Source: Balanoglossus misakiensis (taxonomy: Eukaryota; Animalia; Hemichordata). Taken from it: a DNA stretch of 64,000 bases. Position 1 is the stretch's first letter; each line of letters opens with the position of its first letter. The translations under genes and the position numbers were made by a program. The stretch is from positions 8,875,200-8,939,199 of the forward strand of contig CM082593.2 in NCBI GenBank assembly GCA_040954595.2. Reading direction: 5' to 3'. The notes under the pieces were generated by a model. It saw only the letters and a program-made list of their open reading frames with translations, searched no databases and was not told where the DNA came from. This document shows, one piece after another, positions 1-64,000 of this stretch.

Positions 1-152
1 GATGTGGTGAGGTTATTTCCTTATGTGATGTTGTAATGTCATGATGTGGTGAGGTTATTTCCTTATGTGATGACGTAATGTCATGATGTGGTGAGGTTAT
101 TTCATTATGTGATGATATTATGTCATGATGTGGTGAGGTTATTTCATTATGT
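1..152. repeat. 42-bp tandem repeat (~3.6 copies; runs off window start)
   Basis: GATGTGGTGAGGTTATTTCCTTATGTGATG...ATGTCAT recurs at 1, 43, 85, 127. Confidence 0.9.
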
Positions 153-175
153 GTTGAGAATATATATTATATGGG

Positions 176-1390
176 ATGACAGCTAGTTCAGCATGTGTAA
201 CATTTGGTTGTGGAACTCCTCCACAAGTGCAAAGTTCTTCTGGTGCTCCTCAATTTTTCATACCTAGACACATTTTGGAAACCCATTTGGACCAAGGCTT
301 CAAGATCTCAGAAATAGCCTCAATGCTCATTGTGTCAGAAAGTACCATATACCGTAGAATGAGACAGTATGGGCTCAGCAAAATGATGTTAAATGATATT
401 CTAGATGAAGAACTTGCTGTTCATATGGAGGAACTAACAAAAGAGTTCCCCTATTGTGGGCATAACATGTTGACGCACTTGCTCATGGAAAAGACTGGAA
501 TTAAAGTACAACGCCAGAGACTTAGGGATAGTGTACACCGCATTGATGGAAATGGAGTTGAAGCAAGGAAACGTGGTAGATTACAGCGGCGTGTGTACAA
601 TGTTAAAGGCCCAAATCAACTCTGGCATTCTGATACAAACCACAAACTCATACGTTGGGGAATGGTTATCATTGGTGGCATTGATGGATTCAGCCGACTT
701 CCTGTAATGCTACAATGCAGGGATAACAATAGAGCAGATACCTTATTGGCATGCTTTAAATCAGCTGTTAGAACCTATGGCATTCCAAGCAGGGTTCGAT
801 CAGACAAAGGCATGGAAAATGTCTATATTGCAGATTTTATGATAGAAAAGCGAGGAGTTAACCGTGGCAGTATGATCACAGGTAGCAGTGTGCATAACCA
901 GAGAATAGAGAGGTTATGGCGTGATGTGTATGAAGGAGTGCTTGCTCTGTACTATGAGCTACTTTACTTTTTGGAGGACAATTCCATTCTGGATCCATTA
1001 AATCCTGTTCACATTGCAGCCCTTCATTATGTGTTTCTGGAAAGGATCGATCACAAATTAGAACTCTGGCGAAATGCCTGGATTTGTCACAGATTGAGGA
1101 CAGTGGGTTCATCACCACTTCGTTTATGGGTTGCAGGTCAGTTACAAAATCCCATTGGGATCGACCTGTCTGACAATGATATTGACGAGTATGGAGTCGA
1201 AGGAGACGTTGACTTTGAACCCCCAGATCACTCCAGACCAATCTTGGATGGCCCTTCCATGCAACCAACTGATGAATGCTTGGCTCTACTTTCCCGATCA
1301 ATATCACCAACATGGCAATCAGAAAATCATGGTATTGACATATACAGGAATGCATTATCAATTATTCAAAACTTTACAGGAAATCCTTGA
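176..1390 (+). CDS. IS3EU-type DDE integrase-core transposase (uninterrupted ORF; true start may lie in an upstream exon)
   Basis: HTH-like N-terminus ([19 protein letters not shown]) and motifs [55 protein letters not shown]. Confidence 0.85.
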
Positions 1391-2099
1391 TATAATTTTT
1401 ATACAAGGCAACCAATGATTCTGAATACGGTTACCACATGAGTTGTAGTGTATAGTATTATATTCCTGCAACTAACATTCAAATTTGCTTCATGATATGT
1501 CTGGAATTCAAGTATGGCCTAGAACTACTGGAGAAATAAGAATGTGTACATTTGCCATGCTTGAACTTGAACGAACCACACATTTGTATTTCTCAATCAT
1601 AATTATTAAAATAGCAGTCTGGTTTTGGAATGAAAGTCGTTTTGTATTTTTTGGGGAAAAAACAATATGCCCACCCTCAGTACACCACTCTGAAATCTGA
1701 TAATCTTTCAAGACCTCAATTAGGTGAACACATACACATAATGGGATTTTTTTTAATTCAATATGGCGGCAAAAGTCATGTGATTGCTCTTGATTTATTG
1801 GCAAACTTTGAAGGGCAGAAGACATGTATATCGCACACCAAAATAAAACTTGATTTGTACTTAAGTTAAGGATAAAATGCCATTTTTACTTTTTTCAGAA
1901 AACTCAATATGACCACCATCACATGACTATTTGCAATATCAGTCGGGTGCACGACTACTCATTGACCAACTGACTCTATAGCATGAGCCTCAAAATATCA
2001 CAATAGAAACCACTTTTTTCAGGATAACTCTTTTTTATTCAACTTTGTAAAAGTTGCAAGCTACACTGAACACAACAATCTTAACATAGAGCATCCTGG

Positions 2100-2418
2100 C
2101 CAAGTATTAACCAAAGGAAGTATTTATCCAAATTCAGCTTGATTCATTGTGCTAAAGAAAGAAAGAATTGAATCCTAAAGAACAACAAAAGGAAGCACCA
2201 AGGTTCTAATTTGCATATTCATGACCCCATCAAATCCAAATTAACAAAATCAGGTAAGGGCACCATAACACACATTCCAACAAAATTTCAGCTAAATATG
2301 CCAAGTTGTTTTAAAGAAGAAGATTGAAATACCAAAAGTTGACGGACGACAGACGGACACTTATCAACCTACTGCTACAGCTCGGCTGACACAAGTGACA
2401 GCAGAGCTAATAAAATAA
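2100..2418 (-). mobile_element. Helentron/HINE (DINE-1-like) non-autonomous remnant
   Basis: GACGGACGACAGACGGAC microsatellite, then short hairpin AGCTCGGCTG...CAGCAGAGCT and an A-rich tract. Left boundary uncertain. Confidence 0.4.
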
Positions 2419-2527
2419 AGCTTGTAACTAATGTAACCTCATTTTAGAAAATATTCAACTCACTTTGTCCCTTTAACCTGTGTGGGTGCTTTGGACTTCT
2501 TGACTGTCCCGTTGTTTCAATGCAGAC

Positions 2528-2670
2528 TAGTAATCAGCTACCGTATACTTTTATTCGTATTTAAATAAGTGATCACTACTTTTTTATTGATATGGTAATG
2601 GTGTCCGTTCATAAAAGTGTAGTGATTACTTATTTACATATGAATCAAAGTATACGGTAGCTGATTACTA
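2528..2670. mobile_element. Palindromic MITE with TAG...CTA ends
   Basis: TAGTAATCAGCTACCGTATACTTT ... AAAGTATACGGTAGCTGATTACTA (24-bp perfect TIR with imperfect extension). No clear TSD. Confidence 0.7.
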
Positions 2671-2970
2671 ATTTGCCTAGATAAAAAGGATGGCAAGAAC
2701 TATAGGTCACATAGTTATTCGAAAACGCATAATCATATAGTTTAAACAGAGTGTCTCTGTCTGGAAGTGGATTGTCCTGGGTACCTCTGGGCAGCTTCAA
2801 CATATTGATACAAGGTTTTGTTTGTTTTTATTATATATTTGGAGACAAGTTTGTTATTTGATATATTAGAATGTATTTACAATCTATGACTATACTAAAG
2901 AAGTGGGAATAAAAGGCTCACAATAAATAATGCAAAGGCTGCTCTAATTTGACACTTAATTCTCATATTA

Positions 2971-3279
2971 GGCCAAAATAAAAAAATATGTGCTGTTCAC
3001 ATTACCCGACCTACCCTAATTGTAACCCACCGACCCTAAACTTTTTAGGACTTTGTAAACCCGGAAGTAAAAATAATGGTGTGCAATATACAAAATTGAT
3101 TAGAATCACATGAGAACTATGAAGAAATCGCACAACACCACACTAGAACTATGTCATTTTTCTACACAATGGCGGCCAGAGAAATAAAACAAATTCGCAA
3201 AGTAAACAAATTTCCCTACCTATCTTCCCCCCTTTTTTGAAAACCATGTAATCCAAACAGCACATATTGTTTTTTGGCC
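2971..3279. mobile_element. MITE with GGCC ends and TWA flanks (Zator/Harbinger-like)
   Basis: TTA|GGCCAAAATAAAAAAATATGTGCTGTT ... AACAGCACATATTGTTTTTTGGCC|TAA. Confidence 0.65.
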
Positions 3280-3651
3280 TAATGTTCAGGATAATGAAAA
3301 AATCTATGTAAATAATTACAGAGATTCTTTACTAAAGCTTAATTCACAACTTGAAAATTGACATCATGTATGATTACAGTACTTCTATCAGTGAAAGGGA
3401 AAAATCTCTTTTTCTTAAAGATTAACTTGCTTTCTTTTTAAAAGTTATTTATGTTGTTCTGCTCACTGAAATGGGTTCATTCTCTGATTAACACAGATCT
3501 ACTACAACCTTGTGCATGGACATTAATGTATGATTACAACTGTATTTCAATTTTTGGTATGTACCAAAACTGTATTTCAGTGAAATTGCATTGTAGCCAT
3601 GTGCACGGTAAGAGTTGGAATGAGTTCACTGTGTGAGTATAACAACATAAG

Positions 3652-4829
3652 CAGTTCGTGTTCAGTCTAAAATAAGACATCGTTTCTGCGCATTCGCAAT
3701 GCAATGCAATGCTACTGCGCAAGTGCAGAACAGGCCTGGACATGGAATTTGGTCAGGTCATAAAAGGTCAAAGGGAGTTCCTCGTACCATGTCCGTAATT
3801 CCCATGTTCGTACACATCAAAAACTGGCCACGCTCCTCATCATTGTGTCGATTGTTTCTGTTCTCGGTCTGTCGGAATGGATCGACCATCAACTGTATTA
3901 TTTCTATTTATCAGTTTGACCTCCTAAATTTATTTTACGTGTTGGACATTAGCAAAAACTAATGTTTTAGCAAAAATTAGCATTAGCAAAAACGTATAGT
4001 TTTTAAGTAAGTACGCGGCATGCAATGGCATTGGCATGTCACTTGGCGCGTACTTGTGTTGACCGTTGAACAGACCAAGCAATCGAACCATTTCCGTATT
4101 TCGATAGCATTCTAACTCGTGTTAAAAGTCATTCGCATTATATATAACCAGGTAAACGATTTCGTCAATTTGAGACACATTTTAGCGTATAGTTCGTTGT
4201 TCCTTCGCTTTTGCTAAAGTTAAAGTTGGTCGTGTGTTTGTCTCACCAGCCAGATAAGAGTGTGATTGATAGCGTACCCTATGAACGTAACGTCAAATAA
4301 GCTGAACTACACATACGAGGTTCATTACTGACATGCATGTCACGATCAACAAGACTAAGGAATTTTAAAAAGTTTTCCCCATTTTTCCCCAATGACCAGT
4401 TACCACGTGTCATACATCAATGGAAAGATTACTTTCTTGTTCGTCAGAAAATTGAAAAAAAAAACGCCGATTGAACGAGTACAATTATACAAAAGAAGCA
4501 CCAAGAAAACGTGGTATTACTTGTTGGTCAGGCAGCAAAATATGCTGACATCAGCGTCCACAACAACCAAAAATTCGATCGATCGTAGCTGGCAGAGTTT
4601 TGAATTTATCTCGCTCAAACTCCGCCATTGTGTCCACTGACCTCTCCAGATGATGTTACATCCGAAAATAGTCGAATGAACGGCATATTGGCTTTAAATG
4701 AGGACCGAAAACAGCCAAACATAACTCTGCATACAAACTTCCGCATTAGCTAATTAATATTAATATGTACTATTGCGCATGCGCTTTCCGCGAAGAAACG
4801 ATGTCTTATTTTAGACTGAACACGAACTG
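3652..4829. mobile_element. Non-autonomous TIR DNA transposon, 36-bp TIR, 5-bp TSD ATAAG
   Basis: CAGTTCGTGTTCAGTCTAAAATAAGACATCGTTTCT at 3652 and its exact reverse complement ending 4829. ATAAG at 3647-3651; ATAAG also on the right, with or without the neighbouring element. Confidence 0.85.
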
Positions 4830-5348
4830 ATAAGGGAGCTGTCATTATTTACGGCCTGGGGGGGGGGGGTCCGGAGGAATTACACTAGAAACTCCAAAAT
4901 TTTGAGAAACCCCCCCTGCCAAGCATGCAGATTTTCAGAAACCCCCCCCCCTTCCAACATAGAAATTTCGACTGGCCCCCCCCTACAACCGGAACAACTA
5001 CATATCAATACATGTATCTGTATAAATCACTTTTACAGGATAGTGTAGTAAAAGACTCCAGGTTCACCCTGCTACATTGTAGGTGATCATCAGTTGCATC
5101 ATGATGGATTGAAAAGGGTGAAACAACAAAACAATCCTCAAAGTCACAACTAAATAATGATTACCGTAAAAGCTCACCCATAACCAGTAACCATCAAGTA
5201 GCATTGTGTAATTTGGACAGGCATTGTTAAAAGTCAAAATGATTATCAAACTTTGTTGGTGAAAGTATATTTCTGTGAATTAACAACAGTTCAGGTAGTT
5301 CAGTTCTATGTGCTAATATAGGTATCTGCTGGGAGCATTCCGCCATGA

Positions 5349-6272
5349 TCCGGAAAGTTCAAAAAACTTGATAAAAAAAGTAAACTGGAACACCCATGGT
5401 CAAAATATATTATCCCAAATGACCATTCCGAGAAGCTGAAATATTATAACAGCATTGTTCCTGGAATATACAAATCAGCTGCACCTCATAAACAGGGCCA
5501 GTTTCGTGACTATCTTCTAGAACAACAAAAGTGGAGATGGCGAGTCAAATGCAGTGTTGATAAACATAGCCAGACTGTCAGAAATTTAACAGAAAATGAG
5601 AAGTCCGGCATGTGTCAACTAGTGATGAAATACAGAAACGCAGATCGTCAGTACACAGCAAATGATACAGAAAAATGTGCTGACTGCTTGGAGAGAATCA
5701 ATAAAGTCATTGCTTCTATTGATAATGACATGCAGGAACTGGAAACAAGCCGGAAAGGTCTGTACAATACGGAAATGCTTCTTAAACCATACGCACAAGA
5801 TGAACACTCTTTCATTGAGTCATACATAGACTTGATGGATGCCCTCAGAAAGACTCTCAACACACACTCAGATGATATTGGTCGCACGCTTCAACAACTG
5901 AAGAGGAATTTCCCACTAGTAGAGAGAAACTCCAGTAATAAAAGAGCAAAGAAGGAAAACCGAAGAAAGGCAAAATCAAGGAAAAGAGCTCGACTGATGC
6001 AGAGAGTTGAAAACACATTAAATAAACTGACGGATGAAAGCACTGTATCTGCATTCATGAATCACATAAACAACCCTAAAACAGAAACATCTTGGACATC
6101 AGTTGATCAGCTTGATGATGAACAGCTTAGCAAAATGACCTACCGTTACCACGGAGAGCCACTGGAATTCTTAGTGAAGCATCACTGTTTTGCTGAAAAT
6201 CCTGCGAGCAGAATTAGTGCATTCTTGGAGAATCTTAGTCACTCTGACTCTGAAGTGTCTAGTGACAATTGA
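5349..6272 (+). CDS. Unknown helical/basic protein inside the TIR element (possibly pseudogenised)
   Basis: Frame of ORF 5610-6272 is open back to 5349, with an in-frame TGA at 5346 after a possible acceptor at 5321. Basic patch KRAKKENRRKAKSRKR; no DDE motif recognised. Confidence 0.5.
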   Translation, partial: SGKFKKLDKKSKLEHPWSKYIIPNDHSEKLKYYNSIVPGIYKSAAPHKQGQFRDYLLEQQKWRWRVKCSVDKHSQTVRNLTENEKSGMCQLVMKYRNADRQYTANDTEKCADCLERINKVIASIDNDMQELETSRKGLYNTEMLLKPYAQDEHSFIESYIDLMDALRKTLNTHSDDIGRTLQQLKRNFPLVERNSSNKRAKKENRRKAKSRKRARLMQRVENTLNKLTDESTVSAFMNHINNPKTETSWTSVDQLDDEQLSKMTYRYHGEPLEFLVKHHCFAENPASRISAFLENLSHSDSEVSSDN

Positions 6273-6461
6273 GATAAAACATATTTGGTCCAGATTTGAA
6301 CCACTCAAGTGTGGACAAAGCTAAGTCATCATACATGACAACTTATCATTCAGTTTCTGTGTGGAATGATGTTCACCAAATTCACACCAGTGTTCACACT
6401 GCGTTGGCATTTTGAGTTCATCGACAGCAAAAACTCAGATACATAATGGCTTTACATGTAT

Positions 6462-6660
6462 TTATTTTTACCTTGTTTCATGTTTAGTTAACATTTATTC
6501 TGTTAAAGTATTTATATGTTTTATATTTAACCTTTTTCATGTTTTATAGTTAACGTTTATTCTGTTAAAGTATTTATATGTTTTATATTTACCCTTTTTC
6601 ATGTTTTATAGTTAACGTTTATTCTGTTAAATTATTTATATGTTTTATATTTAACCTTTA
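6462..6660. repeat. ~60-bp AT-rich tandem repeat (~3.5 copies)
   Basis: TTTCATGTTTTATAGTTAACGTTTATTCTGTTAAAGTATTTATATGTTTTATATTTAACC repeated. Confidence 0.85.
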
Positions 6661-7656
6661 TGAAACATTCTATATCAAAGAATCATTTATGTGCTTAGAA
6701 TGCATTTTTTGAGATTTTTTATTTTATTTATGTTATCAAAACATTATTTCTGCAATATTGTGTTTATCCATAGACTCAAGAGATTACCAAACGTGTGACA
6801 AAGAGGTCAGAGAAAAAAAGACAAAGAAAACAAAAACTTCATTTGCTTGAATATACATGTAGTATGCATTTTTCAGTATTTTAATAAATAATAATAATAT
6901 TTATTTCTTAAAAAATAATAAGGAGTAATGTTTTTTATGCATGATCAGGCAAGCATGCCAATCCTTTATCAGCAAATTTTGGGAAAAATACTTTGATAGT
7001 GCAGTGTGGACACTCTGGTGTTCCGCGGCCAGAGGTCACGGAGCGCTGCAGCACTTGCACAGCACACAACTAAATCTTTCAGTTGAAAAACTTTGATACA
7101 TTTCCCAAAAATGAGTGACCCCCCCCTCTTCATCTACAATTTTTGAGAAACCCCCCCTGAAGCCTTCCAATTTTTGAGAAACCCCCCCTTGATTCCTCCG
7201 ACCCCCCAGGCCATAAATAATGACGGCTCCCTAAGCAATACATGGATTTAATGAAGTAGTAATGGTATCTGGACTTTGAAAATGTCCTGTTGACACAGAA
7301 TCCAGATACTTCATAATTTTATGTTGTAAATTGACACTTTTAATCCAACAATTCTCTGATTGTAAATTTACTTAAAAGTTCATAAGCCAGAGGAAACATA
7401 TTATACACCAGTATATGAAACGATATCCTGCAATTAAAAATGGACACAAACGGCAACCAATTCCAAGACCTTGCTCTGCTTTGTCGGTGATGTTTTTGAT
7501 CTTTGATATGACCTGTAAAATACAAAACGAAGAAAATAGTTTTAAACAAGTGACCGATAAAGCTCTGCTATAATGGGTTGCAGAAACGATTAGGTAGCAG
7601 GTCTTGTGACAGTAACAGGGATGTGGAAGTTCTCCTGTGTATGTTGAATGCATCAC

Positions 7657-7912
7657 TTATATACACATGATGACTGACAATGAGGGCAAAAGTTTATTTT
7701 GATGACTGAGGGAAAACAGACTGTTTTGGTGTGACTGTCAGTCTCGAGGTCATCAAAAATACACTGTTGACCGAATATATCAGTCATCATGTGTTTTATA
7801 ACACACCAAATCGATCGAACTGATGCCCTAGGGAACAGTTCGAAATGACTAAGGTCACGTGACATCGTATTGACGAATCACGATCGAGGGTTCACTGCAA
7901 GGTGTGTTATAC
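7657..7912 (+). mobile_element. Hairpin-plus-short-IR repeat (Crypton-like non-autonomous), copy 1
   Basis: Hairpin ACACATGATGACTGAC...TCAGTCATCATGTGT followed by TATAACACACC...GGTGTGTTATA. Homologous, in opposite orientation, to 29761-30052. Confidence 0.7.
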
Positions 7913-9489
7913 AAATGTAACAAGAGTTGATGACAAATATATGCAAGTGAGGGTTTATATTTAACTGAGAAGACTTTATAGTCCATGGGCCAGAGACCGA
8001 AACCCTCCCCCCCCCCCCTGGGGAGTTTTGCAGACATATATTTTTGGAAAGCCTATTTATCCAGCTGTCAGAATCAGGTTGTTTGCACTCATATTAATGG
8101 TGGGTGTGGCCGTGAGGAGCGGTTGTCATGGTAACGATAGCATAATTTTAGGGGTACTCATACAGTTAAAAAATGATATATTTCAAGATCTGAGAAAGCT
8201 AGAGAAAAAAAATAAACATTGGGTCTTATAAAGTAGGGTACGGGCTATCCAATGATTACATGACCGACAAGGTCAGAGGTCAAGTTCATCTTCAAAACGC
8301 GGGGTCAAAGTAAAAATTTCGCTATTTTTTGCATATCGATCATACATAGTTTCGATTTTCTCGAAAACGGTTAGCTCGAGGAGGCTGTAAATTGGTCATC
8401 AGGTAGCATGGAACATTAGGTTTAAGAAAAATAAGCTGATTCACGTCTTTGATATTAAGTTATATTAAAATTCTGTTACCATAACGACGGATAGCAGATT
8501 TTGCGAAAATCACAAAAATAAGAATCTTGCTATATCTTTGCTACCAATTAAGCTTTAGATAACATTTAAACACTCAAGCTTATAATGTCGGGTGCGATCT
8601 TTTCATTGCTAACTTGAACTTTGGGGTTCAAGGTCAAGGTCATCCTCAAATTTCAGGTCAAAGTGACAAAATGGACATTATGGACTTTTGTTCAAAATGA
8701 CATTTTACGGCGAGCGTTTACTAAACACTGTTTGGGTCTAGAATGCTATAATTTGATCTCCAGATAGACATGTGTATTGTTTACAAAGATTTTAATTTGT
8801 TTTGCTGTTTACATATACTTATAGGATACATGTGAAAACAGAAAAATAATGCAAATAAGTGGCATCTCAAATGCCTTTTATGTAGAAATTACCAGTATTC
8901 CATTACATTTACAATTATGGTATTTAAATATGACACTTCTATAAACTGTAGTGTTTCCAAAACTTAACATTGGAGAGAACAGTTAAGACATGGTCATGCA
9001 AATTGATTTTGTACACACAGGAAAGACTGCAAGAGGCAAGGAAAGTCCATCCTCAAAAATGGCTGACCAACTGAGACTCATAAGTTCTGGACAAAAAAAA
9101 GGTTTACCAAAGAAGAACCCATTGCATTGATGAACATTAAAACAGCCAGGAGAGTAATATCAAGAAGAATCAATATCATATGTTTCAAGTAGCTGCAAGA
9201 ACTTTGTACTGACTGAAACTCCAAAAGCAGATACTACTTAATTATGTCAATTACTCTTGATACAAGCAATACGAGTACCATTTCATTTGTAAACAACTCT
9301 TTCATACCTTGTTTTTTTCACCTTTACATGTGAACACGATAGAGCCAAATCAATTATTGACATATGATTGCCCAGTTTAAGGCATTTAGAAAAGTGTGTA
9401 AATCAATTCATGGACATTGTTTCAGTTTGGTTAAATGACATACTGTAATGGGTAAATTTTTTGAATTTTGTTAATCGATTTCCACTCAG

Positions 9490-11429
9490 TCTACATCATC
9501 GGTTGCTACTCCTGCTGCTGCTTATGCCACAGGAAACCATTCCATTGCCACTCACAGGTCTACTCCAGAAATAGAGGATGTTGTAACACCATTCACTGCT
9601 ACACCTTCCCCATCTCCAGCAAACAGTTCAACATCTGATCAACATGGACATCTAAGGCCGTCAATGTCAGCAACTCACAGTTCATACAGATGTATGCAAA
9701 GTAATAAGGCTTATCCATCTGGACTGGAAACTGATTATCCACCGTGTGAAATGCATAGGCACTTGCTTTCCACTGACATTGACAACAGTAATACATCAGC
9801 AGTATATGGAATGGCTATGACAGCTGTAAATGATGTAGATAGTAACTACGGAACTGATACGTCGTGTTATAGTTCTGGTACTGACTATGGTACTGTAAGT
9901 CAACCAGGGTTTGCAACTGAAGCAAGCTATCCACAAGGAAAAACCACACAAAGTTTTGTTCCTGGACATTCTGCATACCAAGAAAGAGATAACGTCGGAC
10001 CAAATTTCATGATGATACCAGGTAAAACATGTCTTCATATTTAGTTCAGCATTAGCTCCCTGTTTGACAGAACTCAGTATTTTTTTGTACTTACACTTAT
10101 CACTCTACATTTTGGCAAGAGCTGATTGATACTTGGGAACATATTTTTTTTATATAAACTATGTAAACTAAGAATATTTACTACCATTTCTTTCAGTCCC
10201 CCCTCCAGAATCTATGGCATATTTGAAGAGGCTGTTGTCTATTCTTGTTGGTGTGAAGACAGAGGTGAGTCCTGTGTGTACATGTGTGTATGAGTATCTT
10301 TGAAAGTCACATGCTACTGTATTCAGGTACGGTATCGTCAACATTAAATACGCAATTCTGATTATTTAGTAAAGGCCTTTGTTATACCATTGCTTTAAAC
10401 AACAGTACTTCATTATATACAATTTTACAAAGGACAAAAATATCAAAGGAAAATTTTACAACTGTTGCCTCTTTACCAACTCATTTTACATTAAACATAT
10501 TATCTTTCAGAAGGAAAATGAAGGTGATTCGCCAACATCCTCAAAGTTGACACCTGCAGCTCCCATGGCTTCTACAGCAGTAAGTCGTCCCTATGTGTAA
10601 TAATTTTTGCATAAAGAATAATTTGCTTCACAAACATATAATTTACTTTTCCATTATCTTTTGTGAATGTGAGTCTTTCCAAATAACGTGAGTTTTGTGG
10701 TGTTCTGATGTATTCTGTTTGATATTATGATTGATAGAAAGATGGATTTACAGGCAATGTGGTATAAATATGATTGAGTCTTCAATAGGCCTTTGCATGC
10801 AGACATATTATTCTCAGAATTACCAGTTGTTTGATTATTTCATGTAAATTATTGTTTTCAGGGAATGGCAGAACTGGTGCCAGGAAAAGGCGTGTATGTA
10901 CCATGTGTACTATTGGGCAGCCTTTTGTCGGAATGCCACCGAGACCCCAAGAAGCTTTTCCATAAGTTAATAGACCATTTTTTCTCGGTGGACGTATTAG
11001 CTGTGTCAACAGCGTGTGGGACCAGGAAATCAAGTCCCGGAAAACAGCCGTTGGACCAGACCATTGTTGGCGCTGTCAAAAGTAAGTTGATTATACAGAT
11101 GAAAGAAACTTACACTGTCTGTTAACCTACATATTTTTCTATTTACAAATATGAATCAGTAATTTCATGAATGTTTAATTTACACTGATTAGAGTTTTGT
11201 GCCAAAACATGTATGACGGTAGTGATGGTACACAAACCACTTTTAATTATTAACAGGAAATGAATATGTATTAAAGAGTGTCCAATTTATTGCTTACATT
11301 TCAGCATATGTGATGGCATCCGCCAGAAAAAATGACATAACCATGAATGAAAAGGAACTTACAAGAATTTTGACAAATAAATGCAGCGGAGCAAAAAGGG
11401 CTACCACCAAGAGTTTGCAACCAATTTAA
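9490..11429 (+). CDS. Multi-exon BEN-domain protein (5' end not resolved)
   Basis: Phase-compatible GT-AG exons 9490-10021, 10197-10264, 10511-10579, 10862-11081, 11305-11429. S/T/P-rich region, then PKKLFHKLIDHFFSVDVLAVS..G..KQPLDQTIVGAVKTYV...ILTNKCSGAKR (BEN consensus). Confidence 0.75.
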
Positions 11430-11554
11430 CTGAGCCTTCCAGCAGTTCGAAAGATAGAGGAAATCAAATGGTAATTTACAATTACTCTTAACTTAAGTTT
11501 CCTAGCTACTTAGTAAGCAGCAAGTAAATTGAAATTTATATTTTTAAAACTTTA

Positions 11555-11898
11555 AGGGACAAAGTCTCTCTCGCTGCCCTTTTTCCAATAATTGTTTGAT
11601 ACAAGGCACCATTTGTTAGTCTACATGTAGATGTATGGTGAATCAATGTTCAACCACACACAACTTCCATCTCACTAGTATGATATGAGAGTACAAACTC
11701 GCCCAAAATGAATAAACGGTAGAGACCAATTGTTCATTCTGGCGAGTTTTTTCACTCTTGTGTCTACAAGTGGGATAGAAGGTGTGTGTGGTTGAACATT
11801 GATTTACTTTATATATCCACATGTAGAATAACATGAACGGTGTCATGTATTAAACATTATTATTTGAAAAGGGGCAGTGAGAGAGAGACTTTGTCCCT
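11555..11898. mobile_element. Kolobok-type palindromic MITE, copy 1
   Basis: AGGGACAAAGTCTCTC ... GAGAGACTTTGTCCCT|TTAA with long imperfect TIRs. Confidence 0.85.
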
Positions 11899-12764
11899 TT
11901 AAGCTCTTACTATATATTTCCAATTACTTTTAACTTAGATATTAGATACTTGCAATACTAGACTCAATCAGTGCACTTTTTTTCAAATGTAGAAGTACCT
12001 AATACCTTATGATGCAAATTTATTTTATTTACCTTTGAAAGTAACTGTTTACATTTTTCAACCCAGTAATTCCATGTTCTGTATGACTTTCATGTCAACA
12101 AATCAAGAGATGTTTTTCATTATTTATGACATTTGCGGCTTAGTTTGGACAAAAGACTCACATTTACAAAGGACTTTTCAGTTGCATGATATTTTTTGAA
12201 AATCACTTTCTTTATTGATAGTACAGTACATATATTTAAAACTTATACTGCTATATACGGTAATTGCAATATTTGAAATGACAGAAACACATCTTTTCAT
12301 GACTTTCATGCCATTTTTGTTATATTTTTCAAATGTATTTTATTCATTTCTATGTTATTTTATTAATACAAACTTTGTTTAAAATATTACAGTTCTGTGT
12401 CTGTTGGTTTTACTACTCTTGTATTGCTTGTATCTGCTGTAGAGGTCCAACTTTACCAGAGAAAACAGGAATTTTGACCAAACCCCTGGGTATAAAGGTT
12501 AAGTACATTTACCAAAAGCTGAATGCACTGGATTTGTTTGTATGCTGAACACCAGAAACACAATTATGAAATCCATTGCATCTGCTTTAATATCTGGAAA
12601 GAAAAAAACCCCTGTAAAATTGCATTTCCCCATTATGCAATCATAAAACACATGTTTATCGTGTTCAGTTTTATTATGAGTCACTTTATATTAGTGGCCT
12701 CACTGTGTTTTTGTCTGAAGTGAGCGGATGTTTGTATTGGCCTGTTATCTGCCCTGATCTGTGA

Positions 12765-12940
12765 TGTCTGCCCTGAAGCTGTATGTTGTCTGCAAGGGGT
12801 CTGCCCCAGAGCTGTGGGTTGTCTGCGAGGGGTCTGCCCAAGAGCTGTGGGTTGTCAGGGAGAAGTCTGCCCCTGAGCTGTGGGTTGTCTGTGAGGGGTC
12901 TGCCCCTGAGCTGTAGGCTGTCTGCGAGGAGTCTGCCCAT
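12765..12940. repeat. 33-bp GC-rich tandem repeat (~5 copies)
   Basis: AGGGGTCTGCCCCTGAGCTGTGGGTTGTCTGCG units with 33-bp period from ~12796. Confidence 0.85.
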
Positions 12941-13664
12941 GCAGCTCATAGCTCATTATATATTCACCAATTCAGCTCTCTGCAGCTCTCTGCATTAGGC
13001 TGCAGGATGTCTGTTTCTGCAGAGCTGCCTCAGCTTTTCACCAGCTCTTTGCAGAGCTGCAGGTTTGGTAAGGGTCATCATGCCTCACTGTTATTTTTGG
13101 CAAATTTTCAATAAAAACAAGCAACAAGAAATGCACAGAACAATCACTCTTCCCCCATAAAAGCCACATTACACCAGGATACACTTTGTCAATTGATGGA
13201 GTGTGCGCACATACCATTTTTTCAGATATGACAATATCATTTTGATGAACTGCACTTTCTGGTCTGAAAACGATAATGACATTGCCAAATGTAAACATGC
13301 TTTTTGAATACTGAACTTAAGATTAAAACAAAACCCAAGACTTTGGTGGTGATACAATCTGTCTGTCACACTATGGAAATACACATACACAAAAATCAGT
13401 CATATTAATGCACCATGATATGGCATTCATCTATTCAAGCTCTGCAATTACCTGCTTGAAAGCCCTGTATTTGTAATTACTTGGCCACTGAAATTCCCTT
13501 CTGTCTAAAATTCTCTATACTTGAATACAATAAAAATGAAGCTAAAAAAAGACCATATGCCAGTCATTAATAGACTACAGAATGGCATGCTACTCGAAGT
13601 CAGAGAATGCTCCATAAAATAGGAAACCTAACAACTTCATTAACTTGGTAACTGTGTCTTGTTA

Positions 13665-14601
13665 GGGACCGTTCAGTTTTTACGGCGGGGGGGGGGGGGG
13701 GGGTGGTTGGCAAAACCAGGGGGGGGGGTCACTTAAATTTTGAAGTCCAAAAGGGGGTCATCTGTTTTTTTAAACGTTTAGGGGGGGGGGGGGTCACATA
13801 CTTTTGCCACCGAACTTTTGCTTTTGAGTCCACAAAATTGCAGTTTCGGGCCCTTTATTTTACAAAATTTTCTAAACCCACCCCCTTCATTATCTGCCAC
13901 ATTTCATTTTTTGCTGGTTTGTCTAGTGTACCAGGGCAAAGTGCTTGCCACCCCAACCCCACTGATGATATTATTTAACAAAGTAAATACATAAAGGAGA
14001 ATAATCGTTTAAACCATTTCGCATAACTGATAGTTTCGCGCTGCATCTTCTTTTATAAATGATGTCATGGCGAAGATGACGCCAAATCTTCTAACTTTGA
14101 GTGGAGTGGCAAAAAGTGAAATTGGTCCTCCCAAACATTGAGATAATTTGCTTTTGAGTTCATCAAAATGCAACTTTGAGCACCGTACTTTACAAAATTT
14201 TCTTATGTGGGAGGGGGACACCCCCTCCCACGCACACCCCCGCCACTTTTCTTGTTTTACCAATTCTAGCAACTATTGTATTGACTTGTCATTTTAATTT
14301 GTTCATAGATTTCTTTATTGCAACGATATACTATTATATACTTCAATATTACTTTAAGAAATTTATAATTGAGGTGTGAGGAGCCTCATTCCCTTTATTT
14401 AATACTGTGTCCATAGGATCAGGACGGCGAATGTTTTCGGCGTGGGGGGGGGGGGGGGTCATCTTATTTTTGGGTCTGTCAAAGGGGGGGGGGGCTCATC
14501 ATTTTTTGGTCCTGGGTGAAGGGGGGGGGTCGGCCTGATTTTGAAAACCGATGACACAAACTTGCCCCCCCCCCCCCGGGCTGTAAAAACTGAACGGTCC
14601 C
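13665..14601. mobile_element. Harbinger/Zator-like non-autonomous element, TTA TSD
   Basis: TTA|GGGACCGTTCAGTTTTTAC ... GTAAAAACTGAACGGTCCC|TTA. Poly-G tracts inside. Confidence 0.85.
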
Positions 14602-16160
14602 TTAATTGCACATCTGTCTTTGGAGGAAATGGTCTAAAAGACAGCATGCCCAAAAATCCCTTCCAAATGCATTGAGGAGTCAGTCATTGAAGATCACTGA
14701 CAAGCCAGTGTAATTCCCATTGTTAGAAAGAAATGCCTACTGTACAGTATATAGCAACAGATAAGACTAGCACAAGGCTAATTTGATGAAGATTTCTAGG
14801 TTTTTTTCTTATTTTAATGAACTTGTCCAGCTGCTTGCCCACCTTAGACACTCCCAAACAAGGGACTTTTTGCTGACAAGACATCACTGTTCCTTAAAGA
14901 CAGTGTATCATTTTGTTAATACTTGTATTGTTTTACAGAATTTGAAATTAACAGAAATGTCAGAAACAGGAAACTTACACAAAAGAACACACATTTTCTC
15001 GCAGTTTGTCAGGAGTGTGACTGGCACCTAAATGTAAATGTACAAAGGATGCTTATACGCAAACTTGCAAACTTTTGACTGAACTTTTAGGGATGAATCC
15101 AAGTATTGAATAATGATACAAAGTAGCATCGATACATTTTGCGTTGAACATGCATGAAAATCCAGTCCAGTGCACCAGCTTGTCATTTGCTCTCAAGACT
15201 TGGTCCGAGAAGGAACTGTTGTACAGTATCCCTTTGGTGGTTTCAGGCAAGGGAATAAACAAGCTTCACAGATCCTCCAGCAAAGAGGTAAGACTTAGTG
15301 TTACTTGCCCATTCTACTGTACACAAGTACAAGCTATTCCTGAACAAACCATACTAATATATGCAAAATCTTAGTTCTAACAAACATTTGGTTCTTGCAC
15401 AAAACAGTTTCCATCATTTTAAGGAATATCGCGCCTCGATCATTTTAGTTGTTTGCGCAGGTTTCTGCAGAGTTTAAAAAGTTGAATATGCTCTGTGAAA
15501 AATACATGACCCTTTTGTATTTTTGCATGTCCACCTGATCATAAAATCTGAATGCTTCAAACAACTTTTTCCTTAGGGGAATCTCTCTTTAAAAGTTTAT
15601 GATATGTACCATATAAATAAGGACTTCTTTGCTGACAAACAATGACAAACATTTTCCTGTGTTGTAAATTATTAGTCCAAAAACTTTTATTTCATGATTT
15701 CTTCTTCGACTTGTCTTGCCTTTGTAGTAATCTTTTCATTATCTCAGTGAGACTTTATGTGCCTTTAGTATTTAATGCCCACCTGATATGCACAGAACCA
15801 GGGCTTGATTTTATCCCTGTTATGTCAGTTTGACAAATCAACTTGTTACAACTCGCACATTTGCTAATCATACATACATCATATGTCTTATTACAGAGCT
15901 TATAAAGATGAAGAGACAGTAAGAGAAAAGCGTCAAAATCAAGAAAAGAAAACAAGTAATAACAAAATAGGTATGATCATTGTTTGGTAGTTTTTTTAGT
16001 AGACTCAAATCCAAGTAGCTCATGTATTTTGGCAGCTAAGTAAAAAAACTGCCATGTTAACTTCTATATTTAATTCTGGAAACAACAGTTCTAAACAATT
16101 TCCTCATAACAATGTTACGTAAAAACTACTAGAAGTAACAGTAATCAGATGATGGATTAA

Positions 16161-16506
16161 AGGGACAAAGTCTCTCTCCAGCTGTCCCTTTTTCCATTAA
16201 TTATGTTTGATACAAGACGTCATTTATGTTAATGTATATGTGGATATATAGTCAATCAATGATCAACCACACAAAACTTCCATCCCACTTGTATGATATG
16301 AGAGTAAAAACTCGCCCAAAATGAATAAATGGTAAAGAACGATTATTCATTTTGACGAGTTTTTTCACTCTCCTGTCTATAAGAGGGATGGAAGTTGTGT
16401 GGTTGAACGTTCATTCACTATATATCCACATGTCGAATAACAAACAGCGTCTTGTATCAAATATAATTAATGGAAAAAAGGGCAGCGAGAGAGAGATTTT
16501 GTCCCT
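16161..16506. mobile_element. Kolobok-type palindromic MITE, copy 2
   Basis: TTAA|AGGGACAAAGTCTCTC ... TTTGTCCCT|TTAA. Confidence 0.9.
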
Positions 16507-18033
16507 TTAAAAAGTAAAATTTTATTTCCAGTGTTTTCCAGACAAAGTTGTAGTGTAGTGCTGTGAGGTTATTTTTGTATACAACATGTATTTGTTAGAT
16601 TTGGGACTGAAATTTTCGCATGTTTGCGATACTCTCGGTTGCTATAGCAACCAAGCCCTTTTGCAGCCTATCCTGTGCTGTTAAAGACGCCCAAAATCCA
16701 TGATTAACTTCCTGTGTCTGAACAATTTGCATGGTGAGCCCCTATTTTTTTGCCTTGAAATTATATATTTCAAACAATGTATCTACCAAGTTTTTAAACA
16801 AGTCTTGAAAGGTAAACAAAATTATACAAAAGTGGATTTATAGGCAATTCTGTGTTTAATTTAGTGGTTGTATTGATGTGCGATTGCCATACTGAACAAG
16901 ATAAAATCTCAGAATTGCTTTAAAAAAATATTTTCGACCTTCCAAGGTATGAAGAACTCACTGATTTTATTCTGTGTGACCTTGACCAGTTCAATTCTAT
17001 CATAAATATCATGCTGATAGTGCCTATAGTTCATGCCGTGCTAACATGCCCCCCCCCCCTGAAAATTATTCATTCCAAGCACTTTGAGTGGCCATTTTTG
17101 TGTTATGTTATTTTTATTTTATTAGTTTATCTTTTCACAAATTATATTTATTTTTTCTGGTTGAACTGATGGAGTGATTACAGTACTTTGACACCCGTCT
17201 ATTTTCAGATTATACCAGTCTATTTCATACATTGAATTTACAAAATATTAGATCTTTTAGATTTCTCTGGTGCGATTGCACTATTTTCCAACCTCCTATT
17301 AACTATATCAGTACATTATGTATTGTATTCATTACCATTCAATGTAAAAAGGGAAGTGAACTGAAGTGAATAAATTGAAATTGAAATTCAAAAAATTAAG
17401 TGGTGACAAGGGACACCCTTGTCAAATCCCTTGGGATGGATAATATTAAGAGGAAACATAGCCATTATTTAAAGCATATAGATGACTATACATGTACATT
17501 GTTTTAAATAAGTTAGTTGTTAAGTGATTACTGAACTTGAATTTCTCTAGCGACTAAAAAGTAAACAAAAAAAACTAATAGTCAAATATATCAGAAGCTT
17601 TACTTGAATCTGAAAAAATAAGATTAAGTTGATGGTAGGATGTCATATGCTTATAGCACTTAACTGCAAAAATAATGTCATCCATTACGACTTATGGGAT
17701 AGGATCGAAAACCATACAATTTACATGTTACAGGCCAAACTTCCCTATAAATAGGGGTAGCCGGCTACAGACAGAGTCGAACTGATACATGATCTAAAGA
17801 AATAAGACATGTGGTCGATTATTTATCATTTCAGTAATTCGACTTACGTTCTTTTAAATTCCTATTCATGTTTGACAAGCATCAACGCCCCCCCCCCAAA
17901 AAAAAACATGTCTAAACTGCGATCGCGATTGTCGTCTAAACACAGCGGATATTTTCGTGTGGTTAATTACTCTGGGTACATTTTGATTGCATTGGTTGTT
18001 ATTCATGTGTGTAATTTATGTACTGCAAGTTAA

Positions 18034-18380
18034 AGGGATAAAGTCTCTCTCTCGCTGCCCTTTTTCCATTACTTATGTTTGATATAAGACATTGTTTATG
18101 TTAATGTACATGTGTATATGTAGTGAATGAACGTTCAACCACACACAACTTCCATCCCACTTGTATGATATGAGAGTAAAAACTCGGCCAAAATGAATAA
18201 ATGGTAGAGAACGATTATTCATTTTGGCGAGTTTTTTCACTCTCGTGTCTACAAGCGGGATGGAAGGTGTATGTGGTTGAACATTGACTCACTATATATC
18301 CAATGTACATTAACATAACGTGTGTCTTGTATCAATTATAATTAATGGTAAAAGGGCAGCGAGAGAGAGACTTTGTCCCT
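18034..18380. mobile_element. Kolobok-type palindromic MITE, copy 3
   Basis: TTAA|AGGGATAAAGTCTCTC ... GACTTTGTCCCT|TTAA. Confidence 0.9.
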
Positions 18381-19821
18381 TTAAGTATCTCAACTAGCCT
18401 AATGTTTGACTAGGAGGAGAACGTATACTATTTCGAGAATCAGTTGCGCCTTTAAATGGTGTTGTGATCCTGTATTTACCCCTATAACTGGTTTAGTGAC
18501 CATAATTGATTTGCAAATCACTTTCTACCGTTTCTTGTTTCAAATATCATAATCTGAAGTTATCGTAGTGTTCTAAAATCATTATTTGGTGGGTGAGATT
18601 ATCTGAATTGGCAGCCATTTTGTAAAATGGTTTCTATGGAAATCATTAAAGGTACATGAGCTGCACCTGGATAAAAATATTAAAGTGTTAAATAACCTCA
18701 TATATGCTTTTAATTATGTTTATTACATATGTACCGTCGATTACTTGCACTGAGCGCGCGCGTAACATCCGTACTGGCACTCAGTGCAATACCAAAAACA
18801 TTATGCCATACCTGTATGCAAATGAGTTTGATGCCGGAACTACTTATGTTTGTAAATAAACATCCACGTAAACAGATCAGAAATTGTCGTCTGCTAGCTT
18901 TCACTGTCCTTGAGTTTAACGTTTCGCGATGGAAGAAGACATGTATACAGACAAAAACTACAACAAGGAAAACTGTATTTTTTTATCTCAACGGGATGAA
19001 GACTTTTACTATCCCAAGGACATGATTTTTCCGATTTCGACTGTTGAACAGCAACAATTATCGACCCCGCAACCAACATCATCGGCCAGCAATGCGAATA
19101 ACAACAACGCAGCTACAACTTCAACCACAAGGGACCCGAGGTTTGTCCGCGTAACTTCCGAAGAGGTGGACAAACAAATCGCGCAGCAGAAAAACCCCAA
19201 TACAGCCAACAAGACCAGGTGTGAAGTAGCCGTTTTCAACGACTGGAAAATCAACATGACCGAGGAAAGGCGACCGATTCACGAAATACCACCCGGTGAG
19301 CTTGATAATCTACTCGCGTCGTTCTTCTGGTCGGTACGCATGAAAAACGGAATGGAATATGAGCCAGATTCATTATCGAGTTACCAGAAAAGCATCGATA
19401 GACATTTGCGAGAAATGGAGTACCCACAAAGTGTAATACGTGACGACCATTTCAAAAAAAGCCGAGAGGCACTGGCCGCCAAACGTAAAAAATTAAAAGC
19501 AGAAGGTAAGGGGAACCTGCCGCGCAAATCGTCCCCAATTACGGAGGCGGATGAAAGAAAGCTAGTCGAAAGCGGTCATTTAGGTACCGCCACCCCCGAT
19601 TCCATCATCAACACCATATGGTATAACAACACGAAGTTGTTTGGACTGCGGGGGAGTAATGAACACCACCAGATGAAATGGGGCGACATAATTGTAAAAC
19701 AAGACCAGCGCGGGGAATATTTAGAATATAACGAGCGGGTGACTAAAACCCGTAAAGGCGAACCAGGGAATACCCGGCAATTTCTACCGAAGGCATACGG
19801 GACCCCAGACAGCCCTGCTAC

Positions 19822-19895
19822 TAGCTCTGCGTGGCAGGGCTGTGTTGTTACGGCGAGGTCTCGCCGTAACAACACAGCCCTGCCACGCAGAGCTA
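19822..19895. mobile_element. 74-bp perfect-hairpin MITE, TAG...CTA ends, 9-bp TSD (AcademH-like)
   Basis: 36-bp arms TAGCTCTGCGTGGCAGGGCTGTGTTGTTACGGCGAG + GT + exact reverse complement. CCCTGCTAC at 19813-19821 and 19896-19904. Causes the YR frameshift. Confidence 0.9.
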
Positions 19896-20208
19896 CCCTG
19901 CTACATGCCCCGTCCGAGTATTCAAAGAATACGAATTTCGAAGGCCGCAGAAGATGAAAGACCCTGCTTCTCCATTTTACCTCGGCATCCAGACGCTGTC
20001 ATCCAGTCTGGAATGCGTTATATGGTTTCGAGCGCAGCCCATGGGACGGAACAAGATCGACACCATAATGAAACGTATGTGCACATCAGCTGGTCTCGAA
20101 GGAAAATTAACCAACCACAGTGCCAGAAAAACATCCATAACTTGGCTACTACACGCAGGCGTTCCACCGAATACCGTAGTTCAGTTGAGCGGCCACAAGA
20201 ACGTAAAC

Positions 20209-20973
20209 TACGGTGGACGATACCGACACTCCTCTGCTATGCTAAGTCGGCCTCCTCTGCTATGCTAATTCCTCCTCTGCTATGCTAATTCCTGCGATGA
20301 TATGCTAAGTCCTGCGATGATATGCTAATTCCTGCGATGCTAACTGAATCTGATCTGCTGTCGACCTCCTCTGCTATGCTATGTCTATCTGCGATGCTAT
20401 GCTAAGTCCTGCGATGCTATGCTAATTCCTGCGATGCTAACTTAATCTGATCTGCTGTCGACCTCCTCTGCTATGCTATGTCGATCTGCGATGCTATGGT
20501 AATTCCTGGGATGCTATGCTAATTCCTGGGATGCTAACTTAACCGGAAGTACTGGAGTACATTTTTCCGAACAAACATACGCTCGTCTCACATGCAGCAG
20601 ACTTGCTGTTTGGCGACTGATTTGGCCGATCGGAGAAAGCGGTAAGTGATAATAGAAATAATATATGAATATCTTATCCATAAAATTTGTTTCGAAGATA
20701 CGGATTTTGTAGGCGGCGACAACGTCTGCAATTAGAGGCGATCGTTTCCCCACTTTCCAATCCTTGAAAGCAAACTTCATTTGCGGTCCTACTAATTACT
20801 GCCTGTAGCTGCCCGTCATTTTCTGTGGAAATTGGCTGATGATCAGTTTAGCCCAATATGATGAAACAAATATCGTGAAAGATTTTTCAAGGAGTCTTTT
20901 TTCTTAGACTGACTATTGGCTAAACGTTATATTTAGAGGTTAAACGGCTGCCAGAGGGTATTTGGGTGCGGGA
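20209..20973 (+). repeat. Left TIR of IS3EU element; outer ~330 bp is an array of ~20-bp CTCTGCTATGCTAA/CCTGCGATGCTA units
   Basis: Reverse complement of 52049-52813 with few mismatches. Confidence 0.93.
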
Positions 20974-21246
20974 CCTCTCATGTGAAAATTAGCATATTTG
21001 GCGGGAAATAATCACCGAGCGACTGCCTGTAGCTGCCCGTCATTTTCTGTGGAAATTGGCTGATGATCAGTTTAGCCCAATATGATGAAACAAATATCGT
21101 GAAAGATTTTTCAAGGAGTCTTTTTTCTTAGACTCACTATTGGCTAAACGTTATATTTAGAGGTTAAACGGCTGCCAGAGGGTATTTGGGTGCAGGACCT
21201 CTCATGTGAAAATTAGCATATTTGGCGGGAAATAATCACCGAGCGA
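20798..21246 (+). repeat. 224-bp tandem duplication over the inner end of the left TIR
   Basis: ACTGCCTGTAGCTGCCCGTC...AATCACCGAGCG at 20798 and 21022. Confidence 0.9.
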
Positions 21247-21515
21247 AGTGTTATAGAATTTCTAAAGTCGCACGACTTTATCCATGTTATCCCACATCCA
21301 GTAACTTGAATAAAGTGTGTTCTCTTGTATGTGTTCCATTTCTAAATTATTCACTGTTCTTGGTCCATTTTTTTTGCGAGAATATAAACCCTGGCTCTTG
21401 CCAATCAGCAAGCAGGATTCACACCAAGCATATTATAATAAAGTCATGAAACTAATGGATCCCTCTGTTTCTGTGTCTTGTAAGTTGTCTTTTGTCTTTA
21501 TTCATCTCCCAACAG

Positions 21516-21777
21516 AACATGTTCCTGTACAAAGTATGTCATACCTTTACTGCAGAGAGCAGTACTGAACTGTCTATGAAAACGGATGATATCATTGAAG
21601 TTGAGGGGTTACCATGGAAGTTCCATGGTACCCCTCAACAGCCAAGAGGTTGGCTTGTTGGCAAACGGAGAGGTGGGGAGTTTGCTGGGTCCTTCCCAGC
21701 AAACTTTGTTCATTACCTGGGGGAGAAGCTATCAACGCCCACGCCACCAACGCCGCCTTTGCCAGTCAGACAAAACA
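21516..21777 (+). CDS. SH3 domain + proline-rich exon resembling the PI3K p85 N-terminus (IS3EU cargo)
   Basis: Acceptor CCCAACAG, ATG at 21519, donor GTAAGT. FLYKVCHTFTAESSTELSMKTDDIIEV...RGWLVGKRRGGEFAGSFPANFVHYLGEKLSTPTPPTPPLPVR. Confidence 0.8.
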
Positions 21778-22935
21778 GTAAGTATGTTGTCTTTAACAGA
21801 AACAGATACACATTTTCTATATTAATTAAGAACACATGTTCAGTAACCACATCTGATTTGTAAGTAAACTGTCCATTTTGAGAAAAAAAGTGTCTGGTTT
21901 AGGTAACCTTCAATTGTAGACTTTGAACAAAGAAAGTCTCTGGCTCAGAAGTATTGGTAAACCAGTCCATATGAAAAAGGGAAGGAAAGGGAAAAAGAAG
22001 AGGTATAAAACTGTTTTTGGGTCCCATTTGGTATATATGTATATTTAATACCATAGGACATTATGGGATCGGTTGTGACTGTATGGATGTGTGTATGTCC
22101 ATCCACATCAAAAACTTAAAAACCACTTAGTGTATCAGCATGTAGATTTATGCGTGGCTGCAGATGGGATTTTGTTCAAATGAAGTTGTAATTACCTACC
22201 GTAAAATATGCAATTTAGCTGCGAAAATGTGGAATTGGTCAAAACTCACCCACCGTGTCCTTGACGCGATCTTCACGAATGTGGTCACGAGATGAGTCAT
22301 GTGGTAAAGTGGGTTCATAAGCTCATGTCCTCTATAATCCACTGGTTTTTTACAGGGACATTTTTGGAGATAAAAAAAAATAAATACCAGGAGAAAGAAG
22401 CCACCACAAACTGTCAAAGTATGCTTTGGTCCCTGTGTTCCGTTCATGATTATTGCTTTTCCAACTGCATGCATGGCTAATGAATATAATAAGTTTAATT
22501 GACCTGCATGATGTTCATTGTTTTTTGCATGAAAAATAGGTTAACAAATATTTTACCTGTTATAACATAAGATTGAAAGAGCCTTGATTGTTTTTAGATG
22601 CTTTTGCATATTTTGAACCATGGGACAACACATTCCTACATAATCAAAATTAAAATGTTGCTCAATTTTTGTTGTATGCATTTTTTTCTACTATTATTTT
22701 TAACACTATAATAAGTGTTAGCATCATATGTTAACACAATTTTAAAATAGAAATTAGCTTACTTGTTGCTGTTATGCAAATGCTCTTTGGACAACTGTTA
22801 TCCCTTTTCGATTTCTACTATTAAATCATCTCATTAAAACATCATTTATGAGACAAATGTATCACTAATGTTACTGGGTAGAGAAGGACACAGAATAATG
22901 TTGGTTTAGTTAAATGTTTAAGTCTGGATTCCATG

Positions 22936-23046
22936 ATTATCACAGGCAAGAATAGGGCAGTAAAGGGTGACTGTCCTAAATTGCTAGTTGATTATCACAG
23001 GCAAGAATAGGGCAGTAAAGGGTGACTGTCCTAAATTGCTAGTTGA
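22936..23046. repeat. 54-bp tandem duplication
   Basis: GATTATCACAGGCAAGAATAGGGCAGTAAAGGGTGACTGTCCTAAATTGCTAGTT twice. Confidence 0.9.
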
Positions 23047-23645
23047 CATCAGGGCTCTCATTCTAAGATCTGTTGTATTCAAGGTTGCCAAAAAATTGTT
23101 TTTTGACTTACGTTTGCATGCCCATAGTAGTTGATTCTGATTTTTGTAATTATTTTGATATGTAGACAGTATGTATTTTGTGTCCATGTTCATCAGAAGA
23201 GTTCAACAGGTTTAAGGTGTCAACTTGTTATTTTTTAGCTTATGATTAGCATCTGTCTGTTTTCCTTTGGCACAACTGCATGCCTGACCATTTTAATGAA
23301 ACTTATTTTGAGAGTAGACAGGATGACCTGTACCAGTTTTACACTAAATCCTATAAAATGTAAGCGCAGTTTCCTTCACATAACTCATTAACTTGTTCAA
23401 AATATTAAGTTTGATCAGAGATCAACAGTTTTGCAAAAGTAATAAATACAGGTGAAAATATACTGTTGATTTACTCTGGAGAACATGATGCATATATTTT
23501 GGTTAAAAGTTGTTCGGGTTTATGTGCCCGGTAAGCCCTTTAAAAAGTTTGTTCTGTATTGTTTCTTTACAGATTACAAAAATAAGTGTTTGCAGCAAGC
23601 AAACCTGCTAACTAACTGCATTCTCTTTGGTTTTGCATGTTGTAG

Positions 23646-24476
23646 GTTAGCGTTGGTGTTCTCATCCTAAGAGGGGAGAAATTGGCTGCATCGAGGAGTT
23701 GCCTCACTGGGTTCTCTGTGGTGATTGAAGTACCTGAAACAGGTTGGTATCTTTATTCATAGTTTTCTTTGGTACAAAAGTAGGTGTATATAAGCATCAT
23801 ATGCTATCTTTTTTTATACAGGCTGATGAACGTTTTAATAATTACTTTCGAAACTACCACACTGACGTTGTCTGAACTTTCTATCTTACAGCCAATTTGG
23901 AAACTATAACAAAAACAGTAATAGAGGCACAACAACAACAGAACCAATATTTTGACTCTGATTCTAATTATGTGCTGTTGTATAAAGATTACTCCGAAGT
24001 GAAGCAGGGATTTATTCTGCACGATTACAAAATAAAAGTGAACTTGCCGTACAGCAGGCTCACTTTTTATATTTGTGAGAGCGATGTGTATGAAGGTAAG
24101 CTGATATTGTCTGAGCCAATGAGGAAAAAAAACAAGTCTTTGTTTCTCAGTTTTTTTGAGAAAAATAACAGGGCCTGCAAGTTACACCAATATTTGTTTT
24201 CCACTTGCATGTGATTTACAAGATAACCTCATCACACCTTTTAAAAATTAATTGGAGGAAAATGTAACGGCAAACAAAGATGTAGTTTTCTGCTGAATTA
24301 TACACTTTATAATGAAATATGAACACCTCACTCTGAGCATTAAAATTGAAAGGAGACTGAAGAGCAATTTATTTTAAAAAGTAGCAAAATACAATGCATT
24401 TTTGATCACAAATATTCAGATGACGCATACTTGTAGCTTGCATTGTTTGGACAAGGTAAAAGCCATATATTCATAC

Positions 24477-24515
<39 letters not shown>

Positions 24516-27500
24516 CCTGAATTCATTGTTTTTAGTAATCAGGAAAACTTTCATTTGCATATTTTTTTAGAATATAAGAAGATCATTGGAGGCAATGGGG
24601 ACAGAGGAAACGTAAGTTTTGATAATTACTTTGTATACTCTTCATTTTAGGGATCATGTCCAATATTCCCCAGACTTACGTTTTTAAAACAAAACCTTTG
24701 TGACCAAATAATGTGAACAGGCACAATCTCGCAACCAAACACTACTGCAGATATTTGTAAGCTAAATAATGCTTAGACTGTCGACAGTCCCTTGCGCCTA
24801 ATGTGTATCTTTTCAGCGTTTTGTGCAAGGGCCGTAACAGCCCCGAGGGACTGTTATAGCTTGTAAGCCTTGCCTTAATATTAATTATGCAGGCAGAAAA
24901 TGACGTAGTAAAATCCTGGGGAGAACACTGAGCGGCCATTAAAAAACAACAGAATTTTCTACTTTATTAGGCTAATCACTTCCATAACAATATGCATAAC
25001 ATGACAGGTGAAATGTGCCATATGCCATATGATGTTACCATCATAAGTACATTTTTACTTGGCTCAATTTTCAGGCCTAAAAAGTAAAATAGCAGGCAGC
25101 AGTTTGAAGACGGATTGTATTACTTCATCGTCTTTTGATACAAAAATCTTTTATCTTTACTGTGGCTTGTGTCAGTAGCCTATTTGTCTAGTTTCTACCA
25201 TTGAGATGAATGTTAATTCTGAGATTATTTTGAACACAAAAGGTAAAGGATACCTCTACTAAAACACATTATACTTTGACAGAATACCAGCAGTCCAAAA
25301 ATAAAGAAGAGAAAGATAAAAGAAGAAAAACCCATCGTCATTGATGACGACGAAGATGAAGAAGTTCACTTTGGTCCTGCTCTCAGCTTTACATGTAGTC
25401 CAACCCTGGATGACACTTTGCCAATCCAGTAAGAACTATTATTACACATGCATAGTAACTGTAACCTGCACACTACAAGTCTGTCTGGGAGCTTAGTTAA
25501 AGATGAAGTGTCTAGATATATCCAAAACTACAAGTTTACAATTTTATCTTCATTCCTTTCAAGTTTGGCTCTGAGTTTATACATGTAATTACATTCGATC
25601 ACTTCCCATTATGACAGAAAATTCAACATTTTACTTTATGTGACCCCCCTAAACGTTAAAAAAAAACAGATGACCCCCCCCCCCTTTGGACTTCAAAGTT
25701 TATGTGACACCCCCCCCCCCACCCCCGGCCGTGAAAACTGCACAGTCCCTTATAGCACTTCACTACCCCATCAACTTTAAAGACAGAGTCTAATTTTACT
25801 TATAATATCTGAATGGTGTGAATATCAGAATTTTTGTGTGAATATTTGCTTATTCTAACATTTTCAGTCCTGGACCTGTTGACCCAACAACCAACAATAC
25901 ACCTGTTCCCAGTACAAGTGGAGTTCGTTCATACAGGTAAAAATAGATTATTTGTTTTGATCATTTACATAGAAATGCAAGCTATATTTTCGTACCTTAT
26001 AGCGCTTCACTACCCCTTCAACTTCAAAGACATAGTTTAATTTTACTTATAATATCTGAATGGTGTGAATATCAGAATTTTTGTGTGAATATTTGCTTAT
26101 TCTAACATTTTCAGTCCTGGACCTGTTGACCCAACAACCAACAATACACCTGTTCCCAGTACAAGTGGAGTTCGTTCATACAGGTAAAAATAGATTATTT
26201 GTTTTGAGCATTTACATAGAAATGCAAGCTATATTTTCGTACCTTATAGCGCTTCACTACCCCTTCAACTTCAAAGACATAGTTTAATTTTACTTATAAT
26301 ATCTGAATGGTGTGAATATCAGAATTTTTGTGTGAATATTTGCTTATTCTAACATTTTCAGTCCTGGACCTGTTGACCCAACCACCAACAATACACCTGT
26401 TCCCAGTATAAGTGGAGTTCGTTCATACAGGTAAAAATAGATTATTTGTTTTGAGCATTTACATAGAAATGCAAGCTATATTTTCGTACCTTGTAGCTCT
26501 TCTTTAAATGCAGATATAAGGTCACTGTACACTCTCCTGTACACCAGACTAAGACAGACTGGAGAGCTTTCATTGTCTCTTGCACTGTTGAGAGGTTGTT
26601 TCTCAAGAAAAAATTGAAAGGAATATTTTGGATGGAAGACTTATTTTCAAAAGTTCGAAATGCTTGCTCTCTCAATCCCCTGATATCACTTTTATTCCAC
26701 CAACAGTTCATATGTTGACCTTGTTGGGGAACATGAATGGGATTCAAGTGACAACGATGATCCTGACCTGCAAGCGGCCATAACAAATAGCCTTGTCGAG
26801 CAGCAAAATACTAATCTGTAAGTATTTGATATTTCAGACTTTTTACTCCAAACATGTTTTTTGCAAATCGTTTTGGGTTTGCACAAATACTAAAAAAGAA
26901 AAAAATCTGGGAAACTGAATTATGCATTATTTATAATAATGAAGATATAATTGAGTCAATTTTAAAAAATGTGTACACAACCTTTTTGAAAAAGCCTTAT
27001 TGTAGGTTTATAACTATAAAGTTATAATTGTCAGTTATAACTTCTACAGTCATCATTTAATAGTTAAGATCAAAGAACATGATGGGGCACTTCAGGTCCT
27101 AGATCAGTTGCTTCAAATATTTATGTATAGCATAACAAGATCGGAGTGGCATTAAATTTTGCAGTTGCTATAAACATCTAGTAAAAAAGTTTAATGGATA
27201 AGTAGTATTGTGTTGGTGTCCATTGTCACCATGTATTGATGGATAGATCATCCATCCATGGATGCATGCACACATGGATTAGTCATCCGTCACATTAAAG
27301 GGTGGTTTGCACTTCAACTATTCTTTGAATCCTCTACTCTGTTAGATCCATGGAAAACTCTCAGCAGTGTAGATCTTCTATACTATTGAAGTCTATAGTA
27401 TTTTAAGAGCTATTTGCTGTATTTGTTAATTAACACTTTCCCCCAATTGACAGTGACAACGAGCAAGACTTGCAGTCTATCTTGCAAAAGTTGACTTCCA

Positions 27501-30500
27501 AAATTCAGAAAGATAATGAAAATTGTAGCCGCTTCAACATCTGTCGAGGAAGAATATGGGAAGGTGCTGTGAGAGGATTTGCCAGAAAGACGTACAGTCC
27601 TAACCAGAAGATGCGGGTTAGATTTACTGATGACATGGGTCGGGATGAAGGTGCGGTGGACACTGGTGGGCCTACCAGAGAATTTCTGAGATTGCTCATG
27701 CGTTATCTTCAAAAGTCAGCCATGTTTGAGGGTCCAGACAACTCCAAGGCACTCTCTATAAATTCATCAGGTAAGTTAATTTCAAGGACTTCATGCATGC
27801 ATCCATCCATCCATGGCATGCATGCATGCATGCATGCATGCATACATACATACATACATACATACATACATACATACATACATACATTTAAATAATAACA
27901 CATGATAGCGAGGGCAATATCACGATTTGAAGCCTGCACGAGGGATGGTGCTCTCTGACCATAATATTGATGATGCCGGAGCCGCAGGCGAGGGTATCAT
28001 CAATATTGTGGTCAGAGATCACCAGCCCGAGGGCAGGCTTCAAATCGTGATGTTGCCCGAGCATCATGTGTTATTAATTTTATTACGCCGAACATTTGAA
28101 CGTACATACAAGGCAGGCATAGAAGAACGTAGACGCGCGTCCATATGTCGTACGTTGCTGAGAATGTAAAATGTCTCGATCTCCCAAGAATTATACGATA
28201 CCTTAGTACTTCGAACTTAGATTATTTTGAAAATACTGCACTGTTGGTTGCGATTTTGTTGTATTTACTGTCCGTTTGTGGTAAAATATCGTCCAGTTGA
28301 ACAGGTGTTAAGCCTATGTGTCGCTTTGAAGCCATAGATGCGGGAGTTGACTGATCGTGGAGGAAGCCATTGAACGACAGTTTGGAACGCGCAGAAGTCG
28401 CGTGCAGAACACAAAACAACCCAGCGGGCAATATCAGCGCACGCGACAGGGCTTTATCAACTCTAGCCATGTTATATCACTTTTTTTTCTATATCACGTG
28501 AGCGCGTCTCAGCCAATCACGAATATAGTATAATACGTGAGGTGTAATAAACATACATACATACATCTCTATATATCTATAAGTCATTTAATTTAATCAT
28601 TAATTCATTAATACTTACAACACTATGAAACTCTTTTGGCAGCAATGGATGAAGACTGGTATTTTCTGGCTGGCCGTATAATAGCTGTGTCAATAGTGCA
28701 TGGTGGGCCTGGGCCACACTTTTTCTCAAGAACTTTGTATGACAGTCTTGCACTTGGGTTCAACAAAGTTATACCAACTATATCAGACGTTACCAACCAC
28801 GATGTAAGGGAACAACTATTAGCTGTAAGTATATGGTTCTTCAAATAAATGTTAACTAGGCTTTTTTTCTATTAGATTACTCTGCGAAGTTCATGCATAT
28901 TGAGGCCCTTTATGGGATGCATTTCTATTCCTGCTTACATGTTGTACTTTTATTATACACGTACTGCTGTTAACCTATAGCATTCCATCGTATAATTACT
29001 TTCTGTGTTGGTTTGATATACAAGAGTCCCAATATGGGTGATATAACATGTCTTTACCTCTTTATAGTACTGACTGGTGGAAAATTTGTTGGCGGAAGGG
29101 GTGGCAATGCAGTTGAAGAAGTTTATCATTTGTGCAGCTGTCCATTTTATCTGTTGCATGTGGCTCTTTACAATTCAAAATCGATCATAAAATGATCCCA
29201 ATATGAATATTTGAATGAATGTTCCATAAAAGAAACTTGCAGCTAAATTCTCCCATTGTCACCAATGGGAAATTAATTACTGGTCTTTATATATTTTTGT
29301 AGATTATGAATGCCAGTACAGAAGAACAGCTAAGAACTGCGGTAGAGATGGCAGATCAGTTGACAGCTGTATCTGGGACTGATCATTTCTTGCCCACTCT
29401 GCAATCAAGACATAAATTGGTTGGTGACATAATAAAATTCTATGTCTTCAACAGGACTATGTGCGCTTACGAAAGGTAATTGCTAATTTTATTGTGACTA
29501 TACATGTATTGAAGTAATATTATGCAGGGTATTGTTGAAAGATGATGGTATGTGTTTTGGATCACTTTATATCTTGCAGCAAATGTATCTCTCCTGGTCT
29601 TCATCAAAGACCTTAATTGGGGGGAAAAAAAGTGTAGTCCTACTTTGCAAACTTCTAAGTACTAGTATAATTCCACCATTTGAACATTAAAATGAATGTG
29701 AAGCAGCCTATAATTAGATCAAAAACTTCACATGCCAGTACAGGCATGTGTCAAGATATCTTATAACACACCATGCAGCGAACCCTCGATCGTGATTCGT
29801 CAATACGCCGTCACGTGACCTTTGTCATTTCAAACTGTTCCCTAGGGCATCAGTTCGATCAGTTTCTGCCCGGTACTGTTGCCTGGATGTGGTGTGTGTC
29901 GTGTTTGGTGTGTTATAAAACTCATGATGACTGACATATTCGGGCAACAGTGTATTTTTGATGACCTCGGGACTGCATGTCACACCAAAACAGTCTGTGC
30001 CCTCGGTCATCAAAATACACTGTTGCCCTCATTGTCAGTCATCATGTGTATACTGTAGATAGGAGTTTGTTAAATGAAGTTGTCATTACCAAAAATATGC
30101 AAGTCAGCTGGGAAAATGTGAAATTGGTCAGAACTCAACAACCCCTGGTCAGATTGGTTTGAAAATTGGTATGCAGGTACCTTATTTCAACCTCATACAG
30201 TCCTTTTAAAAATTGAGTTAAAATAATGAATTTTTTTATTTTTTATGATTTATTTGTCTTTGTCCACATTATTGGCAAAAAATATTAAATTCTGAAAGTG
30301 ATATAGGCAGACTTCCTTGAAATATAGGTGGACTGAGTTACCATAGTTTTGTTCAATATACCAACTGTTCTATTTGGTGCATGTACAGTACACACGTGCC
30401 ATTGGCGGTTTTTGGGTCAGTCAGTGTTTGCCCGTTGATCTCTCTATGTGTGTGCAGTCTCTGTCTGTGTATGTACTCTGGTGTGGACTTTTTCTTGTGT

Positions 30501-31488
30501 AATCCCTAAATGGGACCACAGTGTCCTTGATGCTAATTTTAATTACCAGTGGTGGGTCAGTGAGTGTCTCTGTCTGTCCCCGGACTGACTGACAGAAATT
30601 GCTTATCATATGTGTTTGTACAATTTATTGAGGAAATACTTGGACTTAACTTTCATTTTTTTATTTCAGATTTAAAGCTGGACTATCTACCCTGGGGGTA
30701 CTACAGAGTATTATGGATAACCCATTGTCATTCATGGGTGTATTTATTCCTAATCAGAATAAAATAACGGCTGAAAGTTTGGAGCGGATCTTCACAGTTA
30801 CCCTGAGTCCAGAAGGATCCAATCAACATCAATATCAAACAGCATCTCTCAGTTACTGGCGAGATTATTTAGTTGACATTGAAGGTATATTCCTTGAACT
30901 ATTTGAATTTTTTACAGTTTTAAAATTTGACTACAGATTGCAGTTTTCAATTATTGTACCAAATGTATAAAATGTTTTTCTTATCAAGCATGTATCTCGG
31001 CTTGATACTAGTCTGACCGATGCTCCAGTTTAGTCTCTGAGTAAGGCTAAGTTAAATATTCTAGAACAGATCTTTTTTCAGTTTTGTGGGTGCCCAGTTA
31101 GTTAAAAATATGGCAGAAACATTTTTTATTGGAAGTGTGATTATCTGGTAATAGACCGCAAATATTGGGTACCTCTTCATGAATGTCATTTCAATGTCAC
31201 AAACTGCCATATCTCTGACAATAGACATCTCTTTTATTAATGTTAATAGAAGGAGAATCCGATGTCACATTGACTGATATCTTAGTGTTTGCTACTGGAC
31301 TAGATGTAACGCCACCTTTGGGCTTCTTTCCATCACCGACATTGGAATTTATAGAAGGTGAACGGAGCATGCCAACTGCCAATACATGTAGCAATATTCT
31401 ACACATACCCGTGCGTAAATCCTACAACCTTTTCAAGGAGTCCATGGACTTTGGAATCCTTAACTGCGCTGGATTTGGCCAGGTGTAA
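23646..31488 (+). CDS. G2E3-like HECT E3 ubiquitin ligase with UIM (IS3EU cargo gene)
   Basis: Exons ~23646-23742, 23892-24095, 25283-25428, 25868-25936, 26115-26183, 26362-26430, 26707-26817, 27454-27770, 28643-28824, 29303-29475, 30670-30884, 31250-31488. Phase-compatible from 25283 to the stop. Motifs EGAVDTGGPTREF, SIVHGGPGPHFF, LVFATG...PPLGF, PTANTC (catalytic Cys), terminal GFGQV*, UIM DDPDLQAAITNSL. Confidence 0.88.
25749..26497 (+). repeat. 247-bp tandem repeat x3, each holding a 69-nt symmetric exon
   Basis: TTTTCAG|TCCTGGACC...TCATACAG|GTAAAA at 25868, 26115, 26362. Confidence 0.92.
27795..27887. repeat. (CATG/CATC/CATA)n microsatellite, resuming at 28552
   Basis: Direct reading. 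Confidence 0.9.
27888..28551. mobile_element. Crypton-like non-autonomous element inserted in the microsatellite of a HECT intron
   Basis: ~185-bp imperfect hairpin (AATAACACATGAT...ATCATGTGTTATT), then TTTATTACGCC ... GGTGTAATAAA inverted pair. (CATA)n on both sides. Confidence 0.7.
29761..30052 (-). mobile_element. Hairpin-plus-short-IR repeat (Crypton-like non-autonomous), copy 2
   Basis: TTATAACACACC...GGTGTGTTATAA followed by hairpin CATGATGACTGAC...GTCAGTCATCATG. Reverse homologue of 7657-7912. Confidence 0.7.
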
Positions 31489-32281
31489 GGTAGGTAGATT
31501 TTTATTTTGTATATTGATTGTGGGTCGCTTTGGTAACCTGTACCCGGGGCTACTGCTTGTGTGCCATCCACTAATCTCCTAGTGTTACTTAATTTTGTGA
31601 TTTGCGTCATGGTACTGGCTTACAATGAAATAATGAAGATTGGCCAAAAATTTCACCTAACACACACGGCTAGACAAGTGCTAAACAAGTCAACTGACAA
31701 ACAAACAAAAAAGTTTTATTTACCTTTTGACTGTGTACATTTTGATATCTCCACTCTACTTCAGTAAAGTGATGGTCTGTTTTTGCATTTGTTATGTCTC
31801 AGATAATCACCATTGGCTATTATTTCATCTTTGGTTTTGAAAGATGAAAACAATTTGTTACTATAGTTACACCTATTCCAAACTAGAAATCAAGGCGATT
31901 AATTTTTTGTTTTGTTTTAGGCAAATATGCTTGGAATTTGTTTGGTGTTTTTTAGTTGAATTCAAGGACCATGTGTGTTAAAAATGTGAATATCTATTTT
32001 AATGAATTGTTGCCAGAGTTGGTAATATAATAAATTCTCAGTCTTTTCTTTTATTTACATACAGGTATGTGTAACTCACAGCTCGGCGAGTGGCCAATGG
32101 ACCAAGACCCACCCAGGCCTCGAACTTTAGTCTTTTTATTAAATTTATACCTTTACTTATACCTCTATGGTTAAGCTATGTCCACGTCTTATTGTGGAAT
32201 TCTGGTCTGTGCAATAGTCCTGTACAGTGACTGTCTATTGGCCAGTGAGCACAATGGGGCCAAAATAAAAGGCAAATTTTT

Positions 32282-32910
32282 GGGCTCACCTGTAACACCT
32301 GCTTAACACATTAATTATGTGCATACCTAATTCCGGGCTAATTAATAGGGCTAGAGGTTTCGTTCTTGTGGGACATGGACCAGTATAGGGTCAAAATTTC
32401 TTTGGGTGACCTCAGGTGACCTTTGACCTACTTTCCTATATCTGGGCATCCAGAGCAGGTACAGACTTGGCGTTTGGAGGGTTGGGACTAAAATTGAAAA
32501 GCCAAAATATGGGTCACCTGTGACACCTGCATATCTCATTAATTATGTGCATACCTAATTCCAGGCTAACCAATAGGGCTATAGGTTTGGTTTTTGTTGA
32601 ACATGGACCAGTATAGGGTCAAAATTTCTTGCCCAAATTTTGCATGACCTCAGGTGACCTCTGACCTACTTTTCCATATCTTGGCATCCAGAGCAGGTAC
32701 AGACTTGGCGTTTGGAGGATTGGCACTAAAATTGAGAAGCCAAAATTGGGGGTCACCTGTGACACCTGCATATCTCATTAATTATGTGCATACCTAATTC
32801 CAGGCTAACAAATAAGGCTATAGGTTTGGTTTTTGTTGAACATGGACCAGTATAGGGTCAAAATTTCTTGCCCAAATTTTGCATGACCTTAGGTGACCTT
32901 TGACCTACTT
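32282..32910. repeat. ~230-240-bp tandem repeat (~2.7 copies) between the convergent cargo genes
   Basis: GGTCACCTGTGACACCTGCATATCTCATTAATTATGTGCATACCTAATTCC recurs near 32282, 32511, 32750. Confidence 0.85.
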
Positions 32911-35900
32911 TACCATATTAAAAATGTTAAAACACATCCTAAGACATCTCAGATTTTGTATCCTATGTTATACTGCTATATTGGCGATGGAATTCATTGT
33001 GTATTGTTTATATCAAATTGCACCAGGGCAAGGTATGAGAAATGCATTTTGACGGCCGATTATATCTTCGATAAAATAAGAAAAAAATAACGGCATATAA
33101 AGACACACAACTCTGTTTTTTTCTTCAAATTGTTCTTTCTAAATATTTTTTTACAATAGAATATTGATTTTACAGTATGTTTTACTGATGTATTTGTATG
33201 TATTCACCAGCCCAATTGGGCCGACGAGGCGTGAAAATAACCGGCCCACTGGTAAAATAAACTTGGTGAAAAACTTAAATATTTCACGTGAAGTGTGTCA
33301 TTCACAGAGTACAATATTTTACCCACCATTCGCCATAATTTGTATCATCAAAGGTTGCCATCTTAACATCTTTTTCTGTTTAACATAGAAACAATGATAA
33401 GTTGAGGAATTAGAGGGAAAATTTCAAATACAGTATCAAAATTTAAAAGCCTTAGAAATCAAAGTATTCATGTACTGCAAATGTCACACTTTGGAGGAAA
33501 CAAGCAAATGACTGTGAGGTGGCCAGTCTCTGTTGAAAGTTAACATTTAAATTTCTTTTGTTCTGTCAATAGTAAATAGTAAATATCAGTATCTTTTTGT
33601 TTGACTAAAGTGTTCCTTTTTCACTTCAAACTTTTCTGTACAGTTGAACAATTAAGCCTAATTTGCGTACAGTCAATTAACTGAGCTGCATCCGTTAATT
33701 TTGAATGAGGAGATACACAGCACTGAACACCGTACTTTTCACAGCTCAAGTTCTAGGTTATAAGTTGTAAAAGTAAAAAAAAAATCACACATAGACACTT
33801 CAGTTTATAGTTTACATGACCATGTCATTTTATTCTAAAATATATTGATTATTTTATGCTAGACTAAACGAGGCCTTACATTTAATAACTGAAATGGAAC
33901 AAATACATGTAAGTTCCAACATGTGTGGCCGGTCTGGCTACAGAGGTGAACTGCTAAATTACACACATGTAGGGAGTTCACCTTCAAAAGAATACACCAA
34001 AATTCATGCAAGTGAAAAATACAGACATACAATTGGAAAATTGACGCAAGTTAAAGACACCAATTACTTGTGCTGAATTGAGTCGGTAGAATGCACCAAA
34101 ATACAAAGCTTCAAGCAACAGGTAAGGTACAAAGAAACTAACCTGAAATGGTACAAATATATGTCAGTTCCAACGTGTGTGGCCGGTCTGGCTACAGAGG
34201 TGAACTGACCAATTTTATGCACAATGTCCTTTTATATCAGCAACTACATCATAGTGCCAGATTAGCTTGCATTCATTGGTCAAATGAAACTTCCAGGTGG
34301 TTTGCATATAATTAAGATCAACCAATTGAAGGTAAGTACTATTACGTCATATGAATAGTTGAATAACTAATTACTACAAGATACAGGTATAACATACATA
34401 CAGATATACATGTATACAAATTCAATGGATCAACAAGGCCGTTACAGAATCATGGGATTTTTCTAGTACTGTGATTCAGTCTGGTAATTTTTCCAAAAGT
34501 GTGAGGTATAGCGCTTCAGCATCTGACGGATTCCTGGCTGGCAATAGCAAATCATCCATCATAATCTGATGTAGATATTCATCTACCTGGCAGTCGCCCA
34601 CATAATTAGGTGTACATGCGTGTCCGTCCAGATCTTCAATGTTACATTGTATTGGTTGTAGACAATCAATACCACCTGTAAAAGGAAAGTGGCTCTCATA
34701 TAAGACACACAGGAAGCATTCACTAAACAACGATTTACTTTAGCCATGAGGAAAACATACCATAAGAAGCAAAATTTGTGAACATAGTTAACTCTATAAA
34801 TTTGCAACTTCAACTCGGCCAACCAAAATTATTCTGTTATGTCAAAACAAATAGACTTATCCACCAAAAACGGTTAAATTCTAATACTGTAAAACATGTA
34901 GACATTTGTGATGACCAACATATTACCTGACAACTCGGGACAATGGTAAAGTACATTTGGTATCCCACATGGCACATGAAGTTGAGGCTGCTTGCGGATA
35001 CAATGATCATTCCACTCCGAAATAATTTGATCCAGTTCATTTTGTATAACAGGCAAATAACAATGGCGGATTAGACACCTAAAACAACAAATACGGTACT
35101 GTTAACACACATTTGCATCTTTTTAACTAATTTTGTCAGGCCTAAGACACAAAAGATTGATTTTTTTTCCACTGTGGGAGAAGTGTTGAGTTGATTTAGT
35201 TAAAAATCGAAGTCTCAAAACATGTCATTAGGCGGAAAGGTAATGGGATGCCAGGTACAAATTTTGTAAATTTAAGACAAAAGTATTGTGAGTAATGAGC
35301 TATTTATATTAAGAAATACAATACCAACTTGTGCAGATGGCTTCTACGAATAAAGAGGCCTTGATTTGTTAGAGTAGAAAAATACTGCCGCCACCACTCA
35401 GTCCAAGATTTCAGCAGATGAGACCAGAATGCCTCAATCCTCTGTAAAAAAAAATACATATTACCATTGTTATGGGGGTGGGTTTTAATTTATACACATT
35501 TAGTAAGGATGACCCCCCCCCCCCCCTAACAAACACTGATTCCTGTTTAAATTAGTATAATAACACTGCAACTTAATGTTGATATTATGAAAGAAGTGAC
35601 TCCAAACAATGCTGTTCCTATTTTTGGGATTGGTTACACCGTCTTGAAATTGGTAGTCGATGTTGTCTCTGCTATATCAATAGATGCACACGACACCAAA
35701 ACTTGAATAAGGACAAAACTCCACAGTCCTGACTGGTTAAACAAATACAGTCATGATAAATGTGCACAGTTTTTCCTATATGTATATAAAGTAATGCCAG
35801 CAACAAGCAGCAGCATTTAAGCTTCTGGTAAGGCTTTGTGGTCTGTCATTTGAAATAAGACAAGCAATGTAATTTAGTACAAGTAGTGTGCTGATATAAA

Positions 35901-36654
35901 TAACATTTCTGTTTGGTCCTTGGATCAACACTCGGTTATCTGTAGAGCTTAAGTACTGTACTATTCATCAATAAATAACATTGAAGTGTTGAAGTTTTAC
36001 ATTCAGATAATAGATACTCCACATTACCCCTTGTTTTTGATTTATCATCGACACTATTTTAAATCTATATTGTTATCCCAATAAACATTCTCCTCTGATA
36101 TGGATTTGCTATATAAACGATATCTCACATTACTAAGATCAATTTACCTGATTGGCAGTGGATTTTCCATAAATGAAAGAATCCTCTCCAGAATAAGGAT
36201 CATTTCCTAGTTGACGTAGATAAATTTGCATGGCAGCAACTGTATGGTTTTCTGTGCCTGGATCTGCACGCATTCGCAGAGGACAACCTATTTGTATCAG
36301 AGGGTTTAACAGACATAAATAATATTGGAAGAAAACAAATTTACACATAACATACAAGTATTGACAAAGCAGTTGCGATATTTTACAGGCATATAGGCTT
36401 CCATGCATAAATGCCCTTTTTAATCGTATGTTAAATAGGTTTTGTTGTACAACATCTACAGAATCAAGTCTGAAACATTTTTGATGAGAAGTTTACAAGA
36501 ACAGTTACCCAATAGAAACATGGCCAGCACTTCATAAATTTGCATATAACATTTACACAATATTAACACCATCTGACTGGTCAACATGACCTACAGATGT
36601 TTTGTAAAGGTGTCAAAAAAAATTTTTCCTGTAAAAATCACCTGAGCCAATTAA

Positions 36655-36998
36655 AGGGACAAAGTCTCTCACTGTCCTTGTCCCATTAATTATGTTTTAT
36701 ACAAGATACTGTTTATGTTATTCTACATGGGGATATATAGTGAATCAACATTCAACCACACACATTTTCCATCCCACTTGTAGACACGAGGGTGAAAAAC
36801 TCGCCAAAATGAATAATCGGTGTTTACCATTTATTCATTTTTGGCAGGATTTTAACTCTTATATCATACAAATGGGATGGAGGTTGTGTGTGATCAAACG
36901 TTGATTCGCTATAAATCCACATGTAGAATAAAATAAACCGTGTCTTGTATCAAACATAATTAATGGGAAAAGGGCAGTGAGAGACGGACTTTGTCCCT
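36655..36998. mobile_element. Kolobok-type palindromic MITE, copy 4 (in transposase intron)
   Basis: TTAA|AGGGACAAAGTCTCTC ... GACTTTGTCCCT|TTAA. Confidence 0.9.
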
Positions 36999-37333
36999 TT
37001 AAACTTTATAAAAATGCCAACCTTCACCTTCAGAAAATGCCTGTCCTATTCATAAATCTACTTTCTTAGTTTCAGCTCTACAAACACTTCACTTCAACCT
37101 CACTTACCATTTAATTCTTTAACACAAGACAAATAGTAATGTGCAATAACTGCTGGGTTGTTATTTGTACTTGCAGCTTTGGCCCACACTATTTTCCTAG
37201 AATAACTGAATAAGACACATGTACATGAAGATATGACACAGGTGAGGGATTAGTTCAAACAAGTCATGTTATACTAATGCAAGCTTGTGAACGTGTCAAT
37301 TGAAATGCAAGTTTTAATATGAATTTCAAGAAA

Positions 37334-37550
37334 CCGTACTCGTCCGATCATAGCCCCATGCTCATTTATGCTGCTCACTTTTACATACATGTAGTGTCCT
37401 GACTACTGACGTGCCTGTACATTAATTTATTCCCATAAATTAGCATTAAATAAGCCCAACCGTATACAAACATTCTATTATAGGCCCATACCCTACAAAT
37501 TTTTAGAATTTCCTTTCACTCCCTTGGGGCTTATGATGGGACAAGTACGG
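37334..37550. mobile_element. Tc1/pogo-like MITE
   Basis: CCGTACTCGTCCGATCATAGCCCC ... GGGGCTTATGATGGGACAAGTACGG|TA. Confidence 0.6.
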
Positions 37551-39922
37551 TAACATGATGTTATTTTTTCCTCCAGAGACCTACCTTCTCCTCTTGGTAC
37601 CAGTAAAAACTCCATACTATTGTTTATTAAGTACGCTTATGATAGGGCATGTCTAAAAATGTTCTCATGTAAGGATTAGGAACAGTTCAATATTTTTGTC
37701 TACACAATTGGAACACTTACCCATCTATACAGCCACTAATGCAAATGCCATAGGGTTTCAACTTATCATATCTGCAAGTCAAGAAGAAGAATGAGTTTTA
37801 AAAAAATAGTTGATGTCGAAGCTTTTCAGATTGTCTTCCTTGTAACATAGACAAAGACAGAAAAAGATGCACACTTTCTGTTCTATACCATCAACTAATT
37901 CCATTGATTCGCCAAGTGAGCCCCTCAGCTCAGCTCGGTCTGAGCAAGCAAGCCAACATATTCCAGAAATGGTCTTGCATCTGCAACCAATTACCCTCAC
38001 TTACCATTTATAACCTCTAAATAAGAAGACTGTTCATGTGATAAATATATTCTCATGATATTTTTGTTTAACGTCATCATATATGCTAATACCTGTGGTT
38101 TTCGCGAAGGTGTACAACTAGTCGACTTGCATGGCTCCCCGAAAACCACATGACGTCAAACAAATGGGATTATACGAAATGATTTTAGCTTTATATTATG
38201 TATCAGTTATGTACGGTTGCATGTTTACATTTTCAGAAGAACATACTCATATAACATCTTCAAGTACAAATGTCTACCTATAAAAAGAAGTTAACATACC
38301 CGTCCAGGTGCCACACTTCATTAGGCCCCTTTAAAGAGAATATGTTTCAAGTTTTATAATACGTACATGTTACAGTTTCATAGCAGTAAAAATGTTTACA
38401 ATCAACTATCTGTTATATCTAGAGTTACTTTTGTTCCTTGTATCCACTGCAGTCAATTTTTGAAAAAGTTCAAATAAAAATCATACTTTGTCTGATGTAA
38501 GGAGAAAAATAGAAAAGAAACTTACAATGCTCCTGTAAAGACCACGCTTGAAACGTTTTTTTCTCCTTTCTTGAACACCATCTGGGTCAAATCTCCTTAG
38601 TCTTGCAGCCACAGTATCCCTAAAAGATTTCATTATAAAGGAGAAAATATTCACATGCTATCATAAAACAATTTTTTTTAGCTTTAACCATAAACATACA
38701 CAATTGCACACATTTTATCAATATCAAAGTACAAGCTTGAACATGCTCATAAATATGATTATGAAAAAAATTCCCCTTTGTTTGTATGCAACCACAAAAA
38801 AGGATAGGTATGAAGTTAAGTACTGAGTATATCAAGAACATAAACATAATTTTTCAATTGAAACTTGCCTGGAAACATTTAACTTGTATATCTTCTTAAG
38901 ACGATGCCACATTGCTCTGTAGCCGAGCTTTGATCCAGAACCATTAAGTTCATGCTGAAGATATGAAAAGAAACTTTCAATTGTCAGTTACTACATTTTA
39001 AAAGTTAAGCACTATACAAATAAGTCTTTGCATTGTTAATTTAGACATTACTTAAAAAGAACATGAACATGCGCCTCATAGCATAAATAGTGAAAAATAT
39101 CGTCAAGGACACTTGTGTGAAGCAGATGATGAGCAGCATGTTTGGAGAACAGTGGTTTGGTATATGGGTGAAAGGAACAAGTTGCAAACACCAAGGTGAA
39201 ATGCTTAACTGTTTTGCTCATGTAATATTGAATGAAGCTTGCTTGATAAGGTGGGTGCTTGGCAGGGGGAAAAATCACTTGTCAAGGGCTCTAATAACAG
39301 TTTTAAATTTAGTCTTAAAAATGGCCCGCACACACAAATGGCCTCACACAAATATATTGTCATTTCCCTCTCACCATGCCACAATCGATGACGAAACACA
39401 TTTATCACGCACAAACACAAAGCGAGTACCCGGTAATACTAGAACATCAGCTGGGTACTCCAAACTCGGATACTTTGAATAAAACTGGCTAATTTCTGTG
39501 ACTGTTCTTTCTCAACACCTCAAAACTCAAAGCTACACACCCCCACCAGGAAATGGTATGTATTCTTGACAAGTTGACAGACGGAAGTTGATTCCCAATT
39601 GAACACTCACCAATATAGCACTGTTAAAGCTGCACAGTTGATGGCAAATACCATTTTGGGTATATTTGTATTTTGTGAAATAAACATCGATATACAAACC
39701 TTTAACATGAAAATAATTGCCCTACCCATGGACTCGGGTCAAATTTACACATATAACGATATAAGCTTCATAGAAAAAGTCCGATGGTAAACAACATGTT
39801 TACATGAACCGCCGATACTACACGGAAACTGTGACGTCACAATCACGAGACCAGACGCGATCTAGCGTGAATTGGAGACGTGAGGACGTGGCTTCATTCA
39901 CGCGCATGTGCATGCTGTCAAC

Positions 39923-42032
39923 ATGGAGGTGAGTGTTCATGAATAAACATGAAAAAGTTTTATACTATACGTATCTTTTGTTTACTCTTAGGATATCTAG
40001 TTTCAGTGTGATCTCTCTTTTTTTCGTTTTATAAGACTGGTTGTCGTAAGCATCGGCATATTTTGGTGATTTGAAGAACAACTTGACGATAAAAATCGTT
40101 GATACACGTGTACGTTATTAGCTAGATGCATGTCTGCGGATTTCTAACACTGGGAACTGTAATCGTTTGGTCTGTATTCGTAATAGAAAAGTGTTCTTTT
40201 TTAGCTTTCGGATGGTTTACGAACAAGTCCGCTTTGCATTTGTTCATGAAAATATCAACAACGGTATCGTGTTGACAAAAGAGCCGAATACCATGGGAAA
40301 ATCACGACGGGCCGGGAGGGATTGTATATATTACCGTGAATTACATGCATGTCAAAACATATATACAAATTGCACCTCTACCGACATGATGTAGTACTGG
40401 TATAAGGATATTTGTGCCATGAAAGTTACGAAACCAAGACATAAATTATATTTTTGGCGAATTTCGACGCCCTAGTAACAAAAATATATACCTAAGGAAT
40501 AATATGTTTTCAGGACATGTTTTATGTATCTCAAAACAAAAGCTTATGTACTAATGCTAATGCAGGGCCTGAGTGTAGGGTTTGGTTTTATTTTCAAAAT
40601 AACAGGAAATTAGTAATTATATGTGTACAATATGCTTGTTTTTCAGACAAGTTCTGACTATAGTCCAACTCAGGAAAGGTCCTGCACTCAAAAGGGAAAG
40701 GGTAAAAAAAAAGGTCGTGGACGAGGACGAGGAAGAGGTAGAGGAAGTCAGACTCAGAGAGGACCAGAATTTGGAGAAATTGTGCCAGAAGAAAGAAATA
40801 TAAGACTGAGAGTGAGTATTAGAATGAGAGAGAAGCAATAATAAAATGTTGTGTTTTGAACAATGCAATACAATTATACAATGTACTTGTAATTCAGTGT
40901 TTTTCTTTTGAGATTCATACCAAATCATCTAAGGAAATTGTATAAGTAATAACAAAGAATAGTAATTGATGAGAGTTTATTCCATATTTGACTGTTGAAA
41001 GTTGGTATTTTTTCTCTGTGGTGCAATCAGCACTAGTAATCCCCTTTTCATGAGAACAAAAATAGTGTAAACATTGTTTTGGCAATCATTATTTGACAAT
41101 TGGAAATAGTATGACATGATTCTGAGCATCAATAAATAGTTTGATATTGTTTTGTTTTTTGTTTAAATTTCACAGACACAGATATCACAAATGACTAGAG
41201 AGGAGTTGCAGGACTTTGCCCTCCAGGTGTTGGATCACCAACCAGGGTTGTTGTTTAACTTGTTGCAGCCAGCTGCAACCAACCCTGGTGGTTATCATCC
41301 ACCACCAGGCGGCCAAAATCCTGCATGGTGTATCTGCACCTATTGCAGAGAAATGCCAAGCCAACCGGAGCGAGTGTGCTGCATGAAGCAGCCCGGAGAC
41401 TGCGTTTCTCACCTAGATGTAAGAATACTAACTTTTGTCACTACTATATAATTTACATTGCCAGTGTCTCATGTTCAACCCTCCCAAAATAATCGTCAAG
41501 TCCTTGATTTGTGATTGCATTACATAATTTTTTAAGCGTGATAAGTCATAACAAACAGAACTACCTACATCAGATGTCAGAAATAGTGGGGAAGCCAAGT
41601 TCACAAGCCCCTATTTCCTTTTTCAAGATACGAATCTTCCTAAGAAATCATTGAAGAACTTTGATCAGTGTTATGTGTAACACTCATTCATTGATCAAAG
41701 GTCCTTGCTGTTTTCTTTGGTAGATTGGAATGTTCTGTTGATTAATTTTCACTCTATTTATTTCAAAGGTCTTCCAAATATTGGTCCTGCATGCTGGTGT
41801 TTTACACATAGCAAGGGCACTGCGGAACGATGTTTTGGCAATGAATGATGAGGATGACCTCAACCTAGCGAACCGCCATGCTGCCTACAGGCAATTCATT
41901 CTGTGGCAGCATGGCAGACTTGGCCCTGGTAACAGGAAAGTTATTCCAAGCTGCTGTGTGTGGCGCATCAGAGACAGGTACCCTGATGCATTTGGGCAAT
42001 ACAGAGGTTTTGTTGCTGCCAGACTGGGCTAG
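39923..42032 (+). CDS. KolX-like accessory protein with P2X7 C-terminal 'ballast' Cys-rich domain (225 aa)
   Basis: Exons 39923-39928, 40647-40811, 41176-41418, 41769-42032 (all phase 0, 678 nt). RG repeats; [16 protein letters not shown]; [32 protein letters not shown]...GQYRGF. Confidence 0.88.
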
Positions 42033-43523
42033 AAATTTCTAAATAAATTTCATACACATGTATATTTTATATATATTCATTTTTTTTTTGTACTTTCATT
42101 GTTATTTTGACTCTTTACAGTCCTCACTGTTCCTAAGTCCTATGATGGAAAGAAAAATTGTCAAAAAAGAGAAAATGAACCAATTTACACAGGTTTTACA
42201 CTTTAGTCATTTTCATTATCACTACGTTCATTTACATATCTTTTATTGGCAAGGCAAATACTTTTACAAAATGCCTGGAATACCTACAAGCAACTAGAAA
42301 TATATTTCCTTTTTATGTACAGTAAACAAATGTCCGTCCCTAGTGTGTTATTTACTCAAGTGCTGACATTGTTATTTGACTAGTTTACAGTCCTGAATAT
42401 CCTGATGTCCTAGGGTAGAAAAAGATATTGTAGTTATTTTTGTCTGATAGTTGCCACATGTAACTGGTAATAAAACATTTAGAGCACAAAAATAAAACTG
42501 TGTCAAATTCTTCCAAGTGGGGATCAAGTGCCAGATATTGCATATTATATTATATCATGCTACCGTCCGCAATTCTGATTGAACGAGAGCTCAATCCAGC
42601 GATGCTAAAATACTCAATAATGCACTGCTGGCAGTAGTAAAACAGGCCCCTGAACTAGCATACGGCAGCAAAAATGTGTGGTTAAACCACAGTCGCGCGT
42701 GTTTAAACCAAATAAATAAAACAAAAATATTGTTGAACTAACAGATGTTTTATTTTGGAACTGCTCTGTGGAAATATTTGTCACTTTGCCACGCGCGATA
42801 CCCGTTTTGTCACTTTTTGTCGTCTGCTTCATCCCGGCCGCTTACGGCTATTGCTATATGTCTCGAATTGTACCCAAATCTTGCGTATACCCGCCTGCGG
42901 CGGGGGTTATTGCTTAATTATTGTACACCTACTGCTGTAACATATTGAGTTCCGTAATATTACAATAATTCAGTTTGAGAATACAATAATTATTCAAATG
43001 AGGTCGCAGAGTCCCATAACACCAGGGTTATTGGACACATTTTGACTTTGACCTCACAGGTGTTCAATGTTAACACTGATGATATTACTCACTACTGTGA
43101 CAAAAATTGAAATAAAAAGTACAGTAATTATTAAACTAAATTATTGGTGAAGCAAGATGCGAAATAAGTCACAATCCTCAATAAAATTTCAGCCAAAGAA
43201 ATATGCGAGTGAACGAGCGAGCGCATTCATTTAAAGTTCCAGAACGAGCTCAGGGGCATAGAACATCGCACGCGAGACATCAGCAGGTCGACACTAGCAT
43301 CACCTGATGCGCAAGGTGTTCAATATGTGTTCAATATGCAAATTACTTCATGGCAGTGTCTGAAAACTGGAAAGTCCGATTTGGCCAATTTACCCTTTAT
43401 CGTTCATCAAGGATGCCTGGATGCCTGCACTGTACAATCCCGGTATTTATTAGCGCCTGAAAGGCCGGGTCGCCAACGCTGTTCTGCACTGTACAATCCC
43501 GGTATTTTGTAAATAACTTTACA

Positions 43524-46500
43524 CTATTTGGTGCGTGAAACTAGCTGCTCCACTAAGACTGATGTAGGAGGTGGCATTACTGGAGCAAGGTTAGCAGAGA
43601 TGTGCCGTGGATCATCTGCTTCAAGGACCATTCTCTTGTACATGCCCTGGCGGTCTGTCAGTCGCCTCTTGATAACTGCCATCTTCAGTGTTCTTATATG
43701 CGGATACGTCTTTGCTTCTTTTATAGGGGATACAGACCACCGCCCACTTTTTTTGTTGAATATTTTTTTCTGCCTAAAGTAGTAAAGAAAAAGACCTCCA
43801 GATGAAATAAATTTTTTAGCATTCATGTTAGTTTAGTGCAGTGTATAAAAGACTGAAACTGCATAACAAAGTAAGAGTTAGCTGTCATTGTCATTTTTGT
43901 ACTGAGAAGAATTTCCTATGTTTTTGCAATAGCAAACTTAACATCACAGTACTTTACATATTAAGTCTTATTATGTTTTCAACTTACAAAGTAAGACACT
44001 TGATGTAATATTTCTTATGAGAATTAACAAACAACCAACGGCAGTGTAGCTACCATTATTATTATTTGGTAAATTAGATTCACATCTGGAAAAGAATCAT
44101 GATTTTCAATATTCAAGTAAGGTTTGACATAACACAGGTAAACTTGAGATAGTTAACATAGTTGCTAAACTCTCTAACTAACCTGATTTCTCCATTTGGC
44201 TTCCTCTTGTATGGTCGATTATAGTGGATATTGTGATCTAAGGCTGCTAGACGGTTTCTAACCCTATATACAGGAGGGCTGTATGCAAACCTTTTACTTG
44301 CATATTGCAGGATCTTATTCTGGAATGTTTCCAGTTCACCAGTTAGTCTGATTGTACAGAAACAAATAAAGTTAACAAGTCATTGTAAATGACAGACCCC
44401 CGCCAAGAAATGTTTAGTGAATTTGTAGTCATTGTTCTTATGAACTCGCAGTCATTGCTTTGATCACAACGTTCCTGGGTTGGGACATGTACAAGTTGAT
44501 ATGTTAACTCTGAATGAGATCCGTTCACACATATCTGAGTTATGGCAAAACAAAATGGCCAACTGGTGGCCATATTGGAACAGATCAAGATGAAAATTGA
44601 CATGCACATGCATATATATGTCGTAGAACACTGTCCTAATGCCAACTTTGAATGAGATCAGTTCAAGTTTGATACATGTATGGGCAAAATGTATTTTCAA
44701 TTTACTGTATTTTTTGTCATGAATAAATTGATAACTAACCTTGCATTAAGATAGTAGGGAATCTTCTTCAGAAATCGGGTGTCAAAGATGATATTTCTGA
44801 GAACTTGGTGGGCCCTGCTTCCCTTTTTCAGCCACTCCCTTCCCCGGTCATCTTCTATATTCTCACTGAGCGGTCCGTGGTAGCAGTGATTTGATCCTTC
44901 CACTCCCACACCCAAAATCCAGTCATGCTCATCAACTACATGGTGAATGAGACCACCCCACATCCCCTGTAACAAAAGAACATGTATGGTGTTAATTATA
45001 AGTTTATGTATGGCGCTTACGGTATATGTAATTGTACATTTAAAGGTTTAGATATTATTCCTACAGTTACTGCCGAAATTTTCCTCCAAATATTTTTGGC
45101 CATATTTACAACTCGCATGTAAATGAAAATACAGACTAAATAGAACACTTACTCTAAACTCCACTTCACTAGATGCTGTGTTACAGCAATACCAAAAATG
45201 GTTGGTGATATGCTTCGTCCATTTGAGAAGTATCCGGCAGTCTCTTTGTTGGCCAGCCTACATTTAAGTAATTCAAAAAAAAGTTCACACTTTAAACTTG
45301 ATCACTGACTTGAAATAAAAAATCATCACACACACACACAGCCTGGTCACCATACCCAGTGTGTTTTAGATAGACTCACACACAAGGGTCTGGCCACAGA
45401 GTCAACTATCTTCCATTTTTAAGATCTGCATGTCAATAGAACTCAAAATGCGATGTCACAGCAATGAGGTCACCACATGGTTTTGACTCTGAAGTCTTTC
45501 AAGTCAATCACCGTACGCTAATTATTTTCCAACTATTAGCAACGCCCGGTCATTGCTCCGGCCAATCGGTAGTGTGTCGCGTAAGGTGATTGACTTGAAC
45601 GACGTCAGAGTCAAAACCACTAAAACAATTATAAACATTAGGGGAAAAATGAACCCGCCCTACCTACCCTATTTTGAAATTGCCCATCATCAGAACTACA
45701 GTTATTTTTCTTATGCCCTATACATAATATATACATACCTTTATAATTTTCTTTGCCAAATTCTTCGAACAATGCCAGATATCATAGGAATGTTTAATAT
45801 TTGGGTGTACAGTCTCTGTGTTGGGTAAAAAGAGAAACAATTTACACTTTGTTGTCTTAATCTATTACATATCATTCTAAACAATTTAAAGTACACTGTA
45901 AGGAAAGCATTGTTTGGGAGTACTACTCTCATAAATTTTACACCAGGAAACTGCCTGGGGCAAGTAATGTACATTTGTCATCAAGTTGATCTGAAACCAT
46001 TACTGTATATTGTTTACAATCATTGGGTGGTGGTGGTTGTGGACGTGGGGTCAGTCTATGTATCTACTATGACATACATTATGATAGAGTTGTTTGCACT
46101 GGTGAGAAATGAATTGCAATTATACATTTTGGTTCAAGGCTATAACTTCTGTTTTTATAATGAATATAAATGTAAACTTACTCATTTCAGCAGTTATTTG
46201 TGGATGGGCATCTGTCACGATTTCTGATATCTGCAGACCAGTTATCTCCCCCAAGCCTCTTTGGAAGCCCTTCTTTTCCATGTTGCATGACTTTCTTTCA
46301 GTCTCTCTTTTATCAACAGTAGATAGTGACAGTATTTCTTTTGAATCGTTCTCCATTAAACTATAAGTACAATATTGGGCCGAATAACCAGGGGAGTCCA
46401 TCCTTCCATCTCCTAAAAATATCAAAATGAATATAATTTCTCAACTAAATTTCAATTCAGCGTAATTTGTCTTTCAATATGCTACATAAACAAAATTTCT

Positions 46501-49500
46501 AACAGGTGGCCTTCGACTCATGTCACGTTCATTGGTGTGCATATGTATACCACTGTGGTTCATATTTGTTTGACATTATTGCACTGAAGTCTTTTTGGGG
46601 GGATATACATAAAATTTAGATCTATGATATCCATAATGTATGAAACAATAGTGACATACCAAGTAAAACAACATCCATATCCATGTGTTTCTCTAACAGT
46701 TCCCGCTGATGGTCGAGCCAAAACTCGTCGATTGATGGTACTAGATATGTCCTCTGCATTCGACTGAACACAGGTTGAGACAGGATTCTGAGATTTAGCA
46801 TCTTTGCAAACATGGCGATTTTGTCATAATTGTTCCCTGACATTAGGATTGCAGCAGCTCCAAGAAGATCTCCACTGCTGACCCCTCTGTTCAACAAAGG
46901 TTGGGAACACCATTTATATGATGTATGGCCTCTAGAGCAAACCTATAAGAGAGGACAGGGTTTTACAAAATACTTGAAGTCACAGTGCTTAAAATAGCCA
47001 AGTAAAAACAAGTTTTGCTTCAAAAATTACCAAACAGAACTACAGGCAGTATGAACATTATTAAGCATGTTCAGTTGTGAAAAAAAATTACAGATTGAAA
47101 TAACCAGACATCAAAAGTGAGAAAAGGCTCAAATTGTATCATGGAAAAATATGAAATTTCCCTTTAATGATGAGAAAGAATCACAAATAAAACCAACTGA
47201 CACACTGGTATGTTCTGGTTCATTTTTCTTTTTTCATATAAATATTCTAAGAATGATGCGTTTTTCTTCATTACACAGTGGCATTGCAATATACATGTAA
47301 AGCGTACTTACCCATTCCAGGTATAGTGCTGATCCACGGAATTTGTGGTGAACTTCAACAAGTTGCTTGCAGCCTTCTAAACTGCATACTGGACTTATAT
47401 TTCTTTTTGCTAAGACTAACAGCTGGTTCAAGTATGTCAGACAAAATTGTCCATCTACTAGGTCAGGAATTTCCCCTGCTGATTTAACATGTTGCACTCC
47501 ATCCTCTGACTGAAAAGCTGTACAGTCATCTTCTGTCCCAGATGATTCATCGGTGTCAGTATCACCCCCTGCGTCTCCTTCACTGCCATAACAGACCTCA
47601 ACACCATCAGCGCCTTCACTACAAATAGGGAAGGAAGTAACCACATTACTCATGCATTAAAGGTATCATCAAGAACACCTCAAAAATAAAGTGCATGCAT
47701 GAGTGAGGCTTGGCGTAGTTTTAAAAACAAAGCGGACAAAATACGGCTAGGACTAGGCTATGCTTCTTCAGACAACCAATGAACATTTTGGGGCACCAAA
47801 TGTAAGTGGTAGTCTAATAGTTGTTGCATTGGGACTACCAAAATAGTTTAGCCCCCTTCAGTTACCAGGAAGAAATGAATTGCAAGCCCTGGTATAGTCT
47901 TTTTTCTATTGTATACTAGTGGTATGCATGACTACAACAAAAAGCAAAAATACAACACAGTAACTCACCAAAGTGTTATGTTAAAACTGGGTTCATAGTC
48001 AGGGTCTTTCAGCGTGTCATCATCATACAGATCAGTGCTGCTCTGATCACCAGAAAAACTAACATCAATAGTTAATCTGTAAACAAGAAAATGTCTCATG
48101 ATAGGTAACAACGATATACTTAACCAGCCAAATATAAGAGAAAGACTCAAAGTAGCGATACAATGACTGTGACTATGTGTTAACTTCAAATATGGTTTAT
48201 ATTTACTACATCATTGATAGTGTCAGAGAAAAATGAATTATTATCTGTCCATTACTTACTGTTTTGGGTCTATAAAGGATTCTGTTTGTTTGCTTGAACT
48301 GCATTCCCTCTTTTCTCTAAAAGATTCTTTTTTGGGGGTTGAACTACAGTCCTTCTCGTTCTCCCTGTTCCAAAACAAATGAACAAGAGACAACAGCTAG
48401 TGAATATTATGGACTATTGTACCCTTGAGAATAGAGATATCTTGAACATTATATTTGGAATATAGATCAAGGATAGGAAGAGTGATTGCATAACCAGTGG
48501 CTGTACTCTACTGTATAAATATACATGTATGCAACACAATTTCACAAACAAAGACATGCATGGATTACTCAGGACAGTCACAACCAGTTCCATTTGGGTT
48601 ACATTCCCATACTAAAAACAATATAAATTAAGGATAACCAGTGAACATATTCATGTTGAAAATGTTTATGGTCATCAGTAGTAAATCAACAATAAATACT
48701 TGCCTTGCCATTACACACTCTGTCTCAGAAGCTGACATGGTGTCACTGCCAATAGTGTCAATGCCAGACAAAACAGAATTGGTAGTACTACTGCCACTAA
48801 AAAAACAAGAAGGAAGGTATAATCACATGGACCACTTCGCAGATAGAATACACAGGGGTTTGTGGGACAGTTTGCGTTCTGAGCTTGTGCGTTAGCCATG
48901 TACTATACGCTATTTTGAACGCAAATTAACCTTCATGCATTGCAAATACCCTACACAATTTTTTAACCGATCATCACAAATGAGTCACTATGATATGGTA
49001 GTTTTAAACTCAATGTTCTCACTTGTCCATTTTTAATGTAACAATAAGAAATGTGCACATACCATTCAATATCAGACAGCTCAGGTCTACTAGCACTATA
49101 CATTATAGAGCTCACACCACCACAGATCGGTGTTGATGCCACTGGTAACCTTTCAAGTCTCTTTGATGTCTTCTTTTTAGTTTCATAATAACTGTTGAAA
49201 AGTTGAAATAATAATATTGAATTTGAAATCTGCAGTGCATTTTGTTGATAATAAAATAGCTCACAAATCACACAAAAGCGACAATTTTGAATACCCCCTC
49301 TCACCTCCCCCAGATGTCCTTCATTTGTATTTTCTAATAATATTTCTTTTTGGGTCATTATTTTCAATGTCAAGAAATTCTTTATTACACAAAATAACAC
49401 ATTTTCCCATGACAAATACTATTTGAGTGAAATCTACAGTGAATTGACAACAACAAAAAGAATAGCAATGATATCAAAAACAATTTCAAAAACGAAAATA

Positions 49501-50420
49501 TTCAACCTTGTAGACTCTTGAGGAGGGTAGAGGCCAGCCCCCAGCATGCCCCCCCCCCCCCAAGCAGGCCATTACTCTGTTGGCTCCCATGGCCAACATA
49601 TAAATGTAGTTCGGAACTACCTCAGTCTCTACTTACGCTGAAATGTGAATTACTCACTGAGAAGCTAAGCCAATGTCACGGATTTTAGCACACAGCATCA
49701 ACTGCAACCCGATTTTGTCGGTTTACACGAACCAGGGACTTGCACGAAAATAAATTTGGTCTGAATGCGTGGGTTGTAGAGTACGGGACCATGCATGCAT
49801 AATATTACGTGACTGTGCATATCTCGTTTCACTTCGATGTTGCGTATTCGCGATTTACTATACTTGTTACACATGTATATCAATCGATTTCGAACTATAA
49901 CAAACTAATCAGTAATTCCATAGCCTATAAAATGAAGATCATCACATGAAGTTGGCGATCACGGCCGGAGCTTCAGTCACGTAGATCTAACAGACGATGG
50001 GGCCTCGAAATAGGCGACACAATAGGCTGCGAGTAGAAACTGTAACTGCAGTAACCTAAGCGATTCTAGTGAAAACCCCGATAGAAACTGTAACTGCAGT
50101 AACCTAACCGATTCTAGTGAAAACCCCGATTAAATAATATATACAAAACTTATACAGAGCAAGCATACACTAACTCAAAAAAAAGTCAGCGCAACTATTA
50201 CAGGTAGGCGGTATCAGCACGGGCGTATTAGAAACATTCAACACATGACATGCACAATTTGGATAACTTACCTATCTAGGAGAAATCTGGCAACATCAAC
50301 GTGTTTCGTCAAACCAGTTTCTTCCTTGACAGCTTTCCACCGATGGATCTGACCGAATATGTTGATTTTTCCCTCATTTTTTTTCTTCCATCTTTGCTGA
50401 TGGTCATCTTGGGACGCCAT
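43524..50420 (-). CDS. Kolobok DDE transposase, ~13 exons
   Basis: First exon 50272-50420 (RWKAVKEETGLTKHVDVARFLLD). Motifs GDGRMDSPGYSAQYCTYS, VTDAHPQI, KHSYDIWH (exon ~45739-45815), NHFWYCC, HHVVDEHDW..CYHGPL, TGELETFQN..YASKR, LAALDHN, KKSGRWSV; stop at 43524. Confidence 0.85.
45478..45620. mobile_element. Small hairpin MITE in Kolobok intron
   Basis: TGGTTTTTGACTCTGAAGTCTTTCAAGTCAATCACC ... GGTGATTGACTTGAACGACGTCAGAGTCAAAACCA. Confidence 0.65.
50034..50130. repeat. ~48-bp tandem duplication
   Basis: TAGAAACTGTAACTGCAGTAACCTAA(G/C)CGATTCTAGTGAAAACCCCGA twice. Confidence 0.85.
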
Positions 50421-52048
50421 TTTATCATCTAAAAATTTACTGCGCAAGTGCACAAGTGACGTCACATTGTATGACGTAACGTTTACGTCGCAATATTTGT
50501 GTGTTTATAAAAATATATGGGTACGTACCCATAAAATTTATTTTTATTATTTTTTTACATTCTGAACCATGGCAACTGACCAAATCACTCGTGAGTTATT
50601 TTATTTCGGCAAGTAAAGTATTATACAAACAAAAGTTAAGAGATTTATGCTACCAAAGTAAATTGTCATTATCATCAACTGTGCAGCTTTAATATCTTCT
50701 TCACTGGACGGTGTTGTCTTTGCCAACTTTAGTTTTTTAAGACGGTAACTGAGTTGTCTGGGACTTGAAACAAAATGGTTTTGTAAGTGTGTGTTTTACT
50801 ATTATTCAAATCAAATGGTGGGCTGGTAAACATTGAAATCATGAGACAATAGAGTTTCCTTTAATCACATAAAAAATAAATTCTAACCTGATAGTAATAC
50901 CCTGGTACATTTCAAGGAGGCTCCTTATACAGGAGGATGAATACCCAGCCTGCCAATAAGCTTCGATTGCATTATTTTCTGTAAAAGATGTACTTAAAAA
51001 TGAAAACTTGCATTTAAAGCGAGTAGCTCGTCTCACGCGCATGCATGTAACTTCCCAGCAAATTTTCTGTTTGATGCATTCAAATAGTGGACTGCCTTCA
51101 CTTCCTTCCATATTTCATGCGCACAGTATAAGTAGATTCTGGTTTTGTCCTCCTTTTCACCCAAGCAAGTGTCTCTTCCCGATCTCAGACACAGATTATG
51201 GTCGCCGCCATCTTGTGTGAGCACTGCCTTATGGGATTGACTGTTCACTAAATGTCTGTAACCAACAGCTACAGTTGGAACATGCGTGTGAGACAAGTTA
51301 CGCGCGCTTTAACTCTGCATCAAGATGTGTTATGTTTTCGAATGATTACAATCATATTTCTGTGTGCTAGAGCACAGAGGCCTGAATATGGAATATTTAA
51401 GAAATGAACAGAATGACTCTCGACTGGGCAGCTTGAAAAAACTGTCATGACATACATGTAGTATCCATACACATTGGCTTAATTGTTAACAAGTAACCAA
51501 TATAAAATCGATATTTATTAATTCCCACGAGCCACAGCATGATTTCTGATCCACGAATCAACACAGAAATATGGAACGCAATAGCAGTTGTCCTATCTAG
51601 GAGAATGTGGTGTAGGACGATGCTCTAATTATGTACATATATACACAGATTTAATACGGCTAAACACAAGACTCGGGTATAAGACTATCTGAAAAACTAA
51701 TGAACACTTGGCAAGATACCTTTTACAATTTTTATCGCTATCTAACAATTATAACATGTAAGACATGACTACTGTAAACAAACACTCATTATACATTGAT
51801 ACTAACCATTAAGAAAGTTTTGGTGGAACACTGGTGCACTCATGGTATATCTGTAATAAATAAACAAAAATACATTACTACATGTACGTGAATGGTGCCC
51901 TATTTCAAGGCACGGGTGATCATGTGTTAAAAGCGAGACTCTTAAAATGCCGATACAAGTTATTTTTGCTGGAAAGAAACAAAAGTCTGCTTTCCCAATT
52001 GAATGGATATAAATAACACATTATTTATTCGCAACCAAACAAGCAAAA

Positions 52049-52813
52049 TCCTGCACCCAAATACCCTCTGGCAGCCGTTTAACCTCTAAATAAAACGTTT
52101 AGCCAATAGTCAGTCTAAGAAAAAAGACTCCTTGAAAAATCTTTCACGATATTTGATTCATCATATTGGGCTAAACTGATCATCAGCCAATTTCCACAGA
52201 AAATGACGGGCAGCTACAGGCAGTAATTAGTAGGACCGCAAATGAAGTTTGCTTTCAAGGATTGGAAAGTGGGGAAACGATCGCCTCTAATTGCAGACGT
52301 TGTCGCCGCCTACAAAATCCGTATCTTCGAAACAAATTTTATGGATAAGATATTCATATATTATTTCTATTATCACTTACCGCTTTCTCCGATCGGCCAA
52401 ATCAGTCGCCAAACAGCAAGTCTGCTGCATGTGAGACGAGCGTATGTTTGTTCGGAAAAATGTACTCCAGTACTTCCGGTTAAGTTAGCATCCCAGGAAT
52501 TAGCATAGCATCCCAGGAATTACCATAGCATCGCAGATCGACATAGCATAGCAGAGGAGGTCGACAGCAGATCAGATTAAGTTAGCATCGCAGGAATTAG
52601 CATAGCATCGCAGGACTTAGCATAGCATCGCAGATAGACATAGCATAGCAGAGGAGGTCGACAGCAGATCAGATTAAGTTAGCATCGCAGGAATTAGCAT
52701 AGCATCGCAGGACTTAGCATAGCAGAGGAGGAATTAGCATAGCAGAGGAGGACTTAGCATAGCAGAGGAGGCCGACTTAGCATAGCAGAGGAGTGTCGGT
52801 ATCGGCCACCGTA
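52049..52813 (-). repeat. Right TIR of IS3EU element
   Basis: Reverse complement of 20209-20973. Confidence 0.93.
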
Positions 52814-53735
52814 GTAAACAGTTTGAACAGGTACGTGGTCGCCTCTGACGATCAACAGAAGCAAATGAGCGACATTTTAACCGGTGCTCAATCGCAGTAC
52901 GAGGCCAAAACATCTCAGAATCGCGATCGCGCTGTAGTACCTGTCGATGTCCCCATTCTATCTTCCCAACAGGCAAGCAGTAGTGCTGTCGCTGGTATGT
53001 TCGCCAACGCTACCATCACTGGCGGGACATTTAATTTTAATTTCAACGTAGCAGGTAATACCAGCACAGCCACAGCCGCATCGCGCTCCATCGACGCGCC
53101 CGCTGCCAAGAGACGACGTCCCATGGTTTTGTACGATTCGGACGATGAATAAACGGACACTTCCGTGTGTTGACATTTTTATATATTTTGAAACTTTTTG
53201 CTTGCCAATGACTGTTTAAATCGTCATGTTTAAAACGTTTTGGTGTTCCATCGTTTGCTGTTTGTATTTGTTCAGTGTTTCGCGTTTTTGGCAGACTGCT
53301 GGGAGAGGTCACGATCGTTGTTATTCACGCGACCGAAAGACGGTGCCTTGTTGATTATTTATGACATTTTTTCAGAATTCATGTTTTAGGGACATTGTTT
53401 GTTGATTAAAAATTTCCGAAATTCACTATATATATCTTGTATTGTCGTTATATTCCCTCTGGCATGTCTCGCCTCAGTTTGCAGTGAGTGGAAGGCGATG
53501 CGCGCGATGTTCCGCAGAACAGTACTCGCAGAAAAGACTCGTAAACAAGTAAACAACACTGTCCAATCAAAATTGGGGGTGTGGTAGACATTAGCCAATG
53601 ACAATTTCATGATGTCATCATATCGTAGCCTGTTCACGAAATTACCAAACAACCAAGATCATTCCGCAGTCGCATTTCTTTCGTTTTTTTATTCCGATGA
53701 TTTCTCCTAAAACGGGATTAACATATGTAATAAAA

Positions 53736-53928
53736 ACAGAACCCCATGGCTCGATCGTGCAAGCACGGCGTAACGGTAGTATTTGCACTCGTGCTGGCGG
53801 TGTATTCTTGCTGCCCCTCGCACGAGCGACAGCGAGTGCGGGGGACGGTCGCAAGAATACACCGCCAGACACTCGATGCAAATACTACCGTTACGCCGTG
53901 CTTGCACGATCGAGCCATGGGGTTCTGT
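53736..53928. repeat. Long terminal hairpin of the Crypton (52-bp perfect outer stem plus imperfect inner stem)
   Basis: ACAGAACCCCATGGCTCGATCGTGCAAGCACGGCGTAACGGTAGTATTTGCA and its reverse complement at 53877-53928. Confidence 0.9.
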
Positions 53929-54880
53929 CATACTATTAAATGATATTTCATGATAATATATCAAGCTCAACACTTATTTACGACAAAATGGCCAAAAATA
54001 AAAGAAACACTAAAATTCCTGCAATTTTTAAAAAGGTGCAATATTGCAATGAAAAGGGATTAAGATATAAGGTCTCAGCGTTGTACATTTACTTCCATGA
54101 TCTCTAGTGGATGAGATCATGTTTGTTTATGAAGTTTCATAACCGGAAATGCAACATTTTCATAGTTTCTTCCATTTTCCCTCGGTGGCGGCCATATTCG
54201 CTTGCAGCAAAGCTTTATTATTTATCTGGTTAAAACGTGCATATGCACTCATATTTAGGGGTTATAATGCTTGTGTATAGTTCACTGCCTTCATCTGCAT
54301 TGACTAATGGTAGAACAGTTTTAAACAAAAATTATGATAATTATCCCAAAAGTTGCAGCTTATGTGCCTTTAAACCGATATAATCAGTGGCTCGAGTCAC
54401 CATCTGAATTTGTCTATTACACATTAACACACATGTGACCCATGTTTGGTGCTTTAGTCACAAAAAGCACAATCAATATGAGAATTTTCGGTATGCTTCC
54501 CCACTAATAGTCTTCAGAGATAACAATTCAATTTATTAGAGCATGGTAACTGCCTCTTTTCCTCAGATGGAACTGTCTACACTTATCTTCAATTTAGAGT
54601 GTAACTCAAAAACAGATGATAGCATGTCCACAAAACTGTGTCACACAGTCATCTTGAAGAGCTCATCTGAAAACAGCACTATGAATTATTTCGAGATGTC
54701 TTTTTTTTATTTATCGCTAACGTTCACAAACTATAAAATCACTCTAAAATCAGAAAGTAATCCTTTGAACCCTTGAAAGAAAATTCCCTAATAATTCAAT
54801 AAATAGGGGCTCAAAGGTATGTGTGTGATAACAATAATTTGGTAATAACAGAAGAGATGAAAACTTATTTCATTTTGCAG

Positions 54881-55111
54881 ATGACCCTGAAAATGATGAA
54901 CAGCCTGTGTACTGCATATGTAAAAAACCTTATGATAAGCAGAAAGCTATGGTTGGCTGTGACAAATGCAATGGATGGTTCCATCCCAGATGTGTGGGAA
55001 CTACAATGGCTATAGTTAAAAGAAACGACACATTCTTTTGCCCAGACTGTCAAACTAGAATAAAAAAAAGAAAACCAGGCTACAATACCAACAGATATGA
55101 GTACATGTATA
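54881..55111 (+). CDS. PHD-finger exon, 3' end hit by two LTR insertions
   Basis: Acceptor TTTTGCAG; PVYCICKKPYD...MVGCDKCNGWFHPRCVG...FFCPDC (C4HC3). Confidence 0.85.
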
Positions 55112-55763
55112 TGTGACAGGTGAAATTAATCTTTTTGGGGGGATGTTTTGTTTTTGTTTCAGTGGAGCCCTTTTCAATGACATTTTATTGATCGGTTATT
55201 GATCCTACATGTTCTGCGCGTAATAATTTGCATATGCATCCAAGCCACCTGGTACGCACTATAAAAGACCCTCAAATTTATGCCACGCGGTTCATTTCAT
55301 TTCGTTACGCACAACCGTGCAGTTCCGTGGTGGCTGTGCTGTGATATGGTCCGTAGACGACGGTGATTTTGGAGGCCTACTCCTCTCCGTTAACCTACAA
55401 AGTGGTGGGGTGAGTTTCCCTGTTAGTGTTCTACCAGCATTTGTAAATTTTCGTATGCCCGAACTTGAAATATAATACCGTACAAACTCAGCGAAATGCA
55501 TACAAACTCTTTAAACTCGTTGTTGATGTGTACAGAATACGACCACTACATTTTCTTTCATGAACGAATTATTTTGTGTTGTATTTCAAATATTTTCTGT
55601 AATTTTGTTTGTGCGACAGGGTTTTCTTTGTATGTCCCCATGCGTATATGTTGCAATAAATCTTGGTTGCATAACTGGAATATTGAGTGCTGTACGTTTC
55701 ATTGGTCCGGGAGTGACGTGTGGAATGAGCGACCCACATTGGAAGTGAACCCTTGGGCACATT

Positions 55764-55781
55764 TGGCGTAGTCGGCAGGAT
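55764..55781 (+). promoter_or_regulatory. Primer-binding site, tRNA-Ser-like
   Basis: TGGCGTAGTCGGCAGGAT just after the 5' LTR, complementary to the tRNA-Ser 3' end ...AUCCUGCCGACUACGCCA. Confidence 0.8.
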
Positions 55782-56566
55782 CCAGTGACGTGGTTGCAGC
55801 ATTGAAAAGGACCCCCATCGCAGATTCAGCGACCAATCCCGATGTCGAGGGCTGCTCACATCGAAAGCACGGGTCCGGCGTTCCGAAGTGTTCCAGATAA
55901 GAACTCGTGTGTCGGCTTTTCTTTTGAGATATATGTATTTATGGACTTTTGATTTTACGGACATTGTGTATAACTGGGAATGTGACTCCTCGTTAACGAT
56001 GTACATGGAATAATGTGAATTAATGTAATTTGAAGCGTACATCGTTATTTTCTTATCATTTTTGTTTACATTTACTTTATTCCAATATTGGTTACTGTGG
56101 AAATTCCAGTTTTCTATTTGATGTAGTATTTAATTGCTATATATCTTTTGAATGGGTATATTTATTTCCGTGCTTTGGGTGTTTGTTACATGCGCCTAGT
56201 TATTTTGATATAATAATTTTGATGTGGTAAACCTGTTAATTGTGGATGTGATAACTGTTATTGACTGAATTTGCTAAATTTTCAAATTGTTTCCTAAGCT
56301 AAAAAAAAGGAAGTCGCACATTTTTCTCATTGTGGGGAAATTGTCGCTATTTTATTTCTGTAATCTGTGCATATTCGACTAAAATACCAAAAGAAAATCA
56401 AAGGATAATATAAAAATAGATATATATAAGTTTCTCTACTAGTTTTCCCTAAAAGCTACGTAAAAATGCATCATATGCCGATTGAATAATTTAATGAGGA
56501 AATATTACATTTCGTTATACTGGGAATTGCTATTTATCATCGTAATCTGTGCAAATTAATCTGAAG

Positions 56567-57617
56567 ATGGAGGAGTTGCGGAATGAAATTGATCGACTGC
56601 GTGCGGAATTACGCCAGCAACAGCAAGCAGTGTCACAAGCAGCGGAAATTGACCAACAGTACCGTATTGAAAGGGAGCGTGCCATACGTGCTGAAGAGCA
56701 ACTCGAAGAGACTCAAAAGAAGTTGGATCTTGAGCGGAAATGCAGTGACAAGGAAATCAAGAGAGAACGGGGAGAGATGTGTGAGGGTTTACCCGGCCGA
56801 ACTGTATACGTCGCTAAAGAACCGAAGAAAATACCAAAACTTGGTGGTAGACCTCGGACCGATGGTGATGTCGACGTGGAGGAATGGATTGAAGATGTTG
56901 AAAGATATCTGAATACAAGACCCCTGTCCTTGGAGGAACAAGTCGATTTCATCATGGAACATTTGCGTGATCAAGCCAAGTACGAGGTGAGGTACCGTTC
57001 GTCGAGAGATCGTGCAGATCCTTGGCAAATTCTCAGTATAATACGTGAAGTATTTGGCGATCCAGAATCAGTAACGCATCTGCAAGAGAAGTTCTATCGA
57101 ACTTCACGGAGAGACAATACATGAATATTCACTTTCTTTAATGCGTCTGTTGGATAAAGTGATAAAGAAAGACAAGAATGCTGAACTAACACGGGATGCC
57201 ACATTAAAGGGGAAATTCACTGAGGGAGTGTCTGATGAACACCTGCGTCGTGAATTAAGACGACTGGATGCGGAGTCCCCGGGGCTATCTTTTTACAAGT
57301 TTCGGGATCGTGCTATCCAATGGTTGGGAGAAGACGGAACCAAGAAACCCAGTAAAATGATAAGGGAAACCACAGCCCAGGGCACCGTGACCTCTTCTGA
57401 TATGACATCACTGTTAGAAGTTCTGAAGAAACAACAAGAACAGATCGACAAGCTCACCCACATAATTTCATCGAAGACAGGACAACCGAAGAGAGTGTGT
57501 TTCCAGTGCCAAAAGCCCGGACACTTCCAAAGAAATTGTCCTGAAGCCACAAGGAAGACGGGAAATAGAAATACACAGACGGCTGGTCAGACGTGCGGTA
57601 ACCACAAGGTAAACTAG
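56567..57617 (+). pseudogene. gag: Gypsy gag (coiled coil, PNMA-like capsid, CCHC knuckle), frameshifted at ~57105
   Basis: VEEWIEDV, ETIHEYSLSLMRL in the shifted frame, CFQCQKPGHFQRNC. Ends at G GTA AAC TAG with pol in the -1 frame. Confidence 0.88.
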
Positions 57618-60600
57618 AAGAACCCACTCCCACGAGCCAGGTAGTGGGTGGAACTTTTCGTGGCTCACCAACAATTTTGGACAGGCAAGCTGTATTTGAA
57701 AACGCCATTGGTACATGTCCGGAAGCAACAGTATTGTTTGGGTGTATACCAGTAAATTGTCTGCTTGACACAGGGGCAGAAGTATCTACCATTACAGAGA
57801 GTTTTTTCCGAGAACACCTGATCAGTGACAGAACTGAAATTTGTGATACAACAAACTGGCTAAAAATATCTGCTGCTAACGGGCTTCATATTCCATATGT
57901 GGGCTATGTGGAGATGGATATTACTTTGCTTGGTTATACTCTGCCTAATGTAGGTATACTTGTAATTGAAGACCCTCCCGGACAGGATACACCGAGTCGC
58001 AAGAGGAAAGTGCCTGGAATCATCGGCAGTAATATTCTCCGTAGACTACATGATGTACTTGAAGAATCAGTTGGCTGTGAGTTTCTTGCTTCTGTGGCCT
58101 TGCAACCAGATGGGAAAGATTGGGCTGAAGTTCTTATGCTCTACAAATCGACTAAGGAACAGTCACCCAACCCTTCAAATGAACGAGACCGCCTTGGTTT
58201 TGTTAAAGTTGCCAGAAGACGGCCAGTAGTAATTCCTGCCAGAACAGTGAAAACAGTCACTGGAACAGGACGCGTCATGACTGGAGAATATTGTGCCATG
58301 GTGGAAAGGATTGATTCTGTTGACTGCACACTTCCCAACGGCCTGTTGTTGATACGATCATATACAAGTGTACGTCATGGTCATGTACCCGTGTGTGTTG
58401 CTAACTTGGGTAACGAAAATGTAACTCTTCAACCAAAAACAAGACTGGCACAATTGTATTTGGTAGATGAACTGGATAAACAGCAATTTCGAAACTGTTC
58501 CATTCAACAAGTAAGCACAGAGGAAATTTGTATAGGACCACGATCAACTAATCTCTCGGGGAGGCCTGAAGCCAATCTCTCCCAAGACATATTTGACCGG
58601 ATAAAAGTTGGAAGTGAATTAACCCATAGCCAGCAGAACAAGTTGCACGAACTTCTGGAGACTCACAACCACGTTTTCAGCTTGGATGACAATGACCTGG
58701 GTTACACCGAAAGAATCCAACACAAGATTCCAACTGTAGATGATACTCCAATCAAACTGCCATACCGACGAATTCCCCCTCATCTTCAACCTGAGGTCAA
58801 ACAACACCTACAGAAGTGGTTGACTCGAGGAATTATCAGACCTAGTACAAGTCCGTATGGATCCCAGGCTGTTCTTGTAAGAAAGAAGGACGGGTCACTC
58901 AGAATATGTGTTGACTACAGAGCACTTAACCAGAAAACAAGGAAAGATGCCTATCCTCTTCCCAGAATAGATGAATCGTTGGAAGCTTTGCACGGAGCGA
59001 AATACTTCAGCACTCTTGACCTGGCACAGGGATATCTACAATGTGCAATGGCTGAAGAAGACATCCAGAAAACTGCATTTAGAGTCGGAACTGGTGGATT
59101 GTACGAATTTACCCGAATGCCCTTTGGACTCTGTAATGCGCCGGCAAGTTTTCAGAGGTTAATGGAGGCCTGTTTGGGAGACCAGAACTACGAAACCTTA
59201 TTGCTCTACCTGGATGACATACTGATTTTTGCTTCTTCCTTTGATGATATGCTGTCTCGTTTGGATCTCGTCTTTTCTCGACTTGGAAAAGAAGGCCTGA
59301 AGCTGAAACCAGAAAAGTGTCATCTATTTAAAAGGGTGGTGAGTTATCTTGGACATCTTGTATCGGAGACCGGTGTTTCTACAGATCCTGGAAAGATAAA
59401 AGCTATTGAACAATGGAAAGAACCTACAACTGAAACAGAACTCCGTGCATTCTTGGGTCTGGCTGGATATTATAGACGCTTTGTTCGTGACTTTTCGAAG
59501 ATTGCGGCGCCCCTGCATTCTCTTTTGACGGGGAGTGCAGACAGCAAACGACACAAAAGAAAATCGCCGCAGTTGTCCAGGGAACCATTTACAACACGCT
59601 GGACTGCTGAATGTCGCCATGCTTTCCAGAAATTGAAAGACTGTTTGATATCAGCCCCTGTACTTGGATACCCTGATTTTACTTTACCTTTCAGATTGGA
59701 AACCGATGCCAGTCACTAAGGTCTTGGTGCAGTTTTATCGCAAGATCAAGCCCAGGGAACCGTGGTAATTGCCTATGGAAGTCGAAGTCTCAAACCCAGT
59801 GAACGGAATATGGACAACTACAGTTCTGCAAAGCTGGAATTACTGGCACTGAAATGGGCGATCACTGAGAAATTCAGAGATTATTTGCTTGGTGCACCAT
59901 TCACAGTTTATACGGATAATAATCCCCTCAGCTATTTGCAGACGTCCAAGTTGGGTGCCATGGAGATGAGATGGGTTTCACAGCTATCCCAATTCAACTT
60001 TACAATCAAATATAGAGCTGGTCATCGAAACAAGAATGCAGATGCTCTAAGCAGACATCCCTGTCCTGAATATGAAACTGTACAACTTGTGGATGTGGAA
60101 GCCGCATTATCGGACGTGGTATGTACCTCAGGTTTGCCTGCTGAACTTCGTACCAGTCTAGAAACAACTGCATTTGTCAAGGGTGTTGATAGCTGTGCCA
60201 TGGAACTGGAAACGGTAACTTCTCTTCCGACTATTGAAAACTCAAACATGTCTAAACTGCAACATGACGATTCAATTATAGGGCAAGTTTGGAAATATTG
60301 GAAGTCTGGTCATCCACCCCAGCTACGTGAGCTCTTACAAGAAGAAAAATGTACGAGAAAGCTGCTGCGAAATTGGTCTAAGCTACAGATGATAGATGAT
60401 GTCTTATACAGGGTGATATACCAGGACGGGGAAAAGGTAACTCAACTATTGCTACCCGAATGTCTGAAGAAATTAGTATTGACGTCATTGCATGACAACA
60501 CAGGACATCAGGGAATTGAACGCACCCTATCTCTTGTAAGAAATAGATGTTACTGGCCAACTATAGTGAAAGATGTAAATAACTGGTGCAAGAAATGTGA

Positions 60601-62013
60601 AAGGTGTTTACTAGCCAAACAGCCCTATCCGAAGGTCAAACCTCTGATGGGTACAATACGTGCATCTCAGCCATTTGATATTGTGGCAATGGACTTTACC
60701 GTATTGGAACCATCAACAGATGGAAGAGAGAATGTTCTCGTCATAACAGATGTATTCAGCAAATTTACACAGGCCATCCCAACCAAGGACCAGCGGGCCC
60801 GTACTGTTGCCAAAGTACTAGTGAAGGAGTGGTTTGTTCGATACGGAATTCCTCGCAGATTGCACAGTGACCAGGGGCGCAACTTCGAAAGTGACATCAT
60901 ACAAGAACTCTGTAAAATGTATGGCATTGAGAAGTCACGCACAACTCCTTATCATCCTGAAGGAAATGCCCAGTGTGAACGTTTTAATCGTAGCATGCAT
61001 GATCTTTTACGTACCCTTGGTGATGACAAGAAAAGAAAATGGACAGAATATTTATCTGAACTGGTCTATATGTACAATGCAACTCCTCATTCATCCACAG
61101 GACTGTCTCCGCATTTCATTCTCTTTGGACAGGACCCAAGATTGCCAATTGACTATGTACTACAAGGTGATGCGTCCTCGCATGAAGAAGACGATGTGGA
61201 TGACTGGGTCAAAGGTCACAGAGAAAAACTCAGAGACAAGAGCGACATAACAGATATGCAAAAGAAGCGTCTATTCCAATCGGTGGGAGAGTATTCCTCA
61301 GAAACCGCAAAGTCAGAGGGAGAAATAAAATTCAAGACTTTTGGAATCATCTGCCCTACAAAGTGGTGTCTCGACCCGATCCAAAGGGTAATGTGTATAC
61401 TGTAATGCCTGTTGATGGAATAGGAAAATCCAAAACTGTACATAGGAATGAACTGCTCGACACAGGACAAGTCGTGGGTGATTCTTTGATTAAATTACCA
61501 GAACCGGGAGAAACCATATCTGAAAATGAATTCGAACCAGAATCCGACTCTAGTAGTGATGATGATGTTCAATCGTATGTTTTACATCTACCTCCTTGCA
61601 GTCGTCATGGTGATAGAGACTTTGTGGTACGTCCGGAAGTGCCTATTGAGGAAAACCAACGGAGACGAAGTCCATACAGAGCAGGGAAGCCTAGCAGGAA
61701 TATTGCCGATACAGCTCCCTCCACTCCACAAAGCCACGAGACTTCAATGGAAACTGAACCGGAGGAACGACCGCCACTTCGACGCTCCACAAGGTCAAAC
61801 TTAGGAGAGAATCCCAATCCCCATAGACTTCCACGATCGGTCCTTCAACGTACAGTTTCTGGTGAGCCTGTTCCAGCCACAGTTGCCAAGCCATTTGACA
61901 ATTTCAGTAAGGCAGTGTCTGAATTGGGGGATAACCTTGGACGTATTCTTTTGGAGGGGTGGTTACAATCAATAAAAAAAAATAAAAAAAAAATATATAA
62001 TCGCGGAATTTGA
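57608..62013 (+). pseudogene. pol: Gypsy pol (protease, RT, RNase H, integrase) with a premature stop and a frameshift
   Basis: LLDTGA, LCNAPASFQ, YLDD, ETDASH*GLG (TAA 59717-59719), HDNTGH...CERC, DIVAMDF, HSDQGRNFES, GNAQCERFN. Frame change at ~61235 before RQERHNR...FWNHLPYKV. Confidence 0.93.
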
Positions 62014-62749
62014 AATAAATCTTTAAAAAAAAAAAAAAAATTATAAATGTTTTTCGTGTGTGTCCGAGACGACACACACAGAGCAGGGAAGAATGTGACA
62101 GGTGAAATTAATCTTTTTGGGGGGATGTTTTGTTTTTGTTTCAGTGGAGCCCTTTTCAATGACATTTTATTGATCGGTTATTGATCCTACATGTTCTGCG
62201 CGTAATAATTTGCATATGCATCCAAGCCACCTGGTACGCACTATAAAAGACCCTCAAATTTATGCCACGCGGTTCATTTCATTTCGTTACGCACAACCGT
62301 GCAGTTCCGTGGTGGCTGTGCTGTGATATGGTCCGTAGACGACGGTGATTTTGGAGGCCTACTCCTCTCCGTTAACCTACAAAGTGGTGGGGTGAGTTTC
62401 CCTGTTAGTGTTCTACCAGCATTTGTAAATTTTCGTATGCCCGAACTTGAAATATAATACCGTACAAACTCAGCGAAATGCATACAAACTCTTTAAACTC
62501 GTTGTTGATGTGTACAGAATACGACCACTACATTTTCTTTCATGAACGAATTATTTTGTGTTGTATTTCAAATATTTTCTGTAATTTTGTTTGTGCGACA
62601 GGGTTTTCTTTGTATGTCCCCATGCGTATATGTTGCAATAAATCTTGGTTGCATAACTGGAATATTGAGTGCTGTACGTTTCATTGGTCCGGGAGTGACG
62701 TGTGGAATGAGCGACCCACATTGGAAGTGAACCCTTGGTCACATATAGG

Positions 62750-63282
62750 TGTTACCGCCCGCCATCCTTCGGACGTTTACCTCATCGGCTTCTGTGGGGA
62801 ATCAGCCACGTCCGACGGCTGACGGTGTAATTTCTCTCCATTTCCACCCAACATATTCATAGAGTCTGAGAGAGGTACCCGGCAGATCGTAAACCTTTCG
62901 TAGACAGAGACTTGCAACAAGTTTTCCGAGTAACACAATGTTCTGGTTTATTACTGGTCACACGTAAGAATTACACGACTCGATCCATGCTCGTTGACTC
63001 CCATCACGGATCTCCGGTGATAATCGTGTGATCTCAAATTTCACCACACCTTATTAATACGTTAGTCAAGTATTAAGTCATAAAAGGAACACGTCATCTT
63101 AATATTTCTTAAACATGAACTTAGCGCGTGATATCTCTATCTCATTCTGACATGTATCAATTACACAATCTTGTTTACTCTGGGTCAAGTACCTATATCA
63201 ATACTGGACTACAATCATACAGGTGCATGACTTCTTACTAGTCATAGAAAAGATCTATGAGCGTTAAAACTCAGTCGTGACA
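62750..63282. mobile_element. Solo LTR of a different family, TSD TAGG
   Basis: TAGG|TGTTAC ... GTGACA|TAGG; 533 bp; no evident similarity to the adjacent LTR. Confidence 0.7.
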
Positions 63283-63333
63283 TAGGTAACAAGGACATAA
63301 ACTTAACATGTAACTTCTCCTTCAATGGTCAAG

Positions 63334-64000
63334 CTGGAACAGTGACTGGTACAGTTCGCATTCTTACACCAGAAGATGATCAGCACCCTGTGGAAGACAG
63401 TAAAAATGTGCCATGTAATACAGAAAGCCATGGAAAAACTGATCAAGGTAAAAGACATCCTGCGCAATCAACTGCTACCAATCATACCTTGGCACACATT
63501 CAAAAACATACAAGTGGTAAAATGGAGACAGCATATATGAAAAATGACACACTGACAGCTGAAAATGGACATGTTATGAGCAAAGTACATGAGAGTGAGA
63601 GAGATATACCGGTAGAAGAAGTCACAGATATGGACAATACCAACGAGTGCGAAAGACTTGGTGATTCAGAAGACAAGGAAGTCATGACAACAAACATGAC
63701 ACTGACAGAACAGGACAGAGACAAAGTCACGGAAACGGACAATACCAACGAGTGCGAAAGACTTGGTGATTCAGAAGACGAGGAAGTCATGACAACAAAC
63801 ATGACAGAACAGGACAGAGACAAATTCACAGAAACGGACAATACCAACGAGTGCGAAAGACTTGGTGATTCAGAAGACGAAGAAGTCATGACAACAAACA
63901 TGACAGAACAGGACAGAGACAAAGTCACAGAAACGGACAATACCAACGAGTGCGAAAGACTTGGTGATTCAGAAGACGAGGAAGTCATGACAACAAACAT
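63334..64000 (+). CDS. Open plus-strand frame with acidic 33-aa tandem repeats (runs off window)
   Basis: Stop-free frame from ~63336. DNTNECERLGDSEDEEVMTTNMTEQDRDKVTET units at 63633, 63738, 63837, 63936 (periods 105/99/99, all multiples of 3). Confidence 0.55.

Follow-up and report, generated by a model that had tools for sequence, protein, structure and literature searches.

The block at 20209..52813 of the window (the whole 64,000-nt stretch of Balanoglossus misakiensis DNA analysed here) is almost certainly a cut-and-paste transposon of the IS3EU/GingerRoot type, and the HECT ubiquitin ligase gene inside it is in all probability a native accessory gene of the element. Taken as a whole, our reading, which we hold at about even strength, is that the element lies in a likely Crypton gene, that its own long-standing HECT gene would aid its spread by way of a host protein, and that the transposase gene of this copy has been split. 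If this is true, a ligase-bearing transposon lineage would represent a novel means by which mobile DNA influences its host.

Ends, insertion site and transposase of the element

IS3EU elements have TA..TA (TAY..RTA) termini and 6-bp target-site duplications (TSDs) (Kojima & Bao, 2023, PMC10045372). The termini of the present element, TACGG..CCGTA, fit this rule, and it is flanked by the TSD GTAAAC at 20203..20208 on the left and 52814..52819 on the right. Its terminal inverted repeats (TIRs) of 765 nt each (20209..20973, forward strand; 52049..52813, reverse strand) differ by 11 mismatches and no gaps; the left TIR carries 20/97-nt subterminal tandem repeats, and next after it is a 224-nt tandem duplication (20798-21246). 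The first-pass annotation had described TIRs of about 765 bp, TAC...GTA ends and the same TSD, all of which were recovered on re-measurement. When the block and one TSD are excised in silico, the recombinase reading frame at the insertion site is open across the junction; the perfect TSD and the restored frame likewise bear out the earlier claim of a single insertion.

The interrupted gene is an intronless DUF3504/tyrosine-recombinase ORF, with its 5' part at 18926..20208 and its 3' part, containing the catalytic Tyr, at 52820..53152, both on the forward strand. An 83-nt hairpin (19813-19895) also breaks this ORF, and sequencing-run contigs without the hairpin exist, which hint at dispersed copies of the target. 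The ORF has DUF3504 and phage-integrase matches and retains the catalytic R, H-x-x-R and Y. An intronless ORF of this kind with its catalytic residues is shared with CryptonA, whereas domesticated DUF3504 genes lack the catalytic R, H-x-x-R and Y (Kojima & Jurka, 2011, PMC3212892). Judging from these residues, the target is likely a CryptonA transposon gene rather than a host gene; the host recombinase proposed earlier was rejected in view of the full catalytic tetrad.

The transposase is encoded on the reverse strand by ten 3' exons (34476..39623), with the D-D-E triad and one GC donor site, and by 5' exons at 50689..50981, where the frame is open to about 51114. The 380-aa model has an integrase-like DDE triad (D129/D188/E229), the HHCC motif being absent; three of its exons match PF24764, each under the cut-off, and its core resembles Repbase IS3EU-1_CGi and IS3EU-2_SK in supplement alignments compared by eye. 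The element thus shares TA..TA termini, a 6-bp TSD and an integrase-like PF24764 core with IS3EU/GingerRoot (PMC10045372; PMC6839031), and the first-pass IS3EU assignment agrees with both the published end rules and the Repbase cores. By analogy with its family, the transposase would cut at the TIR ends and leave a duplication with a 6-bp stagger.

A second transposon sits within a coding exon of the transposase gene. It is a Kolobok of the Kol0 type (39628..50688; 11,061 bp) with 16-nt perfect AG..CT termini, flanked by TTAA duplications at 39624..39627 and 50689..50692. It contains KolX exons with a P2X7 ballast domain (41167..42032, forward strand; PF20478, E 1e-7 and 6e-21) and Kolobok transposase exons whose pieces, read singly, have no Pfam match (43527..50420, reverse strand). 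As described in the relevant part of PMC9587614, the Kol0 lineage shares with it the TTAA TSD, RR..YY termini, KolX gene and D-x-x-H signature; against that description 0 differences were found, and it appears to be an ordinary member. The AG..CT ends rule out piggyBac. Removal of the Kolobok and one TTAA restores the coding frame of the transposase exon exactly. Because the nested Kolobok splits the transposase, this copy is predicted to be non-autonomous, and would move only with transposase from another copy.

The block had been called a giant element of more than 20 kb. Its total of 32.6 kb stands, but 11.06 kb of this is the nested Kolobok, and the IS3EU element proper measures 21,540 bp. 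The large size is therefore one-third Kolobok plus intron growth. With 765-bp TIRs and 21.5 kb, the element still exceeds plant GingerRoot elements, the mean size of which is 8.6-8.9 kb; metagenome relatives range from 6.9 kb upward. A second IS3EU transposase lies at 158-1390, with no HECT match nearby and no TIR pair within 1-19000, so IS3EU elements need not always carry a HECT gene.

An error of assembly, or two TIR-bearing pieces that happen to pair up, is an extremely improbable source of the block. Although no contig among the matches listed bridges the left junction, the perfect TSD and the exact restoration of the frames of both the target and, where the Kolobok left its TTAA, the transposase speak against it, as do contigs that differ at 0-1 positions from the ligase and transposase exons. 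Variant sequencing-run contigs over the TIR, the SH3 exon and the spacer hint at related copies; queries X3 and X4 against these runs hit repeats for the most part.

The HECT ligase gene and its pairing with transposases

The ligase gene lies on the forward strand, tail to tail with the spliced reverse-strand transposase gene, as had been noted. Its presumed first coding exon encodes an SH3 domain and a proline-rich stretch (21519..21777; Pfam SH3_9, E 4e-8), and a basic linker exon follows (22356..22418), with a family motif also found in P0135 and L002. The ligase core comprises 13 GT-AG exons (23646..31488; 643 aa, no internal stop). It begins with a conserved N-terminal domain of unknown fold, shorter than in relatives, and continues through an acidic linker, in which a 69-nt exon is present three times (25868-26430), and a UIM-like exon (26707-26817) to a bilobal C-terminal HECT domain (27454-31488). 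After the linker exon the reading frame of the SH3 part is off by one base relative to the core, which may be a true frameshift, an assembly error or a missed exon; the SH3 exon by itself may be a captured piece.

PF00632 matches the last exon (E 2e-9), and with the family profile both lobes align to NEDD4-type structures (E 1e-19). The catalytic Cys (codon 31387-31389) and the Phe four residues from the end are both present, in agreement with the PTANTC and GFGQV motifs reported earlier. The UIM of the first-pass annotation survives in weaker form: the exon alone has no Pfam score, the Pfam UIM match of the aligned stretch in relative P0213 (E 0.0065) stays under the cut-off, and the exon is for this reason called only UIM-like. 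Of 244 aligned relatives, 218 have the catalytic Cys, as do 10 of 12 transposase-linked loci; from this conservation, the ligase is probably enzymatically active within the family.

The nearest relatives are annotated acorn-worm genes of Saccoglossus and Ptychodera (P0014 and P0213), one of which shares the SH3-HECT layout; P0213 is 49% identical over 539 columns, and the nearest SH3-bearing relatives are the SH3-HECT proteins P0014 and P0211. An Atlas search with the N-terminal exon gave 0 usable matches. Across relatives the N-terminal modules differ (UBX, SAM, SH3, CARD/caspase, TDP-43-N-like), though part of these may be gene-model fusions. Relatives are multi-copy and lie on different chromosomes within a species. 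Among prokaryote genomes there were 0 family members, and the viral collection gave 0 matches for P0002, A1, A2 and the first HECT pattern; two viral matches to the second pattern were judged chance.

The pairing of ligase and transposase was examined at 80 HECT-selected metagenome loci, the best 80 of 222, a set that favours intronless copies and probably comes from few host groups. The scan used alignment A2, A1 being too loose. An IS3EU transposase was found at 23 of the 80 loci, always downstream and on the opposite strand (23/23), and upstream of HECT at none of 26; nine control queries gave 0/80. Among loci that included the C-terminus of HECT and 2.3 kb or more of downstream sequence, 20 of 21 had the convergent transposase (at a 1.5-kb cut, 3 of 24 lacked it), and by sequence cluster the ratio was 9 of 10 informative clusters. 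L067 is a HECT locus with no transposase. The HECTs of paired loci are only 30-44% identical to the window HECT. Three copies, L074-L076, are 99% identical and occupy different sites. Of these, L076 is complete, bounded by TATGG..CCATA ends and a 6-bp TSD of its own, and L074 has no matching TSD. No fused HECT-transposase protein appeared at E 0.001, which is weak evidence, and PF24764 was absent from long HECT relatives (0/42 and 0/16).

The recurrence of the same gene pair in many related elements suggests that the ligase is the transposon's own tool, and upholds the earlier view of the HECT gene as transposon cargo. A single-copy host gene is ruled out by the multi-copy relatives and the pairing in 9/10 clusters. 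We also consider it very unlikely that this element captured a host gene once and carries it as a passenger. Such an origin would suit the intron-rich ligase, its acorn-worm relatives with their one SH3-HECT protein, and the capture of host gene fragments by GingerRoot elements described in part of PMC6839031, but the transposase gene is as intron-rich as the ligase gene, relatives are dispersed over chromosomes, and the arrangement recurs with HECTs this divergent. A further alternative is that the ligase benefits the host, for instance in stress or immune regulation, and that the elements are kept for that rather than as an aid to transposition. The immune phenotype of NHRE3 (in the section of PMC13623101 consulted) and 20 'G2E3' copies interpreted as deep-sea adaptation (likewise PMC9700323) could be read in this way, yet the copies are scattered and of recent date, many of them are broken (as are L022, L063 and the copy in the window), and conservation across distant elements is explained more easily by a benefit to the element; we regard host benefit as improbable.

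Proposed target of the ligase

For a native ligase, the HECT Cys would accept ubiquitin from a host E2 in thioester linkage, as in other HECT enzymes, and the variable N-terminal module (SH3, conserved domain, UIM-like motif) would select a protein of the host, a silencing, chromatin or defence factor being the likeliest candidate. By ubiquitinating this protein, the ligase would help the element to spread. The first-pass annotation had offered both roles, degradation of silencing factors and regulation of the element's own transposase. Three observations favour a host target over the transposase, a choice that we put no higher than evenly balanced. The first is that the HECT tree departs from the transposase tree (AU p 2e-50): HECT adjoins two transposase clades about 27-32% identical without following them. 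From this disagreement, the ligase module has likely been swapped between transposase lineages. The second is the variation of N-terminal modules among relatives. The third is precedent in the literature, at least in the parts of these sources used here: alpha-kinase and TET/JBP cargo of fungal IS3EU (PMC12730594) and a fish 'G2E3-like' HECT that degrades host ISG15 (PMC13623101), the latter likened by name rather than by clade placement. A Mantel comparison of HECT and transposase identities, left out of this weighing, gave rho 0.115 (p 0.15; 12 rows, L063 left out).

The ligase could instead be the element's own gene and act on its own transposase, with ubiquitination clearing the post-integration complex (UBX/UIM recruiting p97 or the proteasome) or capping the transposase level. 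Host proteases remodel Mu and retroviral integration complexes. The fixed pairing, the UBX domains of several relatives and the congruence of shallow pairs in both trees would fit a transposase target too, as would equal purifying selection: the dN/dS analysis proposed in the first-pass annotation gave 0.18 for HECT and 0.15 for transposase, values that rest on the single pair L001/L002, since a second pair was saturated and a third had too few differences. Against tight cognate recognition, however, similar HECTs (about 50% identical; L001, L010 and L016) adjoin transposases of both deep clades, and we find a transposase target the less probable of the two. Complex prediction that combined parts of the L002 ligase with the L002 transposase, run without alignments, scored 0.16, below the mark of 0.34, and counts neither for nor against either target.

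Known systems and the origin of G2E3

Enzymes of the ubiquitin and SUMO pathways travel with transposases elsewhere, as Ulp1/OTU proteases in Ginger1 and Zisupton and as a RING finger in RAG1/Chapaev. These modules are proteases or RING fingers and mostly fused to the transposase, whereas the window HECT is a separate gene. Literature searches found no paper on a HECT paired with IS3EU, Repbase, Dfam and bioRxiv supplements being outside their scope, and neither HECT nor ubiquitin occurs in the available main text of PMC10045372 and PMC6839031; two oyster IS3EU entries in Repbase name the transposase '_2p', so a second listed protein exists. In the portion of PMC12730594 concerned with them, fungal TET+ IS3EU elements likewise have TAYGG..CCRTA ends and 6-bp TSDs, and rust-fungal elements carry an alpha-kinase gene, which codes for a protein-modifying enzyme and, like the window ligase gene, runs opposite to the transposase; their cargo is alpha-kinase and TET/JBP rather than HECT, and the hosts are fungi rather than animals.

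Ligase relatives are named 'G2/M phase-specific E3 ligase-like' in databases, and the window ligase belongs to the same divergent HECT group as class IV HECT G2E3/GL-Metazoa (Grau-Bove et al., 2013, PMC3673628; Marin, 2010, PMC2837046). Both papers treat these as host genes, and 'transpos' has 0 matches in either. PHD/RING fingers characterise true G2E3, whose HECT is non-functional in mammals, whereas the window ligase keeps its Cys and no PHD/RING zinc finger was found in its model or in the window exons, such fingers being present in relatives P0107 and P0133. The suggestion that many 'G2E3-like' annotations are such cargo holds up: it is likely that many animal genes so named encode a ligase of this kind. 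'G2E3-like' models and 'G2E3 expansions' in fish and invertebrates, such as the 20 deep-sea copies, could then be reinterpreted as transposon cargo. The NHRE3 accessions were absent from the 8 clusters looked up. At 50% identity the HECT family forms 2,113 clusters, and so offers a large stock of compact E3 ligases whose targeting modules differ.

More tentatively, and with slightly less than even confidence, HECT may be what animal IS3EU elements regularly carry as their second gene, a swappable anti-host module, with thousands of 'G2E3-like' genes being these ligases and the G2E3 HECT domesticated from them, like the P2X7 ballast from KolX. A separate prokaryote-genome search had yielded three canonical HECTs (L083, L084 and L085), of which L083 and L085 served as roots for the G2E3 trees, L084 being omitted as partial. 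In these rooted trees the vertebrate G2E3 HECT domains nest inside the transposase-linked HECTs at borderline support (AU p 0.044 and 0.038), with a Leuciscus/Larimichthys/Cololabis group as sister to G2E3. On tree evidence, vertebrate G2E3 may thus owe its HECT domain, which is odd and appeared late, to domestication from such an element.

Ends, target and gene content of the element

The first-pass annotation had read 20209..52813 as a giant IS3EU-type transposon carrying its own HECT gene, and this reading of a real element was correct. Its boundaries are set by two 765-nt arms that align gap-free with 11 mismatches, ending in TACGG and CCGTA with an identical 6 bases outside both ends, as claimed. 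Its ends, target-site duplication (TSD) and transposase agree with those described for IS3EU/GingerRoot in the available text of PMC10045372. The window contains no undetermined bases (N), and contigs of the sequencing run X1 cover the ligase and transposase exons at 0–1 differences; X1 and a second run, X2, come from a single sample, from which the assembly itself may derive. Among the matches listed, no contig spans the left junction.

The insertion had been placed in a host recombinase gene. The rejoining of the frame on excision stands: removal of the block, one duplicate and an 83-nt hairpin (19813–19895) leaves 511 codons without an internal stop. The host assignment probably does not. 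The target ORF matches DUF3504 and phage integrase and, because it retains the R, H-x-x-R and Y that domesticated DUF3504 genes have lost (available text of PMC3212892), it is likely to be a CryptonA transposon, entered immediately upstream of the catalytic Tyr. Contigs in both X1 and X2 lack the hairpin.

The ligase gene (+ strand) comprises an SH3 exon (21519–21777; PF14604, E 4e-8), a short basic exon and a HECT core of 13 GT-AG exons encoding 643 stop-free residues. The core model is backed, small exons included, by a Ptychodera protein (49% identity, 539 columns), and the SH3 exon by the Saccoglossus entries P0014 and P0211, the only two with an SH3–HECT layout among 325 proteins compared. 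The SH3 part and the core are offset in frame by one base, and a search for a good-quality single alternative exon to mend this found none. A profile of the family aligns with HECT structures of the NEDD4 type through the Cys. The SH3 and proline-rich exon may resemble the N-terminus of PI3K p85, and contigs with 7 substitutions across this exon exist. The ligase linker is extended by three tandem 247-nt units (25745–26502) that each contain an in-frame exon of 69 nt.

Converging on the ligase, the IS3EU transposase (− strand; 12-exon model, 380 aa) carries D129/D188/E229. One of its coding exons holds an 11,061-bp Kolobok that is flanked by TTAA duplications, terminates in 16-nt AG..CT ends and carries a KolX gene, following the rules in the available text of PMC9587614, so that three elements are nested: the CryptonA-like target, IS3EU and Kolobok. 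The transposase frame is exactly rejoined when the Kolobok is skipped, leaving 21,540 bp of element proper, several intronic MITEs counted; because the Kolobok lies within coding sequence, this copy is predicted to be non-autonomous. Going by the nearest proteins alone, the element's host is probably a near relation of acorn worms. A 355-nt palindromic MITE, very abundant in X1/X2 contigs, occurs four times (11550–11930, 16157–16510, 18030–18386 and 36650–37002), once inside a transposase intron. A Gypsy-type LTR retrotransposon (55111–62392; repeats 100% identical over 300 nt) encodes gag zinc knuckle, protease, RT, RNase H and integrase, its pol broken by a stop at 59717–59719, and a coding-like 99-nt tandem repeat (63598–64000) continues past the window end.

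Pairing of HECT and transposase across loci

Scanning metagenomes with a HECT alignment yielded 222 relatives; the 80 best, chosen by HECT alone, were analysed. An IS3EU transposase was found in 23 of these 80, every time downstream and on the opposite strand; nine control queries from the Crypton, Gypsy and Kolobok of the window matched 0/80. The HECT C-terminus was reached in 51 of the best 80 loci; where at least 2.3 kb followed it, the transposase was present in 20/21 (21/23 at 2.0 kb, 21/24 at 1.5 kb), and upstream of the HECT in 0/26. The same 80 loci form 39 DNA clusters. A transposase occurs in 11 of these, and in 9 of the 10 that include an informative locus. Three copies (L074–L076) are 99% identical with differing flanks: the complete one, L076, has TIRs of 147 nt and a TSD of 6 bp, L074 is 6,931 bp without a matching TSD, and L075 is cut off.

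The dN/dS check proposed earlier gave 0.18 (377 HECT codons) and 0.15 (323 transposase codons) for one pair of loci, L001/L002, the pair L003/L021 being saturated and a third pair holding too few differences for an estimate. The Cys is retained in 218/244 aligned relatives from the 325 proteins collected. Structure, pairing and conservation are seen directly in these sequences; from family knowledge and context we infer that the ligase would be active and serve the element.

Locus L067 speaks against universal pairing, as does a second, intronless IS3EU transposase in the window (158–1390, + strand; PF24764, E 2e-75), near which the window holds no HECT match. It belongs to the other transposase clade, near Repbase IS3EU-1_SK by eye, and possibly represents an IS3EU with different cargo whose left end probably lies outside the window. 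Downstream of it are a 307-aa ORF without explanation (5349–6272) and BEN-domain exons (10835–11430).

HECT does not occur in the available texts of PMC10045372 and its supplement, PMC6839031, PMC12730594, 10.1101/2024.11.21.624632, 10.1101/2021.09.26.461848 or PMC5718144, one of which describes IS3EU structure and function as largely unexplored. Our literature searches found no paper on the pairing, with Repbase, Dfam, subscription journals and bioRxiv supplements outside their reach. Since two oyster Repbase entries label the transposase '_2p' (available supplement of PMC10045372), the ligase may already be catalogued there.

Probable module exchange and possible targets of the ligase

The linked transposases form two clades (support 100/100), about 27–32% identical to each other, which the HECT tree intermixes. 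Constraining the HECTs to the transposase split, a group defined from transposase data, was rejected (p-AU 2e-50; 11 rows, without L002 and L063), and shallow pairs are concordant between the trees. Given this rejection, the ligase was likely swapped between distant elements, or several HECT types were inherited by both clades.

DDE transposases cut and paste, and HECT ligases use thioester chemistry. On family knowledge, the transposase would move the element with a 6-bp stagger, and the ligase would act through a thioester. That it modifies the element's own transposase seems rather unlikely; a host protein, to which we would give an even chance, is preferred because the transposases among which the module moves differ greatly, because the ligase N-terminus varies and because in rust-fungal IS3EUs an alpha-kinase, likewise an enzyme that modifies proteins, stands opposite the transposase (available text of PMC12730594). 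A fish 'G2E3-like' HECT, a candidate member of this family, is an active K48 ligase with a host immune protein as substrate (available text of PMC13623101).

Relationship to vertebrate G2E3

Database relatives go by the name 'G2/M phase-specific E3 ligase-like', and near-identical ones lie on different chromosomes, four in Cololabis and four in Carassius. Under both a plain and a mixture model, rooted HECT trees (23 rows, without L010, L022 and L034; two canonical HECTs, L083 and L085, as outgroup) unite the G2E3-annotated HECTs of four vertebrates (parrot, coelacanth, paddlefish and arowana) in one clade that falls within transposase-linked diversity; multi-copy 'G2E3-like' proteins of fishes are its sister group (97/99 and 99/98). 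Moving G2E3 to the base was narrowly rejected (p-AU 0.044, 0.038), with long-branch outgroups. According to Marin, G2E3 arose once chordates and echinoderms had diverged (PMC2837046), and Grau-Bove et al. found the group extremely divergent (PMC3673628); 'transpos' is absent from the available texts of both. We hypothesize that the vertebrate G2E3 HECT was domesticated from an IS3EU ligase, the sister fish group being only a candidate for element-borne genes. The broader proposal, of HECT as a standard swappable anti-host module that also supplied the G2E3 HECT domain, is tentative, its chances falling slightly short of even.

HECT proteins at least 90% identical are shared by Larimichthys and Scomber (P0021/P0154) and by Megalobrama and Pseudorasbora (P0216 cluster), hinting that the element may have passed horizontally between fish species. 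Canonical eukaryote-type HECT genes also occur in three bacterial MAG records (L083, L084 and L085); as one is spliced, eukaryotic contamination of these records is likely.
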